Origin: a virus
Taxonomy: Duplodnaviria > Heunggongvirae > Uroviricota > Caudoviricetes
DNA length: 64,000 nt
IMG/VR virus record: IMGVR_UViG_3300014204_013127
Direction: 5' to 3' (one strand)
The notes below the pieces were generated by a model. That model worked only from the letters and a program-made list of their open reading frames with translations. It made no database searches and was not told the DNA's origin. The translations under genes were made by a program, and so were the position numbers. How positions within the stretch are numbered: the stretch's first letter is position 1; each line of letters starts with the position of its first letter. This document shows positions 1-64,000 of the stretch, piece after piece.

Positions 1-267
1 CGCAAGGGAATTACTTGCCGAGACCGTTACTCAGTAATGGCTTGTGACATGCTTTTTGTCAATCTATTGGGTGCCACAAAGGTTTCCATCGGCACTTGTA
101 TGGAAATTGCCTGGGCTGATATGTTGCGAAAACCTATTGTTCTCGTGATGGAAAAAGAGGGGAATGTTCACGAACATCCTATTATTCAAGAGTGTATTGG
201 GTTTCATGTTCATACTTTGGATGAAGGTATTCACATTGCCGAGGCTGTTCTTTGCACTGGAATTTAA
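1..267 (+). CDS. nucleoside 2-deoxyribosyltransferase-like protein (5' partial; frame open from position 1)
   Basis: No stop codon upstream in this frame within the window. The GTCMEIAWA...KPIVLV segment resembles the NDT/Rcl-family active-site region. This is a weak motif-level call. Confidence 0.35.
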   Translation, partial: RKGITCRDRYSVMACDMLFVNLLGATKVSIGTCMEIAWADMLRKPIVLVMEKEGNVHEHPIIQECIGFHVHTLDEGIHIAEAVLCTGI

Positions 268-417
268 TATGCAACAAAAACGTATTTTTTACATTGACAT
301 TGGTTATATGCCACCAAAGAAAGCCAAGCTTTTGATGCGGCGACTCAAGAAAATTTTGGCCGCTCGTAAAAATCGGTGTGTGCCTTAGAATTTTTTATGA
401 TGAAACTCTTTTAATGC

Positions 418-1821
418 ATGGAAGCATTAAAAACACTAATTAGAAGGGTCAATAAATATCGACCAACAATTGTTGTCATAGGTGATTGTCTCCTTGACGA
501 ATACTACAACGTCGTTGCAGATAAACTCTCTCCCGAGTTTCCTATTGTAAGGATGCTGGGCACTAATGAAAGACCAGATGTAGTTGTTCCTGGTGGTGCT
601 GGAAATCTAGCAAATCAATTTAAATATTTTAACACGGATGTTAAACTCTTTGGATTTTTGGATATAGAAAGTCGTCCACTTTATCAATCCATTGGTGTTG
701 ATATTAGTGGATGTGAGACTTTATCTTCGCCTTCTTTTATTCCACGTAAAAGAAGATTCTATCAAGATAATTTCCCCCTTAGTCGTTGGGATATCGAGGT
801 GCCAAATTATGGATTGCAAGATATTGTGGAATATCAAAAGGATTTACTTGCAGCCTATGATGAAGTATCCGATGTTGCTGTGACAATATATGCTGATTAC
901 AACAAGGGAGTCTTATCAGGGGCTAATAAAACTCAATGGTTCAAAAAAGAACGAGACACAATTAGCATAATTGATCCGAAAAAAGGACCGCTTTGCCTTT
1001 GGAATGGTTGCACAATATTTAAGCCCAATGCTAAAGAAGCAGAAGAATTAAGTCATATTCCTTCTGTGCATTGGCAAAATCAATGCGATTTCTTTCAGCG
1101 GCAATTGGGTTGTATGGCGGTTGTTATTACTCATGGTGGTGATGGCGTTTATGGCAAAGTAATGGAAAAATATTTTGATTATCATTCTCCATATAGCTCG
1201 GACTGTGCATCTGTTATTGGGGCTGGTGATTGTTTTATTTCTGTTCTTGGATTAGCGATGGCCCATGCTTTAGATATTGTGGATGCTGTGCAAATAGCTT
1301 ACGAGGCAGGAGCAGTCTATGTTGGCAAGAAATATAATGAACCCATTTGTTTACAAGAGGTATATGCACGTATTGATCCTGTAGGCAGCAAAATGATCGA
1401 TATACAGTGTTTAAACAATAGGCCATACAAACTGGCGGTTACTAATGGGTGTTTTGATATTTTGCATTTTGGACATATGGAAATTCTTAAATTTGCCAAA
1501 TCGAAAGGAGATAAATTGCTTGTGCTTGTGGATACGGATGAGCAAGTAAAGAGATTTAAGGGCGAAGGCAGACCTGTAAATGATTTGCAAGCCAGGATGC
1601 GAATGCTGGCAGCATTGGAATGCGTAGATTTTGTGATGCCTTTTAATAGTAATGATGAGCTACATGATATTTATGCTCAAATTAAACCCGATGTTTTGGT
1701 AAAGGACAATACTTGGCCCTATATTGTGGGATCGGATGTGGCTAAAGAAGTGGTTGTTTTTCCAAGAGTGGAAGGTTATGCAACAACAAATATAGTGGAA
1801 AAAATTAAAAAATCTACATAG
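418..1821 (+). CDS. hldE: bifunctional D-beta-D-heptose 7-phosphate kinase / heptose 1-phosphate adenylyltransferase (HldE/RfaE)
   Basis: 467 aa. The N-terminal ribokinase/pfkB-like domain has GGAGNLAN and GAGDCF motifs. The C-terminal cytidylyltransferase-like domain has TNGCFDILHFGHMEIL, as in HldE domain II. Confidence 0.8.
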   Translation: MEALKTLIRRVNKYRPTIVVIGDCLLDEYYNVVADKLSPEFPIVRMLGTNERPDVVVPGGAGNLANQFKYFNTDVKLFGFLDIESRPLYQSIGVDISGCETLSSPSFIPRKRRFYQDNFPLSRWDIEVPNYGLQDIVEYQKDLLAAYDEVSDVAVTIYADYNKGVLSGANKTQWFKKERDTISIIDPKKGPLCLWNGCTIFKPNAKEAEELSHIPSVHWQNQCDFFQRQLGCMAVVITHGGDGVYGKVMEKYFDYHSPYSSDCASVIGAGDCFISVLGLAMAHALDIVDAVQIAYEAGAVYVGKKYNEPICLQEVYARIDPVGSKMIDIQCLNNRPYKLAVTNGCFDILHFGHMEILKFAKSKGDKLLVLVDTDEQVKRFKGEGRPVNDLQARMRMLAALECVDFVMPFNSNDELHDIYAQIKPDVLVKDNTWPYIVGSDVAKEVVVFPRVEGYATTNIVEKIKKST

Positions 1822-1828
1822 ATAAGAT

Positions 1829-2071
1829 ATGAAAACATATAAACAATGGTGTGAACAGACTGGAAAAGATGATTTAGCCAATGATTTGGCATTAGCTACG
1901 CAGAATGCTCTTAAGCAAGGCACAAATCCAGAGGCAGACGCAAAGAAAATATTAGCTCAAAAATCTATAGCTGCCCAATCCACAGGTGATTCTGATGCGG
2001 CGGCTAAGGTGGCAAATGCAGCTACTAAATTTAATCAAAATGCCAATGGCAAAAAGATGAAAAAGAAATGA
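1829..2071 (+). CDS. hypothetical Lys/Ala-rich small protein
   Basis: 80-aa ORF packed tightly after hldE; low-complexity basic C-terminus. Confidence 0.35.
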   Translation: MKTYKQWCEQTGKDDLANDLALATQNALKQGTNPEADAKKILAQKSIAAQSTGDSDAAAKVANAATKFNQNANGKKMKKK

Positions 2072-2376
2072 GCTTCAGGTCTTGGTTAGAAGCTGATATG
2101 GCATTGCCACAAGGAGTAGCAGCCGATGTGGCTCAGGTAAAACAAGATGCTGGTGTCAAAGGCACTAAAAATAAAGTGCCGACAAGCCCCATGTCTCCCC
2201 GTGGTCTCGGTGTTCCATTAGAGCCCCCCAAACCCGGTTTCTCCGGTGGTGGAAAATGGAAACTTCCAGATTCTAGTCCTTTATCTTTAGGCACCAAATA
2301 TAAACAGCCCGATCATAGTCCATTTTCTGCAAATAATAAATGGAAATTACGTGGTGCTGGCATAATGGGCAAATAA
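2068..2376 (+). CDS. hypothetical Pro/Gly-rich protein
   Basis: 102-aa ORF whose start overlaps the stop of the previous gene (ATGA); no recognisable domain. Confidence 0.3.
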   Translation: MSFRSWLEADMALPQGVAADVAQVKQDAGVKGTKNKVPTSPMSPRGLGVPLEPPKPGFSGGGKWKLPDSSPLSLGTKYKQPDHSPFSANNKWKLRGAGIMGK

Positions 2377-2584
2377 ATACTCTCTTAGTGTATATGTTTT
2401 ACGCATTATTTAACAAAGGAAACAACAGGTGTCTTATTCATCCTGTAGTGGGATTGTGGGCAACTAACGATCTACAGGAGGCGAAAGACATGTTAGAGGA
2501 CTGTAAAAAATATCTAACATATCAAGGATTACAGAATATAGTTAATGATTTTGTTATTGTCGATGCGGAGACCAAAGCAGAAAT

Positions 2585-3109
2585 ATGACAGATATTACCG
2601 GGAATGATTTGTGCGTTGTAATAGAATGTGAAAATAAACCCATTTATAGCTGGATGGGTTTTGTTTCTTGGTATTCTGTTGTAAAAAATTTGCCAAATGC
2701 AGAGGTAATTGTTGTTTGCAAAAGAAGTAAAGATGAACCATCTAAAGAGTGTTTTACATGGGCAAGACGAGCAAATATTCAATTCTTTTTTTATGAAAAT
2801 TCATACAATTTGAAAACTGACAAGAAGATTGTTATTAAAATCAATTCACATGTTGTAGTGTTGCGGGAATATGATCCGCAGTTACTAGGGCCAGTGGATG
2901 CAAAGAGTGATGTTTTGGCAACATTTATAGATTATTCGGGTGGTTGTGGCAAGTTTGTTATGTCGGAGTGGATAAATAGAGAAGTGGGACTAATTCAAGA
3001 TGTGTCAAAATTTGCGTCCTCTGAAATGTCAATCAATGAGATGAAATTATTGAACCTTTGGGAAAAGTCCTATCAGCTATATGCAAACTTGGAAGGGGGT
3101 ATCAAATGA
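2585..3109 (+). CDS. hypothetical protein
   Basis: 174-aa ORF with no recognisable motif. Confidence 0.4.
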   Translation: MTDITGNDLCVVIECENKPIYSWMGFVSWYSVVKNLPNAEVIVVCKRSKDEPSKECFTWARRANIQFFFYENSYNLKTDKKIVIKINSHVVVLREYDPQLLGPVDAKSDVLATFIDYSGGCGKFVMSEWINREVGLIQDVSKFASSEMSINEMKLLNLWEKSYQLYANLEGGIK

Positions 3110-3375
3110 TGGATTTTGGACACGAGTTTGAAGACGAAAGAGATTTAGAAGGTTATTTTGATATGGAACAAGATCAAAGTGCTGGCGAGTATATTGGTAT
3201 GGCTCATGTGGATTTGATAAACACTAATTTACATCACCAATTGCTCAATACAGCGATTACACTGGCCGCCAGAGATTTTTGGTGGCGATTCCGTTCGCAA
3301 GAATATAGATTAAAAAAAATTACCACTGTTTATCGACATTTAAACAAGCTGGTTGTAGAAGCAAAAGATGATTAA
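3106..3375 (+). CDS. hypothetical acidic protein
   Basis: ATG at 3106 overlaps the upstream stop (ATGATGG). The ORF track proposes an earlier alternative start at 3058. Confidence 0.35.
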   Translation: MMDFGHEFEDERDLEGYFDMEQDQSAGEYIGMAHVDLINTNLHHQLLNTAITLAARDFWWRFRSQEYRLKKITTVYRHLNKLVVEAKDD

Positions 3376-3404
3376 AATCATTAATTCAAAATAGAAAGAA
3401 AAAA

Positions 3405-3752
3405 ATGCCCCTTTATGATTTTCATTGTATAGATTGTGATTGTGATTATGAGGAATTCGCTCCTTGGAATAAAAGTAACGAATATCCAGATGTAGTTTGT
3501 CCCACATGTGGTTCACATAAAAAAGAAAAATTATTCACGGGAGTGAGAGCAGAGGCTATTTTTGTGAATCCCGAAGGCACCAGGAAATGGAACGATGGTC
3601 AAATGGGACATGATTATCGTTTTAAGCACATGCAGCCTAAAGTAAAACAAGAGCGGGAAAATGCAGAGAAAATGTCGCATATGGGCAAAGATGTTTACAT
3701 ACATCATGATGACATTTCTTCTGGGAAAAATTTCAATCCTAATAATTGGTAA
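3405..3752 (+). CDS. FmdB-family zinc-ribbon protein
   Basis: Begins MPLYDFHCIDCDCDYEEF and continues to CPTCGS, the typical FmdB CxxC...CxxC N-terminal zinc ribbon. Confidence 0.55.
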   Translation: MPLYDFHCIDCDCDYEEFAPWNKSNEYPDVVCPTCGSHKKEKLFTGVRAEAIFVNPEGTRKWNDGQMGHDYRFKHMQPKVKQERENAEKMSHMGKDVYIHHDDISSGKNFNPNNW

Positions 3753-3755
3753 AAT

Positions 3756-4769
3756 ATGGACAGAACAATACTTAGCATTATGATTTTGATGTTGGTCTTG
3801 GCTACTGTCTATGCTTTTTATCACACTCGGCACACAACAGTTGTTCCTTTACCACCACCAGTGCCAACTACACCTGTGGATGTTGCTTTGCAAACAATCA
3901 CAGTAGGTCAAATTAAAGAATATGTTGAAACATTGTCTGATTTAAACAAATTTGATGGCAGAGGTGCTGGAACACCTGGGAACGATGCAGCATGTAAGTA
4001 TATTTCTGATATATTTACATCTTGGGGGTATGAGGTTGAATTGCAACAATTTACTTTTGGTGATCGTCAAACCAACAATATTATGGCATCGATCAAAGGC
4101 AAAAATGACGATGAAGTGGTAGTTGTTGGTGCCCATTACGATGGGCAAGGACCAAACCACCCCAGTGCTGATGATAACGCCTCAGGTACGTCGGTAGTTT
4201 TGGCTGTTGCCAAAGCATTCACTCTTTTAAACAGCGAATTAAATCGCACTGTTGTTTTTCAATTATATTCTGCCGAAGAGTATGGGCTAATTGGATCGAA
4301 TTATTATTGCCAACATCCTCTTTTCCCCAAAGGAAATCCCGACATAAAGAAGCATGTTTTTATGTTGAATATGGATATGGTTGGTTATTGGCAAAGAATG
4401 GTGCGTTTTAATTTGCTGATGCCAAATGACCCAACTCCCGATGTAAAAACATTGATTGAGAATTTATCTAAAAAATATCCATTTGCCAGCACAATTACTC
4501 ATCGAGATAATGCCCCCACTGACAATGCCTCTTTTTGCAATGCAGGGGTGCCAGTGGCATATTTGCACACAGGCATACATAAAAATTATCACCAACCTAC
4601 AGATACTCCAGAGAAATTAAATTATGAGGGGTTGGAAAACATAGCAAAATATGTTGTAGAATTTCTTTTGGCAGTAGATCAAGCTGAGAAGCCAATGCAA
4701 CTTAGGAGCGATTTTGTGCCTCTTGAAATTGAAAAAGATCACGGCGAAGCACCATTTTTTCAGCTTTAA
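3756..4769 (+). CDS. M28-family zinc aminopeptidase with N-terminal TM/signal segment
   Basis: Contains VVVVGAHYDGQG, DDNASGTSVVL and EEYGLIGS, which are conserved M28 metal-binding blocks. N-terminus is hydrophobic. Confidence 0.7.
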   Translation: MDRTILSIMILMLVLATVYAFYHTRHTTVVPLPPPVPTTPVDVALQTITVGQIKEYVETLSDLNKFDGRGAGTPGNDAACKYISDIFTSWGYEVELQQFTFGDRQTNNIMASIKGKNDDEVVVVGAHYDGQGPNHPSADDNASGTSVVLAVAKAFTLLNSELNRTVVFQLYSAEEYGLIGSNYYCQHPLFPKGNPDIKKHVFMLNMDMVGYWQRMVRFNLLMPNDPTPDVKTLIENLSKKYPFASTITHRDNAPTDNASFCNAGVPVAYLHTGIHKNYHQPTDTPEKLNYEGLENIAKYVVEFLLAVDQAEKPMQLRSDFVPLEIEKDHGEAPFFQL

Positions 4770-4781
4770 TGTTTTTTCTTC

Positions 4782-4810
4782 TTGACATATTGTTCTGAAT
4801 GGTTTATGTT
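4782..4810 (+). promoter_or_regulatory. sigma70-like promoter (TTGACA-17-TATGTT) upstream of prkA
   Basis: TTGACA at 4782-4787, a 17-nt spacer, then TATGTT at 4805-4810. About 100 nt of leader precede the ATG at 4915. Confidence 0.4.
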
Positions 4811-4914
4811 ATCTTTATGCAAATAAAAAATATTTGCAAGCAGGGCTTGTTTTGAGTGAAGAAATACAATATACTAACATAAACAACCTATTTAAAGGGA
4901 AGTGAAAGCAAAGC

Positions 4915-6990
4915 ATGGACACCAAATTAGAACAACTCGCCAATTTGTTTGATCGGAAGCAATTCAAAGTGCTTCATGAGGAAATTAGTTTTGCCGAATA
5001 TCTGGAAAGGTGCTATAAGACCCCCAGACTTATTCGTACCGCTTATCAACGATTGTATGATATGATAATGAGCGAAGGCACAAAGACTTTCAAGCGGTAC
5101 AGAAAAACTCACACTCATTATTGTTTCTTCGACAATACTGAAATTCCTATTTTCGGATTGGATGAAACTCTTGAGAGTTTGGTCAAATTCATCCGTGGTG
5201 CTGCTGGCGGATATGGTACAGAAAAGCGTGTGTTGCTTTTGCATGGTCCTGTGGGTTCTTCCAAATCCACTATTTGCCGATGCATCAAACGTGGTATGGA
5301 ATATTACAGCAATACCGAAGATGGCATTTGGTATACCTTCAAATGGGTGAATTTGCCCACGGGGAAAGATGGTATTTATACGCATCCCGAAGATGATTGC
5401 CCAATGCATGAAGAGCCACTTAAGTTGCTTCCCCTAGAATTGCGAAAGCGAGTGGTGGATGATTTGAATGAAGTGTTGAAAAACAACACTCCAGAAAATG
5501 AACGCACGCAGCTTTATACACTTCGCTGCGACAATGAATTAGACCCTCGTTGCAAAAAGTTTATGAATGAGTTGTTGCAAAAATATGAGGGTGATTGGGG
5601 CAAAGTCATCAAGGAGCACATTCGTGTTGTTCGCAAGGTTTATTCTGAGCCCGACCGTATGGGCATTGCTACCTTCCAGCCCAAAGATGAAAAAAATCAA
5701 GATTCGACGGAATTGACCGGCGACATTAATTATGCCAAACTCCCGCATTTTGGTTCAGATTCTGATCCTCGGGCGTTCAATTTCGATGGCGAATTTTGCA
5801 TCGGCAACAGGGGCGTAGTGGAATTCATCGAAGTTCTCAAGTTGGCCAAAGAATTCCTCTACGACCTGTTGGGTGCCTCTCAAGAACAACAAATCAAGCC
5901 CAAGAAGTTTGCTCAAATTTCTGTTGATACGGTTTTGATTGGACATACTAATAATCCTGAATTTGAAAAACTTCGATCTGATAATACGATGGAAGCGTTG
6001 AGAGATCGTACTGTTCGCATCGATGTTCCTTATTTGCTTCGATGGGGTGAAGAGTTGGCAATCTTGGAGCATTATTATGGGACGGGAAAAGTCAAGCAAC
6101 ACGTTGCTCCTCACACTTTGGAAATCGCTGCATTGTGGACAATTCTAACCCGCTTGCAGGATGATAAAGAGGGTAAACTATCGCTGGTTGATAAAGCAAA
6201 ATTGCTTGATGGCCGCAGCTTGCCTGGATATACGGAAGATACCGTCAAGGAATTGCGGGACAAATATCCTACAGAAGGAATGTCTGGTGTGTCCTGCCGT
6301 TATACCCAAGATAAGATTTCCAACTGCCTAGCTGCCCGACACGATTATATCAACCAATTTATGGTTTTGAATGAAATCAAGGAAGGGCTAGATCAATCCT
6401 CTCTTATCACGAACAAAGAGGATGTGGCAAAATATATTAAATGTGTGGATGCCGTCAGAAAGGAATTGGATGATATCTTGAAAAATGAAGTCCAAAAAGC
6501 CCTTGTTGGCGACGAAGATGCCATTATCCGTCTTTGCACAAATTATATTGATAATGTGCGAGCTTATATCAATAAGGTCAAAGTTATCAATCAAATTACC
6601 GGCGAAGATATGGAGCCCAACGAACGGCTCATGAGAAGCATCGAAGAAAAGATTGACATTCCCGAAGCGGGAGTGGATGAATTCCGCCGTGGTATTGCTG
6701 CTTTCATCGGCAGTCTTTCCATTGAAGGAAAAGTTTTCCGATGGGACTCTAATGCCAAGCTGAAAAAGGCGTTGGAAATGAAGCTCTTTGAAGACACCAA
6801 GGACCATATTAAATTGAGTGCCTTGGACATTCGGGGCAGTTCGGTAGTAGACCCCGACATTCAACAAAAAATTGACGCTATCAAACAGCGTCTTATCAAA
6901 CAGTATGGATATAATGAACAATCTGCAACGGATGTTCTGGCTCACGTCGGCAGCATCTTCAGTCGTGGAGATGTGAGCGATGACGAGTAA
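4915..6990 (+). CDS. prkA: PrkA/YeaG-family serine protein kinase (AAA+ N-domain plus kinase domain)
   Basis: 691 aa. Walker A LLLHGPVGSSKST matches the YeaG ILYLLGPVGGGKSS region. Overall length and architecture fit PrkA/YeaG. Confidence 0.8.
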   Translation: MDTKLEQLANLFDRKQFKVLHEEISFAEYLERCYKTPRLIRTAYQRLYDMIMSEGTKTFKRYRKTHTHYCFFDNTEIPIFGLDETLESLVKFIRGAAGGYGTEKRVLLLHGPVGSSKSTICRCIKRGMEYYSNTEDGIWYTFKWVNLPTGKDGIYTHPEDDCPMHEEPLKLLPLELRKRVVDDLNEVLKNNTPENERTQLYTLRCDNELDPRCKKFMNELLQKYEGDWGKVIKEHIRVVRKVYSEPDRMGIATFQPKDEKNQDSTELTGDINYAKLPHFGSDSDPRAFNFDGEFCIGNRGVVEFIEVLKLAKEFLYDLLGASQEQQIKPKKFAQISVDTVLIGHTNNPEFEKLRSDNTMEALRDRTVRIDVPYLLRWGEELAILEHYYGTGKVKQHVAPHTLEIAALWTILTRLQDDKEGKLSLVDKAKLLDGRSLPGYTEDTVKELRDKYPTEGMSGVSCRYTQDKISNCLAARHDYINQFMVLNEIKEGLDQSSLITNKEDVAKYIKCVDAVRKELDDILKNEVQKALVGDEDAIIRLCTNYIDNVRAYINKVKVINQITGEDMEPNERLMRSIEEKIDIPEAGVDEFRRGIAAFIGSLSIEGKVFRWDSNAKLKKALEMKLFEDTKDHIKLSALDIRGSSVVDPDIQQKIDAIKQRLIKQYGYNEQSATDVLAHVGSIFSRGDVSDDE

Positions 6991-7208
6991 AAAGCTAACC
7001 ATCAATCAGGATAGATGGTTGAAGGCAGAGTTTTCCACTTTGGTGAAATATGTGGCGTGGAAAACTGGCATATTACAACAAGTTTTGATAAAATATGTTG
7101 TTGCTGCTGGCCAGTATTACAAAGATAAATATGGTTTTTACAAAGATAAAATTGTTGTTTTTGTAAAGAGAGTTTTGTGGAATATTTTTAAAAAAAGACT
7201 ACAAAATA

Positions 7209-7712
7209 ATGGACAATGAAAATATAGAAGTTAAACGCCCCTCCGAGTTTGCTTTGGAAATAGCGGCTACTGCGTGGTGTAAGCCCGCAACTGAAATGAA
7301 AGCGATGGACCCTACTCTGGCAACAGCTTTTGCGGAGATTGTTGATGAAATAATATCTGTGGAACGGTGTGTGTCGAAAGATACTGTGAAACATCAAAAG
7401 CGTTTGATTTTGATGTTGGAAGACAAAGTAAAAACCCTTCGGCAGCAGACATGGATAGATGAAGCCACGATATGTGGTTTGCTCCAAGAACTTGCCGATG
7501 AACGTGCCCAGAATCAAATGGAGTATATAGTGAATAAGATTGATGAGTATTTGGATGAATATAGGGAAATTTACGGCAAGTCTATCAGTGGCAAAGAAGT
7601 GATGAATCATGTGGCACACGAGATAGTTGGTTTTGAATATTTGCACCGGCTCACGTCGCTAATGAGTATGGATGAAATGCCGCATTTTTCATATACAACG
7701 GAAGACGAATAA
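7209..7712 (+). CDS. hypothetical acidic protein
   Basis: 167-aa ORF with no recognisable motif. Confidence 0.4.
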   Translation: MDNENIEVKRPSEFALEIAATAWCKPATEMKAMDPTLATAFAEIVDEIISVERCVSKDTVKHQKRLILMLEDKVKTLRQQTWIDEATICGLLQELADERAQNQMEYIVNKIDEYLDEYREIYGKSISGKEVMNHVAHEIVGFEYLHRLTSLMSMDEMPHFSYTTEDE

Positions 7713-7894
7713 TGCTGTTTATATTGCTTATGATGTTTTTTGTGTGGTGTTGGTGGCTATGGGTGCCTTCTACAATTTTGTTTATTGTTTTGGCCGCTGT
7801 TAGCAAACATGCAGAGTGGTTGTGGGGCATACCTGTTGCCATTATTATTGAGGAAATTTGGTGGATTGCATACTTTAGTGAACACGTAAAATAA
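7712..7894 (+). CDS. small two-TM membrane protein (Trp-rich)
   Basis: 60-aa ORF with two hydrophobic helices; start overlaps the upstream stop. Confidence 0.3.
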   Translation: MLFILLMMFFVWCWWLWVPSTILFIVLAAVSKHAEWLWGIPVAIIIEEIWWIAYFSEHVK

Positions 7895-8610
7895 TGACAA
7901 CAAGATTTAGTCCAACCCCCAGTGGTAGACTTCACTTGGGGCATTTATATTTAGCATTGATAAACTATCATACCGCTGCCAGAGAGGGCGGCAGATTCAT
8001 AGTTAGGTTTGATGATCTGGATTTTCCAGAGTTGCAATCCTTGGGCAGAGATAAAGTCAATGAATTTTGTGAGACCATAAAGGAAGAGTTTTCTTGGATG
8101 GGTATGAAAGTTGATTTGTATTCTCATACTGCTAAAGAGCATGAAACAAATCTGCAATATTTGTCTGGTGTTCCTGGGTTGGAAAAGGATGATGGAATTA
8201 AATGGTCTCGCCCCTTTGTCAGAAATGAGGATAGGCCCTACCCATTTATTCCCCTAATCACAGCCATCAAGGTTGTGCAAGATCATCGTGAGGGATGTAA
8301 TATAATTATTCGTGGAGAGGACTTAGTATCGGAATCCAGTCTTTATTATTACTTCTGTCGATTGTTGGGGTTTGTTCCTCCAAAGCTATGTTATATACCT
8401 AAATTAATTCAACGAGATGGTCAAGACCTTTCCGATATGTCGAAGACCAGGGGCAATTTCAAGATTAAGGATTATCGTGAAAGAGGCTATGCCCCCCAGG
8501 ATGTTTTGAATTTATTGGCTGAGGCTTGTTTGGAGAAGTCTGACGGGGGTTGGTATGTGGAAAACACAAAGAAAAACCCTGTCTTAGACAAGCCTTACTG
8601 GGAACAATAA
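7894..8610 (+). CDS. truncated class-I GluRS catalytic-core protein (glutamyl-Q tRNA(Asp) synthetase-like)
   Basis: FSPTPSGRLHLGHL is a HIGH-type motif. RFIVRFDDLD, IIIRGEDL and the KMSKS-like DMSKTRG parallel the E. coli GluQ-RS (YadB) blocks. Only 238 aa. Confidence 0.5.
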   Translation: MTTRFSPTPSGRLHLGHLYLALINYHTAAREGGRFIVRFDDLDFPELQSLGRDKVNEFCETIKEEFSWMGMKVDLYSHTAKEHETNLQYLSGVPGLEKDDGIKWSRPFVRNEDRPYPFIPLITAIKVVQDHREGCNIIIRGEDLVSESSLYYYFCRLLGFVPPKLCYIPKLIQRDGQDLSDMSKTRGNFKIKDYRERGYAPQDVLNLLAEACLEKSDGGWYVENTKKNPVLDKPYWEQ

Positions 8611-9644
8611 TGAGCGTCATAGTTTTAGGATACAATAGCACAGATTATGGCAAGGATGATTTTGCAAGGTTTGCCGAATGTGAAATCGAAGCAGTGTGGT
8701 ATTATAATTATTGGTGGGAAACAGAGCCATTTCCTGGCAAATATAATTTTGACAGATTGTTAGAAGCAGAAGACTTAGCCAGGGCTAATGGTGTTAAAAT
8801 GTATGTCCACACTCCGGTGGGCACACCTCTATGGGCAGACCCTTCTTGGTATTTGCTCAATCAATATGGACAGGGCAATGATTTCTCGAAAGCGTTGGCA
8901 AGTTATAACCCTGCATTAAAAGATTTAAATGAGCAATTTTTCCCTTGGGGGAATGAATTGGGGCTGAGATTAGTCAATAGGTTTTTTAGTTATTGGCATG
9001 CCCAGGCTGAGAGCTATACGCAAAATTATATTGGGGTAGTAAAGAATACTTTTAAACATGCTATTACTGTTGGCAGCTTGGGTTGTTGGGGGGAATATTT
9101 TTTTCCATCGCCTCATTTTTATCAATTTATGGGCATAAAAGATTCCCCTTGGTGGTATGATATAAATGCCACATATAATTGGGTAACATCAGGATTGACC
9201 AGAGAAGATTGGTGCCGAAAAGAATTGTTGCGAGTATTAAAAGAACGCATGTTGTTAGGTGGTGAGAATTGGGTTCTTTTAGTTCCATATTGGAAGGATT
9301 GGGACAATTTTCAATTTGGCAATGATGGGTTTCAAGATATATACAAGGACAAGTCTCTCAACTTGAAATCTATTCTTTTGAGTGTGTTTCCCAATTATGT
9401 GAATTTGGTTTCTCCTCACGCAAAATTAAGTCCTACATATGGTGGTGCGGGCGGTGCAGAAGGAGTTGCAGTCAACGCTCTTGCCGCACAAAAACTTGGT
9501 TTGGCAGGACTGTTTTGTGGATTGCTGGGAGGATCGTCAACTGGTAGTGGTTCTGGTTTAATCAAGAAAACAGAGCCCTGGATGTTTGAAAATGTCAAAA
9601 AGGCCGTGTGGATTTTTAAGCATTTAAAAATTTTGATGTATTGA
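8610..9644 (+). CDS. putative TIM-barrel glycoside hydrolase-like protein (GH42/GH35/GH14-like signature) with Gly-rich C-terminus
   Basis: YWWETEPFPGKYNFDRLLEAEDLARANGVKMYV resembles the W..EP.EG.YDF block of clan GH-A glycosidases. ATG at 8610 overlaps the upstream stop (TAATG). Confidence 0.3.
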   Translation: MSVIVLGYNSTDYGKDDFARFAECEIEAVWYYNYWWETEPFPGKYNFDRLLEAEDLARANGVKMYVHTPVGTPLWADPSWYLLNQYGQGNDFSKALASYNPALKDLNEQFFPWGNELGLRLVNRFFSYWHAQAESYTQNYIGVVKNTFKHAITVGSLGCWGEYFFPSPHFYQFMGIKDSPWWYDINATYNWVTSGLTREDWCRKELLRVLKERMLLGGENWVLLVPYWKDWDNFQFGNDGFQDIYKDKSLNLKSILLSVFPNYVNLVSPHAKLSPTYGGAGGAEGVAVNALAAQKLGLAGLFCGLLGGSSTGSGSGLIKKTEPWMFENVKKAVWIFKHLKILMY

Positions 9645-9690
9645 TTAGGTGCAGGGATTTTGATACAATAGCATCATCAAGGAACTAATT

Positions 9691-10959
9691 ATGTTAGATG
9701 ATTTGTTGACTACAAGACGCATTGATGAAGATTATCAAGATTTTATTGATGTATATTCAGGTAAAATTCGCAAAGAATTGAGCAAATACATCAAAAATAG
9801 AAATGTTTGGCGATTGCGTGGAAAAAATGGTCGTCTTCGCATTACTGTGCCTCGCATTGATATACCACATATTGTTCGTGGTCAAGAAGAGGAAGGCATC
9901 GGCAGAGGTCCAGGTAAAAAGGGTGATGTTATTGGCAAAGACCCAGAGCCAGGGCAAGGCAATGATGCTGGGCAGGAAGAATCAGAAGGCGTCACCGTCG
10001 AGATATCGATGGAAGAAGTTTTGAAGCTTATGAAAGATGAGTTGGCTCTTCCAAATATGAAGCCCAAGCCGCAGGAAATTTATGAAGAAAAGAAAATAAA
10101 ATATAATGACATAGCTCTTCAAGGTCCAGAATCTTTGCGACATAATCGCCGCACTTGGTTACAGGCACTGAAGAGAATGTGTGCTTCTGGAGAGATTTTT
10201 AATCTACACGAAGTGCCGGGTTGTCCTGATCCCATACAACTGATTACGCCCATTAACAGTGATAAGCGATATCGGCAGTACAAGGAATTTAATGTTCCTT
10301 CTTCTAATGCCGTAATCTTTTTTGCCCGTGACGGTTCTGGCAGCATGGATCAATATAAATGTGATATTGTATCCGATATGGCTTGGTGGATTGATGTTTG
10401 GATTCGACATTTCTACAAACGTACTGAGCGTGTTTATATTTGGCATGATACTATTGCTCAAGAAGTAGATGAGCATAAATTTTATCGTTATCGTTATGGT
10501 GGCGGAACAACTTGTTCATCAGCTTTAAAACTAATTTCCAAGCAGTTTGAGGCTCGTTATCCTCCTGAGAAATGGAATATTTATGTGTTTTATTTCACGG
10601 ATGGCGAAAACTGGGGCGAGGATAATCAGGTTTTTTGTGATACTATTAAAAATGAATTTCCAGGGCACATCGTTAATTTAATTGGTATTACTCAAATTTT
10701 GCCTTGGAGTAGTCAAAATAGCCTAAAGGAATATGTTGATACCAATCTTCCTGATTGTCCTAATTTAAAAACTACGGGAATTGGTATGAACGAAGCCTCT
10801 GCCAGAACGAAAATATCTGCTGGTTATTATAGTACGCCTCAATTGACGGAAGAAGAAAGAAATAATCAAATTACCAAAGCTATTTTGGATTTGTTGGGTG
10901 CTGCCAAAACAAAAGATGGCTATCCAGCAGATGATACGATGACAATGCACCAACATTAA
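9691..10959 (+). CDS. yeaH: YeaH/YhbH-family protein (DUF444, vWA-like)
   Basis: Block-by-block match to E. coli YeaH: DGSGSMD (DVSGSMD), HDTIAQEVDEHKF (HHTQAKEVDEHEF), GGGTTCSSALKL (GGTIVSSALKL), WNIYVFYFTDGENW (WNIYAAQASDGDNW). Confidence 0.8.
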   Translation: MLDDLLTTRRIDEDYQDFIDVYSGKIRKELSKYIKNRNVWRLRGKNGRLRITVPRIDIPHIVRGQEEEGIGRGPGKKGDVIGKDPEPGQGNDAGQEESEGVTVEISMEEVLKLMKDELALPNMKPKPQEIYEEKKIKYNDIALQGPESLRHNRRTWLQALKRMCASGEIFNLHEVPGCPDPIQLITPINSDKRYRQYKEFNVPSSNAVIFFARDGSGSMDQYKCDIVSDMAWWIDVWIRHFYKRTERVYIWHDTIAQEVDEHKFYRYRYGGGTTCSSALKLISKQFEARYPPEKWNIYVFYFTDGENWGEDNQVFCDTIKNEFPGHIVNLIGITQILPWSSQNSLKEYVDTNLPDCPNLKTTGIGMNEASARTKISAGYYSTPQLTEEERNNQITKAILDLLGAAKTKDGYPADDTMTMHQH

Positions 10960-10971
10960 AGGAAATAAATA

Positions 10972-12570
10972 GTGGCAAGCAAAATGATGCGTGGTTCTCC
11001 GATCTTGATGGGTGATAGCACAATCCCTGGCGTAGTGTTGCCTAAGGAATTGCAAAATGTCATTCCCAATATTATGAAAGCAGCAACCGACTTTGGATTG
11101 GTGTATTATCCAACAGTCGTGCAGATGCTGACTTATGATGAAATTAGCGAAGTAGCATCCTATGGTGGATTCCCTGTTCGTTATCCGCATTGGCGTTGGG
11201 GAATGGAATACAATGAATTGCAACAAGGTTATGAACATGGGCTGCATCGCATTTACGAAATGGTTGTAAATAGCAATCCTTGTTATATTTACTGTCTCGA
11301 TTCCAATACGTTGGTGGATAATGTTACGGTTGTTGCTCATGCTTTAGGACATAATGACTTTTTCAAAAATAATGTTTACTTTTCGCCAACTAGTCAAAAT
11401 ATGATGAATGAATTGGCGAATCATGGTACTCGAATTCGCAAATACATGCAACGATGGGGCAAAGAAAAAGTCACAGAATTTTTAGATCATGTGCTAAGAA
11501 TTACCACGTTGGTCGATCCAGCTAGTGCTTGGGAGCAGAGAAAATTTAAAGACCCGATCAAACAGGACGTGAGGCATTATCATCATCCAAAACATTTGCC
11601 GGTTCAAGAGGGGCATGATTATATGGAACCTTGGCTCAATCCAGAAGAATGGATGAAGGAGCAAAGGAAGAGGTTGGAAAAAAGGGAGGTGGCCGAAGAA
11701 TTAAACATTTTCAAAGAGCCAACAAAAGACATTTTGCGGTACATTCGAGATTATGCACCTTTGCAGCCTTGGCAGTCTGATATTGTTGCTATGATTTATG
11801 AGGAAGAAATATATTTCAGTCCTCAACGACCGACCAAAATGCTCAACGAAGGCTGGGCTAGTTTTGTTGATTTTAACTTAATGGCAGTACAGGGTTTCGT
11901 TAGTCTGGGCCAGTCAGAACACGATAATGGCATTGTTGAGTATGCTATTCACAAAATGGGGGTATTGGGCGGCAAGTATTCGATGAATCCCTATAAATTA
12001 GGATTCTGTATTTTTCAAGATATTGAAGAACGTTGGAATAAGGGCCAGTTTGGACCCCTGTATGATGAGTGCCGAGATATCAAGCAGCGGGAAGATTGGG
12101 ATGAAAAATTGGGCTTGGGGCACGATAAAGTATTAGAGGTTAGAAAATTCTATAATGATTTCACCGCTATTTCAGAATTCTTCACAGAAGATTTTTGCAA
12201 TAAATATGAATTCTTTGAGTGGGAACATCGACCTAATGGAGAGTATGTAATCAAGAGTCGTGACTATAAGAAAATTAAAAAGAAATTAATTGGCGATTAT
12301 TTGAACGGCGGATTGCCAGATGTTCGGCTGGCTGATCCCAACCATTTAAATAGAGGGCACATGTTGTTACAGCATCAGTGGGATGGATATCCGCTATATC
12401 CTTCCTATGCAAAGGATACCATCCTTTCTCTGCGAAGATTGTGGGGGTTGAACAGAGAAGTCATATTGGCTACCAGGGACAAAGATGGCGAGGAATTGAT
12501 CTATGTCACCAGATCACCAGATACTGTTGTTGCGGTCAACAGACAGGAATATGACAAAATCATTGGATAA
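10972..12570 (+). CDS. spoVR: SpoVR/YcgB-family protein
   Basis: YPHWRWGMEY, EMVVNSNPCYIYCL and AHALGHNDFFKNN match the conserved YcgB/SpoVR core. 532 aa. An in-frame ATG at 10981 is an alternative start. Confidence 0.8.
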   Translation: MASKMMRGSPILMGDSTIPGVVLPKELQNVIPNIMKAATDFGLVYYPTVVQMLTYDEISEVASYGGFPVRYPHWRWGMEYNELQQGYEHGLHRIYEMVVNSNPCYIYCLDSNTLVDNVTVVAHALGHNDFFKNNVYFSPTSQNMMNELANHGTRIRKYMQRWGKEKVTEFLDHVLRITTLVDPASAWEQRKFKDPIKQDVRHYHHPKHLPVQEGHDYMEPWLNPEEWMKEQRKRLEKREVAEELNIFKEPTKDILRYIRDYAPLQPWQSDIVAMIYEEEIYFSPQRPTKMLNEGWASFVDFNLMAVQGFVSLGQSEHDNGIVEYAIHKMGVLGGKYSMNPYKLGFCIFQDIEERWNKGQFGPLYDECRDIKQREDWDEKLGLGHDKVLEVRKFYNDFTAISEFFTEDFCNKYEFFEWEHRPNGEYVIKSRDYKKIKKKLIGDYLNGGLPDVRLADPNHLNRGHMLLQHQWDGYPLYPSYAKDTILSLRRLWGLNREVILATRDKDGEELIYVTRSPDTVVAVNRQEYDKIIG

Positions 12571-12582
12571 AGGAATCTGCTA

Positions 12583-13005
12583 ATGAAAACTTCAGACTTG
12601 TATTACATGTTGGGCGACCATGACGAAGAGGGTGGGATTTGGCTGGTGGAAAAGGATTTTTGGAAAAAAAATCTACACATTAATGATGTGAGCTTTGGCA
12701 AGGAAATTTGGAAAATCTTGCCAGAATGGGACGGTGAAAACGATGGGTTTTCACAGGATATGGAATCTCATTTTGAATATCGTGAGGGCAAAAGACAAAA
12801 AACCCGTAAGGGGATAGAATTTTTGCAATCCCTTGGTATTCAACAAGTTGTATGGGGGCAAAAGCAGCCATTGGAAGCCCCCGAAGCGTTACGGGACACT
12901 GCCGAAGAATTGTTGGGCGAATGTTTGGAGTCACTTTATAGTGGGATGCCCAATCAGCCTTTGATAGACAGAATTGAAAAATATTTAGAAGAAAATTGTT
13001 TATGA
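12583..13005 (+). CDS. hypothetical protein
   Basis: 140-aa ORF with no recognisable motif. Confidence 0.35.
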   Translation: MKTSDLYYMLGDHDEEGGIWLVEKDFWKKNLHINDVSFGKEIWKILPEWDGENDGFSQDMESHFEYREGKRQKTRKGIEFLQSLGIQQVVWGQKQPLEAPEALRDTAEELLGECLESLYSGMPNQPLIDRIEKYLEENCL

Positions 13006-13758
13006 AAGCTTGGGTTAAAAATAGTTATTTAGATGGCGGAACCGTGTTGGTTTTAGCAGAGAATAACGAAGTGTATTATATTGACCATCGCATTGGTTCA
13101 ACCACGGATGGATTGGTTTTCGACCACTATCCTGACGATGGCGTTGAGCCACTTGATATAACACTGGAAGTTGTTGGAAAGTGGGAAATGGACTACCCTG
13201 TGCGGGTTACATAGAAAGGTTAAAAAAAATGGAAAATGTAGAATTATTATTGAGTGATGAATTTGTGAAGTTTTCTGCAAAAATTGCAGAACTACATGCA
13301 GAAAAAAAGGAAAAGACAGCATCGTTCAAATCTGTTCATGAAGCGTGGAAGAACGAAATGGCTGAGTTGGACAAAGAAGCCAAGGAAGCTCAAGATGAAT
13401 GGGAAGAATGGAAACAATCCCACGGAGCAAAGAAATAATGGAGCCTTACTGGCCTAAAATAAATGAGCTAAGGGAAAAGATAGCAAGAAATATTAGGCAT
13501 GTAAGAAATGAAGAGTTGTCACCAAGGGCCGCCATAGAGCACATTCTTGAAGCAATAGAGCTTGTGCAGGAAGAAATAGGCATGTTGGAAAGCGAATGGC
13601 CAAGTGAACATGAATTTAATTATGATGATGGATAGGAACGATTATGCTTAAATGTCAAGATTGCGACTTACGGTATGAAGTGATTTGGGACAATGATGGA
13701 CAAGAGTCGCCCTGTGAATATTGCCCTCGTTGTGGATCACAAGAATTAATAGCAGAGG

Positions 13759-13944
13759 ATGAAGATGGGCTATGTCAATAAACGAACATGTTGGTGTGAT
13801 AAGTGCCAACTGCCCACACTGCATAAGCAATCAGAAGGATTAGACGATGGGGAGTTGTATGCAATACTCCACTGCTCTAAATGCAACAATCGTAAAATGA
13901 ATGCATTAGAGCACGAAGATGATGATGGAGGTGAATATGAATAG
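13759..13944 (+). CDS. small zinc-ribbon protein (CxxC...CxxC)
   Basis: CWCDKC...CSKC pairs. It is one of a run of small overlapping ORFs (12996-14119) typical of a phage early region. Confidence 0.3.
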   Translation: MKMGYVNKRTCWCDKCQLPTLHKQSEGLDDGELYAILHCSKCNNRKMNALEHEDDDGGEYE

Positions 13945-14115
13945 ACGTGATTTAATTTTGGTAAATGTTAGTGACTTAATTGCCAATTTCCTGTATTATG
14001 ACAGGAAGGGTGATGAAGAGTTGGTTTTGGGCGATATTGAGAAAGCCATAGAAGCTGGCGAGGTTTCTGTTGATGAAATCATTGCTCGTTTTACTGAAGA
14101 GTTGAAAAAACACAT

Positions 14116-15453
14116 ATGAATGACATAGTTGGTTTCGAGCATTTGCATCGCCATTCTCATTATTCTTTGTTGGATGGATACGGCACAGTTGAAGAGTATG
14201 CGATTTATTCCAAAGAAATAAATCAACAATATCTTTGCATTACCGATCACGGCATGATGAGTGCTGTTCCTAACCAAATCGCTTGCTGCGATAAACACGG
14301 TTTGCAGCCAATTTTTGGCGTAGAAATCTATTATCAACCAAAACAGCCCTGTGTGCAAAAGGGCGAGACTATGCAGCAGTATCTTAAAGAGATGCCACCA
14401 GAAGCCCGCAAGGCGATGCAGAAGTCATATCACATGACCTTGTGGGCCAAAAACGAGACAGGATATAAAAATCTTGTTCGTTTAACTTCTTTTGGATGGC
14501 TACACGGCTTCTACTATAAGCCTCGCATTAATTGGGATCAATTAGTGCAGCATAAAGAGGGGTTGATGGTTGGCAGCGGTTGTTTTAATAGTCCAGTGGG
14601 ACAAGCATTTAAAAACTTCGGTCCCGAAATGGCTATAGAGACCATCAAGAAATATCACAACTTGTTTGGTGAAAATTATTATTTGGAAATCATGTTGTTG
14701 GATTTTGTTAAACAAAAGCCCTACAACCAATTCATTGTTCAAGCACATGCAAAATTAGGCATTCCGTTAGTGCTCACACAAGACTGTCATTATTGCAAAA
14801 AAGAAGACAGCAAAATGCAACGGTTAATGCTTATGACTGGCTCTAAGAGAACGGTAGCCGATATGGAGCAAGCCGTTGCCGAAGGTAAAGCTGAAGAATA
14901 TTTTGAGTTGCAAGACACTAATCTCTGGATGAAATCCGAAGAGGAGATCAATGAGAAATGGGCATCTGACCCTTATCTCGATAAGGATTTGTTTAATGCT
15001 GCCAAGGCAAATACTGTGCGTATATGCGAACAATGCAAGGGAGTGCAACTGGATCGCTCGGTAAAATTGCCAAAAATTCCCAATGATGATGAAGTGTTGA
15101 AAAAACTTATCCAAGAGGGTGCGACTAAAAGAGGCATACCAAAGACTAGAGAATACTTGTCCAGAATGCAGGAAGAATACACCTTGGTGAAAGAGAAGGA
15201 GTTTTCTTCGTATTTTATTATTCAAAAAATGATGGTTGACGCTGCCCGTCAGAAATGCATCGAGTTATACGGCGGCACGGGAAGCACGGCAAGAGGGCCG
15301 GGCAGAGGCTCTGGTGCCGGGTTTATGATAAATTATCTTTTGGGAATAACTGATGTTGACCCGGTGAAGTATGATCTGTTATCATCAAGGTTCCTGAGCC
15401 CTGCTCGTGGTGGCAAGCAAATGAAAATCAGGTTTGATGACAAGCCATTATGA
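14116..15453 (+). CDS. dnaE: DNA polymerase III alpha subunit, N-terminal fragment (PHP domain to the thumb/palm boundary)
   Basis: The PHP motif [15 protein letters not shown] is present. The fragment ends ...[40 protein letters not shown], which parallels E. coli DnaE ~340-400 ([38 protein letters not shown]), followed by a stop codon. Confidence 0.8.
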   Translation: [445 protein letters not shown]

Positions 15454-15469
15454 TAAAGAGCGTGTTTGA

Positions 15470-15805
15470 GTGAAAAAAAAGCAACCTAAACCACCTGCCG
15501 AACCTTTTAAGTATAGCCCTAAGGTCACGCTACATCCAGGGGATGTATTTCGTTGCTCTGGTGGTCCATATTATGTTACTCAAACTGGGGAAAAGCTGGC
15601 GATGGGGCAGCGGGGCTTGTTTTCTTATGTCAATATAGCACAAGATGGTATCTTGGCTGTGCCATATAAGCCAAGACCATCAGCGGTGCTAACAGGATCA
15701 GCCATAGTTTTTATTTATATGGGGGAAGAAAAAGTATCGGAAACAACGGGTACTAATTTTTGTCCGCATAAGATTAGGAAAGTTCGCAAAAAGGCATCAA
15801 AATGA
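15470..15805 (+). CDS. hypothetical protein (GTG start)
   Basis: 111-aa ORF. It begins a run of nine small + strand ORFs (15470-18478) with overlapping stop/start codons. Confidence 0.3.
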   Translation: MKKKQPKPPAEPFKYSPKVTLHPGDVFRCSGGPYYVTQTGEKLAMGQRGLFSYVNIAQDGILAVPYKPRPSAVLTGSAIVFIYMGEEKVSETTGTNFCPHKIRKVRKKASK

Positions 15806-16689
15806 ACGAAGAAAAGCCAGCCAAAGGTGTGCGTGGATTTTTGTTGTATAGCCCTTTTGTGAAGAAATATTTTTTTAGGATTTATAACGAAGATAAAACA
15901 TTCGAAGATTACGACTTATGTGCAGCAGACATAGAAGTTGAAATTATTGATAATTCAATTGCTTTGTATTCTGGAAGTCGTAATAAAGTCGATTATACTA
16001 GTAAAGTTTTAGGCATAAAGGATAAAAATGACAAGCAGATATGAGTACGAGACTTCTCTTCCAAATTATGAACATCCAGTAGAGGAGAGAATAATGAATG
16101 TGTATGAAATTGACGATGGAGAACAATGGTGGTTCGCTGCCGAATCTAAAGATGAGGCTTTGCGATTATATTTAGAACCATTGGTTCCAGAAGGCACTGA
16201 CTTAAGTGATTTATCTAAAGTGTTGGTAGATCATTTACTTGATTGTCCTGTGGACGAAATAGAAGTCAACGAAGTTCCTCTTGAAACAGAATTGTCTGTG
16301 ACACAAGATGATGGGGTTACAGTAATTAAAAAGACTGCCTTTGAGTGGGCGGCAGACGGTGCAGGTCTAATAGCAGCAACAGTTTGGTGATTTATGAAGT
16401 TTCCAAAAAGAATCTCTTACACAACTGTCCCAGAGACAAAAAGCAACACTCCGATAGAAATATTGGATGAATATCTCCATAAAATCCTATTGTTAAATGT
16501 GTCACAAAAAAGTAAAATAGTGGCAAGTAGAGCTATACATGAACTGGGCGGATATAAACCATCCAAACAATTGTTTAGTAATGCCAGTAAAATAATTTGG
16601 GATTATGAAAATTCTGGTGAAATAGCTGATAATGTTCCATGCGAGTTATGGGACTTAATTTACAACATAATGAACGAAAGGAATAAAAA

Positions 16690-17193
16690 ATGACAACAAC
16701 TTACAAAGACGCTCCAGAAGTTAAAAAAATTGCTGATGAGTTGATTCCCAAATATCATCAACACATTGTGGATTTCAATGTGCGGGTGGATTATTTATTC
16801 ATAGATAAGGTTCCTATGAAGGGCGATTCGGAAGTTTGGGGCACATGTCGAAAAATAACCAATCTCAATGCCTACTTGGCTGCTGACAAACAAAGTGGTG
16901 GTGATCCATTCTTTGTTATTACAATTTCTGAGCCAATTTGGGATGTTCTTCCAGAAGATAAGCGTATTGCTTTGGTTGACCACGAATTGTGTCATACGGC
17001 GGCAGAATATCAAGAAAAGGATGATGAAGAGCCGGTGCTCAAATTATCTTGTAAGCCGCACGATATGGAAGAGTTTGCTTGTATCGTCAAACGACATGGC
17101 ATGTGGAGAGACAGCATTCAAGATTTTGTAGACAATGCAAGGAAAGACAAAGAAGATACCACCGAGGAAATTGAAGAAGAAGATTTAGAATGA
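16690..17193 (+). CDS. hypothetical HExxH-motif protein with acidic tail
   Basis: A VDHELCHTAAE zinc-metallopeptidase-like motif in a 167-aa protein. Confidence 0.3.
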   Translation: MTTTYKDAPEVKKIADELIPKYHQHIVDFNVRVDYLFIDKVPMKGDSEVWGTCRKITNLNAYLAADKQSGGDPFFVITISEPIWDVLPEDKRIALVDHELCHTAAEYQEKDDEEPVLKLSCKPHDMEEFACIVKRHGMWRDSIQDFVDNARKDKEDTTEEIEEEDLE

Positions 17194-17729
17194 TAGTTTA
17201 TGAGCATAGAGAATGGTTAATACAGGTGCCCGATGGATTGCAGGAATTAGATGTTGTTGGTAAGTTAAAACAACTCGGCTGGGAATGGTGTGATGCCTAC
17301 GATAGCGATAATCATCATCCATTTCGATATGGTCATTATCATACGTTCGACCATAGTGTAGTCGAAGCTACCGAGAAAGAATTTGGCAATAAAACAACCA
17401 CAGATATAGTAGGGTGGATAAGAGATGAAGTGTTCGATTGAATTAGAGCCTGATGATATTGTTGATATCCATGACATGATTGCGGATTGTTTGAGCATTG
17501 ATCTTACAGAGAGTGAAATCCGTGGTTTGATGGATGGTGAGTGGGATATATTGATGGATATGGCAAAATATGGTGCAGACGATACTCCTACCAGAGAGAA
17601 ATTGATGGCAGATATAGGACGGCGATTGACTTGTAAGCCATATCCATCGCATTGTTCGCAAGAAATTAAAGACGCTTACCATAAAGAAGTATTGGTAAAA
17701 GCCAAAGAATGGGGCTATAAGGTAATTGA

Positions 17730-18314
17730 ATGAGATACAGAATAGAAAGCCGACTACAGGATGAAGGATGGAAATACGATGGACAGGAATTTGATTATTT
17801 AAATCAAGCTGTCCAGTTTTGCAAAAATGAGGATGGCTTCTTTTGGGGTATGATGCGGGTTATTGATATGGTAGAAAAGACAGTTGTGGTGGAGTTTCCC
17901 GCTGTTAGTGCCAAAGAGAAGCAGGCAATGCAAATTACTACTAACATGCCAAAAAATGAACAGAAGTTAGATTACACCAAGAAAGGTGACAGCATGGTGC
18001 GAAAAGAATTTGTTTTTGCAATGCTCGGTGCTCCAATTGTTTCATTGGAAATTACAGACGAGCAATACACAGAGATTGCCAATAGAATTAAAAGGGTGAT
18101 GGATGTGTATAAATCGAAAATGCCAGAGGAGATGTTATCAATTCTGGAAGAGGAAGGCGTATTAGCACACGTCAAGTATGCCATTGGTAGAATCAGGGCA
18201 AAATATACTGTTATGCCCGGCCAAGATAACCATTTAGCTCTGGACGGCAGAGATTTAGCTGCCGAGGGACTTGAAAGCATCAGATGGTGGTACGAAATGT
18301 TGGAGAGCTACTAA
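17730..18314 (+). CDS. hypothetical protein
   Basis: 194-aa ORF with no recognisable motif. Confidence 0.35.
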   Translation: MRYRIESRLQDEGWKYDGQEFDYLNQAVQFCKNEDGFFWGMMRVIDMVEKTVVVEFPAVSAKEKQAMQITTNMPKNEQKLDYTKKGDSMVRKEFVFAMLGAPIVSLEITDEQYTEIANRIKRVMDVYKSKMPEEMLSILEEEGVLAHVKYAIGRIRAKYTVMPGQDNHLALDGRDLAAEGLESIRWWYEMLESY

Positions 18315-18474
18315 TGGACAAGGCGATGGATGAGGCATTCTTCAAAAAGCTCAAAGAGACAGTGTTTACATGCGAGCCCACAAGGGATTTTCCAGGGGAT
18401 TACGCAAGTTTCAGAAATTTGGGCTATGATGATGATACAATCGAATGGTTGTATCATCATCTAGATAAGGATGA

Positions 18475-18933
18475 TTAGAAGGATGTGAATTTACGCACAG
18501 TAGCAGGTTTTTTACGGTGGTAGATTCCTTCTATGTGTTTTCTGGCTAATGTCCTCAGTAGATGTTTTTCTTCTGGGGTGGCGACACCTTTTTCTAATTT
18601 GTTTCTTAGCCTGTAATATTCTGCCCCAAGGTATTGTTTAGCATTTTGTAGCTCTTCTTTATCAGGGTCTACTATGTGCATTCCACGGGGAAGTCGAGAA
18701 TCTTTTCCCAAGGCTCTTCCTTGAGTGGTTCCCAAATCACTTACTGGTGTTCGAACTCCAGTTAATGCGTGCCCTCTTCGCATTCGTCGCTCTTCATCCT
18801 CCCAGTCCTCATCGTCGCCCCAATCTTCCCAGGGATCGTCGTCTTCATCTGTGTCTTTAGGAACGGGAGTGTTTGGGCCTATGATATCCCACTTTTCATG
18901 AAGTTTCAGCCATTCATTGAATGATGTGTTCAT
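18475..18933 (-). CDS. hypothetical protein with acidic DDEDDDPWEDWGDDEDWEDEE stretch
   Basis: 152-aa minus-strand ORF, co-oriented with the next gene. Confidence 0.4.
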   Translation of the reverse strand: MNTSFNEWLKLHEKWDIIGPNTPVPKDTDEDDDPWEDWGDDEDWEDEERRMRRGHALTGVRTPVSDLGTTQGRALGKDSRLPRGMHIVDPDKEELQNAKQYLGAEYYRLRNKLEKGVATPEEKHLLRTLARKHIEGIYHRKKPATVRKFTSF

Positions 18934-20160
18934 TTAATCTCTTTTCATATATTGATTTAATGCATGAATAAGATGGTCCATTGCAAACTTTCCTCGATGC
19001 ATTCCCATATGTTTGCCCATCATGCCCATTATGTGTTTCCCCATTCCAGGCATTTCGCCGCCTAATTCATCTTCACCACCTAGTTCATCGCCTAACTCAT
19101 CTTCGTCACCTAGCTCATCCTCATCGCCTAATTCATCTTCGTCACCTAGTTCATCCTCATCGCCTAATTCATCTTCGTCACCTAGTTCATCCTCATCTTC
19201 AAAATCATCATCATCCTCTGGATAATCTTCGTCATCGTCTTCAAAATCTTCTGGTTCGCCATCATCACCAATGCGACGGGTGACTTCTTCATCGTCTCCT
19301 ATATTGTCTATTCCAATAGGAGGACCAACGATTTCATTCATGGCTCGTACTAATGCATTGCAACGCATAGAGCCTTTTTGTTCTTCTCCCAAAAGATTAG
19401 TAAGGGATCGATAAGACTCAGGATATTCCATCAACATTTCCATCAGGCTGCCGATTAATTTTTTTTGTCTCAACGCCACAACCAAATCTCGCAAAATGTT
19501 TTCATTGTTGGCTACTGAAGCAATGTATTTAATAGCTTGTGGCACTTCTGCTTGATGAACGCCCTCAACAGATCGCTCTTCTTTAATCATGTATTGGGTG
19601 AATTCGCTCAGGGGCATGCCTTTTGTTTTCTTTAAGAAGGTCTCTGTTTTTGTAGTGTAATCCCCAACACTTTTTCCGCCCGGTATATGTGGTGAATCGC
19701 CTGCCTTGAGTTTAATTTCTTCTCGGGGAATACTCCCTAAGTTACCCAGTCCTTCATCACTATTTTTGGGCTTAGCATCTGTGCCTTGCTTATAGGCAGC
19801 GGGTTTGCTGGCTTTGGGAGCCTTAGTATCCCAATTTTTTCCCTTGGTCTTGGCTTCGGGAGGAGCAACGGGTGGCTTGAAGGGATAGTCAGCAATAATT
19901 TCCGTGGCTGGTTTTTCTACCACAGAGCTTGCCTGCTTTTTTTCCAAAAACTTAGCCCATAATCCTTCTTTGACCTGAGGTTGCTCATCGGCTACTTTTT
20001 TTATATTTTTGTGTGTCTTGGCTTCTTTGGGTGGCTTATTGGGTTCGCCGCAAAGATCATCGGCTCCAGTTAGCTTGTCGCCTGTTTTGATAATTTTGGG
20101 TTTGCGAACCAACTCTGGGTCTTTTCTTTCGAGAAACTTGTTGAATTTGGGATATTTCAT
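18934..20160 (-). CDS. hypothetical protein with C-terminal (DEDELG)n acidic tandem repeat and His/Met/Gly-rich tail
   Basis: 408 aa. The basic Lys/Pro-rich N-terminal half and the strongly acidic repeat are encoded by an 18/36-bp tandem DNA repeat. Confidence 0.5.
   Translation of the reverse strand: MKYPKFNKFLERKDPELVRKPKIIKTGDKLTGADDLCGEPNKPPKEAKTHKNIKKVADEQPQVKEGLWAKFLEKKQASSVVEKPATEIIADYPFKPPVAPPEAKTKGKNWDTKAPKASKPAAYKQGTDAKPKNSDEGLGNLGSIPREEIKLKAGDSPHIPGGKSVGDYTTKTETFLKKTKGMPLSEFTQYMIKEERSVEGVHQAEVPQAIKYIASVANNENILRDLVVALRQKKLIGSLMEMLMEYPESYRSLTNLLGEEQKGSMRCNALVRAMNEIVGPPIGIDNIGDDEEVTRRIGDDGEPEDFEDDDEDYPEDDDDFEDEDELGDEDELGDEDELGDEDELGDEDELGDEDELGDELGGEDELGGEMPGMGKHIMGMMGKHMGMHRGKFAMDHLIHALNQYMKRD
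19055..19200 (-). repeat. coding tandem repeat (18-bp units alternating in a 36-bp period, about 6-8 copies) encoding DEDELG
   Basis: Direct reading of ...cacctagttcatcctcatcgcctaattcatcttcgt... repeated. The + strand Ser-rich ORF 19013-19225 is an artefact of this repeat. Confidence 0.6.
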
Positions 20161-20161
20161 A

Positions 20162-20350
20162 TTATTTTCCTTGTGTATTTAACGCCATTAGAAGCCAAAG
20201 GATGAGGTAAAGGAGTATTCCGCTACCGCCAGCTAAAAAGAATATTATAAATAATATCCTGATAATAAATGGGTCACAGCTAAAATCCTTGGCAAGTCCA
20301 CTGCATACGCCTGCAATCATCGCATTCTCTTTGTCTAATTGAAAGGCCAT
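20162..20350 (-). CDS. PspC-domain small membrane protein
   Basis: MIAGVCSGLAKDFSCDPFIIRILFIIFFLAGGSGILLYLILWLL matches the PspC N-terminal domain consensus (GVCgGlA..f.iDp..vRl) and is followed by a TM helix. Confidence 0.5.
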   Translation of the reverse strand: MAFQLDKENAMIAGVCSGLAKDFSCDPFIIRILFIIFFLAGGSGILLYLILWLLMALNTQGK

Positions 20351-20361
20351 AATTTTACCTC

Positions 20362-20398
20362 TTGTCTGTATTTAGTGTAGAAACTATAATTTTCTACA
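20362..20398 (+). promoter_or_regulatory. sigma70-like promoter (TTGTCT-17-TATAAT) overlapped by an 8-7-8 inverted repeat TGTAGAAA-ctataat-TTTCTACA (operator-like)
   Basis: -35 at 20362-20367 and -10 at 20385-20390. A perfect 8-bp inverted repeat at 20376-20398 straddles the -10. It lies in the divergent region between the PspC-domain gene (-) and the HD-domain gene (+). Confidence 0.4.
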
Positions 20399-20404
20399 AT
20401 AGAT

Positions 20405-21232
20405 ATGTTAATGGAATTCAAAAATTGGTTAGAAATGAGCAGCTTACGGGATATTTTGAAAAATGTGCCACAGTCCGCACAATGGCACCCAGAGGGGTCT
20501 GTGTTTTTACACACAAGGCTTGTTAGAAAAGCTCTGCCTGTAGCTGTGAAAATGTTTGAGAAAGCTAGGGGAGAAGAGGCTTTTTCAAACTTGCCATCGG
20601 TCAGCGATGGGGATATAATGCTTTTGAGGATACTTGCTTGGCTGCATGATGTGGGCAAAGCCTCCACCGCAGGCTACAAATATCCCGATAATACCATCAA
20701 ACCGTTGTCTGATTTTCCTGGGCACACTGTAAAACAGATGATGTCACCTGACTTCGGACCAGGGAAATGGACAGCCCATGCTCACGAAGACCCAGAGCAT
20801 TATGAGCCGCAAATAAAAAAATTAGGCAATAAGTGGCAGTCTATTCTGGACAACCTATCACCAGAAGATAAGGAAATTGTGTGGTTTGTAGTTCCAAAAC
20901 ATATGGAGTTTAGTGAGAAGGGACTTAGTAGACACATTAAGGCATCAATTGGAATTGATGGCAAATTCGCCCCAGATCGCAAGATTAAAATATGGATTGT
21001 TTTCAAATTGATGGACCTAATGGGTCGAGGATCGGGGTTGGATATAGAATCAGGGAAGAGTTTTTTGGAGATTCTTATGAACGTGGCAGAAGAGAAGATG
21101 CGTAAAAGTTTACGTACTAAACCAGTAGAGCCAAACACCCCAGAGGAGTTTGCAAAGTATTTGCTGGCTAAGGGGGTGAAACCCGATGTGGTTCAGGCAG
21201 CAGTTCGAGGGAAATTTGCAGCATATATTTAA
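20405..21232 (+). CDS. HD-domain phosphohydrolase-like protein
   Basis: H...LRILAWLHDVGK resembles the HD metal-binding motif; 275 aa. Confidence 0.4.
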   Translation: MLMEFKNWLEMSSLRDILKNVPQSAQWHPEGSVFLHTRLVRKALPVAVKMFEKARGEEAFSNLPSVSDGDIMLLRILAWLHDVGKASTAGYKYPDNTIKPLSDFPGHTVKQMMSPDFGPGKWTAHAHEDPEHYEPQIKKLGNKWQSILDNLSPEDKEIVWFVVPKHMEFSEKGLSRHIKASIGIDGKFAPDRKIKIWIVFKLMDLMGRGSGLDIESGKSFLEILMNVAEEKMRKSLRTKPVEPNTPEEFAKYLLAKGVKPDVVQAAVRGKFAAYI

Positions 21233-21241
21233 GGAGGCTAC

Positions 21242-21445
21242 ATGTTCTGGGTTTATGTTTTAATCGGATTTTTTTTGGCCCTTGTGGGTGGTGTTGGAAT
21301 GTTGTTTGCCCTGATTATGGGAGCCAAACCAGACCCGAGTATTTGGAAAATGATTGCAGTTTTTCTACTTCCTGCTTTGGGGTATTGGATGGGATTGATT
21401 GGTGCATTTCTCTACGGCTTGGGGGAAGCCTTTAAGGGTGGCTAG
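21242..21445 (+). CDS. small two-TM membrane protein
   Basis: 67 aa, highly hydrophobic and Gly-rich. Confidence 0.3.
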   Translation: MFWVYVLIGFFLALVGGVGMLFALIMGAKPDPSIWKMIAVFLLPALGYWMGLIGAFLYGLGEAFKGG

Positions 21446-21789
21446 ATTTCTCTAAACTGTTCTTTTGCACCCTCTATAAAATGTACCAAGTATCGACCAT
21501 TTGTGCAGAATCTTTTTCCTAATATGGAAATTTCTTTTGCATGAATTCTTCTATGACACTTGCAGCAGCAAGTGATGGTGTTAGATTCTGTGTATTTTCC
21601 ACCATCGCTGCCGGGGAGGATGCGGTGGACATCTAATGTAGAATAATCAGTTTCCCCACAGAAACAGCATTTTTTATCCAGGTGTTTTTTACTCTTTTTA
21701 TTCATGATGTTCGTATAGCAATATAGGAGTAAATAACATGTGGTTTGATAAACAATCTGGTTGTGCTCGAATGACTGTTCAAGAAGCAT
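21442..21789 (-). mobile_element. free-standing HNH homing-endonuclease-like gene
   Basis: CCFCGETDY...VHRILPGSDGGKYTESNTITCCCKCHRRIH carries the HNH zinc-finger and catalytic His/Asn pattern; 115 aa. Confidence 0.6.
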
Positions 21790-22121
21790 TTGATTTGGGG
21801 CTCATTCCATATTCTAAATGTGTTTATGGCCCTGCCTCCCCTCAAAAGGGTGCGAGGGATGCCATGCTTACTTGTTCAGCCGAATTTTTGCACGATAGTT
21901 CTTTGATAAAAAAAACCTTGTATGCGGTGCGTGGTGGTCCAATCTCTCCAGAGGATGCCAGAGAGTGGAAAAAGTGGTGGGAGATATTGAAGAATTTGGA
22001 CTTTGACGCCGTTGTTCGTAAATACAATGTGAAATTCGAAAAAACAGAGCATGATTTGATGTGGGAGCCAAAGCCTTATTATGATCCCCCCGGATGGAGT
22101 GAAGAGAATGGTTGGAGCTAA
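21738..22121 (+). CDS. hypothetical protein
   Basis: 127-aa ORF overlapping the HNH gene 5' end on the opposite strand. Confidence 0.3.
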   Translation: MWFDKQSGCARMTVQEAFDLGLIPYSKCVYGPASPQKGARDAMLTCSAEFLHDSSLIKKTLYAVRGGPISPEDAREWKKWWEILKNLDFDAVVRKYNVKFEKTEHDLMWEPKPYYDPPGWSEENGWS

Positions 22122-22271
22122 TGGGGTTTACAAACTAAGTTTCTGAAGTATAATGGCGTTACCTGACCGAAGCGAAAGCTTAGCGTACAGGCCCCATTCA
22201 TGCGTTTGAAAGACAGTGAGGGAGTTTTCGGCTTCTTCGTAAACTGTGTGTGGATGGCAAAAAGCCGAAAC

Positions 22272-22618
22272 GGGGGTGAATAGAATCGAACGACGGTTTT
22301 AGCCCTTGAGTTGCATGTCATGGCTGACCAACAGGCCATGTAAAAAAGTTGGTCAAAAATTTAGTTGCTAACGATTACGTTGCACTGGCTGCGTGAGTGG
22401 CCACGGGTTGAGGAAGCTCGCCAAGGCGTCCAAAAACCCGTCAAAAATTTGGCTGCGTTCAATGTAGATGGCGTAAATTGAACTAAGATAACGCCGATAG
22501 GTCGTATGAGCCTTTGCTTGCTGTGGCTTATACAGACGACATAAACGGCAAGATACACATGTAGAAACTCATTGGCGTGCCGTGCGTGACCTGGGTGCGA
22601 TTCCCAGCACCTCCACTA
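22272..22618 (+). ncRNA. ssrA: tmRNA (SsrA), standard one-piece form; tag reading frame GCT AAC GAT TAC GTT GCA CTG GCT GCG TGA = ANDYVALAA
   Basis: The 5' GGGGGTGAATAGAATCGAACGACGG parallels E. coli GGGGCTGATTCTGGATTCGACGGG. The 3' end has T-stem CTGGG/CCCAG, loop TGCGATT and acceptor strand CACCTCC-A (22608-22615). That strand pairs with GGGGGTG (22272-22278) and includes the G3:U70 wobble that is the Ala identity element. The tag ORF at 22367-22396 ends in ALAA plus a stop. Confidence 0.8.
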
Positions 22619-22721
22619 ATATTCAATTTGTGTCATTGATGGCACAATATGCGAAAAACGGATGGTCTGGCGAAGATGTGTTTAAGTTTTGCCAAGCTGT
22701 TGTAGAACACAGGAAATAAAA

Positions 22722-23222
22722 ATGCCAAGATTTTTTGCCCCTATTGAAGCTGTTGAATTGGCTGGGAAAATCGGTGCATCCCAACGTAATGTGTATGATT
22801 ACAATTTTGTGCGAAGTGATTTCAAGGTCGAATTCGATTTTGAAAATGTAACCACAGATACCAGCAATTGTTGTTATGAATTAGAGGGATTGCTTGGTTA
22901 CAACACATTAGACAACGGCATGACTTTTTTTGGTGTCAGTGCTGGCGGCGATTGGGAAATACCAGTCTTCTTTGTGGTCTACTGGGATGGCAAAAAATTA
23001 CGAGCCTATATTCCTACAGATGGCAATCCGTGGAATACAGACACAAAGCAAGCATACGGCAATGCAGATCAAGATTGGGATAATCCAGATGCCGAAGATG
23101 ATGACGTAAAGAACCTGAATAAATTATACGGTCCAGGTCACACATCCCACGAAGATGCCCCTGATTATGACAAAGAAAAAATCATCGCAGACATCAAGGC
23201 AAGAATTTTGCCGAAAGTTTAA
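22722..23222 (+). CDS. hypothetical protein
   Basis: ATG at 22722. The ORF track offers an upstream non-ATG start at 22689, which would abut the tmRNA. Confidence 0.35.
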   Translation: MPRFFAPIEAVELAGKIGASQRNVYDYNFVRSDFKVEFDFENVTTDTSNCCYELEGLLGYNTLDNGMTFFGVSAGGDWEIPVFFVVYWDGKKLRAYIPTDGNPWNTDTKQAYGNADQDWDNPDAEDDDVKNLNKLYGPGHTSHEDAPDYDKEKIIADIKARILPKV

Positions 23223-23224
23223 CC

Positions 23225-23653
23225 ATGTTTGATGAAAAATGCGTTTGGGAATATTTTGACGGCGGTATGCCTGGAGTAAAAAAAAGAATCTGCGAAGGTG
23301 TTGCAGAGTCTTTTCGCAAGCGAGCCAAAGAAGATGTTGAATTGGCGACACTAGAAGAACATATTGGGTTGCCAAAAGGAATTCTATCCAAAATAATTCA
23401 TCAAGTTGAATTTGAGGATGGGGAATTTAACTCAAGGCTTTTGCAAACTCTGTGTGCATGTTGCAGACTTGATATGCATGATGTTTTTTGCGTGAGAAAA
23501 CTATCAGAAGAGGAAAAAGCAGATATTATTGCCGCTGCAACTGCCGAGCAATTTGTTTGCGTATGTGGTGCGGGCGATGCTGGTTGGTCTCAGGATGACA
23601 GAATAGATTTGTTCCTTCTTACTACAGCATTGCGTTCTTTAGATGAAAAATAA
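23225..23653 (+). CDS. hypothetical protein, possible HTH DNA-binding
   Basis: LATLEEHIGLPKGILSKIIHQ is helix-turn-helix-like; a strong terminator follows. Confidence 0.3.
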   Translation: MFDEKCVWEYFDGGMPGVKKRICEGVAESFRKRAKEDVELATLEEHIGLPKGILSKIIHQVEFEDGEFNSRLLQTLCACCRLDMHDVFCVRKLSEEEKADIIAAATAEQFVCVCGAGDAGWSQDDRIDLFLLTTALRSLDEK

Positions 23654-23670
23654 CGGCGTCTCCTTTCGAG

Positions 23671-23701
23671 CCCGGTTGCACGCAAGTGCAGCCGGGTTTT
23701 T
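23671..23701 (+). terminator. rho-independent terminator
   Basis: An 11-bp stem cccggttgcac/gtgcagccggg with GNRA tetraloop gcaa, followed by TTTTT. Confidence 0.6.
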
Positions 23702-23704
23702 ATC

Positions 23705-23733
23705 TTGCAAAGAAATCCTAAATTGGTTATAAT
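23705..23733 (+). promoter_or_regulatory. near-consensus sigma70 promoter TTGCAA-17-TATAAT
   Basis: TTGCAA at 23705-23710, a 17-nt spacer, TATAAT at 23728-23733. A GGAGGG ribosome-binding site precedes the ATG at 23759. Confidence 0.55.
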
Positions 23734-23758
23734 CTTTGGAATCAATGGAGGGTAATAT

Positions 23759-23998
23759 ATGGTCTTTTTAGAAGCTGTCCAGTTTATTATTGTGGTGTTG
23801 ATAGTTGGGTTTACCATAACCCAAGTAATCGCTCCTATTCTTTTGGGCCGACCAACTTTTCCTATTTTTAAGCGGAAAAACAAAACAGTTGATGCCGCAT
23901 TAGCATCAGCCAAAGAGGAGGTGGATTTGGCAAAAAAGAAAAGACAATTGAAAGCATTGCAAGCAGAAATAGAAATTGAAGAAAGGCAAATGAAATGA
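23759..23998 (+). CDS. small membrane protein (TM plus coiled coil), possible partner of the downstream SPFH protein
   Basis: 79 aa with an N-terminal TM; its stop overlaps the next gene's start. Confidence 0.35.
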   Translation: MVFLEAVQFIIVVLIVGFTITQVIAPILLGRPTFPIFKRKNKTVDAALASAKEEVDLAKKKRQLKALQAEIEIEERQMK

Positions 23999-25338
23999 AG
24001 CGTAGTAGTGTTTATTCTGAACCCTCGTATCAAGGAGAGAACTCAATGGACCCGAGAAAAGTGTTGTTGTTGTTGGTTTCTGTGATTTTGTGTGTTGTTG
24101 TGTGTTTTAGTTTGTTTGGATTTTTTGAGAACTTGGACGCCAAACAACTTATGGTAATTCAGAGCCCGGTCAAAGGCCAACTAGATTGGTACACATCACA
24201 GGGCGTGAAGTATCAAGGATTCGGCAAAGTAACTTGCTATGATAGACGGTCACAGTTTTGGTTCTCTGCCAAGAATGACCAAGGGGCTGCTGCCGCAGAC
24301 AACTCTATCAAAATCCGATTCAATGACGGTGGGCATGCCCAACTGTCAGGCGGTATTAGTTGGGAGATGCCATTGGATGAAGAGCATCTAACACGTATTC
24401 ATCAGCAATATGGAAGCCATTTGGCGGTCGAACAGCAATTGATTCGCACAATCATCGAGAAGTCAATTTATATGACTGGCCCGACCATGAGTTCAAAGGA
24501 ATCTTATGCCGAACGCCGGAATGAATTGCTTAATTTGATTGAGGATCAAATCCAGAATGGTGTTTATCTTACCAAGACTACTCAAGAGCAGGCAACTGAC
24601 CCTCTTACAGGTGCTATTAAGACAATTGCCAAAGTTGAGTTAGTTACTGATAAGGACGGAAAGCCAAAGAGAGCAGAAGAAAGTCCTTTGAAGCAATTTG
24701 GGATTAAGGTTTTTAATCTTAGTATCAATGAAGTTGCATACGATCCGCAGGTTGAAGAACAAATTAGCCAGCAGCAAAAACTGACTATGCAAGTTCAGAT
24801 CGCTATGGCTACTGCGAAACAAGCCGAGCAGGAATGTATTACAACCAAGAAGCAAGGTGAAGCTAATGCTGCCAAGGCTGAGTGGGAGCAAAAGACAGTT
24901 GCCGCTAAGGAAGTTGCCAAGGCTGACCAGGACAAGACTGTGGCTGAAACTAAGGCGAAGCAGGAAAAGTCCGTGGCCGAAACCAAGGCTGCCCAGGAAT
25001 TGAAGGTGGCCGAGTTGGCAGCACAAGCAGCCGAAATGACAAAGAAAGAGCAAATTGCCTTGGGTGAAGGTGAAGCCAAACGTCGCACATTGGTGATGGA
25101 GGCTGACGGTGCTTTGGAAAAGAAATTGGCCGCTTGGGTTGAAATCAACAAGGCTTATGCCGAAGCTATTGCGAAGCATGAGGGAAGTTGGGTGCCGTCG
25201 ATTGTTATGGGAAATGGAGCAACTGGCACCGCAGGAGCACAAAATGGAGCTTCTGATTTGATCGCCCTGTTGACAGCGAAGACCGCTAAGGATTTGTCGT
25301 TGGACCCGAATATGGTTCAGCCTACTAAAAAGAAATAG
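23995..25338 (+). CDS. SPFH/band-7 (flotillin-like) membrane protein with long Ala/Lys/Glu coiled-coil repeats
   Basis: N-terminal TM, then MVIQSPVKGQLDWYTSQGVKYQGFGKVTCYDRRSQ (SPFH-like), then repeated VAETKAKQE/KSVAETKAAQE units. Confidence 0.4.
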   Translation: MKRSSVYSEPSYQGENSMDPRKVLLLLVSVILCVVVCFSLFGFFENLDAKQLMVIQSPVKGQLDWYTSQGVKYQGFGKVTCYDRRSQFWFSAKNDQGAAAADNSIKIRFNDGGHAQLSGGISWEMPLDEEHLTRIHQQYGSHLAVEQQLIRTIIEKSIYMTGPTMSSKESYAERRNELLNLIEDQIQNGVYLTKTTQEQATDPLTGAIKTIAKVELVTDKDGKPKRAEESPLKQFGIKVFNLSINEVAYDPQVEEQISQQQKLTMQVQIAMATAKQAEQECITTKKQGEANAAKAEWEQKTVAAKEVAKADQDKTVAETKAKQEKSVAETKAAQELKVAELAAQAAEMTKKEQIALGEGEAKRRTLVMEADGALEKKLAAWVEINKAYAEAIAKHEGSWVPSIVMGNGATGTAGAQNGASDLIALLTAKTAKDLSLDPNMVQPTKKK

Positions 25339-25361
25339 CGTCTGGGTCGGTGCCGAAGGCA

Positions 25362-25397
25362 AGCCCCGCTCATTTTCGGATGAGCGGGGCTTTTTTT
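25362..25397. terminator. bidirectional rho-independent terminator between convergent genes
   Basis: A 12-bp stem agccccgctcat/atgagcggggct with loop tttcgg, followed by TTTTTTT. Confidence 0.6.
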
Positions 25398-25398
25398 A

Positions 25399-25758
25399 TT
25401 AACTAATGTATGCAACGACTTCATATCGGCCTGATGGCATTTTACACCAGGATAGGTAGAGGGCATTGTTCATTGGGGTATTATCTTCTTTGCGAACAAT
25501 GTCAATGTTGGCCACTTGGCTTCTAGATTGTTCGCTGCCGCACTCTCCCCCGCCGACCAGCATTCCCGACCACGGGGTGCCATCTTCTTGCACGGCTTGG
25601 TAGCCCAGTTTTTCCAGAACGGCAAAGATTGGCGAGAGGGGTATTTTATCATGAAACCCTTTGGCAATTGCATTGATCTCTCGATTCATTTGCGACTTGA
25701 TAGCTGGTTTTATGGCTGCCACTCTAGCCATTTCCATAAATTGTTGAAAAGTTTTCAT
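25399..25758 (-). CDS. hypothetical protein
   Basis: 119-aa minus-strand ORF. Confidence 0.35.
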   Translation of the reverse strand: MKTFQQFMEMARVAAIKPAIKSQMNREINAIAKGFHDKIPLSPIFAVLEKLGYQAVQEDGTPWSGMLVGGGECGSEQSRSQVANIDIVRKEDNTPMNNALYLSWCKMPSGRYEVVAYIS

Positions 25759-25783
25759 TTTTAAATACCTCAGATTTTATATA

Positions 25784-25812
25784 TGGACATTATCAATCAT
25801 TTCTTTTATAAT
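25784..25812 (+). promoter_or_regulatory. sigma70-like promoter TGGACA-17-TATAAT
   Basis: TGGACA at 25784-25789, a 17-nt spacer, TATAAT at 25807-25812. A GGAGA ribosome-binding site precedes the ATG at 25851. Confidence 0.5.
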
Positions 25813-25850
25813 AACTCTGTAGAATTTTAACTTCAACAAGGAGATAAAGG

Positions 25851-26861
25851 ATGTCAGTTGAGAGTCAGCGAATATTAAATGATATTTTGGAAAAAAAAGG
25901 TAGCACCATCAATTTGGGGGCTATTATGACCAAGATGCCCAGAAATTCTCAAAACCCCTATGCTATAATGGATGAAGAAGAAGAAAAATTTGGACGTATG
26001 ACACAATGGACCACATCTGATGGTACTCGTTTCTTTCCTGCTGGAAAGACATTTCCTTTGCTATGTCCAGGTGTTTATGAAATTAAATTTTCTAACACCA
26101 AGGGATATTATTTTGAGAAGGTGCAGGTAAAAACAGAAGGGTTATTACGGTTTCCTGATAGCGAATCCGCAAAGGTTGTGGCAGAGATTCAGAACTTCTG
26201 GACAAAAGAGCAAACCTATGCCGATTTTGGGCTCACCTATCGCCGTGGATTGATTCTGTGGGGTCCAGCGGGTTCTGGCAAGAGTTGTACCATTCAGATC
26301 GTTATGGCCGATGTAATTGAACGTGGCGGCGTTGTGTTCAAGTTTAATTCTGTGCCTCATATGTTTTTGGAGGGGGTGCGATTATTCAGAGAAGTGCAGC
26401 CTGACACAAAGATTGTGGTATTGATGGAAGACATTGATTCCTTGTTGGAAGAGTACGGAGAGTCGGAGGTGCTCAATATTTTGGATGGTGTTGAGAAAAT
26501 TGAACGGGTGGTTTTTTTAGCAACCACGAACTATCCAGAGAAATTGGGGGATCGAATTATCAATCGTCCTTCCAGATTTGACAGAAGATTTATGATGCCC
26601 AATCCCAATAAGAAATGCAGACAATTGTATTTCGAGCATTTAGCGAAACAAAACCCCACCATTAAAATTGATATTGCCAAATGGACAAAGGATACGAGTG
26701 GTTTTTCTATTGCACATTTGAAAGAGTTGTTTATTGGGGTGTGCATTTTAGGAGAAGAATACAAGGATGCCGTGGAAACATTGAGAATTATGATTGAAGA
26801 GCGTCCCAAATCTGACGAGAGTGATGGATTTGGGTTTATTCCCAAGAAAAATGAGGACTGA
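25851..26861 (+). CDS. AAA+ ATPase
   Basis: Walker A GPAGSGKS, Walker B IVVLMEDIDSL and an SRFDRRF arginine-finger-like segment. Confidence 0.65.
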   Translation: MSVESQRILNDILEKKGSTINLGAIMTKMPRNSQNPYAIMDEEEEKFGRMTQWTTSDGTRFFPAGKTFPLLCPGVYEIKFSNTKGYYFEKVQVKTEGLLRFPDSESAKVVAEIQNFWTKEQTYADFGLTYRRGLILWGPAGSGKSCTIQIVMADVIERGGVVFKFNSVPHMFLEGVRLFREVQPDTKIVVLMEDIDSLLEEYGESEVLNILDGVEKIERVVFLATTNYPEKLGDRIINRPSRFDRRFMMPNPNKKCRQLYFEHLAKQNPTIKIDIAKWTKDTSGFSIAHLKELFIGVCILGEEYKDAVETLRIMIEERPKSDESDGFGFIPKKNED

Positions 26862-27388
26862 TGATGGAAATCATAGCCAAGCCAGGATATTTTGGCAAGG
26901 ATCGGACAAAGTGGGAGAAAATGTTTGATGCTTATTGTGGCGAGGGAAACTGGCAAGAATGTTGGGAGTTTTATGATGAAATTCTTACATTTAATGAGGC
27001 TGTTCTTTTGTATGATGTTTCTTATTTGCTGTATATAAAGGAAGATAAATATAGTATTTTTCATGGCATGGCCAGCCAATACAGAGACTGTTATGACAAT
27101 GATCCATCGAATGTAGTTTCTGGATGCAATCATGACACAAAGGCTGTGCCGAGGCATATTCAGGACGTATCTGTACGCCGGGCATTTCGGGCACTGGGGA
27201 TGCACTTCAATCCCAATGCTGAAAAATTATTGGAAATTAGAGGGCTTACCAGTTCTGGTTATGAGTTAAGTCCCATGAAGGTGCCATTTGTGTATCCAAA
27301 TGCTATTACAGGTGGCCCAGCGAGGGAATGGGCTGGAAAGGGCACAGTAGAAGAGTTTTGGCAAAGGAATAAGGTAATTGTATGTTAA
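26861..27388 (+). CDS. hypothetical protein
   Basis: 175-aa ORF whose start overlaps the upstream stop. Confidence 0.35.
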   Translation: MMEIIAKPGYFGKDRTKWEKMFDAYCGEGNWQECWEFYDEILTFNEAVLLYDVSYLLYIKEDKYSIFHGMASQYRDCYDNDPSNVVSGCNHDTKAVPRHIQDVSVRRAFRALGMHFNPNAEKLLEIRGLTSSGYELSPMKVPFVYPNAITGGPAREWAGKGTVEEFWQRNKVIVC

Positions 27389-27855
27389 AAATGGTTTGTA
27401 GTGGTGCCCAGACGGGGGCGGATTTAGGTGGGCTTATAGCCGCCGAGAAATTTGGGATAAAGACTGGTGGTTGGTGTCCCAAAGGGTGTAAAACAGAAGC
27501 TGGGACAAAACCAGAGTTGATTGAACGTTTTGGGCTTTGGGAAACCAATACGGATAGTTATGTGCCCAGAACTCACGCCAATGCCAAGATGGGCGATGGC
27601 ACAATACGATTCGCATTTGATTTTGACTCGGCGGGTGAAATATTGACTTCTCAATCTTGCAGCAGGTTTGAAAAACCAATCATTGATGTGGATGTGGAGA
27701 ATCCACGACCTGTGCAAGAGGTTGTGGATTGGATAAAGGAACACAACATAGAAACACTAAATATAGCCGGGAACAGAGAGAGTAAATATCCAGGGATGGA
27801 GAAGTTTGTTGTGAATTACCTTGGACAGGTTTTCACAACATTGGGTCATACATGA
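27382..27855 (+). CDS. SLOG-superfamily protein (molybdenum-cofactor-carrier/YpsA/LOG-like nucleotide-binding fold)
   Basis: CSGAQTGADLGGLIAAEKFGIKTGGWCPKG matches the GG.TGvD...l..A...gi..gGwcPkG signature of the MoCo-carrier-like SLOG family. Confidence 0.5.
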   Translation: MLKMVCSGAQTGADLGGLIAAEKFGIKTGGWCPKGCKTEAGTKPELIERFGLWETNTDSYVPRTHANAKMGDGTIRFAFDFDSAGEILTSQSCSRFEKPIIDVDVENPRPVQEVVDWIKEHNIETLNIAGNRESKYPGMEKFVVNYLGQVFTTLGHT

Positions 27856-28580
27856 AGATAATAATAGTAATTCGCCAGGATCAAGTATGGTCTCGTCAAT
27901 ATTTTCCATCTAGTTTTTACACAAAAGTATTTAGAGCAGAATTAGTCATTGACACATGGAATTCTTTGTTCAATATACCATATCACGAATTTAGAATTGC
28001 ACTACACGAAATACAGAAAGTTAATTTAGCGGACATTCAGGCCGATCTTGTCGTTTATGAAAATGATCCAAAAATGCAGGGTTTATTGAGAGATGAAAAT
28101 AATCTAATCTTACCGATTGATGATGATGATTGGTTTGATCCAAATATTTGTTGTGTTTTAAAATCTGCACAATTTGGAAGATTTATTAGGTGGCATTATT
28201 TGCGTTATTTTTACGGCAATTCCGTGCAATTGGCTAAACATCCATTTCCGACTTATCTTTTTGACTATCAAAGCAATAATTACGCATTCAGAACTCCTGC
28301 TAATTGGGATATGTATGGGCATGATGGCTCGGCAAATGACAATATCCCACGAGCAGAAGAGACATATCTTGAGCAAATATTATCAGTGCATAATTTCAAC
28401 CCATCCTCTTTGTCTGGTTATTTTAATCAACCAGATGTAAGAGATGTTATGGTTAAATCATATCGTTATTTTGATTGTGAACAATCGGAGCAAATGCAGC
28501 AAATGCCCAGTTGTTTTCATAAATATTCATTATTAATGTTTGATTTGTGGAAGCGATTAAAATTATTGAAAATGTTATAA
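27852..28580 (+). CDS. hypothetical protein with DXD-like motif (possible GT-A glycosyltransferase)
   Basis: LILPIDDDDWFDPN; otherwise uncharacterised. Confidence 0.3.
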   Translation: MKIIIVIRQDQVWSRQYFPSSFYTKVFRAELVIDTWNSLFNIPYHEFRIALHEIQKVNLADIQADLVVYENDPKMQGLLRDENNLILPIDDDDWFDPNICCVLKSAQFGRFIRWHYLRYFYGNSVQLAKHPFPTYLFDYQSNNYAFRTPANWDMYGHDGSANDNIPRAEETYLEQILSVHNFNPSSLSGYFNQPDVRDVMVKSYRYFDCEQSEQMQQMPSCFHKYSLLMFDLWKRLKLLKML

Positions 28581-29617
28581 TGCTTAAAATTGAACAAAGT
28601 AAATTCACAAAAAGAGCCGTTTTATACATTGGGTTTAAATGTAATTTAAGATGTAGATTTTGCTACTATGCAGATAATGTAACCGTGCCTAAAGAGTGGT
28701 ATTCTTTAGATTGTTGCAAAAGGGATGCTCATACTTTTAGGTCTGTATACAAAAATAAATTTGTAGACATTACTGGTGGAGAGCCAACCATCTATCCAGA
28801 CATTTTGCAATTGGTATCATATTGTAGAGAGATTGGACTAAGGCCAACCATTATAACAAACATGCAAGCTCTTGCCGATCTGGATGTTGCCAAACAATTT
28901 AAGGATGCTGGAATAGAGGATTTTTTGTGTTCTGTTCATAATTTGGGGGTTGCTTATGATGATGTCGTTGGTGTGAATGGCAGTTTTTCCAGGGTTGAGA
29001 AGGCGTTAGATAATTTGGTTCATTTGAGCATACCATTTCGCACAAATGTCACTATCAATAAAACTAATTTTAAAGCTTTAAAAAACATAGCAGAATTTGT
29101 ATACACAAAGGGGTGTCGCACAATCAATTATATTTCCTGTAATTTATTCAGAGATCATGATGAAACATTTGATTTAATAGCTCGTTTTTCTGAAATGAAA
29201 GATTGTTTACATGAGGCATTAAATTATTGCGATATACACAGCATGCATACTGCCGTAAGGTATATGCCATTTTGTTTTCTATATGGGCATGAAAACAAAT
29301 GTTATAATTATCGACAATTACCATATGACAACTACGAGTGGGATTATAAATCTTGGTCGGATGTAAACTCTTCCGCACCTGCACCAAAGGTGTCAAGAGG
29401 TTTGTATAATTTCATGGAAGACTCAGGTGCGTATGAACATTTGGCCAAAGTTTTTACGGGAGAAAGCTACACATATTCCCCCAAGTGCATGGATTGTAGA
29501 TTGTCTTTAATTTGTGACGGATTAAACAAGAATTATGCAAGAAAATTCGGAACAGAAGAGGTTTGTCCATGTCCTGGCGACAAAATAACAAAACCTGATG
29601 AATTTCTTGCTAAATAA
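28547..29617 (+). CDS. radical SAM enzyme with C-terminal SPASM/twitch-like Cys cluster (rSAM-1)
   Basis: The CNLRCRFCYY CxxxCxxC motif and the ITGGEPT glycine-rich SAM motif are present. The C-terminus reads CMDCRLSLICDG...CPCPG. Confidence 0.7.
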   Translation: MEAIKIIENVIMLKIEQSKFTKRAVLYIGFKCNLRCRFCYYADNVTVPKEWYSLDCCKRDAHTFRSVYKNKFVDITGGEPTIYPDILQLVSYCREIGLRPTIITNMQALADLDVAKQFKDAGIEDFLCSVHNLGVAYDDVVGVNGSFSRVEKALDNLVHLSIPFRTNVTINKTNFKALKNIAEFVYTKGCRTINYISCNLFRDHDETFDLIARFSEMKDCLHEALNYCDIHSMHTAVRYMPFCFLYGHENKCYNYRQLPYDNYEWDYKSWSDVNSSAPAPKVSRGLYNFMEDSGAYEHLAKVFTGESYTYSPKCMDCRLSLICDGLNKNYARKFGTEEVCPCPGDKITKPDEFLAK

Positions 29618-29620
29618 AGT

Positions 29621-30433
29621 ATGCTCAGTATTGTTGTTTTATACTCTACAGATCGTCACAGACAGCTTATTAATACGATTGATTGTCTGAATGATATGGA
29701 TTATGTTGCCACATGTGAAAAAATTTTATGTGTGGATGGACAAACAGACATACATCCAGAGGGGTGGAGAGTTTTAGAGATAGAGAGAAGAGGAAAGTTT
29801 TATCGGCTTGGCGAAGCCCTTAATGCAGCCATTGAGGCCAGTAGTGGCAATCACATATGGTACTTGGACAGCGATAGAATTCTTCCTACAAACTTTTTAA
29901 ACAATGCATCATTGATAGAAGATGGATTGTTTATCTTTCCCAAATATCTGTTTTCTTTTAAAGAAGATGTAGATATTTCTTCTATACGAATGGTGAGAGA
30001 TAATCCATATAAGCATGAGTCTTTATTGGTGCCGGATCATAGGGTAGAAAATGTAGATATTGTGGGGCATAAAAACCCGTTTGCTGGATGCGTATTGTTT
30101 GCAAAAAAAACTTATTGGGAATATGGGGGATTTAGTGCTGATTTTGAGGCATGGGGGTATAAGGACTATGATTTTTGGAGAAAAGCTATTGTTTGTGGCG
30201 GAAGATTTTTACCTATTGATTGTGTGGAGTTGCATCAAAAACACAATCTTTCCGACCAAAGACTTTATGACTTAAGCAATGTGTGGAGTTACTATTATTA
30301 TTGTAGCAAGTGGAAACTGCCCATTGATCCAAAAATCAGGGTATATGCCGGTCATTTACACCCTGAAAAACACAAAACATTGGATGATTTTTTATCTAAT
30401 GTGGTAGATAAAAATGAAGTGAAATTTAACTGA
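29621..30433 (+). CDS. GT2/GT-A-like glycosyltransferase
   Basis: N-terminal SIVVLYSTDR, then DXD-type WYLDSDRILP. Confidence 0.45.
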   Translation: MLSIVVLYSTDRHRQLINTIDCLNDMDYVATCEKILCVDGQTDIHPEGWRVLEIERRGKFYRLGEALNAAIEASSGNHIWYLDSDRILPTNFLNNASLIEDGLFIFPKYLFSFKEDVDISSIRMVRDNPYKHESLLVPDHRVENVDIVGHKNPFAGCVLFAKKTYWEYGGFSADFEAWGYKDYDFWRKAIVCGGRFLPIDCVELHQKHNLSDQRLYDLSNVWSYYYYCSKWKLPIDPKIRVYAGHLHPEKHKTLDDFLSNVVDKNEVKFN

Positions 30434-30434
30434 T

Positions 30435-31229
30435 ATGATTTTAAAGCCGATATTTCGATGGACAATTGGAAGGCCCTCAAGGGTTGGGTTTCATATTTTT
30501 GAGGAATCGGTCATTCAAACAATAAACGCATTGGGCAGAGATAATTTTGATTGGTTTGTGTGTTACAATAATTTGACTGAAGCACAGCTTGATAGGCTTA
30601 GAGAAGTTGCCAAAATTCATTTACTCACATTATATGAGCAGAAGATTTGTGATTGCCCTCTCTCACAGGAAAATCTCGGAACGCTATGGAAACTTTGCCC
30701 AGCTAGAATAAGGATAGAGTCATATGAAATTATAATGGATAATGATGTTGTAATTTGCAAACATTTGCCAGAAATAGACGATTTTCTTGGCGGCAAAAGG
30801 TGTTTGTGTTTGGATGAGCCAACTCGATATTTTGGACGATATAGTTGTTATCTACCAAAGACAAAAAAATACAACTCTGGTTTGATTGGATTGGTTCCTG
30901 GTCATGATTTTCAAAAAGATATATGTAGAGTGTGGCGTAAGTATGGCGAGCTTGAAAATTTAAACTCTGCGGACGAGCAAGGATTATTAGCATTGGTTTT
31001 TTTGCATAAGGATCAAATTACCATATCGAAAGACAAAATTCTTGAGCTACATCCCAATGAAATACACTTAGATAGTAAGGTGTGTTGTAGTTACAAAAAT
31101 TTTAACATGAATAATTTTGATGGATATCATTTTGTAGAATCTAATCGTAATCAATTTCACAGAGGGTGGAATTATTACAATTTGATAAAAAGTAACAGAA
31201 TTAGTAGATATAATAAGCCGCTTTTTTAA
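30435..31229 (+). CDS. hypothetical protein (possible nucleotide-sugar transferase)
   Basis: 264-aa ORF co-linear with the GT genes; it has DND/LDE acidic motifs only. Confidence 0.3.
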   Translation: MILKPIFRWTIGRPSRVGFHIFEESVIQTINALGRDNFDWFVCYNNLTEAQLDRLREVAKIHLLTLYEQKICDCPLSQENLGTLWKLCPARIRIESYEIIMDNDVVICKHLPEIDDFLGGKRCLCLDEPTRYFGRYSCYLPKTKKYNSGLIGLVPGHDFQKDICRVWRKYGELENLNSADEQGLLALVFLHKDQITISKDKILELHPNEIHLDSKVCCSYKNFNMNNFDGYHFVESNRNQFHRGWNYYNLIKSNRISRYNKPLF

Positions 31230-31239
31230 TGGTGTAATT

Positions 31240-32307
31240 ATGATAGAAACAGTAGAGCAAGTGCTGCAATCTTTGGATGAAATCAGAACATTTTTGACAA
31301 AATGTAAAGTTTGGGATGCCCAGTTTAAAATTCTACAATTAAAAGATTTGTTACATAGTGAAAGTTGGCCTGTTGCGGTGCCCCAAGAACTAATATGCAT
31401 GGAATCTGAAGATGATTTATTTGAACGTGCCGATTCAATCATTAATTTCTCTAATTGGGAGGTTGATGGCAAAAAGTTCTTAGATTTTGGTTGTGGCTTA
31501 GGACATGTTGCTGTTGTGGCTTCTCAGTTGGGATCACAAGCAGCAGGGTACGACATTGTGGAGAGTTCTTCTTTTGAGTGGGAAAAAGAGGGTAAGTATT
31601 TATTGACCACTAATTTTGATAAAATTAAAGCAATGTCGCCATTTGATTTTATCATGCTTTATGATGTTCTAGATCATTCAACTGATCCTGTAGGCATCCT
31701 AACCAAAGTAAGAGAGGTAGCAAATAAAAATACAGATATTTTTGTTCGTTGTCATCCGTTTTTATCAAGACATGGTGGACACTTATACAAACATATCAAT
31801 AAGGCTTATGTGCATTTAGTCTTTACAGAAGATGAGTTGCAAGAAATGGGATATGGTTTCGAAGGAAATTTTCAGAAAACAAATCAGCCACTAGTGACTT
31901 ATAGAGATTGGTTTAAACAGGCAAATTTATCGATAGTTGTGGAAGATGTTGTGCAAGATGTTTTGGAGCCATTTTTTAAAAAAGGCGTGGTTAAAGAGCG
32001 AATGCCCAAGTTTTCTTTTGATGGAGTTTGGGAACACTATGTTAATGGTCGAAAACACAGACGATTTGTGGCTTATCCAAATGGAACATTAAACACTCCA
32101 CAAGGTCCAGAAACTTGGTCCATTGATGGTTTAAATCTCAGTCTTAGATGGCCAACAGACAAAGGTATTTGGCGGGACGAATTAAAATTAAATGAAGATA
32201 TGACTCATTATGAGGGAACCAATCAAATAGGATATAAAATAAAAGGCGATAGAATAGAAAACATTAACAGTAGTTTTATTGATTTCACACTAAGGGCATA
32301 TGATTAA
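31240..32307 (+). CDS. class I SAM-dependent methyltransferase
   Basis: LDFGCGLGHVAVV is motif I (hh[DE]hGxGxG); an acidic motif II follows about 20 aa downstream. Confidence 0.6.
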   Translation: MIETVEQVLQSLDEIRTFLTKCKVWDAQFKILQLKDLLHSESWPVAVPQELICMESEDDLFERADSIINFSNWEVDGKKFLDFGCGLGHVAVVASQLGSQAAGYDIVESSSFEWEKEGKYLLTTNFDKIKAMSPFDFIMLYDVLDHSTDPVGILTKVREVANKNTDIFVRCHPFLSRHGGHLYKHINKAYVHLVFTEDELQEMGYGFEGNFQKTNQPLVTYRDWFKQANLSIVVEDVVQDVLEPFFKKGVVKERMPKFSFDGVWEHYVNGRKHRRFVAYPNGTLNTPQGPETWSIDGLNLSLRWPTDKGIWRDELKLNEDMTHYEGTNQIGYKIKGDRIENINSSFIDFTLRAYD

Positions 32308-32968
32308 TTATTTGGAAGTTTTTACAGTATGTGTGAATTATGGTGATTTCTTAAACATTTGCATAAGTGCAAATAAAAAGCACTTTGACAGATGGGTTGT
32401 TGTCACAAGCTCAGAAGATGAAAACACAAAAAACATATGCAAGAAAAGTGGTGTTGAGTGTGTGGAGTCTCGAAGATTTTATAATAATGGAGATAAATTT
32501 AATAAAGGAAAAGCACTAAACGATGTTATAAATCATTTGTTTAAGAAAGATTGGGTTCTTGCCTTAGATGCTGATATTATTCTTCCTGCTGATTTTAGGG
32601 AAATGATTGGTGCTAAAAAACTGAATAATGATTTTTTATATGGAGTTCCAAGGAAAAGTTTGGATACATGCCAATGTTGGACTGATGTGACTCCTGTAAT
32701 TTCGCCCTGGGGTTATTTTCAATTGTTTAATGGACATTCTGATGTTATGCAAAGGGCCAAGGTCTATCCAGAATCTTATCCCCATGCTGGAAATTATGAT
32801 TTGGAATTTGTGTCTTATTGGAACGGAAGACATAGAATGTTGGAAGATGTAGTAGTCGAACATATGCCACATGGGATTGTTGCAACAAATTGGTGTGGCA
32901 GAAGATCAAAAATATTATCCAAAAACGATGTTAGCACTTTCAGCAAATCGGTAATTAAATTCGCCTAA
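32300..32968 (+). CDS. DXD-motif glycosyltransferase-like protein (paralog A of a tandem duplicate)
   Basis: LEVFTVCVNYGDFL...KKHFDRWVVVTS...LALDADIILPADFRE. About 55-60% identical by eye to the next gene over its full length. Confidence 0.4.
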   Translation: MINYLEVFTVCVNYGDFLNICISANKKHFDRWVVVTSSEDENTKNICKKSGVECVESRRFYNNGDKFNKGKALNDVINHLFKKDWVLALDADIILPADFREMIGAKKLNNDFLYGVPRKSLDTCQCWTDVTPVISPWGYFQLFNGHSDVMQRAKVYPESYPHAGNYDLEFVSYWNGRHRMLEDVVVEHMPHGIVATNWCGRRSKILSKNDVSTFSKSVIKFA

Positions 32969-32970
32969 TT

Positions 32971-33618
32971 ATGTATTTAGAAGTTTTTACATCTTGCGTG
33001 GGTTATAGTGATTTTTTGGATGTGTGTTTATATTCAAACAAAAAGCATTTTGACAGATGGGTAATCATTACTTCGACAGAAGATGTGGCAACCAAGAGTG
33101 TGTGTAAAAAGCATCAAATAGAATGTGTTGAATCAAGTCGATTTTATGAAGGCGGTGCAGCATTTAACAAAGGTAAGGGACTAAATGATGCCATAAGTTA
33201 TTTGGATAAAAAAGATTGGATGCTTGCTTTAGACGCAGATATCATTCTTCCAGATAACTTTAGGGAAATAATCGAAGGATTGACTTTAGATAAAGAGTTT
33301 TTATATGGGGCGGTAAGGTATGAAATTGACAATATTTCTGGCAAACAAATGTATATTGATGGTGACAACATGCGTATACTTGGGTTTTTTCAGTTGTTTC
33401 ATGCTACGAGGCTAAAATACTATCCAGAAGATTGGGACACTGCTGGATGGTATGATGATGTGTTTGCAGATTACTGGGATTCTAAAAAAACATTACAAAA
33501 GTTGGTGATACAGCATATTGAGCATGGTGTGAGAACAACCAATTGGGAGGGCAGGAAATCCAAGCCTTTGTCGAAGACGGAAATAGGATCATTAAAGAAG
33601 TTGATTATAAAATTGTGA
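32971..33618 (+). CDS. DXD-motif glycosyltransferase-like protein (paralog B)
   Basis: LEVFTSCVGYSDFL...KKHFDRWVIITS...LALDADIILPDNFRE; tandem duplicate of 32300-32968. Confidence 0.4.
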   Translation: MYLEVFTSCVGYSDFLDVCLYSNKKHFDRWVIITSTEDVATKSVCKKHQIECVESSRFYEGGAAFNKGKGLNDAISYLDKKDWMLALDADIILPDNFREIIEGLTLDKEFLYGAVRYEIDNISGKQMYIDGDNMRILGFFQLFHATRLKYYPEDWDTAGWYDDVFADYWDSKKTLQKLVIQHIEHGVRTTNWEGRKSKPLSKTEIGSLKKLIIKL

Positions 33619-34729
33619 TGCCAGAATATGATTGGTAAGGAATGTTATTGGAATTGCGGTAAAAGCAAATTAGTTTTCTTCCAATTACGAGATATTTGTT
33701 TCTTACAAAATTAGTTCTACCTTCAAACAATGTGTTGATGGCATCTTTGTCATGTTGTGATATATTTCCAATATATAATATATCAATAGTTTCTTGCCCT
33801 GTTTGAACAAACTGAAGGTTTAAATAGCAAGAATCTAATTTTTCTATAAAACTTGGTTCGTATATTATTTTATTGTTTATTTTTATTGCATTGTTGACAT
33901 GCGGTATAAATTTGAAGTTTAAATATGACTTTCCACAATTACACACTCTGACTTGCGGATTGATTTCAAATAAATCATCAGATTCAATTTGATTATTTGC
34001 AAGATTGATTAAGCTTGTGTTTCCAGAAAAAGTTGGAAAAAAATGCAATGTGCGAAATGGGCAGGTGTAAAAGTTAGATGTGATTGACCAATCAACCATG
34101 TTGTTATTAAGGTGGATCGAGGATGGTATTTTGCTGGATTTGAAAAAAGGCTCCCAATCTAAAGTACGGATAGCAAGTATTTTGTCTTGTTTTAAGAACT
34201 CTAAGAAACTTTTTTGTTCTAATAGAAAAAGTAGTGTATTAGAGACGGTGCTGATAGTGATTGGCTCTTTTACGCTATGAAGGAAATTTATCAAAAAAGA
34301 TAGGGCATTGTTTTGGTCCCAATAAAAAATGCCAGCATAATCCATAAGAGAATTATCTTTAACACGCATAATAGCATTTTTTTTATCTCCGCAAGGAAAC
34401 ATTGATTGAATGTATATTGTTTTCCCTATGCTTGGCTTGATTGCAGACTCCATGCTATTGATCCAAAAATCGAAAAACGGACCAAATTTATATTCCCGAG
34501 GTATATTTGTGGAGCCATTTGTCCTTAGAGAAATTGAACTAAAATTTTTACAATCCTCACGGGCAGCTTTTACATCTGAAGCAAAATCGACATAATCGCA
34601 AAAGTTATAGGACTGAATTTCTTGCCATAAAAGTTTGGCACTTTCAAGGGTTGGGTTTTTGTAATATTGATTATAACATTGCAAAAGATTCATTAGGTTA
34701 TTGAAATTGTATATACGGGGCAAGCACAA
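33605..34729 (-). CDS. hypothetical protein (Asn/Ser-rich, TTG start per the ORF track)
   Basis: 374 aa, minus strand, downstream of rSAM-2 and the small peptide. No recognisable motif. Confidence 0.35.
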   Translation of the reverse strand: MCLPRIYNFNNLMNLLQCYNQYYKNPTLESAKLLWQEIQSYNFCDYVDFASDVKAAREDCKNFSSISLRTNGSTNIPREYKFGPFFDFWINSMESAIKPSIGKTIYIQSMFPCGDKKNAIMRVKDNSLMDYAGIFYWDQNNALSFLINFLHSVKEPITISTVSNTLLFLLEQKSFLEFLKQDKILAIRTLDWEPFFKSSKIPSSIHLNNNMVDWSITSNFYTCPFRTLHFFPTFSGNTSLINLANNQIESDDLFEINPQVRVCNCGKSYLNFKFIPHVNNAIKINNKIIYEPSFIEKLDSCYLNLQFVQTGQETIDILYIGNISQHDKDAINTLFEGRTNFVRNKYLVIGRKLICFYRNSNNIPYQSYSGITIL

Positions 34730-34863
34730 ACATAGCCAGCAGTAGAATTTGAATTGGTGCCCGCATTAATTTCCATACACAAGCACTCGTCCAGCAATTG
34801 TTGTAGTTTTTCTGCATCTGGACACTCAAAAGTGATTTTTTCTGCATCTGTTAGTGTTGTCAT
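34696..34863 (-). CDS. small Cys-containing peptide (56 aa) immediately downstream of rSAM-2; candidate precursor peptide
   Basis: Hand translation of the minus strand gives MTTLTDAEKITFECPDAEKLQQLLDECLCMEINAGTNSNSTAGYVCACPVYTISIT. The ATG (34861-34863) lies 12 nt after the rSAM-2 stop and is preceded by AAGGA. It is not in the ORF track because it is under 60 aa. Confidence 0.4.
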
Positions 34864-34875
34864 CATTTTTTTTCC

Positions 34876-36018
34876 TTAGCATAGTTTGTTGTCATTGGCC
34901 ATTTTTTGTATTTGGTGTTGAAGAGCTACTGGATCGCAAAAATTGCTTTTTCCCCCAACAAAATCCAACATCGCACAGCTTCCCCAGCAATACCCTGCTG
35001 CTTGACACTTCATGCATTTTGTGTCATTTAGCAAGGGCATGGTTTTTAAAATTAGGTCATTTCTTCTCTCTATGATTGTACTCAAACTATCTGATAAATT
35101 TCCTATCTTTGTATATGTATAATAATCGCTAAATATATTTTCTGTATAGTCGGTTAATAATACTTCATGTCTGTATTTACAACACCATGTAGGCGTGAAT
35201 ATAGGTTTTAACAATATATCAGCAAAAGATTTGGTGGTTTTCCTGCACTCGGAATGTGGTCCGATAAGCCCTATGTTTATTTGTTCAGGTTTAAATCCAA
35301 ACTGAAGAGCAAAGAGATAATATTCTTTTCGTAGTTCTGGTGTATTGGATGCATCGCCAAAAGAAGCTTTCAAATTGATTTTGTGCCTCAGTCCTTTGGT
35401 TATTAATATTTTCAAATTATTGGTTGTTTTTTCAAATGGACTCCAATTACCTGTGAGTGGTATTCTTTGTGCATCGTTCAACAAATCATTACCACCATCT
35501 AAACTAATGCTTAGTTGGCTTAATTTTTCAATTAAAGATAATCTTCTTTCATTTAGATCAATCGTTAGATTAGAGACCATGCCTATGTGTAAAATGTTTG
35601 CATGAGATTTGATCTTGTCTATAACTTCATGGCATTTTTCTTCTTCCAGTAGGTTTTCTCCACCATAAAAAAATATGCAGATATCTTTGACATTAGATCG
35701 TATTATAAAATCACAAATTTTATCAACATTTAATGGTTTTTGTTGCTTTGCTTCTAAAAGATGCGAGAAGTTGCAGTGTGTGCATCGTAAGTTACATTCC
35801 AATGTTGGTGCTATGTTAAAGTTTAGAAACTTTGGGGGGTCATGAATTATCAACAATTTCAACAAGGACTCTCTTTCTTGTCCCGATAAAAACAAATTGG
35901 ACTCCAACTCGTCAAAGGTCGCAGAAATGGGCAGTTGTTGCCTTGTGAGGGTGTTAAAATAGACTTTTTCCCCACTCTCATTGACAGTTTGGCAGACATA
36001 AAAAGATAGGTTTTTCAT
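34876..36018 (-). CDS. radical SAM/SPASM enzyme (rSAM-2) with ~80-aa N-terminal extension
   Basis: The CNLRCTHCNF CxxxCxxC motif is present. C-terminal CMKCQAAGYCWGSCAM...FCDP fits a SPASM Cys cluster. Confidence 0.7.
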   Translation of the reverse strand: MKNLSFYVCQTVNESGEKVYFNTLTRQQLPISATFDELESNLFLSGQERESLLKLLIIHDPPKFLNFNIAPTLECNLRCTHCNFSHLLEAKQQKPLNVDKICDFIIRSNVKDICIFFYGGENLLEEEKCHEVIDKIKSHANILHIGMVSNLTIDLNERRLSLIEKLSQLSISLDGGNDLLNDAQRIPLTGNWSPFEKTTNNLKILITKGLRHKINLKASFGDASNTPELRKEYYLFALQFGFKPEQINIGLIGPHSECRKTTKSFADILLKPIFTPTWCCKYRHEVLLTDYTENIFSDYYTYTKIGNLSDSLSTIIERRNDLILKTMPLLNDTKCMKCQAAGYCWGSCAMLDFVGGKSNFCDPVALQHQIQKMANDNKLC

Positions 36019-36040
36019 AATTTAAATTAGTGATTATCTG

Positions 36041-36069
36041 TTGATTTGATGCAAGCAAACTGATATAGT
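36041..36069 (+). promoter_or_regulatory. sigma70-like promoter TTGATT-17-TATAGT for the dnaE C-fragment (very short leader)
   Basis: -35 at 36041-36046 and -10 at 36064-36069. The ATG at 36082 is only ~6 nt past the predicted start site and has no SD. Confidence 0.35.
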
Positions 36070-36081
36070 GATAGTAGAATT

Positions 36082-38700
36082 ATGAGAGATTATAAAAAAG
36101 AGCTACAGTTGTTGTGCCAGCAAAAAATAGAGAGCTTAGGACTATGTTCAAACGCTCAATATGCAGATCGTCTGAAATTGGAGTTTAGACATATCGACTG
36201 GCAAGATGAGCACTATTATTTAGTGGATTTGTACGAAAGAAAATGTAAGTTTGCCAAAAATGAAAACAATATGTTGGTGGTCCATCTTTTAGGACTAGCC
36301 GATGAATTTGATATCAGCCAACCGCCAAAGTTTACGTTTATTGCCGAGTTCCCCGACATAGATTCAGATTTCTTGCCTGAAATTCAACAGTGGTTAAAAA
36401 ATGTCTGGGCTCCCCAAACCTTTGGGGCGGAATATGTTTGTAATATTGGTAATTATGCCACTTATGGCATCAAATCTGCTTTACAGGATATGGCCAGAGT
36501 TTATGGCTTGAGTCATGATGAAGTCAACACGGTTACCACCCAGATTGAAGATAAAGATGATGAAAATAAACCCATTACGTGGGAAAAAGCTTTGGAGCTA
36601 AACAAGGAATTGGCTGCTTATTGCGAGCAATATCCAGAGGTATATGATGCTGCCAAGCGATTGTATGGCAGGGTAAGGGGAATGGGCAAACATGCTGGTG
36701 GTTTGATTATTTCTAGCATGCCCTTGGCTGATTTTGTTCCATTGGTTGTGGACAAGCAAGGCAATCCGCTTTCAGCATGGACTGAAGGACTGCATGCTCA
36801 AGACTTGGCCCCTGTAGGATTGGTGAAAGTCGATGTATTGGTTATTACAAACTTAGTGCAAATAGCTAAGTGCTTGAAATTGATTCGTGAGCGATACGGT
36901 ATCGACAGGATGTGTAATTTAGAGGCACAGGATGATTGGTCGGACACAGAGAAGTACCAAAATGATCCTGATGCTATTGCTTTGGCAAACGAAGCAAAAT
37001 TAAAGTGCATTTTCCAATTTGATTCTCCCGGCATTAGGGATTTGGCAAAAAAGGGTGGTGTGACTTCATTTGATGATCTAGTGGCATTCACTAGTTTATA
37101 TCGTCCTGGTCCTATGGGCTCTCAACTCCACACCACCTATTGTAAGCGAAAAAAGGGCGAGCCATACGAGTTGCATCCATTGTTAAAGCCTATTTTGGAA
37201 AAAACATATGGGGTGATGTGTTACCAAGAACAGATCATGAAAATCTTCAATGTTATTGGGGGTTTTCCATTGCCTCAATGTTATAAAATTGTGAAGGCTA
37301 TTTCCAAGAAAAAAGGCGAGGTTTTCCAAAAAGCCAAAGTTCAATTTTTGGAACAATGCCAACAAAGATTGGATTATTCTGAGCAAGAAGCTAATGAATT
37401 TTTTGAGAGTATAGCAAAGTTTTCGGGATATGCTTTCAATTTAAGTCATGCTACTTCATATTCGTTTGTTTCTGCAATGCTGTTGTATTTGAAAGCTCAT
37501 TATCCTTTAGAGTTCTTTGCAGCTATTTTGAGTTGTGAAAAAAATGCTGACAAGATTAAAGAATACAGATTAGAAGCCCAAAGATTTGGGGTGCCGATCA
37601 ATCGTATTGATATCAATAAGTCGAAGGTTCATTTTGAAATTATAGACAATGAAATATATTTAGGGTTTGCGGACATTAAGGGTGTTGGTGATGAGGTTGC
37701 TGAAAAAATCGTGGCAGGACAGCCCTATAGTTCTTTTGTAGATTTTATGGAACGATTTGGCACTTATGCTGATGTTTTGAAGCCACTGATTGCTTTACGG
37801 GTTTTTTCTGATGAACCGATGGTTTTGTATGAATTTGCTGAATTCTATCGTTGCAAAAGCAAATCACGCAAAGATCGAGATAAGAGATATATTACTTCTC
37901 AACAAGATCGTCTAGATGAAATTATATCCTTAGTACAATCAGAATATGAGAAAATAATAGATGGCGATTGGTGTGCTCAGTTTAAAGACCTGAAGAAAAA
38001 GGAATTTATTGAAAAGCATAGTGCTATGTGTTTGGACGGCATGGCCGAAGATGTTTTTACAGCCATCAATCAATATAACAAATCTAAAGCCAACAATGAG
38101 AAAAAGGTAGCACTCGATACCGTTATCACAATGGATAATTGGAATCCATCGGGAAAAATAGATCACGAAATGCAGGTTTTATTATCACATCACTTGTCTA
38201 TTGCCGAAAACAAATATTATGGTTTTCCTTGGGATTATGTGTTGACGCAATCTCCTGATTATAAAGGAAGAACCTTTGAGGAGTTCGATATAGCAATTGC
38301 ACAGGGCGATCATGCCATTAAGCCGGTGGAGGTGCAGATAATAGAGAAGCCTCGAATTATGAAGTCTAAGAAAGGATACAAGGTCAAAGTTGTGGACGGC
38401 AATGGAAGAGCAGAAACTGTTACTATTTGGAAAGATGATTTTGAAAGATTTGAGGAAGAAATTGCTTGGTGGGAGCCGACATGCGAGTGGGGCAATTTAT
38501 TACAAATGAGGCTTAAAAAGCCTATGGGGGATTGGAAAGATTACACATTTGAAAGTTTCCCCAGAGAGCTTAGGAAAGAAATGGTGCCTAAGGAAAAAAG
38601 CCAAGATGGTCGTTTGAATGTTTTGCGTTGGCCGGAAAGTGCCATAGTCAAACAAGATGTAATAGATAAAATCAAGGAAGATTTTACTATTATAGACTAG
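36082..38700 (+). CDS. dnaE: DNA polymerase III alpha subunit, C-terminal fragment (palm catalytic aspartates onward, fingers, OB-like)
   Basis: FPDIDSDF is the PDFDVDF catalytic motif. GKHAGGLIIS matches GxHAxGvvI. YCKRKKGEPYELHPLLKPILEKTYGVMCYQEQIMKI matches the conserved fingers region. 872 aa, including an ~85-aa N-terminal extension with no DnaE counterpart. Confidence 0.8.
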   Translation: MRDYKKELQLLCQQKIESLGLCSNAQYADRLKLEFRHIDWQDEHYYLVDLYERKCKFAKNENNMLVVHLLGLADEFDISQPPKFTFIAEFPDIDSDFLPEIQQWLKNVWAPQTFGAEYVCNIGNYATYGIKSALQDMARVYGLSHDEVNTVTTQIEDKDDENKPITWEKALELNKELAAYCEQYPEVYDAAKRLYGRVRGMGKHAGGLIISSMPLADFVPLVVDKQGNPLSAWTEGLHAQDLAPVGLVKVDVLVITNLVQIAKCLKLIRERYGIDRMCNLEAQDDWSDTEKYQNDPDAIALANEAKLKCIFQFDSPGIRDLAKKGGVTSFDDLVAFTSLYRPGPMGSQLHTTYCKRKKGEPYELHPLLKPILEKTYGVMCYQEQIMKIFNVIGGFPLPQCYKIVKAISKKKGEVFQKAKVQFLEQCQQRLDYSEQEANEFFESIAKFSGYAFNLSHATSYSFVSAMLLYLKAHYPLEFFAAILSCEKNADKIKEYRLEAQRFGVPINRIDINKSKVHFEIIDNEIYLGFADIKGVGDEVAEKIVAGQPYSSFVDFMERFGTYADVLKPLIALRVFSDEPMVLYEFAEFYRCKSKSRKDRDKRYITSQQDRLDEIISLVQSEYEKIIDGDWCAQFKDLKKKEFIEKHSAMCLDGMAEDVFTAINQYNKSKANNEKKVALDTVITMDNWNPSGKIDHEMQVLLSHHLSIAENKYYGFPWDYVLTQSPDYKGRTFEEFDIAIAQGDHAIKPVEVQIIEKPRIMKSKKGYKVKVVDGNGRAETVTIWKDDFERFEEEIAWWEPTCEWGNLLQMRLKKPMGDWKDYTFESFPRELRKEMVPKEKSQDGRLNVLRWPESAIVKQDVIDKIKEDFTIID

Positions 38701-38729
38701 CTATATATGCTTGTCCTAAAGGAGGTACA

Positions 38730-38933
38730 ATGTTAGCAACAAGTGAAAAATCCTGCACTCAACAACGAAAATGGTATCCCAAGTTGTTTCGTATTTTGTT
38801 TAATGGATTGTTTTCCTTTGATGAGTGTGAAGTATTTGTTCGAACAGATGCTCCCCACGCTTGTCAGACTGTATTAGCAGATTTTAGTAGCGTTTGTGGT
38901 TGTAGTGGTTGTTGTAGCAATATGGTAGCTTGA
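38730..38933 (+). CDS. small Cys-rich peptide (67 aa) with C-terminal CGCSGCC cluster; candidate RiPP precursor
   Basis: A perfect AAAGGAGGT ribosome-binding site lies 5 nt upstream of the ATG. The peptide ends ...ADFSSVCGCSGCCSNMVA, and the rSAM/SPASM gene follows 12 nt downstream. Confidence 0.55.
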   Translation: MLATSEKSCTQQRKWYPKLFRILFNGLFSFDECEVFVRTDAPHACQTVLADFSSVCGCSGCCSNMVA

Positions 38934-38945
38934 TAAAGGGATAAG

Positions 38946-40277
38946 ATGTTTAAAAGGTATAAACTTTCTAAATACAACATATTGGTGCAGCATGAAGATG
39001 TTTGGTTATTGTACAACCAAGTGTCTGGCACATTGATAAAATTGAATGATCGATTAAAGGATTTTCAAAAAATAGCCGACAGCACATTATGTTTAAGTAA
39101 GTTCAAAAGAAAGCTTCGCAAACACAAATTTTTAGTGCCTGTTGATGAGGATGAGTTTGCAACTTTTCGACAAACTGATGTAGATCATCTTAACAACAAT
39201 CAAGAGAAGAAATTTGTCATTGTTGTGACTAGTCGCTGCAATGCAGCTTGTTTTTATTGTTATGAAAAAGAGTGCAAAGAATATTGCATGGCTACCGACA
39301 TGTCATCCGATGTACAAGATCAGCTTGTGCGATTTATTGACCATTGTATTTCTTCCACCCCTACAATAAATTTTTCTATAACTTGGTATGGCGGCGAGCC
39401 GTTGTTGTGCCCAAATATAGTATGTGATCTTGCCAAAAAAATTAAAGATGTTTGCAAAAATAGAGGGGTGAAATTCTCAAACAATATTATTACTAACGGC
39501 ACATTATTAGACAACGAAATGATAGATCGATTGCTGTCAATCAATTGTCGTAGTGTTCAAATTACTATTGATGGGATGCGTGAAATACATGACGCAAGAA
39601 GACCTTTAATTGGTGCCAACCCATCTTCTTATGACATTATTATGGAGAACTTAATTGCTGGATATTCTAAGGGATTGGAAATAGATGTGCGAAGTAATCT
39701 TGATTACTCAAACTCTGAACAATACAAGCAATTTTTAGATGATATATTAAACAAAGGTCTCAATCAGAGAAATTCTGCCGGTGGTATTGTTAATCCATCG
39801 CCAGCGATGACTCGATTTCCAAATCAATTGGGCATGAAGCAAGAAGATTTTGCCATTGTGACCAATGATACTATTCAAGCATTGAAAGGAAAGACAGAAG
39901 TATATAGGTTTCTTGCTCCTACCTTACCGGGGTGCATGAAGAATATGAGATTTTATTACACAATAGCTCCAAACGGTAATGTGACCAAATGTATTGGTGG
40001 AATAAGCGACGAAGACGCCATTGGAACCATATATGACATGAAACTGGCAGAGGAAGACAGTGCTATAGCAATTAGTCCCTGTGAAGATACGGAGTGTGTT
40101 CATTGCCCCATATTACCTAGTTGTGGTGGAGGTTGTGTAGAACGACACAAGAAATACAATTGTGAAAAATGCCATTATGGTGGTTGTCAAACAATTCGAT
40201 GGACTATCAATAATGCAATTGTAGGATTGTATTATTTCTTATTGCACAGAGGAGAACTCGGAGGAGATAAAGAGTAA
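38946..40277 (+). CDS. radical SAM/SPASM enzyme (rSAM-3), candidate peptide maturase
   Basis: CNAACFYCYE CxxxCxxC; C-terminal CEDTECVHCPILPSCGGGC is a SPASM-like Cys cluster. Confidence 0.7.
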   Translation: MFKRYKLSKYNILVQHEDVWLLYNQVSGTLIKLNDRLKDFQKIADSTLCLSKFKRKLRKHKFLVPVDEDEFATFRQTDVDHLNNNQEKKFVIVVTSRCNAACFYCYEKECKEYCMATDMSSDVQDQLVRFIDHCISSTPTINFSITWYGGEPLLCPNIVCDLAKKIKDVCKNRGVKFSNNIITNGTLLDNEMIDRLLSINCRSVQITIDGMREIHDARRPLIGANPSSYDIIMENLIAGYSKGLEIDVRSNLDYSNSEQYKQFLDDILNKGLNQRNSAGGIVNPSPAMTRFPNQLGMKQEDFAIVTNDTIQALKGKTEVYRFLAPTLPGCMKNMRFYYTIAPNGNVTKCIGGISDEDAIGTIYDMKLAEEDSAIAISPCEDTECVHCPILPSCGGGCVERHKKYNCEKCHYGGCQTIRWTINNAIVGLYYFLLHRGELGGDKE

Positions 40278-41342
40278 TTTATTGTCGCTGTTTCTTGGAG
40301 CATTCTCATATTGTTCTATTTGCACTGGTTGATGCAATAATCCTTTTAACACATCTTTTGTTATCAATACAGATGTCTCATTTTGCTGATCTATAAATAA
40401 GGTGATTATTCCTTTTTTGTTTTGTCGAATCATATACGGCACAGGTGTTTGATTTTTTGATTTAAGAAATGAAGATATAAATGATGTAATTGTATGTGGG
40501 TCACAAGGCGTTTTGTTATTATCCCAAAGACATTGTATAGACTTTCCTGTAAATTCTGTAAAGACCCTGCCATAAATGCCGCATTGGCAACTCTTTGTTT
40601 GTATTACGCCCAGATCATCGGTTTTACAAGAGGCGTATGGTTGGCTGTAATTGAAAAAATCTGTGCTTGTAATTTCGTTGTAGTTATTTTGTTCAACAAG
40701 ACATAATTCGTCATCAATATGTTTTGTTCCGTACCTGCATTCTATAAAGCTTAGCCCCGTATCCCACGCTCTCATTTTATCTATAACAGATGTGTATATT
40801 TTGAGTGATTTATCACGAGTGTCGTCAAACAAGGTCTCACAGCTAAACATAACCACACAGTTAAGTGGTGTTTTGTTTTCTGTGGCAAAATAAGACGCCA
40901 TAAAAGTAGATGGTGTCGTATAGACCAAATCTGGACATATTTGGGCAGTTATGTCATACGCTTCTTCCCACTGTTGTTTATTGGCATTGTAAGGGATTGA
41001 AATTGTATAAACATTGTTGTTTAGAGATGCAATAGTGGATGGACCATCAATGCTTAAAGACTGTGAATTGGCTGTTGACACCATCCATGCAATGCGTAGC
41101 CTGGGATTTAGGTTGTTTAGGTAACAAATTTTATTAAAATGATATTTTTCAATATTTACAAATTCAGGCACAGAATATTTGTACATTTTTGCACAACCAG
41201 TGGTTGTGCCAGAGGTATGTAAAACAACATTGTTTGTTGATGTTCCGGCCTTTTTTTTTAGGTAACGGAGAGCCACTGTTTGGTAATGTGTCAAATGTTC
41301 ATAATTGCGAATATATTGCGGAGATAATGGAGCAAATATCAT
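40239..41342 (-). CDS. adenylate-forming enzyme (ANL superfamily, PaaK/F390-synthetase-like)
   Basis: HTSGTTTGCAKMY resembles the [ST]SGTTGxPK AMP-binding P-loop. 367 aa, convergent on and overlapping rSAM-3 by 39 nt. Confidence 0.4.
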   Translation of the reverse strand: MIFAPLSPQYIRNYEHLTHYQTVALRYLKKKAGTSTNNVVLHTSGTTTGCAKMYKYSVPEFVNIEKYHFNKICYLNNLNPRLRIAWMVSTANSQSLSIDGPSTIASLNNNVYTISIPYNANKQQWEEAYDITAQICPDLVYTTPSTFMASYFATENKTPLNCVVMFSCETLFDDTRDKSLKIYTSVIDKMRAWDTGLSFIECRYGTKHIDDELCLVEQNNYNEITSTDFFNYSQPYASCKTDDLGVIQTKSCQCGIYGRVFTEFTGKSIQCLWDNNKTPCDPHTITSFISSFLKSKNQTPVPYMIRQNKKGIITLFIDQQNETSVLITKDVLKGLLHQPVQIEQYENAPRNSDNKLLFISSEFSSVQ

Positions 41343-41391
41343 AATTTTTTAATTTGCTAACTTTCTTATATAGAACAAGAAAGGGTTTTTC

Positions 41392-41796
41392 ATGACCTAT
41401 CAAGATATCGATCAATCTAATTTCAACGAATATTTTTTCAACATTCGGGAGCACCAGCCCAAACCAGGGCAGGTAATGGCTTGTTTTCACGCCGTTTGTG
41501 AGCTAATAAATGGCGAAGAAAAGAAATTCCTCATTCAGACATTGCAGCGTCCCAATTCGGCTCAATCCGCTGCCAACATAATGTCTAAACTATTTTATGC
41601 TAATAAGGAGAGTTCTTGGCATACCCCTGCTGAGATAGCCCAAGACCTATTAGATGGCATGTCAGAAGACGAAGTGGCTCAGAAGCCTTATGAGTTTGTT
41701 GCCGAGTTCTATTACTACACAGATAGGGAATGTGTGCCGCCTGATGATCCACAATGGGAGGTAATAGAATTAATAAGGCCGAAAATAAATAATTAG
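41392..41796 (+). CDS. hypothetical protein
   Basis: 134-aa ORF. Confidence 0.35.
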   Translation: MTYQDIDQSNFNEYFFNIREHQPKPGQVMACFHAVCELINGEEKKFLIQTLQRPNSAQSAANIMSKLFYANKESSWHTPAEIAQDLLDGMSEDEVAQKPYEFVAEFYYYTDRECVPPDDPQWEVIELIRPKINN

Positions 41797-41837
41797 AACA
41801 TATATATCTGTGACTAATTATTCGAGAGGTCAAAAAT

Positions 41838-42464
41838 ATGGCAAATATGTATTATCAAGATAGAGAAGAGCTAGAAAAATGGGCTCAAATTATAGAAAAA
41901 GCAACAGCAGATGGTAAGTTTAAGAATGCAGCAAATGTAACTCCTTCTCCCAAAACCTCCGAGGAAAGCTTCTTTGGGCTGCAAAATACGCACCCCACCG
42001 ATAAGCCAGCCGAGCAGGATGTTAAATATTGGAATCAAGTAACCAAAAAGGCAGAAAATCCTTCTGTTTTGAATGAGGCAATAGACCCCAAATTAGTCAA
42101 AGAATGGCGTCGTATGGTTGGGCTTTCTACAAAGGACATTGTAGAAAGCACCGAAGATGTTGCTAATGTGGCGAAAAGTATTGCTCAAACACCAAATCCC
42201 ATAAGACAAAATACTGTGGGTATGGATCAGTCTTTGGAGCCCGGTTCTTTGGGGCTGACTTTCTCCGAAGAAGATATCAAGAATTTGGATGCATTAAAAA
42301 TTCAATTGCACGAAATGGAGTGCAAATTAAATGCTTTTGAGAGTCGAGGGGAAAATGCTTCTAAATTTGAGAAACAAATTCAAGTTCTTAAAGGTAAAAT
42401 AGATGCTTTAAGCACAGCTATGACGCAAAGTTTCCCCTATTCTATTAGCCCACAGGGAGATTAA
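41838..42464 (+). CDS. hypothetical coiled-coil protein
   Basis: 208 aa with a C-terminal heptad-like region; immediately upstream of the fibre-like protein. Confidence 0.35.
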   Translation: MANMYYQDREELEKWAQIIEKATADGKFKNAANVTPSPKTSEESFFGLQNTHPTDKPAEQDVKYWNQVTKKAENPSVLNEAIDPKLVKEWRRMVGLSTKDIVESTEDVANVAKSIAQTPNPIRQNTVGMDQSLEPGSLGLTFSEEDIKNLDALKIQLHEMECKLNAFESRGENASKFEKQIQVLKGKIDALSTAMTQSFPYSISPQGD

Positions 42465-42466
42465 TT

Positions 42467-43780
42467 ATGGCAACAAAAACATCCAATGGCACTGGTGGTG
42501 GAACATGGTCGGTTGGTGCAACATGGTCGGGTGGTGTTGCACCAACCATAGGCACAGATGATGTTGTTATAGCGTCTACTGATACTGTGACTTGTGATCT
42601 CAACAGCACAACACCAAGTAAAGGCATTGTAGTTAATGGGATTTTAAGTTTTTCTACGACTGCATCAACCAAGCTTACAATGGGTAATTATACTATTGCG
42701 ATTGGTGCCACTGGGGAATTGCGAATTGGTACGGTAGGTTCTGTGTTAGATAAAGCATATACAGCCGAAATATTGTGGGATACAACTACGGATGGAGCGA
42801 ACGGTATAACAATTGCCGATGGTGGAAAATTGACCTTATATGGCGATCCGTTATTGTATAGCAATATTTTATGCACAAGTATAGCGGATTTTTGTACCGT
42901 GACTGGCACATTAAGCCCCGATGTGACTGGATATTACTACCCAACCTCTGATTATCCATCTGGATGGAACGATCATACAGTTTATCAAAGAGATGGCCTT
43001 GTTGGCGGGGCTCAATATTTTATTTGGTACGATGCAGATGTGAGTCGTTGGAGATTGTCGGCTGAAGTAGGAGGTATTTTGCCATATCGATGGCTTTCAG
43101 CCAGTGCCATATTGAATTCTACGTTCAACCCTGGCGGCAATTCTACTGGAGTGGGCACTTGTATCAATGGGTGGCAACCATCATTAGGATTGACATTTAC
43201 AGTAGTGGGAGATGTGACAACAACATGGGCCAATGGGCAGGAGTTGTTAATTCATAAGAACGGGACATATTCACAAAATATTTACGATAGTTTTGCCGAC
43301 GCAGGATTGGGACCAGCTACAATTGTCTCATTGGTCGCTAATAGTTCAAATAGTGCAAATACTGACATTCAAATTGCGGAAGCCTACACAGGCAGGTATT
43401 ATAATACTGGTCGAGTATATAATTTAGATAGAAATATTAGAGTTGGCAAATTATCAGCATCTACTGATTTTGACGCAACACCAAACAATCGACCCATTAT
43501 CATTGATGATAATTCAACATCGGGCAATGTAAATGTAAGTAATGTTGTATTAACTGGGTTTTATCGACCGTTCATTAACACCGCAGGCACCAGCATATCT
43601 GCTCTATTTGCCAGAGCAATAATCAGAAATTCAGAATTGAGTGTTTGTAATGTTTCTACATCAATGGATGTGCTGGAGGTGGCTAATACTATTCAAATTG
43701 GTGCAAATAGATTAGATCAAACCGCAGTCGCCAGTTATTCTTTCCCCAACTATGGTGCGGTAGCTGGTGGCGGGGGTTAG
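42467..43780 (+). CDS. beta-helix/fibre-like structural protein (Thr/Gly/Asn-rich)
   Basis: N-terminal GTGGGTWSVGATWSGGVAPTIGTDDVVI is a W..G.TW.GG..P...D.V.I motif. The low-complexity composition is typical of parallel-beta-helix tail fibres/spikes. Confidence 0.4.
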   Translation: MATKTSNGTGGGTWSVGATWSGGVAPTIGTDDVVIASTDTVTCDLNSTTPSKGIVVNGILSFSTTASTKLTMGNYTIAIGATGELRIGTVGSVLDKAYTAEILWDTTTDGANGITIADGGKLTLYGDPLLYSNILCTSIADFCTVTGTLSPDVTGYYYPTSDYPSGWNDHTVYQRDGLVGGAQYFIWYDADVSRWRLSAEVGGILPYRWLSASAILNSTFNPGGNSTGVGTCINGWQPSLGLTFTVVGDVTTTWANGQELLIHKNGTYSQNIYDSFADAGLGPATIVSLVANSSNSANTDIQIAEAYTGRYYNTGRVYNLDRNIRVGKLSASTDFDATPNNRPIIIDDNSTSGNVNVSNVVLTGFYRPFINTAGTSISALFARAIIRNSELSVCNVSTSMDVLEVANTIQIGANRLDQTAVASYSFPNYGAVAGGGG

Positions 43781-43834
43781 AGATTTGTTTTCGTTTTAGG
43801 AATGCAATTTTTTTACAGCTTACTCTGCTAAAGC

Positions 43835-44020
43835 ATGGAAAAATGCTTCAAAATGCACTGTCGTCATTGCAAGTGGACAGAGCTATCTACTGGCATATCT
43901 GCTGATTTGGCTCATCTTGCCGAAGTAAAAAAGTGTGCTAATTGTGGCGGTCCAAGAGTTTTCAAATGCCCTAAATGCAACACGCAAGTCAAGCTTATTA
44001 GAATTCGGGGAAATACATGA
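43835..44020 (+). CDS. small zinc-ribbon protein
   Basis: CRHC...CANCGG...CPKC in 61 aa. Confidence 0.3.
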   Translation: MEKCFKMHCRHCKWTELSTGISADLAHLAEVKKCANCGGPRVFKCPKCNTQVKLIRIRGNT

Positions 44021-45162
44021 GGTTAATCAAGTCGCCCCCCAAAGCCAAAGAAGAAACAATGGAGGATATTAGTTTTAATGTCCATAAATTTAATGCTCGG
44101 CCTAAGCCCAAAGATATTCGCAAAATTCTAATTATTTCTACGCTTTTTGAGTTTGGGTGTGAAACATTATCTGTGCTTTATAGCATCCCAAAAGTATTAC
44201 AGAATTATGGCGGTTTGTATGTAATTGTCTTAGGATGGTACGGTCGTTCTTATTTGTATCGACACTTGGCAGATGAGTTTTGGGAACTAAAAGAGGAACA
44301 TCAGTGGCTTAGAGATTACTCTAATGCATTTAGCAATTCCTCAAAAAACATTGCCCTTTTGCATAAAGAAGTGGCAAAATTGGGTAATTTTTGCCCACCT
44401 GAGCATTTGGCGGCTTGTGCGATAGTCAATTCTTGTAAAAAATGCAATCATTATTGGCGTGAAGACACCGAAGAATGTCCTAATTGTAAAAACGCAACTT
44501 TTGTCAAATCTTTATTTAATGATATACATTTTTGGAAACGATTGGCAATTCCTTTGCCACCTCCTTCGCCTGATAAGATGGAGGAAGCAAAAAAATATTT
44601 AAAGCCAAAAAGTGTGGCTGTTTTCGCTAGAGGCAGAGCCACCTATGGCAGGAATTTACAGCCTGAATTTTACGTTAAATTGGTTAAATTATTGCGTGAC
44701 ATGGGTTATAATCCAATTTGGTTGGGCGAAAAACAGAGTACACAAGCCTGTCCTGTTGATGGAATCATAGACATGTCTCGCAAGATAGAAGCCAGAGATT
44801 TAGAACTAACATTTGCGATTGTGAAACAATGCGAATTCACAGTGCAGTTTTGGACAGCTTCTACACGTTTGGCTGGAATGATGGGAGTGCCTTATATTTT
44901 AGCAGAAAGTCCAGATCAAATTTGGGGAATAGGACAAGAAGGTTATAGAAGAAATTTATGTGATTTCGGACCAAGAAAACTTATAGTTTCTCATTTCTGG
45001 AATGCGTATAATGACAATGAGGCATTTATCGATTTGACTAAGAGGGCTATTTTAGAAATGAATATTGGAAACTATGAAGATATTTTTGGATTACTAGAGA
45101 CGGAACATGTGGCACAACAATGGAAAAAAGAGAATGATAAAAGAATTGGAGCTTACACATGA
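44017..45162 (+). CDS. GT9-family (ADP-heptose heptosyltransferase-like) glycosyltransferase with internal Cys cluster
   Basis: Architecture parallels GT9. The N-domain reads KILIISTLFEFGCETL. KPKSVAVFARGRATYGRNLQPEFYVKLVKLLRDMGYNPIWLGEK...DLELTFAIVKQCEFTVQFWTASTRLAGMMGVPYILAESP compares with the iavfpGas...K.WP...f..L...L...G..vvl.G.......a.li...dlfIgnDSG.mHLAaA.g.P.vaLfGpt consensus. An insert CPPEHLAACAIVNSCKKCNHYWREDTEECPNCKN carries two CxxC pairs. Confidence 0.45.
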   Translation: MRLIKSPPKAKEETMEDISFNVHKFNARPKPKDIRKILIISTLFEFGCETLSVLYSIPKVLQNYGGLYVIVLGWYGRSYLYRHLADEFWELKEEHQWLRDYSNAFSNSSKNIALLHKEVAKLGNFCPPEHLAACAIVNSCKKCNHYWREDTEECPNCKNATFVKSLFNDIHFWKRLAIPLPPPSPDKMEEAKKYLKPKSVAVFARGRATYGRNLQPEFYVKLVKLLRDMGYNPIWLGEKQSTQACPVDGIIDMSRKIEARDLELTFAIVKQCEFTVQFWTASTRLAGMMGVPYILAESPDQIWGIGQEGYRRNLCDFGPRKLIVSHFWNAYNDNEAFIDLTKRAILEMNIGNYEDIFGLLETEHVAQQWKKENDKRIGAYT

Positions 45163-46322
45163 TAGATGTTGATGTCCCATCCATACTAACCCGAGCCGCA
45201 GATAAATGTGGTTTTACTCGCACCCGATGGGTGGAGAAGGACATCCCTGGCAATTTGTCCAATATTTGTACTGTTTTATTTTTTGGGGACATACGATCCA
45301 GTTTTATACTTTCTTCTATGTTGTTAAAGCGTTATCGTGAACAAGTAAAAACTTCTAAATATTTCATTGTCTGCACTTGGCCCGGTTATGAGCATCTTTT
45401 TCCTTATGTGAATGAAGTGTGGACGATACGTGAAGAAAGTGTTTTGAAAAAGTTTGCTTTGTCTGCCAATGGTTTTGACAACGAATCTGAGTTAAGTGTG
45501 CATTTTAGAAGGGAATTGAATTATTGGTTGGAAGATGTCGCCGGGCCAGAAGTATTTTTGTCAGTTTATGACAATGGAATCAAGAAGGAATTTTGGGATA
45601 AGTTCAAACATGTTCGCAGATATTTGATGAGCGTTCCTTCATCTGGTATTTTAGGGGCCGAATTTAATAGGCAATTGATTGCAAGTGGTGCAAAAGTTTT
45701 ATTATATCCTGTAGAACAGATACGGTCCTGGCGGCAGGGGTCTTTGACTTACATAAAGAGTCCGAAGAGTTTTTGGGTAAAATTAGCAGAAAGCTTGGTT
45801 GACAGTGGTATTACTCCCATTATTTATCAAAATTTTACAACTCATGATCTTTCCACAGAACTACCCAGTTGCATGTATACAACTGAGAAGGATGTGGTAA
45901 AATTAATGGGTGTCATGAGAACAGTAGGATGTGTGTTAGATGTGTTTTCTGGTATTTCTCGTTGGTCTATGGCAGCAAGAGCCCCGTTTGTGGCATTAGA
46001 TGAGCGTTTAAGGTATAATGGGCAAAAAGAGTATGAGATAGATGATTTATTGGCGGATAAAACACTTCCAAGGCGATATATATTTTCTTTTCCTAATATT
46101 GTACCAGAAAATAGCGTAGATGTATGGAAAAATAACTTTTTTGATGTTATACTATCTACTGTGGGGTCATTTTTGAAGGAATTAGATCGAGAAAAGTGGC
46201 CATCGCCAGTAGAAAGAGAAGAGATCGTACTCTATGATAATGTACGACAAATGCGAACCAATAAAATGGGTGCAAAATTTTTAAAAGTAAATAGAGACTT
46301 GAGGAGTACAACATGGCAGTGA
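45159..46322 (+). CDS. GT9-like glycosyltransferase (second copy)
   Basis: Similar architecture: NICTVLFFGDIRSS N-terminus and a ...VGCVLDVFSGISRWSMAARAPFVALDE C-terminal block. Confidence 0.4.
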   Translation: MIDVDVPSILTRAADKCGFTRTRWVEKDIPGNLSNICTVLFFGDIRSSFILSSMLLKRYREQVKTSKYFIVCTWPGYEHLFPYVNEVWTIREESVLKKFALSANGFDNESELSVHFRRELNYWLEDVAGPEVFLSVYDNGIKKEFWDKFKHVRRYLMSVPSSGILGAEFNRQLIASGAKVLLYPVEQIRSWRQGSLTYIKSPKSFWVKLAESLVDSGITPIIYQNFTTHDLSTELPSCMYTTEKDVVKLMGVMRTVGCVLDVFSGISRWSMAARAPFVALDERLRYNGQKEYEIDDLLADKTLPRRYIFSFPNIVPENSVDVWKNNFFDVILSTVGSFLKELDREKWPSPVEREEIVLYDNVRQMRTNKMGAKFLKVNRDLRSTTWQ

Positions 46323-46537
46323 ATTGTAGAGCGATTTTGCGGGTGGAACATGGAAAGTCGCCCGAAGAAAACTTTAGGAATTTGTTGGGTAAGTTTAGAA
46401 AAAAAACAACGGATTCTGGTGTGATGACCTTGTGGAAATCAAAACAGTATTTTGAAAGCAAGGGAGAACGCCGTAGGCGAAAAGAAAAAGCGGCCCAAAT
46501 GAAACGCATAAAAGCAAATAGACCAAAAACAGTATAA
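46313..46537 (+). CDS. rpsU: ribosomal protein S21
   Basis: 74 aa. FRNLLGKFRKKTTDSGVMTLWKSKQYFESKGERRRRKEKAAQMKRIKANR matches the S21 pattern ALRRFKR...GvL.E.rrReFYEKP...RKR....A.KR. Confidence 0.6.
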   Translation: MAVNCRAILRVEHGKSPEENFRNLLGKFRKKTTDSGVMTLWKSKQYFESKGERRRRKEKAAQMKRIKANRPKTV

Positions 46538-46547
46538 GGTGTAAAAT

Positions 46548-46808
46548 ATGGCACAGAATGTAATGAGTATATCGCTTCCATTAGAGATGCAAGAATTACT
46601 AGATGTATCTGCGAAAAAAATGGGATGGAACAAATCTGAATTGCTCAGAAAACTGATTACCAAGGGATTGGACCTTGTGGTAGTGGATGGAGAAGAAATT
46701 CCTGTAATCCTGAAAATTCCTAACGAACTTAGGGGACAACCCGAGGTATTACGTAAATGGCTGTATCAAAAGAGCGATGCGATAACGACCAAACTATCCC
46801 AAAAATAA
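46548..46808 (+). CDS. ribbon-helix-helix (CopG/Arc/MetJ-like) DNA-binding protein
   Basis: MSISLPLEMQELLDVSAKKMGWNKSELLRKLI is an N-terminal beta-strand followed by helix-loop-helix, typical of RHH proteins. Confidence 0.45.
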   Translation: MAQNVMSISLPLEMQELLDVSAKKMGWNKSELLRKLITKGLDLVVVDGEEIPVILKIPNELRGQPEVLRKWLYQKSDAITTKLSQK

Positions 46809-47290
46809 TTCCAGTTGACCAAATTCCCAAAGCTGGCTCTGCTGATAAATCCCCCGTGGAATTGTATAAGATATTTGCTGCATTAGAAATTTTGTGCAAA
46901 TTACGCAAAGGAATTGGTCTTCATGCGGTACAGGTGGGGTTGCCTTGGAATATGTACGTTGTCAGAAAATCGGCAGAGATGCCATTTGGCTACTATTTAA
47001 ACTGCAAATATACGCCCATAGAAGATGAAAAGGTATCATCTTTTGAGGGGTGCTTATCTCTCACAAATCCTGATGGATCGTCTCGTTGGTTTAAGGTAGA
47101 TCGGTTTAAAAAAATCCGAGTGGAAGGCCAACAACTGTATGTGGACGGAAAAATCAGAATAGATGCGGTAGATATGGTATTGTCTGCTGAAGAGGATGGT
47201 ATTTTGTGTGTCGCCCATCAGCATGAAATTTCACACGGTGAGGGAGTGCTGATATCTGACATTGGAGAAGAACAACACATTTGGATGTAA
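46757..47290 (+). CDS. def: peptide deformylase
   Basis: Motif I GIGLHAVQ (GxGxAAxQ), motif II EGCLS and motif III QHEISH (QHExDH) are all present. The start is uncertain because the ORF overlaps the RHH gene. Confidence 0.65.
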   Translation: MAVSKERCDNDQTIPKIIPVDQIPKAGSADKSPVELYKIFAALEILCKLRKGIGLHAVQVGLPWNMYVVRKSAEMPFGYYLNCKYTPIEDEKVSSFEGCLSLTNPDGSSRWFKVDRFKKIRVEGQQLYVDGKIRIDAVDMVLSAEEDGILCVAHQHEISHGEGVLISDIGEEQHIWM

Positions 47291-47579
47291 GGAAAACATT
47301 ATGTTGAGTCAAAAACAGTTGCAAGATATTTGTTTAATGTTTGTGGGAGATCATCGACAATGCCGATATTTACAAGAAGACCCATTGGCATGGCAGTGGT
47401 ATTGCATAAAACACAAAAAAGTCGCAAAAAAACGCATGGATGAGACGGTAAACGAATTTTTAGAAAACTGCAAAATAACAGGTATTGACCCCCATGTTCA
47501 GGGAGTAGCTTTGGGGGATAATTGCCCTGGCTATCCGATATTCAAGAATATAGAGCAAGGGTACGACAAATCCCCTTGA
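47262..47579 (+). CDS. hypothetical protein
   Basis: 105-aa ORF. Confidence 0.3.
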   Translation: MEKNNTFGCKENIMLSQKQLQDICLMFVGDHRQCRYLQEDPLAWQWYCIKHKKVAKKRMDETVNEFLENCKITGIDPHVQGVALGDNCPGYPIFKNIEQGYDKSP

Positions 47580-47604
47580 CACATTTTTTTTATGATGTCA
47601 TAAT
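47576..47604 (+). promoter_or_regulatory. sigma70-like promoter TTGACA-17-CATAAT
   Basis: TTGACA at 47576-47581, a 17-nt spacer, CATAAT at 47599-47604. An AGGAG ribosome-binding site precedes the ATG at 47645. Confidence 0.45.
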
Positions 47605-48655
47605 TATTTAAATAATAGACCAGTACCCTTTACAGGAGCATAAAATGTCTGTGTCTACTCTTTTTTACGAAGAAACAGAAGAGCAAGGGGTCGAGTTCGT
47701 TGATGATTATTTTTTGGAAAATGTGGAGGAATTGGCAGTAGGATACTTGCAAGATTTTTTTGCCAATAAGCAACTTCATTGTGGCGGCAGAATTAGTCCC
47801 AATATTTTCAAATCCGCTGCCTGTATTGATCGAGCATTAAACACCTCTATTGAAGAAGGCGTGCCTTTAGCCTATGAATTGATTGAAAGGGAAGGCATAA
47901 AAGGAGGTGTTCAACTGGTGTTGGGTGTGTTGAATAGATGCAGTCAGTTAGGCATTCCCAAATGTTTCAGGGCTGGTATTTTATTGGTAAACCTGGAACT
48001 GTGTTATGGGGTAGTGATATAATGATTTTATATCACTTTGCTGAAAAAATACACCTGACATCAATTCTTGTGCAGGGATTACGAATAAATACAGGACACA
48101 AAGGACTAGGAAATGTAAGGTATTATATAGAGCGTTATGGAATGCAGCCCATTTTTTTAACTGATGATCCGCAATACATAGTTGACACAATGGATATACA
48201 TGTGCATTCGCATTGTATTTTGTTGAAGGTAAATTGTTCGGGGTTGGATATAGAGCCAGAATATGATTGGAATACTGTTTATTTGCACCCAAAATTTTAT
48301 CCAAATGGAAAACAAAAAACATTTATTTGCAGAGATGATATCTCTTCTGATAGAATACAAATATGTTAGATTCAGATGCTGAGCTAAAATTTATTGCCAA
48401 CAAAGAAGTGGCTATTCCAAAAGAAAAACTTTATTTGCTCAAGTATTTCAGAACCTCCGTTCAGCAGTGTTTTTTATCATATTATCTTCTCTATGGCGAT
48501 TATTTTCGTTTTACTGAGCACACAGGGCATAAGTGCAGTGTGCGGTGGATGTTTGCAATGCGTGTTAAAATGGAAAAAATTGAAGCCGCTCACGCTGTGG
48601 CCAAGAAAAATTTTGATTTAGATGCATTAGCTGATATAGAAAATGGCAAATATAA

Positions 48656-49132
48656 GTGGAGAAAATTATGAACTACAGTGATTTATCAGATATTGCACAT
48701 GAACAATCACTAGACAATATGACAAATGTTCCTGCTTTATTGTCGGAAAAAGACACAAGAGCCATCAAGACAAATCTGCAACTTACTCGTACTAAAGATC
48801 GTACTTTTGTAATCGTGTTGGCTTTGCATAAGGAATTGGGAAGAAATGCTTTGCAAAAAATAAGATGCGAATGTGGCTCCCCTTTGGGCGGGTATGTTTA
48901 CGATAATGTAAATGATTGCTATTATGTCAGATGTGTTGATTTTCTATCACTGTCTTATGTGCCGCTCGCTTGTTTGTTGAGAATGAAAGATAATAACTTT
49001 TGGCAAATGTATGTTCCTTTGCCGGAAGCATTGTTGATACGCAATTTAAGCCCAGATGCCAGCAACAAATTAAAAGCTTTTAAAGCTGTTTACAAAGATC
49101 ACATTTTTCAATATGTGCAATTAATAGAATGA
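48656..49132 (+). CDS. hypothetical protein
   Basis: 158-aa ORF. The region 47645-48671 holds several mutually overlapping small ORFs whose true structure is unclear. Confidence 0.3.
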   Translation: MEKIMNYSDLSDIAHEQSLDNMTNVPALLSEKDTRAIKTNLQLTRTKDRTFVIVLALHKELGRNALQKIRCECGSPLGGYVYDNVNDCYYVRCVDFLSLSYVPLACLLRMKDNNFWQMYVPLPEALLIRNLSPDASNKLKAFKAVYKDHIFQYVQLIE

Positions 49133-49647
49133 AAAAAAGAACACCACCACGAGAAGTACCTACCCGAGACGAGCGTTATATGGGGCTGGCATTTTGTATT
49201 GCTCAATTGTTTTCTAAAGACCCACACACACAAGTAGCATCAGTAATTGTGGGTGATGAAAATCGTCCTAAGGGCTGGGGATACAATGGTCCACCACAAA
49301 GCATTGCAGATGACGAAGTGGATTGGAGCCGCCCAGAAAAATACGACATGATTGTGCATTCGGAAATCAATGCTATTAACCACTCTTTTGGTTCATTAAA
49401 AGAAGCAACTATTTATATTACGGCCCCTCCCTGTCCCAGATGTATGCTGGAAATTATAGCGGCTGGAATTGACAAAATAATATATTTCAATTTCAGGGCA
49501 GATGCTGGTTCTTCTGTTAATGCTGAAGCATTAGCTAAAATAGAGGAAATTGCCAAGAAAGCCGGGATTCAGCTTACAGAATTTTCTGGAAACTTAAACT
49601 GTGTGAAAGATGCGGTTGCAGACATGGATAGAATAGGAATTTTTTAA
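49129..49647 (+). CDS. dCMP (deoxycytidylate) deaminase
   Basis: HSEINAI and APPCPRCMLEI form the zinc-binding H(A/C)E...PCxxC signature of the CDA/dCMP deaminase fold. Confidence 0.65.
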   Translation: MKKRTPPREVPTRDERYMGLAFCIAQLFSKDPHTQVASVIVGDENRPKGWGYNGPPQSIADDEVDWSRPEKYDMIVHSEINAINHSFGSLKEATIYITAPPCPRCMLEIIAAGIDKIIYFNFRADAGSSVNAEALAKIEEIAKKAGIQLTEFSGNLNCVKDAVADMDRIGIF

Positions 49648-49672
49648 TGTTTTTTGTGAACATATATAGGAT

Positions 49673-50461
49673 ATGACAGTTTGCAACACACAACTCGGCG
49701 TTCCTGGCTACAGCCAAAACAATTGCGGCACTACTTGCAGTTCTGATTTCTGCATCAAGCGTCATGATACTCGACCTGCCTTCAAAGTCTCGGTTTCTGA
49801 CTGTGATGGTCCTATGGACCTTACCAGTGAGTTACTGGTGGTAGAAGCCAGCATGTGGAGTAATGTTAAATTAAAGACCAGCATTAGCGAAACAGATGAG
49901 TATTTTAGGCTGGCTGACGATGTTGGTTTTCAACAAATTATGCAGAATGATATCATAGTGGTAGATCGCACAAGATTGCCCGAACAAATGCTGGTAACGG
50001 GATTTGATGAAGCCAACAAATTAATACGTGTGCAGAGAGGTTATCATGGTACTTTGCCAGCATCGTATAAAAAAGGACAAACTTTAAAAGCGTTTCGTAT
50101 TTTGAATTCACCCGGTGAAATAGAATTAGTTTACGATGACATTCTTAATGTAGATGGTAGCACAAGCACAGATCAACTTATAGATTCTTACTTGGTTTAT
50201 AATTTCTCCGCACTCGACACTTGTGTTCCTGGGTGTTTTTTGTTAGAATTCAGATTATTGAAAATGGCCGAGCCGGAACCTTCAGTTCAGTTGACTTTTG
50301 CACCAGAGATAATACCCAGTTTTACTCCAAGCACCTATACACCAACAGATTTTGGTTGTGTTGCTGGCGAGGGGATAGAGTGGGAAAGACGATTTCCAAC
50401 ATCTTCGGAAGGCTTTGTGATAGGCATTATTGATAGTCCAACTTCAGAAATCTTGTTGTAA
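49673..50461 (+). CDS. hypothetical protein
   Basis: 262-aa ORF. Confidence 0.35.
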   Translation: MTVCNTQLGVPGYSQNNCGTTCSSDFCIKRHDTRPAFKVSVSDCDGPMDLTSELLVVEASMWSNVKLKTSISETDEYFRLADDVGFQQIMQNDIIVVDRTRLPEQMLVTGFDEANKLIRVQRGYHGTLPASYKKGQTLKAFRILNSPGEIELVYDDILNVDGSTSTDQLIDSYLVYNFSALDTCVPGCFLLEFRLLKMAEPEPSVQLTFAPEIIPSFTPSTYTPTDFGCVAGEGIEWERRFPTSSEGFVIGIIDSPTSEILL

Positions 50462-50471
50462 GGAATATTTC

Positions 50472-52034
50472 ATGTCGAGTGTGTCAGACTTTTTAGTAGA
50501 AAGAATGGAAAATGCGGGCGTAAAACATGTGTTTGGCTTGCCTGGAGACCATATTACTAATTTTTTCAAAAAATTGTCCAAATCAGACGTTGAAGTAGTT
50601 CATACTACACAAGAAATAAATGCGGCGTTTGCCGCCGATGCTTATGCTCGTATTCGTGGTGTTGGATGTGTTTGTGTATCACAAATGTCAGCTTTGAAAA
50701 TAGCAAATGCCATAGCTTGTGCAAAAGCAGAGCATTCTCCTGTTATTGTTATTTCTGGGGCTAAATCACAGGGCCAATGCCAGGAGAGCTATCACAATAA
50801 AGTGTTTCAATATTTGACCTGTGCCTCCACCACATTGAATAATGTTAGCACTGCTGGCTATCAAATAGATTCTGTGTTGGAAAAATTAAAATATCACAAA
50901 CAACCAGTATTCATTGAATTGGCAGAAGATATTGCTGATAAGACTTTGGTATATGATGTTTACAAACAGGGCACACCCTCTGCTCCCGAAAGTAATAAAG
51001 AGATTTTAGAAGAAGCGTTGGCAGAAGTGGTAGACTGGTTGAATGAAGCTAAAAAGCCCGTTATTTTGGGCGGAATTCAATTAGATCGTCATGGCTTGGG
51101 TGCCCTTCTTTTGAAGTTTGCCGAGAAATATAACATTCCGGTAGTTACCACGCTTTTAAGCAAATCTCTAATTGATGAAAGTCATCCCTTGGCGATTGGG
51201 GTTTATGCAGGAGCAGGAAGCAATCCAAAAGTTCAGGAAACAATTGATACATCTGATTGTTTGTTGGTTTTAGGCGTATCTTCTTGCCAGAATTTGCCCG
51301 CTAATAAACACACAGTTACGTGTTCTTCAGAACTGTGTATTAAAAATCATTTCTATGCAGATAAGGTTGGTTTTGAAGATTTTATCCGGGCTTTATTTAA
51401 AGCCTCAATTCGCCGGGAGGGCTTAGCCACAGTCATTGCAGCCCCAATCAACAAAGAGTTCCGACCACGCAGTGGTGTTAAAATTACTGTGGCGAGGTTT
51501 TTTGAAAAAATAAATAGTATTTTGAATGCCAATTCTATTATTGTATCCGATGTGGGGGATTCATTATTCGGTGCAAGTGATTTAATTACCCATCAACATG
51601 GATTCTTTGCAACAGCATATTATCCAAGCATGGGTTTCGCTCTACCAGCCGCTCTAGGATTACAAACCGCCGTTCCCAAGATGCGTCCAATAGTTATTTT
51701 GGGAGATGCGGCTTTTCAAATGTCTTGTAGTGAACTAAGCACAATTGTTGCTCGTCGTTTGAACCCCATAGTATGTGTGTTAAACAATGGTGGTTATGCA
51801 AGCAATTCAATTACTGGTCCTTTTTATGATATTCATGAATGGGACTATGAAAAAATGGTGGATGTAATTTCTGGAGGTATGGGAGCTTTAGTAGAAGATG
51901 AACAAACGCTACACTCTGTTATGAGTGCAGCCCTTGTGAATGAGTCTGTGTGTGTTATCAATGTAAAAATTGATAGTGATGATGTGTCGCCTGTTTTACA
52001 AAGAATGAGAAAGGGTATAAAGACAAGCAAATAG
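50472..52034 (+). CDS. thiamine-pyrophosphate-dependent 2-keto-acid decarboxylase-family enzyme
   Basis: N-terminal Pyr domain VKHVFGLPGDHITNFF. The C-terminal TPP-binding motif is GDAAFQMSCSELSTIVARRLNPIVCVLNNGGY (GDG...NN). ATG at 50472. Confidence 0.65.
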   Translation: MSSVSDFLVERMENAGVKHVFGLPGDHITNFFKKLSKSDVEVVHTTQEINAAFAADAYARIRGVGCVCVSQMSALKIANAIACAKAEHSPVIVISGAKSQGQCQESYHNKVFQYLTCASTTLNNVSTAGYQIDSVLEKLKYHKQPVFIELAEDIADKTLVYDVYKQGTPSAPESNKEILEEALAEVVDWLNEAKKPVILGGIQLDRHGLGALLLKFAEKYNIPVVTTLLSKSLIDESHPLAIGVYAGAGSNPKVQETIDTSDCLLVLGVSSCQNLPANKHTVTCSSELCIKNHFYADKVGFEDFIRALFKASIRREGLATVIAAPINKEFRPRSGVKITVARFFEKINSILNANSIIVSDVGDSLFGASDLITHQHGFFATAYYPSMGFALPAALGLQTAVPKMRPIVILGDAAFQMSCSELSTIVARRLNPIVCVLNNGGYASNSITGPFYDIHEWDYEKMVDVISGGMGALVEDEQTLHSVMSAALVNESVCVINVKIDSDDVSPVLQRMRKGIKTSK

Positions 52035-52037
52035 TTT

Positions 52038-52559
52038 ATGCAAAAAGATCAGCAAAAGTTCTGTCGTGTTAATCGACAAATCAGATTCTCGCCAGTAATG
52101 GTTATCTTAGGCGAAGAAAAATTGGGCACAATGCCTACTTCTCAGGCATTAGAAATTGCGGTGAGAGAAGGTTTGGACCTTGTAGAAGTGGCTCCAAATG
52201 CTCGACCACCAGTTTGCAAAATAATGGATTATGGCAAATTTCGCTATGAGCAAAGCATTAAAGAAAAGAAGAGTAAGTCGCAAACAAAGGCTCAGCAACT
52301 TAAAGAAATACGTTTGCGGCCTTCTATAGCCACTCATGATCTTGATGTGAAGATAAATTCTGCACAAAGATTCCTTGAGGCTGGAAATAGGGTTCAACTT
52401 ATGGTAAGATTCAAAGGTGCAGAAAATGCTCACAAAGACCTGGGTTTTAGCCTTATGCAGAAAATGATTGATTCTTTGGTTTCTTGTGGGAAACCCCTGA
52501 GCACTCCCCGATTAGAGGGAAAAGGGGTGAGTTGTATTATTGAACCCATGAAGAAATAA
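52038..52559 (+). CDS. infC: translation initiation factor IF-3
   Basis: ALEIAVREGLDLVEVAPNARPPVCKIMDYGKFRYEQ...KEIRLRPSIATHDLDVK...VRFKGAENAHKDLGFSL parallels E. coli IF3 block for block. The true start may be a non-AUG codon, as in bacterial infC. Confidence 0.75.
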   Translation: MQKDQQKFCRVNRQIRFSPVMVILGEEKLGTMPTSQALEIAVREGLDLVEVAPNARPPVCKIMDYGKFRYEQSIKEKKSKSQTKAQQLKEIRLRPSIATHDLDVKINSAQRFLEAGNRVQLMVRFKGAENAHKDLGFSLMQKMIDSLVSCGKPLSTPRLEGKGVSCIIEPMKK

Positions 52560-52560
52560 A

Positions 52561-53499
52561 ATGAATGATATTCGAGAAGAAATAGATGCTGCTCTCGCTC
52601 AGACGGGCGAAGTTCGCAAAATTTATTCTGAATTCTTTAGATTTATTGGCGATACAGACGTAGAAGATGTAAAAGCAGTTTTGGGGCGTGACCTTGGCTC
52701 TTTTTTACACGGCTTGTGCCCCGTCTTGAATCTGTTACATCCTGATCTTCAAGATGTGCTTGGCTATTGTCATGTCGCCAAAATTACACAAGCAATAGAG
52801 GCAGCCACCTTTGCTAGGAAAAGGGGCTATGTTCTTTTGCATCAAGAGCTTTTTAGGGTTCTCAAGCCGGAAATCAAGGATATAGAGGACAAAATAAGAC
52901 TGATGAAGATGTGTGCCCGGCTTTTGCAAAGAGGAGAAAAAGAAGCTGCACGACTGGTGAAAAGCACGCAAGCCATTGATTTGACTAATGCCTATAGGAA
53001 ATGGAGCGATAATATCCCTCTTAATTTTGACCTATATGTGAGGCACAACATGGCTTACAAGGCAGAAATAGAAAAATTTGAGAAACAGGCCGAGCATTTC
53101 AAGCGTTTGGGCTGTGAGTCCATGTGTGCAGAGATTAAAAAATCATTGGATGTTTTTCAGGAATCCTTTGGTGACACACACTATGGATTTCGCAGAATTA
53201 CCATGACGCTTATTGCTTTAATTTTGGGGAAAATGCACGGGTGTTCTATATCTTCAAATTATGTGCCTGCTGCTTATCCCGCCCATCTTTTAGACTTACC
53301 AGATAGAATCAAAAATGCTATTGGCATAACAGAAAACTTCCCAGAGGCAGCCGGTAATCCTATTTTTGATTATTATATTGTCGTCTCTCCTAAGATAGAT
53401 ACGCCGGGAAAATTATCGGAATCCATTGCTGACAAATCTATTTGCCCAGTTTTATTGGGCGAAAGAGATGGAAAATGTTATTTTATTTCGATATTTTGA
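52561..53499 (+). CDS. hypothetical protein
   Basis: 312-aa ORF. Confidence 0.4.
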   Translation: MNDIREEIDAALAQTGEVRKIYSEFFRFIGDTDVEDVKAVLGRDLGSFLHGLCPVLNLLHPDLQDVLGYCHVAKITQAIEAATFARKRGYVLLHQELFRVLKPEIKDIEDKIRLMKMCARLLQRGEKEAARLVKSTQAIDLTNAYRKWSDNIPLNFDLYVRHNMAYKAEIEKFEKQAEHFKRLGCESMCAEIKKSLDVFQESFGDTHYGFRRITMTLIALILGKMHGCSISSNYVPAAYPAHLLDLPDRIKNAIGITENFPEAAGNPIFDYYIVVSPKIDTPGKLSESIADKSICPVLLGERDGKCYFISIF

Positions 53500-53801
53500 A
53501 ATTTATACTATTATAGGTAAAGTTATGGTCCAGATCACAACAGAAGAATTGAAAGAGCTTTTAGAAACAGCTTTTGACAGGGGATGGATGGGTTATTGTG
53601 ACTTGAAAGAAGCCGTGGTGCAAGAATTGTTGTCAAAATACAAAGAAAAAAAAGAACCATTGGCTTATACATCGCCTTCTTTATTTGTTAATGGACAAGG
53701 GTGGGTTGGTACAAGTAATTGGTCTACATTCGATATGTGGACGGCAAATGACATAAATATACCACCACCACCAGAAGACTCAAACTAAAAAGGAAAAACA
53801 A

Positions 53802-54122
53802 ATGGTTCCGAAAATTATTGGTTGTAGACCTGTGGGTTCGCAAGTTCTTGTAGAGCATCTTACCGACAATGAAATGTTGGGCACCACCATGATTTTGCCC
53901 GGTGGCAAAACATCTGGGCATGAAGTGCAACAATCCATAGTATTAGATTATGGGCCGTCATTTGATCCCAAAACATGGGGTTATGACAAGGGTGATCGTG
54001 TAATGGTGGTGGGAAGCTATAATCCTGTTCCAAAGGTTAGTGATGACCAAGTGCGAGAAATGGGTATTATTGAACCCCATAACGTCAGGGCTGTATTGTT
54101 ACAAGCTCCCGAAGAGGAATAA
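53802..54122 (+). CDS. GroES-like co-chaperonin (Hsp10 fold)
   Basis: RPVGSQVLVEHLTDNEMLGTTMILPGGKTSGHEVQQSIVL parallels the GroES RPLhDRVIVKr.e.E.ktaGGIvLp..a.ek...G.VvAvG block. It sits directly upstream of dnaJ. Confidence 0.4.
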   Translation: MVPKIIGCRPVGSQVLVEHLTDNEMLGTTMILPGGKTSGHEVQQSIVLDYGPSFDPKTWGYDKGDRVMVVGSYNPVPKVSDDQVREMGIIEPHNVRAVLLQAPEEE

Positions 54123-54130
54123 TCGATTGT

Positions 54131-55132
54131 ATGGATTATTATGATGTTCTTGGTGTCAATAAAGATGCTAGCGAAGAAGAGATTAACAAAGCCTTTCGAG
54201 AGAAAGCAGTAGCTTCACACCCAGATATCAACCCAAATAAGCCAGAATTGGTTGAGCAATTTAAAGAAGTTGCCAAAGCTTTTGAAACCTTGGGCGATCC
54301 TCAAAAAAGGGCTCAATATGATCGTCAAAGATCGGGTATTGGGACGCCCTTTGGTTTCAACTTTGGTGGCGACATTTTCGGCAACATGTTTCGAGGGCCA
54401 ATGGGTCGCTCCCGACAACATCCTATAGTTGTCGAGGTAGTTCTTACTTTTCAGGAATCTATATTAGGTTGTAGAAAAGATATTCCTGTAAAAGTTCGTG
54501 CTAAGTGCAAAGAATGTACTGATGGCGTCAAAGAGTGGAAAACCTGTGATGTTTGTCATGGTTCTGGTGGACAAACATCACATCAAGGGCCATTTGTTAT
54601 ACATACAACATGCACCGCTTGTGGCGGGCAAGGCAAAGTTGCCCAAACAAAATGTGACGCTTGCTCAGGAAGCGGATACAAAGGCACAGAGGAGAATATC
54701 GTATCTGTTGATATTCCTTCGGGGATTGAAGACAGAAGTGTGTTGCAAGTACCACATGCAGGAGAAGTTGATTCAAATGGCAGAAAAGGTGATTTGCACA
54801 TTAAAGTCACGGTGCAATCACATCCGTTTTATACTCGGCACGGACCCCATATTTTTTGCCATGTGCCTGTAACATATACTCAATTGGTTTTGGGTGCTGA
54901 TATAGTGGTCCCTACACTTACTGGTGAAGTCAAGATGACGATCCCTCCCAGGACTGTGGCAAACAAGAAGCTTCGTCTACGTGGAATGGGAATAGCCAGA
55001 CAACATGGTGATATGTACGCAGTTTTAGAACCAAAATTCCCAGATCAAACTGACAAAGAATATGATGAAATAGTGCAAAAATTAGCTAGTTGGGAAAAAG
55101 CACATATCAATATCGCATTCCCATCACAGTAG
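54131..55132 (+). CDS. dnaJ: DnaJ (Hsp40) chaperone
   Basis: The J-domain has YYDVLGV and the HPD motif (ASHPDINP). Four CxxCxGxG-type zinc-finger repeats follow (CKECTDG, CDVCHGSGG, CTACGGQGK, CDACSGSGY), then a C-terminal substrate-binding domain. Confidence 0.8.
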   Translation: MDYYDVLGVNKDASEEEINKAFREKAVASHPDINPNKPELVEQFKEVAKAFETLGDPQKRAQYDRQRSGIGTPFGFNFGGDIFGNMFRGPMGRSRQHPIVVEVVLTFQESILGCRKDIPVKVRAKCKECTDGVKEWKTCDVCHGSGGQTSHQGPFVIHTTCTACGGQGKVAQTKCDACSGSGYKGTEENIVSVDIPSGIEDRSVLQVPHAGEVDSNGRKGDLHIKVTVQSHPFYTRHGPHIFCHVPVTYTQLVLGADIVVPTLTGEVKMTIPPRTVANKKLRLRGMGIARQHGDMYAVLEPKFPDQTDKEYDEIVQKLASWEKAHINIAFPSQ

Positions 55133-55580
55133 CTTGGCTTTTTTGATCGTTGGGCAATCTTAGTAATGTGATTATAGCAACATCACCTTCTTTGGGTTTT
55201 TTGCCACCATTCATTATTTGCATTGTGCGGTATTGGTCTGTGTTGATTAAAATAGTTTCTGATTTGACAACATTCACCAGTTTGCCATCAGCAGTTTTTC
55301 TTTGAATTTTTTGTTCCACTCGTATTTGAACTTGGGTTTTATATGGGTCTTGGTATTCTTTTATTTGTGCTATTTTACCAGTGAATTTAGTGTGGGGAAC
55401 TACTTGAGTGGTTAACTCATAGGCTGGCAGGACGGGAGTTAAATTGCTTTGTGTTTCGCTCCCTGATTGGTCGCTTGTAATAAATGCCCCACCTGTGCCT
55501 AGATTAAATGCCCCACCAGGACCGTCGTTATGTGTTCCCGGCACGTTCTGTTCTACAAATTGTCTAAATGATATTTTCAT
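55107..55580 (-). CDS. hypothetical Gly-rich protein
   Basis: ATG at 55580 (MKISFRQ...) is preferred over the ORF-track upstream start at 55844, which would collide with the + strand gene. Confidence 0.3.
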   Translation of the reverse strand: MKISFRQFVEQNVPGTHNDGPGGAFNLGTGGAFITSDQSGSETQSNLTPVLPAYELTTQVVPHTKFTGKIAQIKEYQDPYKTQVQIRVEQKIQRKTADGKLVNVVKSETILINTDQYRTMQIMNGGKKPKEGDVAIITLLRLPNDQKSQATVMGMRY

Positions 55581-55622
55581 CACTATTATATATTGATTTG
55601 TTTTAGAAAAGGAACTATAATT

Positions 55623-56105
55623 ATGCCAGAAGCTTTTAATGCTCAGGTGGGTGCCATAGGGAGTGGAAAAGACAATAAGGGCCGAGTTAGACCACGTTTT
55701 GAAAAAAGAATTACTTTCAAGATGTTGACTGATTGGATAAATGAGCAAAATTACGACGAATACACAAAGAGAGAATTGATAAAAAAGGCGTCGGCATATC
55801 CTTACAATGCTATGAAGTATTTTGCTGACAATATCAATCAGCAAGTTATTAAAGTTCGAGAGGAAAGAGAAAAACTAAGAAAGGAAAAAGATGAACGAGA
55901 AAGAATGTCAATGTCAGTGCCAATGCAAGAATCCAACGAAGGATCAGTTGCAGCCGAGTTGCCAGGAGTCGAATGTATCGATGAAGGACCAGTGCCAGAA
56001 ATTGGTAATGCAGGAAGCGAAGGAGTTCAATACCAACCCTTGCCATATCCCGAAGGAAAAGAAACGGGTGATGGCGAGCCCCTTGCCGGTCCCCTGCCCA
56101 GCTAA
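55623..56105 (+). CDS. hypothetical acidic protein
   Basis: ATG (MPEAF) is preceded by AAAAGGAA and is divergent from the minus-strand gene. Confidence 0.35.
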   Translation: MPEAFNAQVGAIGSGKDNKGRVRPRFEKRITFKMLTDWINEQNYDEYTKRELIKKASAYPYNAMKYFADNINQQVIKVREEREKLRKEKDERERMSMSVPMQESNEGSVAAELPGVECIDEGPVPEIGNAGSEGVQYQPLPYPEGKETGDGEPLAGPLPS

Positions 56106-56568
56106 AGATTTCTATGAGCCACCATTGCATAAGGTGGTGACTAAAATTGTGGTAGATGATCCTATGTTCATTCCACAATACAAAACAGAGGGTGCAGCTT
56201 GCGTTGATTTGGTTGCCAATATCCCAGCGGGTGAAATTAGACTTAATCATCGAAACACCATTAAAATTGATTGTGGCTTCTCTATGGAGCTAAAACCAGG
56301 GTGGAAGGCCAATGTGAGAGCAAGAAGCGGTTTGGCAACGCAGGGCTTGATTGTTACTAATTCGCCGGGGTGTATAGATGCTGATTATAGGGGTCGTATA
56401 CAAGTTATTGTAACAAATGTAGGTAATGTCAACCCAATTACCTTGAAACATGGTGATCGAATTGCTCAAATGGAAATAGAGCCTGTTTATCTCTTTGACT
56501 GGCTGGTAGTTGACGCTTTGGAAGAAACCGCACGAGGAAGTGGTGGCTTTGGTAGCACCGGAGCCTAG
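56071..56568 (+). CDS. dut: dUTP diphosphatase
   Basis: GAACVDL, ARSGLATQGLIV, GCIDADYRG and RIAQMEI correspond to dUTPase motifs 1-4. ATG at 56071. The ORF-track start at 55891 adds an implausible Cys/Gln-rich extension. Confidence 0.75.
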   Translation: MASPLPVPCPAKDFYEPPLHKVVTKIVVDDPMFIPQYKTEGAACVDLVANIPAGEIRLNHRNTIKIDCGFSMELKPGWKANVRARSGLATQGLIVTNSPGCIDADYRGRIQVIVTNVGNVNPITLKHGDRIAQMEIEPVYLFDWLVVDALEETARGSGGFGSTGA

Positions 56569-56756
56569 TCGGCTAATATAATGAGTTTTTTATCTTCTGT
56601 GCTATAAGACCAACGGTGTCCATTTGGGCATTTTAATCCGTGGCCTCGTTCTAAATCTTCTACAGTATGAGGGCCAATGCAACGACAACGTTCATTGGCC
56701 CTTTCGCTGCATACAGGGCAACAATCTTTGTCTTGCCACTCTTGATATGTCTTCAT
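56565..56756 (-). CDS. small zinc-ribbon protein
   Basis: CCPVCSERANERCRC...CPNGH in 63 aa. Confidence 0.3.
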   Translation of the reverse strand: MKTYQEWQDKDCCPVCSERANERCRCIGPHTVEDLERGHGLKCPNGHRWSYSTEDKKLIILAD

Positions 56757-57033
56757 TCTTCCACCTCGATTTCAAACCCACCCGCTGTGCAGAAGCATTC
56801 TACATCACCAAATTCACTGCTGAATTTCATTGGTTTATATTTATCGCCTATTCTAAAATCAGAATTTAGCTTTTTTACAAGTTCATCAGCTTTGCTGGCT
56901 TGTTTAAAAGCTTTTTCTGTTTTGATAAAGGTCACTTCTCCCTCAATTTGTCGGGCTACTGTGATGACTGCATAAACTATCATATTTTTTTCCTTCTAAA
57001 TACTATCTTATAGTAGTTAACAGAGGAAAAAAT

Positions 57034-57771
57034 ATGAATTCTCCACACAATCCTTTAGAAGGACCACCCGCTGATCTCACCCTGGACCTGCACGATGGCA
57101 CAGACGAGCAAATATCCATCATAATTGTTCATAAGGACCGCCCAGCCCATTTAAACATTTGTTTGCAGTCTATTTCTATTTGCAGCAATAACAATAATTA
57201 TGAAATTGTAGTTGTAGACAATGCTTCTGGCAAGGAGAGTCAGGACTTTTTGGAAGAAATCAAGGATGAGGTCACCTTGGTCAAAAATGACAAAAATTTA
57301 TACTGGTCATCGGCGGCGAATAGAGGTGCCGAGGCGGCCAGTAAAGCATCTAAATATTTAATTTTCTTGCATTGTGATACTGTTGTTCTCAATCCTGGTT
57401 GGATAGATTTATTGGTGAGTGTTTCACAGGCTCGTAATTCAGGATTGGTTGGTATTGACCAAGCATCTTATTACCTACAGGGGCAGAAAATGGATTTTGT
57501 GCCTGAATGGTGCATGCTTACCACCCGAGATTGCTGGAAAGCATGTGGTGGTTTTCCCGATGAGTTGCCTATGATTGGGCATTCTTTTATTTATAGTTTT
57601 AATGCCAACCGATTGGGGTATTCACCTCAAATAATGAAAAATCCAATTGTTCACCATTATCATATCTTCTCTTTGGAGGACGTGAGCGTGTGGGAAAAAA
57701 TGTTGGAAGGGGCTAGTGGTAATATTCCCAAAATACTTCGTGGTCTTCAAAGCGAAAGTTTAGGAAAATGA
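57034..57771 (+). CDS. GT2-family glycosyltransferase
   Basis: ISIIIVHKDRPAHL...YEIVVVDNAS...LIFLHCDTVV carries canonical GT2 N-terminal motifs. Confidence 0.6.
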   Translation: MNSPHNPLEGPPADLTLDLHDGTDEQISIIIVHKDRPAHLNICLQSISICSNNNNYEIVVVDNASGKESQDFLEEIKDEVTLVKNDKNLYWSSAANRGAEAASKASKYLIFLHCDTVVLNPGWIDLLVSVSQARNSGLVGIDQASYYLQGQKMDFVPEWCMLTTRDCWKACGGFPDELPMIGHSFIYSFNANRLGYSPQIMKNPIVHHYHIFSLEDVSVWEKMLEGASGNIPKILRGLQSESLGK

Positions 57772-58282
57772 AAAGCTCTAGTTCATTAGAAAAATGCCAG
57801 TGTTCCAACCCGATTCCTGTAAATTGGAATGGGAGCGATGGACACTATGGCATATTTTGCAATCGTTGCGGCTTAGTCGCAGAATGCCCAGTTGTTGGTG
57901 GCTCATCTGGCTCGATTGGTTCTGGTGGTAGTGGAATGTCTCATGTCGATATTGCAGAACATCAGAATTTTATCAAAAAACAATATAGCTCAAGTAGTGC
58001 CAAAAATCACTAATGTCTTGTATAAATAAGGCATGAGAACATTTAAAGATTTCATGCGGGAAAATATGTCTGTTTTTGTTGGTCCGAGTGATCCCCGCAC
58101 CAGTATTGCCCAGATGTATAACTTATTGACTGGTTTAGAACCAAAAGAAGTTGCAGATTCTCAGGATTTGTTGATTCAGTTGCGTGATTTAGTTGATGAT
58201 ATTCTAAGCGGGAAAAGATATTGATGGGTTATTTTTTGACTTCCACAAAGCATTTCAAGTTCCGGGTTGGATATATAAGGGA

Positions 58283-58298
58283 TGATGTGTACACATCA
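58283..58298. promoter_or_regulatory. perfect 16-bp palindrome TGATGTGTACACATCA upstream of the HNH gene (operator-like)
   Basis: Read directly from the sequence; located ~25 nt upstream of the ORF start at 58323. Confidence 0.35.
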
Positions 58299-58322
58299 GC
58301 CTTATAGCGAAAAAAGGAGTTC

Positions 58323-59189
58323 GTGAGGGGTGAAGTTGTATTTCTTGGCGGAAATCAAATAAGCCTTTGGTGCGAATCAGTATTAGTAAACTATGGGGTA
58401 AAGGATACGCCTGTTAAGCAAAAATGGGCGTATCCATTTTTTTTTGTTATTTTTGGAAGAACTATTATATATAATAATAGAAATAGTTCTTCAAGGAGAA
58501 AATTTATGAGGTGTAATACATGTTCTAATGGTGCCGCTTTTGGCAATAAGAGTTGTTTGAAATGTTTAGCCAAGGCAAGGGAAAGATCGAATGAACGATA
58601 TAAAAAAATGAAGCAAGAGAGAAAGTGCAAAACTTGTTTCGGCTCTATGCAGGAGGAAAAAGGAATATATTGCAAAAAATGCAAACAAGAAAAAAAAGAC
58701 ACATATACAAGAAGAAAACAACAAGGATTGTGTGTGACATGCGGAAGCAACAAGGCAACTACAACACAAAAATGCGACGAGTGCCATCAGGCGTATCTTG
58801 TAAATGTTAATGCAAAAAAACAAAAAAGACTGTCGGAGGGGCGATGTGCTTATTGTGAAAACAAAAGAATAAATGGTCAAACTTGTTTAAAACATTATTT
58901 ACAAATAACATCTCAATCGCATTTTAAAAACATCAGCAAAGCAAATGATTTGTATAATCTGTTTTTGAAACAAAATGGCATATGTCCGTATACTGGCAAA
59001 AAACTAACATTAGGAGTGGATGCTTCATTGGATCATATTGTTCCAAAATCTCGGGGCGGTTCTGAAGATGTTTCCAATTTGCAATGGGTATATAATCAAG
59101 TGAATTTTATGAAAATAGATATGTTTGAAAATGAGTTTTTGAACCTTGTTGAATTGATTCACGAGAATTTGGCTAAGAAAGCTTCTTGA
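58323..59189 (+). mobile_element. HNH endonuclease fused to an N-terminal array of about five CxxC zinc ribbons
   Basis: C-terminal LDHIVPKSRGGSEDVSNLQWVYNQVNFMK is an HNH motif. The N-terminal half has repeated Cx2C...Cx2C pairs. The start may be the ATG at 58506. Confidence 0.55.
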
Positions 59190-59694
59190 TAAATTTTTCC
59201 CATTCGGGATGAGTAAACATTACATGCTTGTGTTTAGCATATTGGTTGGCAAATCCGTGGCAAAATAATTCCTCGGGGTTCTGACGATCTTTGTGTGTCA
59301 TCTTGGTTTGTTTTACCATTTTCGCCCACTCGTTTTTCAACTCTGAAGGCAATGTTTCCCATAATCGATGCCCCAATTCATGCAGGAAAGTGAATTCTCT
59401 TCCATAATTCCAGGGTGCTGCTATAGTAATTGTTTTCTTCTTTTCATCCATAACACCGATGTGATCGTTATCGCCGCTAAGAGTATTTCCAGATTGGAAC
59501 TTGAATTTATAGCCATGTATCAATTTTTGATATTTTTTAGGCAATTTGCCTAATGTTTCTTTGATGTCTTTTTCGTAATTTTCTACAAATTGCCTGAATT
59601 CCATGTTGTAATATCTATGTTTTCTATCTATAATATTTGTATGCAAGACATTGAATATATGCGTAAATGTTACAATTCTAGACCTGTGGCACAA
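59173..59694 (-). CDS. hypothetical HExxH zinc-metallopeptidase-like protein
   Basis: FLHELGHRLWE in a 173-aa protein. Confidence 0.35.
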   Translation of the reverse strand: MCHRSRIVTFTHIFNVLHTNIIDRKHRYYNMEFRQFVENYEKDIKETLGKLPKKYQKLIHGYKFKFQSGNTLSGDNDHIGVMDEKKKTITIAAPWNYGREFTFLHELGHRLWETLPSELKNEWAKMVKQTKMTHKDRQNPEELFCHGFANQYAKHKHVMFTHPEWEKFIKKLS

Positions 59695-59760
59695 GTTCCC
59701 TATCCGGTGTGGGCACTAAATCCATGCATGGTGTAATACTGGTTTCACAATTGTATATTT

Positions 59761-59789
59761 TTGCTAAAATTCAAGCTTGTGTTCATAAT
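59761..59789 (+). promoter_or_regulatory. sigma70-like promoter TTGCTA-17-CATAAT with ~190-nt leader upstream of phoH
   Basis: TTGCTA at 59761-59766, a 17-nt spacer, CATAAT at 59784-59789. The leader contains the hairpin ggccctgt/acagggct (59918-59950) followed by a T-rich tract. Confidence 0.35.
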
Positions 59790-59983
59790 TCACACTAAAC
59801 TTTGGAATTATCTGGGGTAAAAATCACTTGTGTAAGCATAGGTTCCCAGTTCTTCCCGATGCGTGGGGGTAGCGAACTGCAAACAAGCCATAATTTCGAG
59901 AGTGTGTCCTGCATTTTGGCCCTGTTGAGGATTTCTTCTTTGACAGGGCTTTCTTTATTTGCAGACGGAGTATAAATATCATT

Positions 59984-60628
59984 ATGAGTAAAATTAAGAA
60001 AAATGTGGGGAAATTCCATATTGAATTTCTCAATGCCGCACAAAAACTGGCATGGGCTGGATTTCAACAACATGATGTAATGTTTATGATAGGTCCAGCA
60101 GGTACTGGCAAAACATATCTTGCGATGGCTTTTGCCATTCATGAACTGCTACAAGGCAGTCATAAAAAAATAATTCTCACCAGACCTATTGTAGAAGCTG
60201 GTGAATCTTTGGGCTATTTGCCTGGAGATTTGCATGAAAAAACTGGGCCTTATATGCTTCCTTTGGTTGACTCCATGAAGAAGCTTGCTCCAAATCCTCT
60301 CCAACACGATACAGTAGCTGCTGCTATTGAGGTTGCTCCCCTAGCATATCTCAGAGGTCGCACATTTGATAACGCTATTGCTATTTTTGATGAAGCCCAA
60401 AATGCCAGTCGTATGCAATTAAAATTGTTTTTAACTCGTCTGGGAGAAAATAGCAAAATTATCATTACAGGTGACCCCAGTCAAAGCGATATCGGAGAAA
60501 GCTCGGGATTGATGGATGTTGTAAGTCGTTTAGATGTAGTTCCTGGTATTTGTGTCGTGCGATTCAAAGAGGACTCTATTGTGAGGCATCCATTAGTATC
60601 AGCGATGTTGGCCAAATTGGAGAGTTAA
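59984..60628 (+). CDS. phoH: PhoH-family ATPase
   Basis: Walker A FMIGPAGTGKTYLAMAFA. 214 aa. The N-terminal region and length fit phage-type PhoH. Confidence 0.75.
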   Translation: MSKIKKNVGKFHIEFLNAAQKLAWAGFQQHDVMFMIGPAGTGKTYLAMAFAIHELLQGSHKKIILTRPIVEAGESLGYLPGDLHEKTGPYMLPLVDSMKKLAPNPLQHDTVAAAIEVAPLAYLRGRTFDNAIAIFDEAQNASRMQLKLFLTRLGENSKIIITGDPSQSDIGESSGLMDVVSRLDVVPGICVVRFKEDSIVRHPLVSAMLAKLES

Positions 60629-63600
60629 TGTTCGATTCAGTTTTAAGCAAAATGATGTTTACAAGCTCAAGCTCAAGCTCAAGCTCAAGCTCAAGCTCAA
60701 GCTCAAGCTCAAGCTCAAGCTCCGAAACATCAGATTATTCCTATGTGGCAACAGGTGCAATATACATTAAAACAAACCCCTTTGATCCAACAGGATTAGA
60801 GGCTGTGTATTTTCCAACTTTGCAGGTTTATTGGGATGTGCCCGGTATTGCATCTCGATCCATAGACTTTTATTGGGATGGTTATGGAAAGAATGTTCAC
60901 AACAATGATCCAGTGCTTTTTTGGTGGCGAGTAGAAAGCGAAGTAGTTGAGAATTTAGAAACTGTTTATATAGATAATTGTGGCCCATCTGTCACATGTT
61001 GTGACGGCACAGTGCCATCCACAAGCTCTGGAGGACATTCTAGCTCTACTTCGGGCTCTTCTTCAAGCCGTAGCAGTAGTAGCTCTTCAAGTTCATCACA
61101 GTCTTATGTAAATCTATATTATTATAGACATGCATTTTCCATATCTGATTGGGTTTCGAGTGGGGGCATGTATGAAATTACATTTGTTCACAATCTTCAC
61201 TCTAATGGGGTTGTTGTCGAGATTTGGGATGAAACTACTTCGCCAGCAACATTAGTGGATGTTCAAAGTGTTGAGCATATTGATTCTGACACCATAAGGA
61301 TTAAGATTCCTCTTGCTCCTCCTGACTATAGATTTAATGGTTTTATTGTTATTTTAGGAGGGGTAGAAAGCCCACATTTATTATTTGCCGAAGAGTTGCC
61401 TCTTGATGTGGATGTATCTTTCGTAGATTCAAATATTTCTAAAGAAACAACTGATGGTGAGGTTGTGAATTTAGGATTGATACCACCAGAGGCTCTTAGA
61501 TCATTCCTTTACGGACCAGATGGACAAGAGTGTAGTGGTTTAAATCCTTACGAGCATATTAGAGTATTGGGAGCCAGTGGACATGTAAGCCCTCAGCCAA
61601 ATTGCATGGGTGATTATTATTGTTCTGGTAAGTATGGCAAGGGACTGACATACACACGAGATGATGGGGCGTTTGTATTTTGGTATGATCCCGAAATTTG
61701 TAAATGGAATCTTAGCACACAAGTTGGTATACATGCAAATCCAGAGTGGCGTGACCCAGGTTATGGCATTGGAATTTGTGATTCCACACAACCACCCTAT
61801 TTTCCGTGGATACCCTTTGGGAATTATTATGACCCTATGCCAGGGACTATAGGAAATCCACTTCCTACGATAGTGGCGGATTATCCACCAATTCCAAGTT
61901 CAAGTAGTTCAAAGTTAAGTTCAAGTAGCAGTTCAAGTAGTTCAAGTTCAAAAAATTCAAGTTCAAGTTCGAACTACTTGAGCTTGAACTTTTTACAATC
62001 AAGTTCAAGTAGCTCAAAATCAAGTTCAAGTAGCTCAACGTCAAGTTCAGGTGGTGGTGGTGGTGGTGGTTTTCCAGGGACAGTGTGGGGACCAGTTTGT
62101 ACTGGCACTTGTGGCATGTATTATATTAGGTATTTGACCGCCGCAAACATTCAGGATGTATGCACCAAATTAAAGAAAATACAGGCAGATCGTCCATTGT
62201 TGTATTGGCGTGTTAAATCTATTAAAAAATATTTAAAGCCGCTGGATTCAAAAAATGATGTAATATTGGGGCAAACTGGACCCTGGATAGTTTGCGAAGA
62301 TCAAGTCGGATGGCAAACAGTGCCCGAATGTTTAGAGTTCACACTTTCTACCGGATTAGGGGCAGGAACAGTAACCACCACTACAAGTGTCGATACTGCT
62401 GTTGCACCTATTTTTCATCGACCTGTTGGTTACACAATACCCCCAGCATCAATTACTACTACTTCAATAGCTGTTGCTCCTAATGTTAGCGGTGGTATAA
62501 AAACATTTTTCTTAACTGTCGATATTGTTGAGAGTGTTGTCAAAATTGAAATAGGCGGCACTTCACCTGCACAGTGGTGTTTGCCTCCTGGGGCTTTTTC
62601 AAATGCATTCAGTTTAGAATTTGACAGCAGTGGCGTATGTGAGCTAATTGGTGGTATTTTAATTACTGGGACTTCACCTGTGATTAGCAGCCACTATGAT
62701 TGTGTGGCTTCTGGGTCTTTAAGCATAGATGGCTTATCTCTGTTGGCGTGTAGTGCATGGGAAGCAGTGGCCAATGGAACGGTTTTGATTACAGGAATGT
62801 CGAGTGTAGTGTCACCCGTGTGGGAGTGGGAAGCCTCAGGTGGTTTAGGGCTAAGTGGCGTATCTTCTGAAAAAGCAACATATATTCATCTTGCTGAAGG
62901 AGTGGTCGCTTTAATTGGCTCTGCAAATTCCAACATTGTCACAATGGATTATTTATACACATCTTCTGGCGAGTTGGAAATAAAAGGCACTTCTCTTGCT
63001 TATCCTGTGCCGTATGTGGTTGTTCCAACACCTTTCTCCTTGGGCGGGAGTGCTATAGTAGTTTCTTCTGCTTGGGCAGCTACTGCAAGTGGAACAATAA
63101 CATTAGAGGGGGGATATTTTGGTACATTTACTCATGTGTCTGCTGGAAGTTTAGTGATTGGCGGAAATTCATTATTGGATATTAGGGCAGAAGGTGGCAT
63201 AACAATAGGTGGAACATCCCTTGTGATAAGTTCAGCATATACATGGCATGCTTTGGGGGAGATAGATGTTGAAGGTTTGTCCGAAACAGATTGTAGCTAC
63301 AAGGGTGAGTTTGATACTTTCGGCGGTGCAGACGTTGCAATTGTAGAAGCTCCAAAGTACCCTGATTCAGATTTGTACAATTCACAGCCAATTATTTGGT
63401 TGCCGCAAGAGAATGTATCCACTTCTTGTGAGTGCCAGCCAATTCCACAGATTTTGTATATGCAGCACGATTTTAATAGATTGTCTAAATTAAAGTTTTT
63501 CTTGCTTAAAAATAATTTAGTGTTTCCTAATGTTGTCAATTTATTGTATGGTGGGAATTTTGATCCCTATTGGCGGGGAACAAGTCATTTTGCTGGCGTA

Positions 63601-64000
63601 GGATTGGAAGAACACACCACTGAAAAATGGACATTGCAATATGAGTGGAATTGCACAAGTGTCATAGGAGATGTCAGCATAGCTGATTGGACTTGGCAAT
63701 ATGTGCTAACAGCACACAGGTTGCAGAATTTGCTTGGTACAACCAAGAACACATCAGCGAAATTGAGAGTAAATTTTGCGATCAATCCGTATTGCAACAA
63801 AACATTACAATTTGGAATAAAGTTTGAATTCTTCTATTATGGTGGTGGAACAGCCATCAATCCTATTACCGGAGAAGCAGCAGTAGACGCACAACTAGTA
63901 GATAATATAGGCTTGTTTGATGCTTCTGCTTGGGAGGGTAATACCGCCCTTAGGATTTATATTGGTAGCCAAATAGTCAATCTATCGATTCCGTCAATTC
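60628..64000 (+). CDS. giant Ser-rich fibre/adhesin-like structural protein (3' partial; continues beyond the window)
   Basis: Hand translation from the ATG at 60628 (overlapping the phoH stop, TAATG) runs with no stop to position 64000 (over 1120 aa). It contains a poly-Ser tract from (caagct)10, a second Ser-rich linker (61897-62047), a (GGT)7 Gly tract and Thr/Gly/Ser-rich beta-rich repeats. It is absent from the ORF track only because it has no stop codon in the window. Confidence 0.55.
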   Translation, partial: MFDSVLSKMMFTSSSSSSSSSSSSSSSSSSSSETSDYSYVATGAIYIKTNPFDPTGLEAVYFPTLQVYWDVPGIASRSIDFYWDGYGKNVHNNDPVLFWWRVESEVVENLETVYIDNCGPSVTCCDGTVPSTSSGGHSSSTSGSSSSRSSSSSSSSSQSYVNLYYYRHAFSISDWVSSGGMYEITFVHNLHSNGVVVEIWDETTSPATLVDVQSVEHIDSDTIRIKIPLAPPDYRFNGFIVILGGVESPHLLFAEELPLDVDVSFVDSNISKETTDGEVVNLGLIPPEALRSFLYGPDGQECSGLNPYEHIRVLGASGHVSPQPNCMGDYYCSGKYGKGLTYTRDDGAFVFWYDPEICKWNLSTQVGIHANPEWRDPGYGIGICDSTQPPYFPWIPFGNYYDPMPGTIGNPLPTIVADYPPIPSSSSSKLSSSSSSSSSSSKNSSSSSNYLSLNFLQSSSSSSKSSSSSSTSSSGGGGGGGFPGTVWGPVCTGTCGMYYIRYLTAANIQDVCTKLKKIQADRPLLYWRVKSIKKYLKPLDSKNDVILGQTGPWIVCEDQVGWQTVPECLEFTLSTGLGAGTVTTTTSVDTAVAPIFHRPVGYTIPPASITTTSIAVAPNVSGGIKTFFLTVDIVESVVKIEIGGTSPAQWCLPPGAFSNAFSLEFDSSGVCELIGGILITGTSPVISSHYDCVASGSLSIDGLSLLACSAWEAVANGTVLITGMSSVVSPVWEWEASGGLGLSGVSSEKATYIHLAEGVVALIGSANSNIVTMDYLYTSSGELEIKGTSLAYPVPYVVVPTPFSLGGSAIVVSSAWAATASGTITLEGGYFGTFTHVSAGSLVIGGNSLLDIRAEGGITIGGTSLVISSAYTWHALGEIDVEGLSETDCSYKGEFDTFGGADVAIVEAPKYPDSDLYNSQPIIWLPQENVSTSCECQPIPQILYMQHDFNRLSKLKFFLLKNNLVFPNVVNLLYGGNFDPYWRGTSHFAGVGLEEHTTEKWTLQYEWNCTSVIGDVSIADWTWQYVLTAHRLQNLLGTTKNTSAKLRVNFAINPYCNKTLQFGIKFEFFYYGGGTAINPITGEAAVDAQLVDNIGLFDASAWEGNTALRIYIGSQIVNLSIPSI
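60662..60721 (+). repeat. hexanucleotide microsatellite (caagct)x10 inside the fibre gene, encoding about 20 consecutive Ser
   Basis: Direct reading of the sequence. The unit is a multiple of 3, so copy-number changes keep the frame. Confidence 0.7.
61897..62070 (+). repeat. imperfect agttca/agtagc Ser-codon repeats ending in (ggt)7
   Basis: Encodes SSSSKLSSSSSSSSSSKNSSSSSNYLSLNFLQSSSSSSKSSSSSSTSSSGGGGGGG. Confidence 0.6.

Follow-up and report, generated by a model that had tools for sequence, protein, structure and literature searches.

The window, a 64,000-nt stretch of DNA from a Caudoviricetes virus, carries an HldE-like gene close to its start and, 42 kb further along in a separate operon, a pair of adjacent genes, here named ORF-A and ORF-B, situated between the genes for a small zinc-ribbon type protein and the ribosomal protein bS21. 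The first-pass annotation had located ORFs at 418-1821, 44017-45162 and 45159-46322, and these exact coordinates, all on the + strand, were recovered. The features considered here are:

418..1821, + strand: HldE-like bifunctional sugar-phosphate kinase (PfkB)/adenylyltransferase, assigned through Pfam, NCBIfam and identity to E. coli HldE
43835..44020, + strand: 61-aa zinc-ribbon type protein with three CxxC pairs, whose gene opens the cassette and overlaps the ORF-A start by 4 nt
44017..45162, + strand: ORF-A, GT9-like in its GT-B fold and carrying a Cys4 ribbon as an insert, the more conserved of the pair
44434..44487, + strand: Cys4 (CxxC-10-CxxC) rubredoxin-like predicted metal ribbon at the N-lobe end, residues 140-157 of ORF-A
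45159..46322, + strand: ORF-B, a distant ORF-A paralog with a GT9-like GT-B fold and a GT9-style 'GD' (G43-D44), without the Cys4 insert
46313..46537, + strand: phage ribosomal protein bS21 (precomputed Pfam Ribosomal_S21), last gene of the cassette, overlapping the ORF-B end by 10 nt

The earlier description of both proteins as GT9-like was upheld at the level of fold but not at the level of sequence. Models of the monomers showed a GT-B fold for both ORFs, and the nearest solved structures were GT9 heptosyltransferases, with WaaF and WaaC as the best matches, TibC within the top five but less close than WaaF, and PnsB1 (7wff chain a) in third place for each ORF. Pfam Glyco_transf_9 was matched by neither ORF, nor by the 54 ORF-A-family and 53 ORF-B-family members, even at E ≤ 1, and none of these 107 proteins reached any Pfam glycosyltransferase model. 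ORF-A and ORF-B had no match in PHROG or PADLOC, sequence searches of the PDB with both proteins and their profiles returned zinc-ribbon noise only, and a BFVD fold search gave only weak matches with a TM of at most 0.48. By sequence, the C-lobe bridges weakly to GT9 (hhalign E 1e-4), and the ORF-A profile matches P0481 (E 2.6e-4), which in turn matches PF01075 over the same region (E 1.8e-4). Identity to the nearest known proteins, WaaF and WaaC (CAZy GT9, PF01075; PDB 1psw and 2h1f) and the Veillonella GT9 protein 3tov, is ~10%. ORF-A and ORF-B are distant paralogs of one another and, as modelled, form an anciently duplicated, very divergent GT-B pair that is structurally closest to the GT9 ADP-heptose heptosyltransferases.

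ORF-A differs from both ORF-B and the WaaF/WaaC enzymes in its Cys4 insert. The CxxC pairs first noticed in this protein were confirmed as C140-x-x-C143 and C154-x-x-C157, located between the last helix of the N-lobe and the inter-lobe linker, with all four cysteines invariant in 54/54 homologs. The ORF-A family also gave weak Pfam matches to HypA, Zn_ribbon and rubredoxin-like models. The insert is predicted to be a metal ribbon with a structural or recognition role, and its position is not homologous to that of the TibC iron finger.

Invariant residues of ORF-A occupy the sites where GT-B enzymes canonically bind the donor and place the catalytic base, and include E45 after N-β1, R205, R207 and R212 after C-β1, and G237-E238 after C-β2. 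T280-A281-S282 is equivalent to T262-G263 of WaaC, and E297-S-P-D-Q to the WaaC GPTDP. A candidate counterpart of the GT9 'GD' motif, which holds the catalytic Asp after the first strand (D13 of WaaC), is F-F-G43-D44 of ORF-B, with the Asp kept in 51/53 members, and the invariant E45 of ORF-A shares a column with this D44 in the paralog alignment, hhalign having given no direct alignment of the N-lobe to WaaC. The phosphate-binding lysine, K192 of WaaC after the first C-lobe strand, may have its counterpart in K/R203, kept in 46/53 ORF-B members, and, only when the hhalign alignment is extended, in the invariant R212 of ORF-A. The heptose-binding aspartate, D261 of WaaC, is invariant in E. coli WaaC, WaaF, WaaQ and WaaU, but the corresponding hhalign column holds W279 in ORF-A and F263 in ORF-B; two residues upstream lie Gln277 and Asp261, respectively. 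Given the replacement of this Asp by Trp or Phe, the donor may not be heptose.

In ~60 related loci, the zinc-ribbon protein, ORF-A, ORF-B and bS21 are encoded in a tight cassette with intergenic gaps of -4 to +10 nt. ORF-B follows ORF-A in 58/60 loci, and bS21 follows ORF-B in 55, the median gap being 10 nt. The zinc-ribbon gene, whose 61-aa product has no Pfam match, was recovered by ORF clustering in 48/60 loci; in 35 of the loci it was scored as the immediate upstream neighbour of ORF-A, and the two genes overlap there by a median of 4 nt. The cassette genes are predicted to be co-transcribed; scanning the region of the cassette for promoters and terminators gave the same counts as shuffled controls. 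This cassette is the strongest context for the pair and had been overlooked in the first-pass annotation. The conserved neighbours of the pair are replication and translation genes rather than structural genes, with DNA polymerase III alpha 5 kb away and dCMP deaminase nearby.

The family yielded 127 matches among 1.84 billion representatives. Within 185,579 species genomes it was carried by only seven contigs, all of them mis-binned MAG contigs, and GenBank held one phage with the family, while megablast of positions 40000-47000 against GenBank phages returned no match. On the sequences searched, the ORF-A/ORF-B family is apparently confined to one lineage of huge phages. For LR756511, a complete 595-kb relative, the host prediction in its source paper (Proteobacteria 4% vs Parcubacteria 2.3%) is not decisive.

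The identification of ORF 418-1821 as HldE was supported by its Pfam layout of a PfkB domain followed by a CTP_transf_like domain. Its best NCBIfam match, to the HldE equivalog NF008454 (E 3e-63; model positions 11-474 of 475 aligned to residues 16-466), scored 214 bits against a cutoff of 521, and the NCBIfam HldE domain models likewise scored below cutoff (124 vs 345 and 120 vs 181.5). Identity to E. coli HldE is 29% over the full length (E 4e-52), and the best PDB match of the kinase domain is the heptose-7-P kinase HldA (4e84). Across 37 homologs, the kinase GAGD residues G268, A269, G270 and D271 are invariant, as is H353 of the transferase motif HxGH, with H350 nearly so. In one HldE relative, P0271, a GmhB-type HAD domain forms part of the same protein. 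The fusion of kinase and adenylyltransferase is common to HldE (RfaE) of Gram-negative bacteria, but the window copy is encoded by a phage without GmhA, GmhB or HldD. The absence of GmhA and GmhB from the window was borne out by precomputed Pfam annotation, which contained no SIS or HAD domain, and tblastn with E. coli GmhA, GmhB, WaaC, WaaF and WaaQ found no match in the window or in ~140 related loci. Neither gmhA nor gmhB was found in LR756511, where a GmhB-like match was rejected as a polynucleotide kinase/phosphatase and an HldD-like match as part of a separate glycan cluster. A 128-aa cupin with weak similarity to D-lyxose isomerase, encoded near HldE in 31 of the related loci fetched, was rejected as a substitute for GmhA, being absent from both the window and LR756511.

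HldE and the pair occur together on at least 24/48 contigs, and on at least 19/32 of those contigs that extend 50 kb or more upstream of the pair. On 23/24 shared contigs HldE precedes the pair by 20-42 kb and lies on the same strand, and LR756511 encodes both in the same gene order. Several long contigs with the pair, including one of 572 kb, are absent among the HldE matches listed. The co-occurrence may reflect shared clade ancestry alone, and the HldE-like protein is considered a candidate supplier of an ADP-heptose donor.

The reading of the whole that we favour, with a probability of about 0.45, is that ORF-A and ORF-B constitute an active GT9-like pair within a phage-only cassette, with ADP-heptose as a plausible donor and a conserved molecule as acceptor. 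Most likely, both proteins would act as inverting transferases that place sugars on a single conserved acceptor one after another, just as WaaC and WaaF add successive sugars to one acceptor. ADP-heptose is a plausible donor in that the lineage conserves an HldE-like kinase/adenylyltransferase with intact catalytic motifs; as the phage lacks GmhA and GmhB, the heptose-7-phosphate and the 7-phosphatase step would have to be provided by the host. As acceptor, a conserved protein is favoured over host LPS. Huge phages encode many translation and metabolic genes with roles guessed from annotation, and this pair, previously labelled hypothetical or a zinc-ribbon regulator, is now placed, within the heptosyltransferase fold, on a branch that has diverged deeply, as core genes of one large huge-phage lineage that are coupled to bS21 and accompanied by a phage HldE. 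If active, the pair would represent a new glycosyltransferase family, and phage-directed glycosylation would be conserved over hundreds of uncultured giant phages.

Remodelling of the host LPS inner core, by functional analogues of WaaC and WaaF that would provide, for example, superinfection exclusion or envelope integrity during a long infection, appears unlikely. It would account for WaaF and WaaC as top structural matches and for adjacent paralogs resembling the E. coli waaF-waaC arrangement, and donor supply would rise with a phage HldE. However, ~10% identity to WaaC and WaaF in a family restricted to phages argues against recent capture from a host. The Asp that binds heptose in WaaC is not conserved, and the pair shares its operon with bS21 instead of lying in an LPS core cluster. 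Lobe isoelectric points, which discriminate only weakly, point in both directions, the ORF-A N-lobe being moderately basic (median pI 8.8) and that of ORF-B near neutral (pI 7.6 vs 9.6 in the E. coli enzymes). The strong conservation of the ORF-A N-lobe over a wide clade, together with the bS21 operon, is a better fit to a phage-encoded or universal cytoplasmic target.

The structural match to PnsB1 (NDF1), a plant structural subunit of the chloroplast NDH complex with a GT9 fold, indicates that this fold can be recruited to a non-enzymatic role. By analogy, ORF-A and ORF-B could be non-catalytic pseudo-glycosyltransferases that serve as scaffolds or ligand sensors, perhaps complexed with bS21 or the small zinc-ribbon protein, which we regard as improbable. 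In contrast to PnsB1, ORF-A keeps invariant charged residues that cluster exactly at the GT-B donor-binding loops and the catalytic-base position, which argues for catalysis, and the GD motif is retained in ORF-B.

Quite unlikely, too, is the proposal of the first-pass annotation that a TibC/Aah-like system, supplied with ADP-heptose by HldE, O-heptosylates serines of β-helix or Ser-rich virion fibres. The GT9-like fold with TibC among the top five structural matches, the co-conservation of HldE with the pair, and a Thr/Ser/Gly-rich, fibre-like G8 protein encoded immediately upstream are in its favour, and virion glycosylation has a precedent in mycobacteriophages. The poly-Ser protein expected from position 60628 onward is also present, with 1131 aa and long poly-Ser runs, 14 kb downstream of the pair. 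The resemblance to TibC itself did not hold. TibC has an N-terminal flattened β-barrel domain (residues 1-97) and a Cys4 iron finger (Cys339/342/358/370) in an insertion that caps the C-lobe (PMC4358343). In place of a barrel, the ORF-A model has a single short strand (residues 20-24) ahead of its first Rossmann strand (37-41); its Cys4 lies where the N-lobe ends, and WaaF is the better structural match. The BAHT family of TibC and Aah (PDB 4rap) further has a β-hairpin thumb and a dodecameric ring assembly; the models of ORF-A and ORF-B are of monomers. BAHT enzymes are also genetically linked to an autotransporter β-helix substrate, yet no autotransporter gene lies near the pair. A β-helix fibre substrate was not corroborated by linkage either. 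The G8 protein is specific to the window and was found in 0/59 related loci, all of which carry the pair, and it is replication and translation genes that are conserved beside the pair. There is no evidence for the Ser-rich or β-helix fibres of the window as acceptor. Because they are absent from 59/59 related loci, the G8, radical SAM/SPASM and F390-like proteins were all rejected as partners of the pair.

A more speculative reading, and a very improbable one, would make the cassette a translation-takeover unit in which the HldE-fed pair glycosylates bS21, the zinc-ribbon protein, or a ribosomal protein or factor of the host. Rhamnosylation of EF-P by EarP is a precedent for a glycosylated translation component, and such a modification could tag ribosomes or adjust them in favour of phage mRNAs.

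That the pair glycosylates phage DNA to evade host restriction, as the T4 GT-B glucosyltransferases do, is hardly to be expected, even when it is considered that DNA-acting phage GT-B enzymes are well known, that a zinc ribbon offers a possible means of binding nucleic acid, that the genes for DNA polymerase III alpha and dCMP deaminase are close to the pair, and that the nucleotide-metabolism genes ThyX, ThyA and DHFR flank HldE in relatives. In these relatives HldE also sits upstream of PrkA/YeaH/SpoVR homologs.

ORF-A and ORF-B most likely form a pair of active GT9-like transferases that would act in sequence on a conserved target, possibly supplied with ADP-heptose by the phage HldE-like protein. 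The first-pass annotation, which had proposed TibC/Aah-like O-heptosylation of fibres, with remodelling of the host LPS core as the alternative, was confirmed in part, and the coordinates it assigned to these three open reading frames were matched exactly.

Features of the window
418-1821, + strand: HldE-like kinase/adenylyltransferase with a PfkB and a cytidylyltransferase-like domain (Pfam), candidate ADP-heptose supplier
4915-12570: homologs of the PrkA/YeaH(DUF444)/SpoVR triad, a few kb downstream of HldE
14116-15453: DNA polymerase III alpha, PHP domain and N-terminal part
36082-38700: second ORF of the apparently split DNA polymerase III alpha (872 aa; core, finger and HHH domains), 20 kb from the first
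38730-41342: putative RiPP cassette
42467-43780: G8-domain Thr/Ser/Gly-rich protein, 437 aa
43835-44020: small zinc-ribbon protein
44017-45162, + strand: ORF-A, GT9-like GT-B fold with a Cys4 ribbon
45159-46322, + strand: ORF-B, paralog of ORF-A
46313-46537: ribosomal protein bS21, overlapping the end of ORF-B
50430-52034: thiamine-diphosphate enzyme, acetolactate-synthase-like, between a conserved uncharacterised gene (49673-50461) and IF3
57034-57771: GT2 glycosyltransferase, with a counterpart in LR756511 (55% identity)
60628 onward: protein of 1131 aa with long poly-Ser runs

The window derives from a 340-kb metagenomic contig binned as ‘Proteobacteria bacterium’, yet the genes it carries are those of a huge phage. 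Translation-type genes (bS21, peptide deformylase and IF3) are present together with DnaJ and several radical SAM enzymes, and PrkA, with 68% identity to its copy in LR756511, is the most conserved of the proteins compared. LR756511, a complete vernal-pool phage of 595,163 bp (Al-Shayeb et al. 2020), was the one relative found among GenBank phages. The ORF-A family gave 923 word-indexed matches, many on contigs of 200–620 kb, with similar results for the ORF-B family, and an HMM search run exhaustively over 1.84 billion representatives returned just 127 matches and did not reach the large canonical GT9 family. Seven loci were recovered from 185,579 species-representative genomes, all on MAG contigs and consistent with mis-binned phage DNA given their mutually inconsistent taxonomy. 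No close structural match was found in BFVD. As judged from these sequence searches, the ORF-A/ORF-B family is confined to huge phages.

The earlier description of both proteins as GT9-like held for the fold and failed for the sequence. Pfam Glyco_transf_9 matched neither ORF-A nor ORF-B, nor any of the 107 family members (0/54 and 0/53, respectively), even at E ≤ 1. Searches of PHROGs, PADLOC and PDB sequences with both proteins returned nothing, and ORF-A gave only a sub-threshold match to TIGR04372, an uncharacterised glycosyltransferase domain. The alignment-based AlphaFold models of ORF-A and ORF-B, both of high confidence (pLDDT 92.4 and 92.1), were nearest to GT9 structures, with approximately 10% sequence identity to the matched structures, and other GT-B families scored no higher than 11.4 against ORF-A. 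The ‘GT9 two-domain layout’ is therefore correct at the level of fold, from these structural matches to GT9 enzymes.

Structural-match scores of the two models (two columns)
WaaF, 1psw: 16.9, 14.1
Veillonella GT9 protein, 3tov: 16.2, 13.9
PnsB1, 7wff_a: 14.0, 13.5
WaaC, 2h1f: 13.9, 10.9
TibC, 4rap: 13.7, 11.1

A weak sequence bridge from the ORF-A family to GT9 exists in the C-lobe, where hhalign comparison with E. coli WaaC/WaaF/WaaQ/WaaU gave E 1e-4 and a probability of 58%. In the exhaustive HMM search the ORF-A profile reached protein P0481 (E 2.6e-4), which itself matches PF01075 (E 1.8e-4) over the region shared with the ORF-A-profile match. Profile comparison identifies the two ORFs as remote paralogs over their full length (probability 97%, E 7e-11), with ORF-B being without the Cys4 insert of ORF-A.

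The invariant residues of ORF-A are located at Rossmann-strand ends, the sites of donor and acceptor binding in GT-B enzymes.

Invariant residues of ORF-A and their putative WaaC equivalents
E45-F-G-C-E49, after N-beta1: catalytic-base region
R205, R207 and R212, after C-beta1: R212 aligned to K192
G237-E238, after C-beta2: no residue aligned
T280-A281-S282-x-R284, C-lobe loop: T262-G263...H266
E297-S-P-D-Q301, C-lobe loop: GPTDP

ORF-B carries a GT9-style motif, F-F-G43-D44, aligned with E45 of ORF-A. The heptose-binding Asp261, invariant in four E. coli GT9 enzymes, falls in a column occupied by W279 in ORF-A and F263 in ORF-B. Because of this active-site residue pattern both proteins are probably active, with heptose as a possible sugar. 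A non-catalytic role of the pair carries lower weight than sequential transfer, as does glycosylation of DNA.

The CxxC...CxxC pairs previously noted in ORF-A are present as C140xxC143...C154xxC157 and are invariant in 54/54 homologs, occupying residues 140–157, after the final helix of the N-lobe and before the linker that joins the lobes. Matches to HypA, Zn_ribbon and rubredoxin-like models were all weak, and the site is predicted to be a rubredoxin-like ribbon. The proposed analogy with TibC was not borne out. TibC possesses an N-terminal beta-barrel (residues 1–97), a beta-hairpin thumb, the catalytic base Asp110 and an iron finger (Cys339/342/358/370) that is inserted in the C-lobe ~20 Å from the catalytic cleft (PMC4358343), whereas ORF-A has no N-terminal barrel, carries its Cys4 at the boundary of the N-lobe and linker, and is structurally nearer to WaaF. 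The Cys4 of ORF-A is analogous to the iron finger but a different insertion. The giant poly-Ser protein reported from 60628 was verified, and the G8 protein is a probable fibre of beta-helix type or receptor-binding protein; O-heptosylation of such fibres by the pair is given lower weight, as is LPS core remodelling.

The most unexpected feature of the pair is its tight, lineage-wide coupling to bS21. Across 59 IMG/VR loci with an ORF-A homolog (33–60% identity), ORF-B follows ORF-A in 58, and bS21 follows ORF-B in 55 of approximately 60 related loci (L005-L063), the gap having a median of 10 nt. Ahead of ORF-A comes a protein of 61–66 aa that bears three CxxC pairs and whose cluster is found in 48 loci; it was scored as the immediate upstream neighbour in 35, overlapping ORF-A by a median of 4 nt. 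The conserved block consists of DNA polymerase III alpha, two uncharacterised genes, a variable region and the cassette (zinc-ribbon protein, ORF-A, ORF-B and bS21), followed by an RHH-like protein, peptide deformylase, several small uncharacterised genes, dCMP deaminase, IF3 and DnaJ. Peptide deformylase and IF3 lie a few kb downstream of bS21.

The radical SAM/SPASM, F390-synthetase-like and G8 fibre-like genes flanking the pair, the last in the variable region that immediately precedes the cassette, were rejected as its partners, since they are absent from 59/59 related loci and are local insertions. Within the putative RiPP cassette, likewise absent from all 59 loci, a 67-aa ORF ending in a Cys-rich tail (SSVCGCSGCCSNMVA) lies directly upstream of the radical SAM/SPASM peptide maturase (38946-40277; best NCBIfam match ‘rSAM_vs_C_rich’ RiPP maturase, below cutoff), which is followed by the convergent, adenylate-forming F390-synthetase-like gene. 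Together these resemble an inserted RiPP cassette carried by a huge phage.

The assignment of HldE was upheld by its two Pfam domains, by the HldE equivalog as best NCBIfam model (residues 16–466; 214 bits, below the 521-bit cutoff), by 29% full-length identity to E. coli HldE (E 4e-52) and by GAGD and HxGH motifs conserved among 37 homologs. The best PDB match of the kinase half is the heptose-7-phosphate kinase HldA. One 702-aa homolog (P0271) is joined to a HAD phosphatase domain of the GmhB type, and this single chain would account for three of the four enzymatic steps leading to ADP-heptose; the fusion favours a true heptose pathway in the family. In relatives, ThyX, ThyA and DHFR lie upstream of HldE and the PrkA/DUF444/SpoVR homologs downstream, a position the triad keeps in most related HldE loci. 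A cupin of 128 aa whose match to a D-lyxose-isomerase-like protein is weak, found ~3.5 kb upstream of HldE in 31 fetched related loci (L065-L144) and in neither the window nor LR756511, could be a sugar isomerase partnering HldE.

HldE never occurs within 10 kb of the pair. It is present on at least 24 of 48 tabulated pair-carrying contigs, and on at least 19 of the 32 whose sequence upstream of ORF-A spans 50 kb or more, these counts being lower bounds from the best 80 of 160–192 HldE loci per scan. In 23 of the 24 it lies 20–42 kb upstream on the same strand, and LR756511 shares with the window the succession HldE, polymerase, ORF-A, ORF-B. HldE is a syntenic gene of the pair's lineage, though outside the pair's neighbourhood, and this co-conservation is real and not separable from shared ancestry on present data.

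As first reported, neither GmhA nor GmhB was found in the window. When the search was extended to LR756511, a whole-genome scan found no GmhA, and the ‘GmhB’ match proved to be a polynucleotide kinase/phosphatase; any supply of ADP-heptose to the sequential pair would rely on host GmhA and GmhB. The ‘HldD’ match of LR756511 sits in an unrelated, separate glycan-synthesis cluster at 107–117 kb (L149:7480-16881). This cluster encodes a methyltransferase, a GT2/GT92 enzyme, a GHMP kinase-nucleotidyltransferase fusion, an epimerase, a GT11 fucosyltransferase-like protein, a DegT aminotransferase and a GDP-mannose 4,6-dehydratase, and a eukaryotic-type Ser/Thr kinase lies inside it.

Follow-up and report, generated by a model that had tools for sequence, protein, structure and literature searches.

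Introduction

Escherichia coli (YeaG-YeaH-YcgB) and Bacillus subtilis (PrkA-YhbH-SpoVR) encode proteins of the same three Pfam families, with the gene order prkA-yeaH-spoVR that is found in most bacteria. The genes yeaG, yeaH and ycgB exhibit cofitness values of r > 0.7 in six bacteria (10.1101/072470), where the trio is inferred to form one pathway. What the trio does biochemically is disputed even in bacteria, and for PrkA, kinase, protease or neither have been proposed (PMC13001217). Here we investigated a 64-kb stretch of viral DNA, referred to as the window, which encodes all three proteins. The Walker A, MIDAS and SpoVR H-x3-H/E residues of the E. coli and B. subtilis proteins are conserved in the window as well; however, the window proteins are only 25–29% identical to those of E. 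coli, the PrkA is of a "long" type (~690 aa), the genes are virus-encoded, and the operon is split by 2.7 kb of unrelated genes.

Results

The three genes are intact

The initial annotation described the three proteins as full length, co-oriented and equipped with their diagnostic motifs, and our analysis bears this out (Table 1). The prkA product matched both the AAA_PrkA (1.4e-77) and PrkA C-terminal (PrkA_C, 6.2e-70) domains of Pfam, carried the Walker A motif GPVGSSKS at residues 111–118, and resembled the 692-aa "Serine protein kinase" of PDB 9xip, likewise of the long type (E = 7e-207), while scoring under the NCBIfam equivalog cut-offs. YeaH matched DUF444 (7.4e-65), with RDGSGSMD at residues 213–220 and the MIDAS residues D214-x-S216-G-S218, T273 and D304 all retained; its core (residues 195–370), modelled by AF2 with a pLDDT of 75–88, retrieved vWA domains in Foldseek (E = 6e-8, probability 1.0). 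SpoVR matched its Pfam family (3.8e-107) and carried AHALGHNDFFKNN at residues 122–134; the public gene call places its start 12 nt later, at 10984, giving 528 aa. Among columns conserved in at least 93% of 41 references outside this phage's clade (cellular and other phage lineages), the window retained 75/84 in PrkA, 31/38 in YeaH and 38/42 in SpoVR. At position 300 of SpoVR, the viral clade has D, whereas other SpoVR proteins have H.

Table 1 Features of the prkA-yeaH-spoVR region, in window coordinates.
Feature	Position	Strand	Product	Description
FmdB-type zinc-ribbon gene	3405..3752	+		NCBIfam TIGR02605 9.4e-11; conserved upstream neighbour of the module
M28 aminopeptidase gene	3756..4769	+		Pfam Peptidase_M28 1.3e-39; between zinc-ribbon gene and prkA
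Sigma-70-like promoter match	4782..4810	+		Candidate; TTGACA-17-TATGTT, 10/12; within the 145-nt gap before prkA
prkA	4915..6990	+	691 aa	Long-type PrkA; AAA+ ATPase domain and kinase-like C-terminal domain
79-aa ORF	6980..7219	+	79 aa	Lineage-specific cargo in the prkA-yeaH slot
167-aa ORF	7209..7712	+	167 aa	Lineage-specific cargo
GluQRS-like ORF	7894..8610	+	238 aa	Class I aminoacyl-tRNA-synthetase catalytic domain; lineage-specific cargo
344-aa ORF (formerly "GH-like")	8610..9644	+	344 aa	No assigned family; lineage-specific cargo
yeaH/yhbH	9691..10959	+	422 aa	DUF444; C-terminal vWA domain, MIDAS site intact
spoVR/ycgB	10972..12570	+	532 aa	GTG start; SpoVR family

The window belongs to a huge-phage genome

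The window is part of a huge-phage genome related to LR756511.1 (SR-VP_PHAGE_COMPLETE_CIR-CU-CL_42_23), a curated, circularised complete genome of 595 kb with which most window ORFs are colinear at 23–68% amino-acid identity. A PrkA 62–75% identical to that of the window is found on at least 137 viral contigs in IMG/VR, the longest of which measures 572 kb, and the phage context on which the initial annotation relied is thereby confirmed. The gene content is typical of phages (tmRNA, PhageMetallopep, PhoH at 59984–60628, HNH/endonuclease VII, DnaE), as are dense small ORFs without family matches; coding density is 93%, 78 of the 98 ORFs lie on one strand, and the trio is surrounded by replication and nucleotide-metabolism genes.

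The trio is retained and co-inherited across the phage clade

All three genes were found, in the same order, in 79/79 related viral loci that extend far enough beyond prkA (six further loci, whose sequence ends less than 2.4 kb past prkA, were left out of this count), and the linkage is thus far beyond chance. Clade members encode PrkA proteins 62–84% identical to that of the window. A search of 185,579 species-representative genomes gave 599 confirmed matches, and among the best 80 of these no bona fide cellular PrkA exceeded 57% identity. In distance-based trees with these best 80 matches as the cellular sample, the viral clade was recovered as monophyletic for PrkA, YeaH and SpoVR alike (200/200 bootstraps each), and the sampled long-type cellular group in 200, 199 and 183 bootstraps, respectively; no single phylum stood out as donor in these trees. 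The within-clade distance matrices of the three proteins correlate at r = 0.83–0.91, a value reached in 0/500 permutations, and Nei-Gojobori dN/dS was 0.03–0.15 for all three genes. Joint acquisition, which the initial annotation had suggested checking by phylogeny, is supported by these congruent trees and by the matrix correlations; together with the low dN/dS, they suggest that the entire operon was captured once, long ago, and has descended vertically since, and disfavour a recent pick-up. In some clade members, SpoVR and PrkA contain inteins with LAGLIDADG endonucleases next to conserved motifs, in keeping with retained function. In one 98%-identical relative SpoVR was called as three fragments, for which sequencing error and real decay are both possible.

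The prkA-yeaH gap is a variable slot

The gap of ~2.7 kb between prkA and yeaH is a variable slot that holds different cargo genes in different relatives. In the window it contains four ORFs, not three as initially counted. Three of these (167 aa, GluQRS-like and 344 aa) were found in the window alone among 85 loci, and a homologue of the 79-aa ORF was likewise absent from the 84 other viral-clade loci. The 79-aa ORF had no match in Pfam, PHROG, NCBIfam or PADLOC; the 167-aa ORF had no significant match in Pfam, PHROG or NCBIfam, and one marginal match in PADLOC (E = 0.0096). The label GluQ-RS-like is reasonable for the 238-aa ORF, which matched Pfam tRNA-synt_1c (1.8e-23) and retains HLGH and MSK motifs, with NCBIfam GluQRS models at 89.7 bits, under their cut-off of 250. 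The label "GH-like" does not hold up for the 344-aa ORF, whose sole family match was a sub-threshold GH42 (19.6 bits, cut-off 21, E = 6e-4); neither PHROG nor NCBIfam gave a match, and PDB sequences gave none of significance.

Upstream, the FmdB-type zinc-ribbon gene has homologues in 77/86 viral-clade loci screened; no homologue of the M28 aminopeptidase was found in the other 84 loci, indicating a lineage-specific insertion. The sigma70-like promoter reported upstream of prkA is present as a candidate site, which ends 104 nt before the gene, but it is not statistically distinctive: the region holds 37 promoter-like sites, and shuffled sequence 32.9 ± 6.9. Of 84 related loci, 15% score 10/12 or better ahead of prkA, compared with 6.5% of shuffles.

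Other phages carry trios of different origin

A search of other phages, suggested at the outset for huge phages, recovered the trio in Thermus phages phiYS40, TMA, phiLo and MN1, in Ralstonia jumbo phage RsoM2USA, and in the huge phages LR745206 and LR756504 (634–636 kb). The trio of the latter three groups with the E. coli YeaG type (PrkA distance 0.48–0.63); that of the Thermus phages is divergent and makes up a third type, arranged yeaH-spoVR-(X)-prkA. These distinct types, together with that of the window clade, indicate at least three separate captures.

In view of such precedents, the proposal that the phage trio is a novel class of auxiliary regulatory gene finds no support as stated. 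The phiYS40 genome (2006; NC_008584) already annotates YS40_056 as "conserved bacterial protein", YS40_057 as "SpoVR" and YS40_059 as "serine kinase"; SpoVR and PrkA are listed in the RsoM2USA paper (PMC8504454); Pfam matches to PrkA, DUF444 and SpoVR appear for several huge phages in the supplementary tables of Al-Shayeb et al. 2020; PHROGs v4 has families for all three proteins; and a virome study describes spoVR as the viral "sporulation AMG" of highest abundance (PMC8940887). The searchable literature holds no paper that treats the trio as one phage module, and its status as a joint module and as core of a whole huge-phage clade seems unrecognised there.

Discussion

This analysis establishes that the genes are present and intact, lie in a viral genome, are retained throughout the clade, are inherited together and evolve under purifying selection. 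The reading we favour, with moderate confidence, is that prkA-yeaH-spoVR is an old operon of this clade, captured once as a unit and kept under strong purifying selection, which would act on a host starvation pathway through its products. An ancestral phage would have taken the whole trio once from a bacterium with a long (~690 aa) PrkA; the operon has since passed vertically through the huge-phage clade under strong purifying selection, and in the window genome has been split by ~2.7 kb of lineage-specific cargo comprising four ORFs. The phage PrkA, YeaH and SpoVR may act jointly as in bacteria, with PrkA forming an ATP-driven AAA+ ring that bears a kinase-like C-terminal domain, YeaH as its vWA/MIDAS partner, and SpoVR putatively binding metal through an H-x3-H...E site and perhaps adopting a zincin-like fold. 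Phage expression of the module would then either provide or overrule the host pathway of adaptation to nutrient limitation or stationary phase. We can only infer the joint action, biochemical activity and physiological role of the phage trio; the initial proposal that the phage rewires the starvation or stationary-phase programme of its host is plausible by analogy with bacteria. If true, a starved cell that grows slowly would still yield progeny over a long infection.

Doubts about the viral nature of the locus come from public records: the window PrkA is 100% identical to a protein on a 340-kb contig labelled as a "Proteobacteria bacterium" MAG, NCBI titles identical proteins "MAG: ... [Proteobacteria bacterium]", and no virion structural gene, be it capsid or tail, and no terminase gene lies within the 64-kb window. 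That the contig is a fragment of a bacterial chromosome or megaplasmid is nevertheless extremely improbable, considering its colinearity with the circularised phage genome, its close relatives on at least 137 viral contigs, its PhoH, HNH and PhageMetallopep genes and its dense unmatched small ORFs; neither tRNA nor rRNA genes were found in the window, and no ribosomal-protein family matched the ORFs scanned. Near-identical 546-kb contigs are binned as Crenarchaeota in one case and Bacteriovoracaceae in another, so the cellular labels are binning artefacts. Very unlikely, too, is a recently acquired host passenger (moron) with no selected phage role, whose linkage is merely that of the donor operon. 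Bacterial donors do have this arrangement, host-like genes are numerous in huge phages, and the fragmented SpoVR call would fit decay; however, this reading is already contradicted by the conservation data, namely retention in every informative locus across 62–84% PrkA identity, the low dN/dS, and a monophyletic viral clade well apart from the sampled cellular sequences (at most 57% identity among the best 80 of 599). That unrelated phages took up the complete trio independently, at least three times, also argues for selection.

The module could instead be repurposed for phage-internal work, ATP-dependent protein remodelling or proteolysis rather than host starvation signalling; this could convert host proteins to amino acids or mature phage proteins. 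ClpP lies 0–1351 bp downstream of spoVR in 31/65 informative viral loci and in 0 bona fide cellular loci (the sole other match is on a phage-like 546-kb contig), the M28 aminopeptidase sits directly upstream of the window prkA, the neighbours are replication and nucleotide-metabolism genes, and PrkA has been described as a clade III AAA+ protein resembling FtsH/YME1 (PMC13001217). Still, neither the window nor half of the informative loci encode ClpP, SpoVR is devoid of the HExxH catalytic Glu in 92/92 sequences examined, Foldseek and Pfam gave no support for a peptidase relationship, and purified B. anthracis PrkA exhibited neither kinase nor protease activity (PMC13001217); we regard this role as possible but rather unlikely. 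A part in phage-phage or phage-defence conflict, for instance by preventing the host from entering dormancy or aborting infection, or by excluding superinfecting phages, appears improbable. E. coli YeaG is linked to dormancy-like heterogeneity and toxin-antitoxin expression, and AAA+/vWA pairs occur in conflict systems, both of which would suit such a part. Against it, PADLOC at E ≤ 0.01 matched none of the trio or the GluQRS-like, 79-, 344- and 140-aa ORFs, the sole match being the marginal one on the 167-aa cargo ORF, and the surroundings comprise replication and nucleotide-metabolism genes, with no defence or anti-defence island.

Compared with known systems, the nearest cellular relatives of the window trio, among the best 80 of 599 matches, are the long-type PrkA operons of Calditrichota, Planctomycetota, Myxococcota, Chloroflexota and Bdellovibrionota (PrkA 52–57%, YeaH 32–43% and SpoVR 36–43% identity); these are tight prkA-yeaH-spoVR operons, and the viral sequences form a separate clade outside all of them. 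Systems of the MoxR/RavA-ViaA type, which pair an AAA+ ATPase with a vWA partner, and FtsH/YME1, in which AAA+ is fused to a zincin peptidase, provide a formal match in parts (AAA+ ring, MIDAS vWA protein, possible zincin-fold protein). The Thermus phages, RsoM2USA, LR745206 and LR756504 likewise have the three genes clustered; these are bona fide phages, and several have been cultured, but their trios have different evolutionary origins and are 21–33% identical to that of the window. PhoH, the YhbH-like "sporulation protein" of Bacillus phages and the spoVS/spoVG/spoVR virome AMGs are phage-borne host-physiology genes classed as auxiliary or host-takeover functions; whereas these are single genes, the window clade conserves a complete three-component pathway as a unit.

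Genomic context of the trio

We examined whether prkA, yeaH and spoVR lie in a viral genome, as the initial annotation had held. NCBI lists proteins identical to the PrkA and SpoVR of the window under the name "MAG: ... [Proteobacteria bacterium]"; they come from a contig of 340,072 bp. For most ORFs of the window, a counterpart 23-68% identical occurs, in colinear but inverted arrangement, at 290-360 kb of LR756511.1 (SR-VP_PHAGE_COMPLETE_CIR-CU-CL_42_23), a curated complete phage genome of 595,163 bp from vernal-pool mud, and this colinearity holds on both sides of the trio. An IMG/VR scan returned at least 137 viral contigs (up to 572 kb) with a PrkA 62-75% identical to that of the window, and the same neighbourhood, with thymidylate synthase, DHFR, DNA methyltransferases, HNH genes and many tiny ORFs, was observed on three large contigs (634, 546 and 125 kb) sampled from the protein database. 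Two contigs, L006 (GCA_003352295.1 QQVH01000006.1, 546,492 bp) and L008 (CALFYV010000090.1, 546,147 bp), are phage-like and nearly identical to each other; since one is labelled Crenarchaeota and the other Bacteriovoracaceae, the bin labels carry no weight. The colinearity, the IMG/VR relatives and the contradictory labels uphold the phage context over a cellular origin of the contig.

Within the window, coding density is 93%, 78 of the 98 ORFs lie on one strand, and phage-type genes (tmRNA, PhageMetallopep, PhoH, HNH/endonuclease VII) are present; no virion gene was found in the 64 kb, and the argument for virality therefore rests on the relatives. Lying inside a viral genome with viral flanks on both sides, and kept among relatives (79/79), the trio qualifies as phage auxiliary or host-takeover genes.

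As a separate observation, the huge-phage genomes L006, L008 and the window's own 340-kb contig, labelled Proteobacteria, appear to have ended up in cellular MAGs by mis-binning, and one of these MAGs is used as a GTDB species representative.

Features of the window, with two sampled loci carrying long SpoVR ORFs (positions in locus coordinates)
Feature	Position	Strand	Description
HldE-like bifunctional protein	418-1821	+	PfkB kinase and cytidylyltransferase-like domain
prkA	4915-6990	+	691 aa; Pfam AAA_PrkA 1.4e-77, PrkA C-terminal domain 6.2e-70
79-aa ORF	between prkA and yeaH		no family matches
167-aa ORF	between prkA and yeaH		no family matches
238-aa GluQRS-like ORF	between prkA and yeaH		class I synthetase core; tRNA-synt_1c 1.8e-23; HLGH and MSK motifs
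344-aa ORF	between prkA and yeaH		one sub-threshold GH42 match
yeaH	9691-10959	+	422 aa; Pfam DUF444 7.4e-65
spoVR	10972-12570	+	532 aa; Pfam SpoVR 3.8e-107, SpoVR_C weakly
DnaE, first ORF	14116-15453	+	PHP domain and start of polymerase core
tmRNA, one-piece	22272-22618	+	ARAGORN; Rfam RF00023 119.6 bits; tag ANDYVALAA
DnaE, second ORF	36082-38700	+	remaining core, finger and HhH domains
Thiamine-pyrophosphate enzyme	50430-52034	+	all three TPP domains; like acetolactate synthase/pyruvate decarboxylase
PhoH-like "phosphate starvation-inducible" ATPase	59984-60628	+	phrog_170, 3e-67
Long intein-type SpoVR	L140:14188-18315
Long intein-type SpoVR	L112:13781-16696

Integrity of the trio proteins

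The ORF listing, Pfam searches and column conservation bore out the earlier statement that the three proteins are full length with their diagnostic motifs, all of which were found: the intact Walker A P-loop of PrkA (GPVGSSKS, residues 111-118), RDGSGSMD in YeaH (residues 213-220) and AHALGHNDFFKNN in SpoVR (residues 122-134). PrkA passed both Pfam gathering scores (PF08298, 261.6 bits; PF06798, 236.2 bits; cut-off 25 each), as did YeaH (PF04285, 220.1 bits versus 27) and SpoVR (PF04293, 359 bits versus 27) for their families. We took as reference those columns that reach at least 93% conservation in 41 sequences from outside the window's own phage clade (long-type bacterial operons, E. coli YeaG/YeaH/YcgB and other phage lineages); of these columns, 75 of 84 are retained in PrkA, 31 of 38 in YeaH and 38 of 42 in SpoVR. 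The MIDAS of YeaH (DxSxS...T...D) is complete (D214, S216, S218, T273, D304), and its AF2 model has a confident vWA core that Foldseek matched to MIDAS vWA domains (E 6e-8, probability 1.0); the family-invariant residues of SpoVR (H73, E96, H123, H127, D172, E293) are likewise present.

PrkA is of the long subtype of ~690 aa, closest to PDB 9xip, a solved 692-aa PrkA structure (E 7e-207), and scores below the equivalog cut-off of E. coli YeaG (NCBIfam NF011999, 197.7 bits versus 576). YeaH falls below every NCBIfam equivalog cut-off (best 298 bits versus 388), as SpoVR does below its own (161.5 versus 679). PADLOC defence models gave no match for PrkA, YeaH or SpoVR at E <= 0.01.

Retention and origin of the trio in the viral clade

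The trio is a core operon of the window's phage clade: 79 of the 85 viral-clade loci with a PrkA ORF carry it in the order prkA-yeaH-spoVR, and the other six end less than 2.4 kb after prkA. Nei-Gojobori dN/dS values of 0.03-0.15 for all three genes in close viral pairs point to strong purifying selection.

We constructed a distance-based NJ tree for each protein (200 bootstraps) from 92 loci with all three proteins, comprising 51 loci of the viral clade, 34 long-type bacterial loci, E. coli and six other phages. The same four groups were recovered in all three trees, with bootstrap values for PrkA/YeaH/SpoVR of 200/200/200 for the viral clade, 200/199/183 for the long-type cellular group, 200/200/200 for a YeaG-type group (E. 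coli, the Ralstonia jumbo phage RsoM2USA and the huge phages LR745206 and LR756504) and 200/109/195 for the Thermus phage group. Within the viral clade, the distance matrices of the three proteins correlate with r = 0.83-0.91, a level reached by 0 of 500 permutations. A cellular PrkA scan covered 185,579 species-representative genomes; among the best 80 of 599 confirmed matches, the only one above 57% identity was a mis-binned 546-kb phage-like contig, and the bona fide bacterial proteins, from Calditrichota, Planctomycetota, Myxococcota, Chloroflexota and Bdellovibrionota, were 52-57% identical. The congruent trees, the correlated distances and the lack of a closer bona fide bacterial match among those best 80 of 599 indicate that the trio probably entered the clade once, as a unit and long ago; the initial annotation had suggested such phylogenies as a test of joint acquisition.

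Operon layout and the cargo slot

The order prkA-yeaH-spoVR and the shared strand are kept in the window, with adjacency broken by 2700 bp. This prkA-yeaH gap is the largest among 79 viral loci, in which it can be as short as 6 bp and has a median of 296 bp; yeaH and spoVR nearly always abut across viral-clade loci. The gap had been said to hold three genes; we found four ORFs, of which the GluQ-RS-like one is supported by its synthetase family match and motifs, and the one called GH-like owes that label to a single sub-threshold match and is not supported as such.

Screening of 85 loci revealed homologues of these four ORFs, of the M28 peptidase gene just upstream of prkA and of the 140-aa ORF after spoVR in 0 other viral-clade loci. 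Relatives carry other cargo in the slot, namely a Methyltransf_24 gene, a Mom-like gene and, in the closest relative with DNA sequence (84% PrkA identity), a DUF4379 gene. Since the cargo of the window has no homologues elsewhere in the clade and differs from that of relatives, the interruption arose secondarily, by insertion in one lineage into a variable slot, and the ancestral operon was tight.

The sigma70-like promoter proposed upstream of prkA is present as a generic match (TTGACA-17-TATGTT) at 4782-4810, and such matches are no commoner in the region than in shuffled sequence (37 versus 32.9 +/- 6.9). In bacteria, expression of the trio operon depends on RpoS/NtrC in E. coli and on sigma-E in B. 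subtilis.

A possible metal site in SpoVR and inteins

Among 92 SpoVR sequences, H123-x3-H127, E96 and an NEG[WFC]A[ST] motif (E293) are invariant, the last recalling the third-ligand motif of M1 peptidases. The HExxH of zincins (clan MA) is absent: the motif reads H-[A/V]-x-x-H in 92 of 92 sequences, never with the catalytic Glu. Foldseek of the SpoVR model against PDB gave no significant match, and a Pfam search of SpoVR segments at E <= 10 gave no peptidase match; because neither supports the relationship, we keep a zincin-like metalloprotein as a lead only. Residue 300 (window ~11869-11871), one helical turn past the invariant NEGWAS motif, is Asp throughout the window's viral clade (52/92) and His in every cellular and other-phage sequence examined (40/92), which may reflect a clade-specific change of metal ligand.

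SpoVR ORFs are much longer than usual in 22 of 79 viral-clade loci (716-1375 aa versus ~530). The two sampled, L140 and L112, are interrupted by inteins that bear LAGLIDADG endonucleases, one or two per ORF, near window-equivalent residues ~100-120 and ~297-314; an intein also lies near residue ~296 of one 1083-aa PrkA homologue. All insertion sites in SpoVR and PrkA adjoin invariant motifs. On a 16,209-bp contig of ENA ERZ1426851, whose YeaH is 98% identical to that of the window, the gene call for SpoVR is broken into three pieces (49, 237 and 278 aa), reflecting either sequencing or assembly indels or gene decay in one strain.

Other features of the window

DnaE, the alpha subunit of DNA polymerase III, is divided between two ORFs separated by 20.6 kb; in LR756511.1 it is one continuous 1183-aa ORF, to whose residues 410-437 both halves align, and a separate N-terminal half of 440-480 aa also occurs in relatives. 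A split intein was rejected as the explanation, as the N half stops 14 aa past the homologous region and searches showed no intein domain. The stretch between the halves (15454-36081) includes a low-GC block, especially at 28000-36000 (0.34-0.35 versus ~0.40 elsewhere), and encodes radical SAM enzymes and a methyltransferase, with a weak glycosyltransferase match; it looks like an inserted modification/biosynthesis island. Tags of tmRNAs beginning with AND resemble proteobacterial ones, and the AND tag of the window tmRNA might thus hint at the host. Besides the trio, the PhoH-like gene of the window is also host-like and starvation-associated. Of the 86 viral-clade loci screened, 74 have a homologue of the HldE-like gene upstream of the trio, and the thiamine-pyrophosphate enzyme, a metabolic gene unusual for a phage, is conserved in LR756511.1 at 46% identity.

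How the trio may work

In six bacterial species the trio genes are tightly cofit, from which one pathway with species-specific outputs was deduced (10.1101/072470). A 2026 study describes PrkA as a clade III AAA+ protein whose C-terminal domain is kinase-like; it found neither kinase nor protease activity, and both activities are disputed for the bacterial proteins (PMC13001217). This parts list, with an AAA+ ring, a MIDAS adaptor and a metal-binding partner, suggests one machine.

We favour a reading in which the phage would express the trio during a long infection and thereby impose, or replace, the host's adaptation to nutrient limitation. A putative phage-internal role in remodelling or proteolysis is hinted at by ClpP: of 65 informative viral loci, 31 (L005, L006, L007 and 28 others) have its gene 0-1351 bp downstream of spoVR, as does no bona fide cellular locus sampled, the only other match being the phage-like contig L008; however, ClpP is absent from the whole window. 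Beyond the favoured reading of an imposed nutrient-limitation response, it is conceivable, if rather unlikely, that the trio is a self-contained machine (AAA+ motor, MIDAS vWA adaptor and cryptic zincin-fold metalloprotein) that switches growth or dormancy state, and that large phages captured it whole at least three times independently because it enables them to finish long infections in starved or dormant hosts. If this were true, the phage copies, in which inteins would mark the active sites, would offer a fresh way into a pathway with biochemistry unsettled for ~30 years.

Comparison with trios in other phages

Megablast with the 7.7-kb region as query found no match among INPHARED phages; protein-level searches alone work. 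Through tblastn against 50,697 phage records, we found clustered trios in the Thermus phages phiYS40, TMA, YS40_Isch, phiLo and MN1 (annotated as "serine kinase", "SpoVR" and "conserved bacterial protein"), in RsoM2USA and in the 634-636-kb huge phages LR745206 and LR756504. These trios are just 21-33% identical to the proteins of the window, and they fall into two other tree groups, which argues for at least three captures of the complete trio by phages.

The RsoM2USA paper lists SpoVR and PrkA apart, under different functional headings (PMC8504454); in a virome study, spoVR was reported to exceed all other viral "sporulation" genes in abundance (PMC8940887); and each of the three proteins is represented in PHROGs v4, under the label "unknown function". 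Annotations in the supplement of Al-Shayeb et al. 2020, for example with Pontibacter or Thermaerobacter as nearest to PrkA and Ktedonobacter as nearest to SpoVR, suggest further types, and the main text of that paper does not mention the trio genes. Full-text literature searches found no paper treating the three as one phage module.

Exceptionless retention in the clade, strong purifying selection and separate captures by unrelated phages, culturable Thermus and Ralstonia phages included, provide strong comparative evidence that the trio is one portable functional unit worth stealing. In phage biology, the trio is a candidate for a regulatory cassette of several genes that serves the infection of nutrient-limited hosts. 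Experimentalists gain tractable systems, with phage knock-outs and small self-contained operons, and sequence clues in the intein insertion sites, the SpoVR H-x3-H...E site and a possible zincin fold. Of the bacterial stress modules with a mechanism still to be found, few are as widespread as PrkA/YhbH/SpoVR (YeaG/YeaH/YcgB). Because other trio-bearing phages are already public, the suggestion that these phage genes make up a new class is unsupported, and the copy in the window does not by itself amount to a novel kind of element. That large phages have repeatedly captured this still-mysterious bacterial module in full is under-appreciated and experimentally approachable.

What the first reader, a model, noticed from the sequence alone, without database searches (positions are those of the whole stretch)
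14116..38700. Split dnaE: N- and C-terminal halves of Pol III alpha encoded ~20.6 kb apart, broken just before the catalytic PDxD motif, with the accessory island in the gap
ORF 14116-15453 ends at the equivalent of E. coli DnaE ~residue 400 (RFLSPARGG versus RFLNPERVS), then a stop. ORF 36082-38700 resumes exactly at the catalytic FPDIDSDF (PDFDVDF) and carries the rest of the palm, fingers and C-terminal domains. So the polymerase must assemble from two polypeptides. The break point is one residue-block away from the classic DnaE split-intein insertion site used in cyanobacteria. The C-fragment has an ~85-aa N-terminal extension (MRDYKK...PPKFTF) with no DnaE counterpart. It weakly echoes intein C-terminal blocks F/G (YYLVDLYERKCKFAKNENNMLVVHL versus vYDLtVe.dHNFvAnGilvHN) but lacks the terminal Asn and the +1 Cys/Ser/Thr. 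This could be a decayed split intein retained as a non-covalent docking module. The ~20 kb between the halves holds the small-ORF early region, tmRNA and the rSAM/GT island.
Basis: partly seen in the sequence, partly recalled or inferred. Interest (0 to 1): 0.7.

Follow-up and report, generated by a model that had tools for sequence, protein, structure and literature searches.

The report
Two-gene phage DnaE with overlapping halves
This huge phage encodes its Pol III-type DNA polymerase as two separate proteins broken inside the catalytic core. The break is old, is shared by hundreds of related phages and involves no intein: the "extra" piece on the second half is a diverged second copy of polymerase sequence.

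Summary
ORF 14116-15453 encodes the PHP domain and the first part of the DnaE palm, including GPGRGS. ORF 36082-38700, 20.6 kb downstream on the same strand, resumes at the catalytic PDIDSD and carries the rest of the palm, the fingers and the HhH domain.

The intein-relic reading does not hold. The 88-aa "extension" aligns to the DnaE palm segment that precedes PDxD, with the GS loop deleted and replaced by a conserved NENN. No intein signature is present. Real inteins in relatives sit at six other sites. The classic cyanobacterial site (before Cys-Phe-Asn) lies about 360 residues downstream of the break.

The split is not an accident. More than 100 clusters of stand-alone N-halves and of C-halves exist on contigs of up to 633 kb. 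In 46 IMG/VR contigs the halves lie on one strand, N upstream of C, 0.95-15 kb apart, with variable genes between them.

The two halves therefore overlap by a diverged ~75-aa palm segment with complementary motif retention: GS in the N-half, DxD in the C-half. I infer a non-covalent two-subunit polymerase with a composite active site.

The nearest precedent is the split "minimal" Pol III alpha of group 2.2 jumbo phages (Iyer 2021). I rate this a new variant of a known kind.

The parts
14116..15453 (+). dnaE N-half gene (445 aa): PHP domain plus the NTP-binding part of the palm. It ends with tandem stops TGA TAA (the second stop runs to 15456).
   Evidence: More than 100 stand-alone homologue clusters of 441-480 aa.
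14116..14880 (+). PHP domain with all nine metal-ligand positions intact (H11 H13 D20 H45 E70 H106 C156 D223 H225). It is probably an active 3'-5' exonuclease.
   Evidence: Pfam PF02811 E=4.9e-42. These positions are invariant or nearly invariant in 105 sequences. The ligand consensus H H D H E H C D H comes from PMC3666897.
15094..15414 (+). Palm N-subdomain of the N-half (aa 327-433): helices, GPGRGS, DP and [10 protein letters not shown]. It is the most conserved part of the N-half.
   Evidence: PF07733 positions 2-98. Mean pairwise identity is 66% against 60% for PHP. G394 R397 G398 S399 R425 F426 R431 G433 are invariant.
15295..15312 (+). GPGRGS, the G[GS] triphosphate-binding motif of the Pol-beta-like fold. 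Only the N-half has it.
   Evidence: In relatives an intein sits exactly at GPGRG|S.
15415..15450 (+). Conserved C-terminal tail [12 protein letters not shown] (family consensus K-x-M-K-L-R-F). It is predicted to be disordered in the isolated subunit. It may be a docking strand, and possibly a relic of the PDIDVDF strand with Asp replaced by Lys/Arg.
   Evidence: Conservation. pLDDT is below 50 at aa 429-439. The strand-relic reading is inference only.
15454..36081 (.). 20.6-kb intervening region. It is the local version of a hypervariable gap that separates the two halves in every split relative.
   Evidence: Gaps of 0.95-15.2 kb in 46 IMG/VR contigs. Gaps of 4.0, 4.4 and 24.5 kb in other contigs. 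Gene content differs between relatives.
25851..27855 (+). AAA ATPase (25851-26861), a 175-aa ORF, and cpYpsA/SLOG (27382-27855). In relatives this module sits directly upstream of the C-half.
   Evidence: Same module in L003-L007. cpYpsA is fused to the C-half in P0294.
28000..36018 (.). Low-GC island (GC 0.34-0.35 against 0.40-0.44 in the flanks) with two radical-SAM genes, GT2 glycosyltransferases and a methyltransferase. It was probably inserted later between cpYpsA and the C-half.
   Evidence: Absent at this position in L004, L005 and L007.
36041..36069 (+). Promoter-like site TTGATT-17-TG-TATAGT, 13 nt upstream of the C-half ATG. The gene upstream is on the opposite strand, so the C-half needs its own promoter.
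   Evidence: not above chance on its own. Gene orientation.
36082..38700 (+). dnaE C-half gene (872 aa): head module, catalytic palm, thumb, fingers, HhH and a lineage-specific C-terminal region.
   Evidence: More than 100 stand-alone homologue clusters of ~830-950 aa. AF2 pLDDT 89.3; Foldseek TM 0.70 to Taq Pol III alpha 3e0d.
36082..36345 (+). Head module (aa 1-88): a diverged copy of the DnaE palm N-subdomain helices that lacks the beta1-GS loop. E34, Y46 and N60 are invariant.
   Evidence: Confident helices in the AF2 model. The module is found only at the N-termini of PHP-less proteins among 1.84 billion representatives.
36259..36270 (+). NENN motif, which replaces [10 protein letters not shown] at the N-cap of the second helix.
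36352..36369 (+). PDIDSD catalytic strand (D92, D94; P91 D92 D94 D96 invariant). The third catalytic Asp is D251 (36832-36834).
36853..37797 (+). Fingers (aa 258-428) and HhH (aa 503-572).
   Evidence: PF17657 E=5e-39 and PF14579 E=3e-14.

Best explanation
This is an old gene fission of a full-size DnaE-type replicative polymerase. No intein is involved, and the fission is fixed in a large clade of huge phages.

Subunit 1 (the N-half) carries an apparently active PHP exonuclease and the NTP-binding part of the Pol-beta-like palm: the GPGRGS loop and RFLxPxR. Subunit 2 (the C-half) carries the Mg-binding DxD strand, the third Asp, the thumb, the fingers, the HhH and a lineage-specific C-terminus.

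The two genes overlap in homology. The C-half begins with a second, diverged copy of the palm helices in which the beta1-GS loop is deleted and replaced by NENN. The N-half ends just where the catalytic strand should begin, with a short conserved tail. Each copy has kept what the other has lost.

I infer that the two proteins bind each other without covalent joining, and that the active site is built from both chains: GS and Arg from the N-half, the three Asp from the C-half. The conserved junction segments are disordered in the isolated subunits. Together with the head module, they would form the interface.

The space between the genes is a tolerated insertion hot spot. In this genome it has grown to 20.6 kb.

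Shown: the split, its conservation, the homology of the head, and the absence of an intein, intron or excision signal.
Inferred: physical assembly, the composite active site, and origin by partial duplication with complementary loss.
For: 1. Break position. The Pfam PF07733 profile is divided at position 98/100 between the two ORFs. The halves align to Taq DnaE 5-459 and 460-928.
2. Conservation of each half. The 120 best homologues of each half are all stand-alone halves, at 44-59% identity, on contigs of up to 633 kb.
3. Conserved arrangement. In all 48 IMG/VR contigs that hold both parts, they lie on the same strand with N upstream. Of these, 46 are split, with gaps of 0.95-15.2 kb (median 6.9 kb), and none is adjacent or fused. 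Other contigs show gaps of 4.0, 4.4 and 24.5 kb.
4. The head is DnaE sequence. Evidence comes from BLASTP against a contiguous phage DnaE, hhalign at 96.5%, 95.5% and 86.5%, and tblastn overlap of both halves on the same 84 nt of the contiguous relative LR756511.
5. Both overlapping copies are under purifying selection. E34, Y46 and N60 are invariant and NENN nearly invariant in the head. GxxRGS, RF and RxG are invariant in the N-tail, which is the most conserved part of the N-half. An intein targets GPGRG|S in relatives.
6. AF2 models both subunits confidently (pLDDT 89-91) except at the junction: N-half aa 421-445 and C-half aa 81-100. That is expected of segments that fold on binding.
7. 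The head module occurs only at the N-termini of PHP-less proteins among 1.84 billion representatives.
8. Split and contiguous phage forms together make one clade against bacterial DnaE (100/100). The contiguous sisters are 1176-1194 aa.
Against: - No experiment and no multimer model supports assembly; my attempt at a fused construct failed.
- If both copies of the palm helices took the canonical position they would clash, so the geometry of the complex is unknown.
- The C-half might be catalytically self-sufficient, with NENN standing in for GS.
- The polarity of the fission is not settled. The split clade is monophyletic in 79% of NJ bootstraps for the C part but only 22% for the N part.
- No duplication intermediate, meaning a contiguous gene carrying both copies, was found.
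- The reading of the N-tail as a dead copy of the catalytic strand rests on seven residues.
Confidence: 0.8

Rival explanations
1. Decayed split intein. The 88-aa head of the C-half is a relic of a C-intein, possibly of an atypical split intein with a very short N-piece. It is now kept as a non-covalent docking module.
For: - The break lies in a conserved catalytic motif region, the kind of site inteins favour.
- Inteins are common in this family; one sits only about 35 residues upstream, at GPGRG|S.
- Atypical split inteins with N-pieces of 11-25 aa are known (own knowledge).
Against: - The head aligns residue for residue with the DnaE palm helices.
- Pfam finds no HINT or intein family in the head at E <= 1.
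- There is no terminal Asn followed by Cys/Ser/Thr anywhere before PDID in 117 homologues.
- The N-tail has no Cys/Ser1 and no TxxH block.
- None of the real inteins in relatives is at the break.
- The 'VVHL' similarity is DnaE 'SLVAY'.
Confidence: 0.02
2. Two independent enzymes. The C-half is a self-sufficient PHP-less polymerase in which NENN replaces the GS loop. The N-half is a separate PHP exonuclease or pyrophosphatase whose palm fragment is only a leftover or an anchor.
For: - The genes are 1-25 kb apart and, at least in this window, have separate promoters.
- The C-half has its own copy of the palm helices and folds confidently alone.
- NENN is nearly invariant, which suggests a function of its own.
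Against: - GPGRGS, RF and RxG in the N-half palm fragment are invariant, and the fragment is the best conserved part of that protein. A mere leftover would not be expected to stay so.
- The catalytic strand region of the C-half is poorly modelled alone (pLDDT below 50 at aa 89-91).
- The two genes always co-occur in fixed order and orientation.
- The G[GS] loop is a defining element of Pol-beta-like nucleotidyltransferases (established knowledge).
Confidence: 0.13
3. Joining at the nucleic-acid level. The gap is an excisable element (skin- or nifD-like), a giant intron, or is removed by trans-splicing or ribosomal bypass, so that one contiguous DnaE is made.
For: - Gene fragmentation by group I introns and homing endonucleases is common in some huge phages (PMC12880540).
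- HNH and TnpB genes occur in the gaps of some relatives.
Against: - No Rfam intron family reaches its threshold in the window.
- The gap carries genes on both strands.
- No shared 10-mers or longer flank the gap.
- None of the gap ORFs scanned against Pfam (the larger ones, above about 140 aa) matched a recombinase, and the 970-bp gap of L061 holds only one unannotated 165-aa ORF; the ~20 smaller gap ORFs were not scanned.
- Joining the two ORFs would duplicate the palm segment rather than restore a normal DnaE.
- The N-half ends in a double stop.
Confidence: 0.02
4. Artefact or pseudogene: an assembly error, a frameshift, or a decaying polymerase gene in a defective element.
For: The window comes from a metagenome-assembled contig that is filed under a bacterial MAG name.
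Against: - The identical architecture is found in hundreds of independent assemblies from JGI, ENA, Logan and NCBI.
- Purifying selection acts across both ORFs.
- All catalytic residues are intact.
Confidence: 0.01

Closest known systems
Split 'minimal' DNA polymerase III alpha of group 2.2 jumbo phages (Iyer, Anantharaman, Krishnan, Burroughs, Aravind 2021, Viruses 13:63; PMC7824862)
   Same: It is a phage Pol III alpha homologue encoded as two proteins on distant genes. The division lies between the N-terminal NTP-binding subdomain and the C-terminal Mg2+- and DNA-binding subdomain. The authors propose that the two proteins reconstitute one enzyme.
   Different: That version is described as minimal, lacking PHP and the other Pol III domains, and as accompanying a family B polymerase. 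The one here is a full-size DnaE with an intact PHP, fingers and HhH, and has contiguous sister genes of ~1180 aa. The paper's text does not mention an overlapping duplicated segment. Whether the two splits are homologous or convergent was not tested.
Cyanobacterial split DnaE with the trans-splicing DnaE intein (Ssp/Npu), and the metagenomic 'fractured' dnaE genes with split inteins (Dassa et al. 2009, PMC2677866)
   Same: dnaE is encoded in two separate genes, and the halves must come together to give a working polymerase.
   Different: Those halves carry a HINT-fold split intein (Cys1 ... Asn-Cys+1) and are ligated covalently. The cyanobacterial site precedes Cys-Phe-Asn (PMC3585056), about 360 residues downstream of the break here. 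Here there is no intein and the halves overlap in homology.
Two-cistron family B polymerases without inteins (gp43A/gp43B of T4-related phage Aeh1; split PolB of Methanothermobacter).
   Same: A replicative polymerase is split into two polypeptides that assemble without covalent joining.
   Different: The polymerase family and fold differ. No duplicated overlapping segment is known to me in those cases.
Contiguous DnaE of ~590-620-kb huge phages (e.g. LR756511.1; P0356-P0375)
   Same: This is the closest sequence relative of both halves (50% and 42% identity). It shares lineage-specific features such as the insert before GPGRGS and the non-OB C-terminal region.
   Different: It is a single 1176-1194-aa polypeptide with one copy of the palm segment and no NENN module.

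Membership tests
DnaE-type C-family DNA polymerase (Pol III alpha) | N-terminal PHP domain | tested here: met
   PF02811 E=4.9e-42 in the N-half. All nine metal-ligand positions are conserved.
DnaE-type C-family DNA polymerase (Pol III alpha) | Pol-beta-like palm with a G[GS] loop, a DxD strand and a third Asp | tested here: met
   GPGRGS in the N-half. P91 D92 D94 D96 and D251 in the C-half are invariant. The elements lie on two different polypeptides.
DnaE-type C-family DNA polymerase (Pol III alpha) | Fingers and HhH domains | tested here: met
   PF17657 E=5e-39 and PF14579 E=3e-14. Foldseek TM 0.70 to 3e0d.
DnaE-type C-family DNA polymerase (Pol III alpha) | Single polypeptide chain | tested here: not met
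   Two ORFs 20.6 kb apart, with a double stop after the first. The split is conserved in the clade.
DnaE-type C-family DNA polymerase (Pol III alpha) | C-terminal OB fold (PF01336) and tau/clamp-binding region | tested here: not met
   No PF01336 hit in the C-half, whereas bacterial homologues have one. A clamp-binding motif was not searched for.
Split intein (classic or atypical) | N-intein with a Cys/Ser1 nucleophile and blocks A/B at the end of the N-extein | tested here: not met
   Only 12 residues ([12 protein letters not shown]) follow the DnaE homology. They hold no Cys or Ser and no TxxH.
Split intein (classic or atypical) | C-intein ending in His-Asn (or Ser-Asn) followed by Cys/Ser/Thr at +1 | tested here: not met
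   No such junction lies before PDID in the window or in 117 homologues. Real inteins in relatives do show it.
Split intein (classic or atypical) | HINT-fold profile similarity | tested here: not met
   No intein or Hint Pfam family at E <= 1 for aa 1-88. The head is modelled as helices, not as a beta-rich HINT fold.
Split minimal Pol III alpha of group 2.2 jumbo phages (Iyer 2021) | Division between the NTP-binding and the Mg/DNA-binding subdomains, on distant genes | tested here: met
   GS is in the N-half and DxD in the C-half, 20.6 kb apart.
Split minimal Pol III alpha of group 2.2 jumbo phages (Iyer 2021) | Minimal architecture without PHP or other Pol III domains | tested here: not met
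   PHP, fingers and HhH are all present.
Split minimal Pol III alpha of group 2.2 jumbo phages (Iyer 2021) | Co-occurrence with a family B polymerase; direct sequence relatedness to those proteins | not tested
   Only 64 kb of a ~340-kb genome is in hand. The paper's accession lists were not available.
Excisable intervening element (skin/nifD type) | Flanking direct repeats and an element-encoded recombinase | tested here: not met
   No shared 10-mers or longer. No recombinase among the gap ORFs scanned against Pfam, which were the larger ones only; the 970-bp gap of L061 holds one unannotated 165-aa ORF.

The most novel reading that the evidence does not exclude
The fission arose by partial duplication of the palm N-subdomain followed by complementary loss: GS kept upstream, DxD kept downstream. 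The retained duplicate now works as a pseudo-symmetric docking module.

On this reading the catalytic centre of a replicative polymerase is completed only when the PHP/NTP-binding subunit donates its GS loop into the gap left in the C-subunit. The two genes sit either side of a hypervariable region and have separate promoters. Assembly could therefore serve as a checkpoint that gates phage replication in time or by stoichiometry.
Probability: 0.25. Interest if true: 0.75.

Novelty: new variant of a known kind. Interest (0 to 1): 0.55.

Why it matters
C-family polymerases are treated as single-chain enzymes except where a split intein re-ligates them. Surveys of bacterial DnaE join or discard fragmented sequences (PMC3919608).

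Here a complete DnaE is divided inside the Pol-beta-like catalytic core, between the triphosphate-binding loop and the metal-binding strand. That state has been stable across a very diverse clade of huge phages.

It offers three things:
- a natural experiment on how a polymerase active site can be assembled from two chains;
- a clean example of gene fission with an overlapping duplicated segment and complementary motif retention;
- a practical warning for annotation, because the halves are called 'DNA polymerase III alpha', 'PHP domain protein' or 'hypothetical', and the host contig is filed as a bacterial MAG.

The pair could also be a starting point for split-polymerase tools that need no intein.

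Tried and rejected
1. Fused N+linker+C construct for a pseudo-multimer AF2 run.
   - MAFFT mis-aligned the unpaired halves (identities 15-20%).
   - The paired construct was too costly to paste.
   - The tool returns no coordinates, so contacts could not have been read anyway.
   - I modelled the two subunits separately instead.
2. First NJ script timed out. I re-ran it with a faster distance routine. The rooting of split against contiguous forms stays ambiguous.
3. Literature.
   - Searches for 'split DnaE phage' and similar terms found nothing on this family.
   - Only Iyer 2021 describes a related split. Its supplements are not held.
   - Caspi 2003 and Wu 1998 are not held. The classic intein site was taken from PMC3585056.
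4. I checked whether PB1-like Pseudomonas phages and the Wifcevirus hits are split. They are contiguous, at 1036 and 965 aa.
5. The idea that the N-tail KQMKIRF is a dead copy of PDIDVDF is too short to test statistically. I keep it as speculation.
6. The sigma-70 promoter scan is not above chance.

Full report
**1. The observation**

Pfam places PHP (aa 9-193) and PF07733 'DNA_pol3_alpha' profile positions 2-98 (aa 327-431) in the first ORF. It places PF07733 positions 100-259 (aa 89-253), the fingers (PF17657) and the HhH (PF14579) in the second.

Against solved structures, the first ORF aligns to Taq Pol III alpha 5-459 and E. coli 82-396. The second aligns to Taq 460-928 and E. coli 398-855. 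The coding sequence is therefore broken between '...[10 protein letters not shown]' and 'FPDIDSDF' to within one profile position.

The first ORF ends in tandem stops, TGA TAA. The second starts 63 nt after a divergently oriented gene. The window holds no Rfam intron family, only a tmRNA at 22272-22618. So the split is real.

**2. The 'extension' is DnaE sequence, not intein**

The first hint came from tblastn. The nearest phage record is LR756511.1, a 595-kb uncultured phage with one contiguous 1179-aa DnaE. Both halves match it, and the two matches overlap by 84 nt: N-half aa 404-431 and C-half aa 65-92 hit the same DNA. Many contiguous actinophage DnaEs align to the C-half from residue 8 onward.

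BLASTP of the C-half against the Streptomyces phage Targaryen DnaE aligns aa 12-88 to residues 326-420, the palm helices that precede PDxD. There is one 11-residue gap, exactly over [11 protein letters not shown].

Profile-profile comparison of 117 heads gives:
- 96.5% probability (E 8e-10) against the same segment of the contiguous sister clade;
- 95.5% against bacterial DnaE;
- 86.5% (E 5e-6) against the tails of the N-halves themselves.

Pfam finds no intein or Hint family in aa 1-88 even at E <= 1. After the last DnaE-homologous residue the N-half has only 12 residues, with no Cys or Ser.

Relatives do carry genuine inteins, with Cys/Ser1 and HN/SN followed by Ser/Cys. They sit after N-half aa 68, 223 and 398 (GPGRG|S), and after C-half aa 346, 379 and 454 (FNL|SH). 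None is at the break.

The classic cyanobacterial split-intein site precedes Cys-Phe-Asn (PMC3585056). That corresponds to Y450|AFN of the C-half, about 360 residues downstream of PDxD. It is not 'one block away'.

**3. The split is a clade character**

The 120 best database relatives of the C-half are all PHP-less proteins of ~830-950 aa, longer where inteins are inserted. They are 44-49% identical, cover 95-100% of the query, and lie on contigs of up to 546 kb. The 120 best relatives of the N-half are all 441-480-aa proteins that stop at the same place, on contigs of up to 633 kb.

The exact C-half is on a 340,072-bp contig that NCBI files under a 'Proteobacteria bacterium' MAG.

All heads share the consensus '...RLKxEIKEIDnQaEhDYFLdLyxKkxKFxkNENNLLVpYLLGLxDdFDIxxxPxxxqGEFPDIDVDYL'. 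All N-halves end '...[51 protein letters not shown]'.

In IMG/VR, 48 contigs carry both parts. In all 48 they are on the same strand with N upstream. Two of the 48 are contiguous-type genes. The other 46 are split, with gaps of 0.95-15.2 kb and a median of 6.9 kb.

Other assemblies give gaps of 4.0, 4.4 and 24.5 kb. The window's 20.6 kb is near the top of the range. The shortest gap, 970 bp in L061, holds one opposite-strand ORF, and both overlapping segments are still present there.

Gap content differs from contig to contig. It includes peptidases, TnpB/IS605, HNH, an Eco57I-type enzyme, and gyrB/gyrA. The exception is an AAA-cpYpsA module that usually lies just upstream of the C-half. One protein, P0294, is a cpYpsA-C-half fusion.

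In the window, AAA (25851-26861) and cpYpsA (27382-27855) are followed by an ~8-kb low-GC island (GC 0.34-0.35) of radical-SAM, glycosyltransferase and methyltransferase genes before the C-half. I read that island as a later insertion.

**4. Selection and structure**

Within 97 C-halves, the head (aa 16-88) averages 47% pairwise identity against 57-63% for the rest. It still has invariant E34, Y46 and N60, and a nearly invariant NENN.

Within 105 N-halves, the palm fragment (aa 327-433) is the best conserved region, at 66% against 60% for PHP. G394, R397, G398, S399, R425, F426, R431 and G433 are invariant.

All nine PHP metal-ligand positions are conserved: H11, H13, D20, H45, E70, H106, C156, D223 and H225 (ligand consensus from PMC3666897). 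The N-subunit is therefore probably an active proofreading exonuclease, as in Thermus Pol III.

AF2 models both subunits well: C 1-620 at pLDDT 89.3 and N at 90.7. The head is modelled as confident helices (4-18, 25-41, 44-52, 65-69). Foldseek aligns 613-620 of the 620 columns to DnaE structures, with TM 0.70 to the Taq ternary complex.

Only the junction is poorly modelled. N-half aa 421-445 falls below 50 at 429-439, and C-half aa 81-100 falls below 50 at 89-91. These are highly conserved segments that look disordered in isolation. That is the pattern expected of elements that fold against a partner.

**5. What it most likely is**

I conclude that this is a two-subunit DnaE.
- The N-subunit supplies the PHP exonuclease and the NTP-binding half of the Pol-beta-like core: the G[GS] loop and the Arg of RFLxPxR.
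- The C-subunit supplies the three catalytic Asp (D92, D94, D251), the thumb, the fingers and the HhH.

The genes overlap by a diverged ~75-aa palm segment with complementary retention of motifs. This fits fission by partial duplication and complementary degeneration.

However, no contiguous gene with both copies was found. In 1.84 billion representatives the head module occurs only at the N-termini of PHP-less proteins.

The split and contiguous phage forms together make one clade against bacterial DnaE (100/100 NJ bootstraps). Whether the split clade is nested in a contiguous grade (79% support from the C part) or the reverse (the N part gives 22% support for split monophyly) is unresolved. 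Since all outgroups are contiguous, a single fission is the parsimonious reading.

How the two copies of the helices are arranged in the complex is not known. Whether NENN has a catalytic or a docking role is also not known.

**6. Rivals**

- Intein relic: rejected (section 2).
- Independent enzymes: possible but disfavoured, given the invariant GS, RF and RxG in the N-half fragment and the fixed gene order.
- Joining at the DNA or RNA level: no intron, no flanking repeats, genes on both strands in the gap, and joining would duplicate the palm segment.
- Artefact: excluded by hundreds of independent assemblies.

**7. Comparison with what is known**

Iyer et al. 2021 (PMC7824862) reported a 'minimal' Pol III alpha in group 2.2 jumbo phages. 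It is split into an NTP-binding and a Mg/DNA-binding protein on distant genes, lacks PHP and the other domains, and accompanies a family B polymerase. The boundary is the same in concept. The protein here, however, is a full-size DnaE with contiguous sisters, and no overlap was described for that case.

Cyanobacterial and 'fractured' dnaE genes are rejoined by split inteins at other sites (PMC2677866, PMC3585056). Surveys of bacterial DnaE treat fragments as errors or as intein cases (PMC3919608).

I found no description of this family. I rate it a new variant of a known kind, with interest 0.55.

Noticed in passing
window 22272-22618 (+): Phage-encoded tmRNA (Rfam RF00023, 119.6 bits; ARAGORN tag peptide ANDYVALAA) inside the gap between the dnaE halves.
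   Followed up: partly
window 4915-12570 (+): PrkA (AAA_PrkA + PrkA), DUF444 and SpoVR genes in a row, resembling the bacterial yeaG-yeaH-ycgB stress module. DUF444-SpoVR is conserved directly upstream of the N-half in relatives (L003, L004, L008).
   Followed up: partly
window 28000-36018 and 38946-40277: Low-GC (0.34-0.35) island with radical-SAM genes (28547-29617 on +, 34876-36018 on -), GT2 glycosyltransferases and a methyltransferase. A third radical-SAM gene lies just downstream of the C-half. It looks like a laterally acquired modification cassette that flanks the polymerase gene.
   Followed up: partly
P0294; L004 9498-10004; L005 7717-8190; window 27382-27855: A cpYpsA (SLOG) gene, usually preceded by an AAA ATPase, is a conserved upstream neighbour of the C-half. 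In one relative it is fused in frame to the C-half. This hints at a functional link with the polymerase.
   Followed up: partly
relatives P0173, P0379-P0464, P0012, P0015, P0050 and others (window equivalents: N-half aa 68, 223, 398; C-half aa 346, 379, 454): Six distinct bona fide intein insertion sites in this phage DnaE family, several with homing-endonuclease domains. One is exactly at GPGRG|S. One is three residues from the classic cyanobacterial CFN site.
   Followed up: yes
window 37879-38697 (C-half aa ~600-872): The C-terminal ~270 aa of the C-half has no Pfam match and no OB fold (PF01336), unlike bacterial DnaE. It is nevertheless conserved in the clade and in the contiguous sisters (motifs such as YGFxW and SPDY). 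How the clamp or processivity factor binds is unknown.
   Followed up: no
L061 7500-7700: In the relative with the shortest gap, the 5' end of the N-half is itself interrupted: '...FEHLHLHSD' stops, and the frame resumes about 35 nt later. This could be a frameshift, a small intron or an assembly error.
   Followed up: no
whole window (source contig): The identical C-half protein is on a 340,072-bp contig deposited as 'MAG: Proteobacteria bacterium' (M0R80_01735). Its gene content and relatives point to a huge phage that was mis-binned as bacterial.
   Followed up: partly
window 7894-8610, 50430-52034, 54131-55132: Auxiliary genes unusual for phages: a 238-aa fragment-like Glu/Gln-tRNA synthetase catalytic domain, a TPP-dependent enzyme (534 aa) and a full DnaJ (333 aa).
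   Followed up: no
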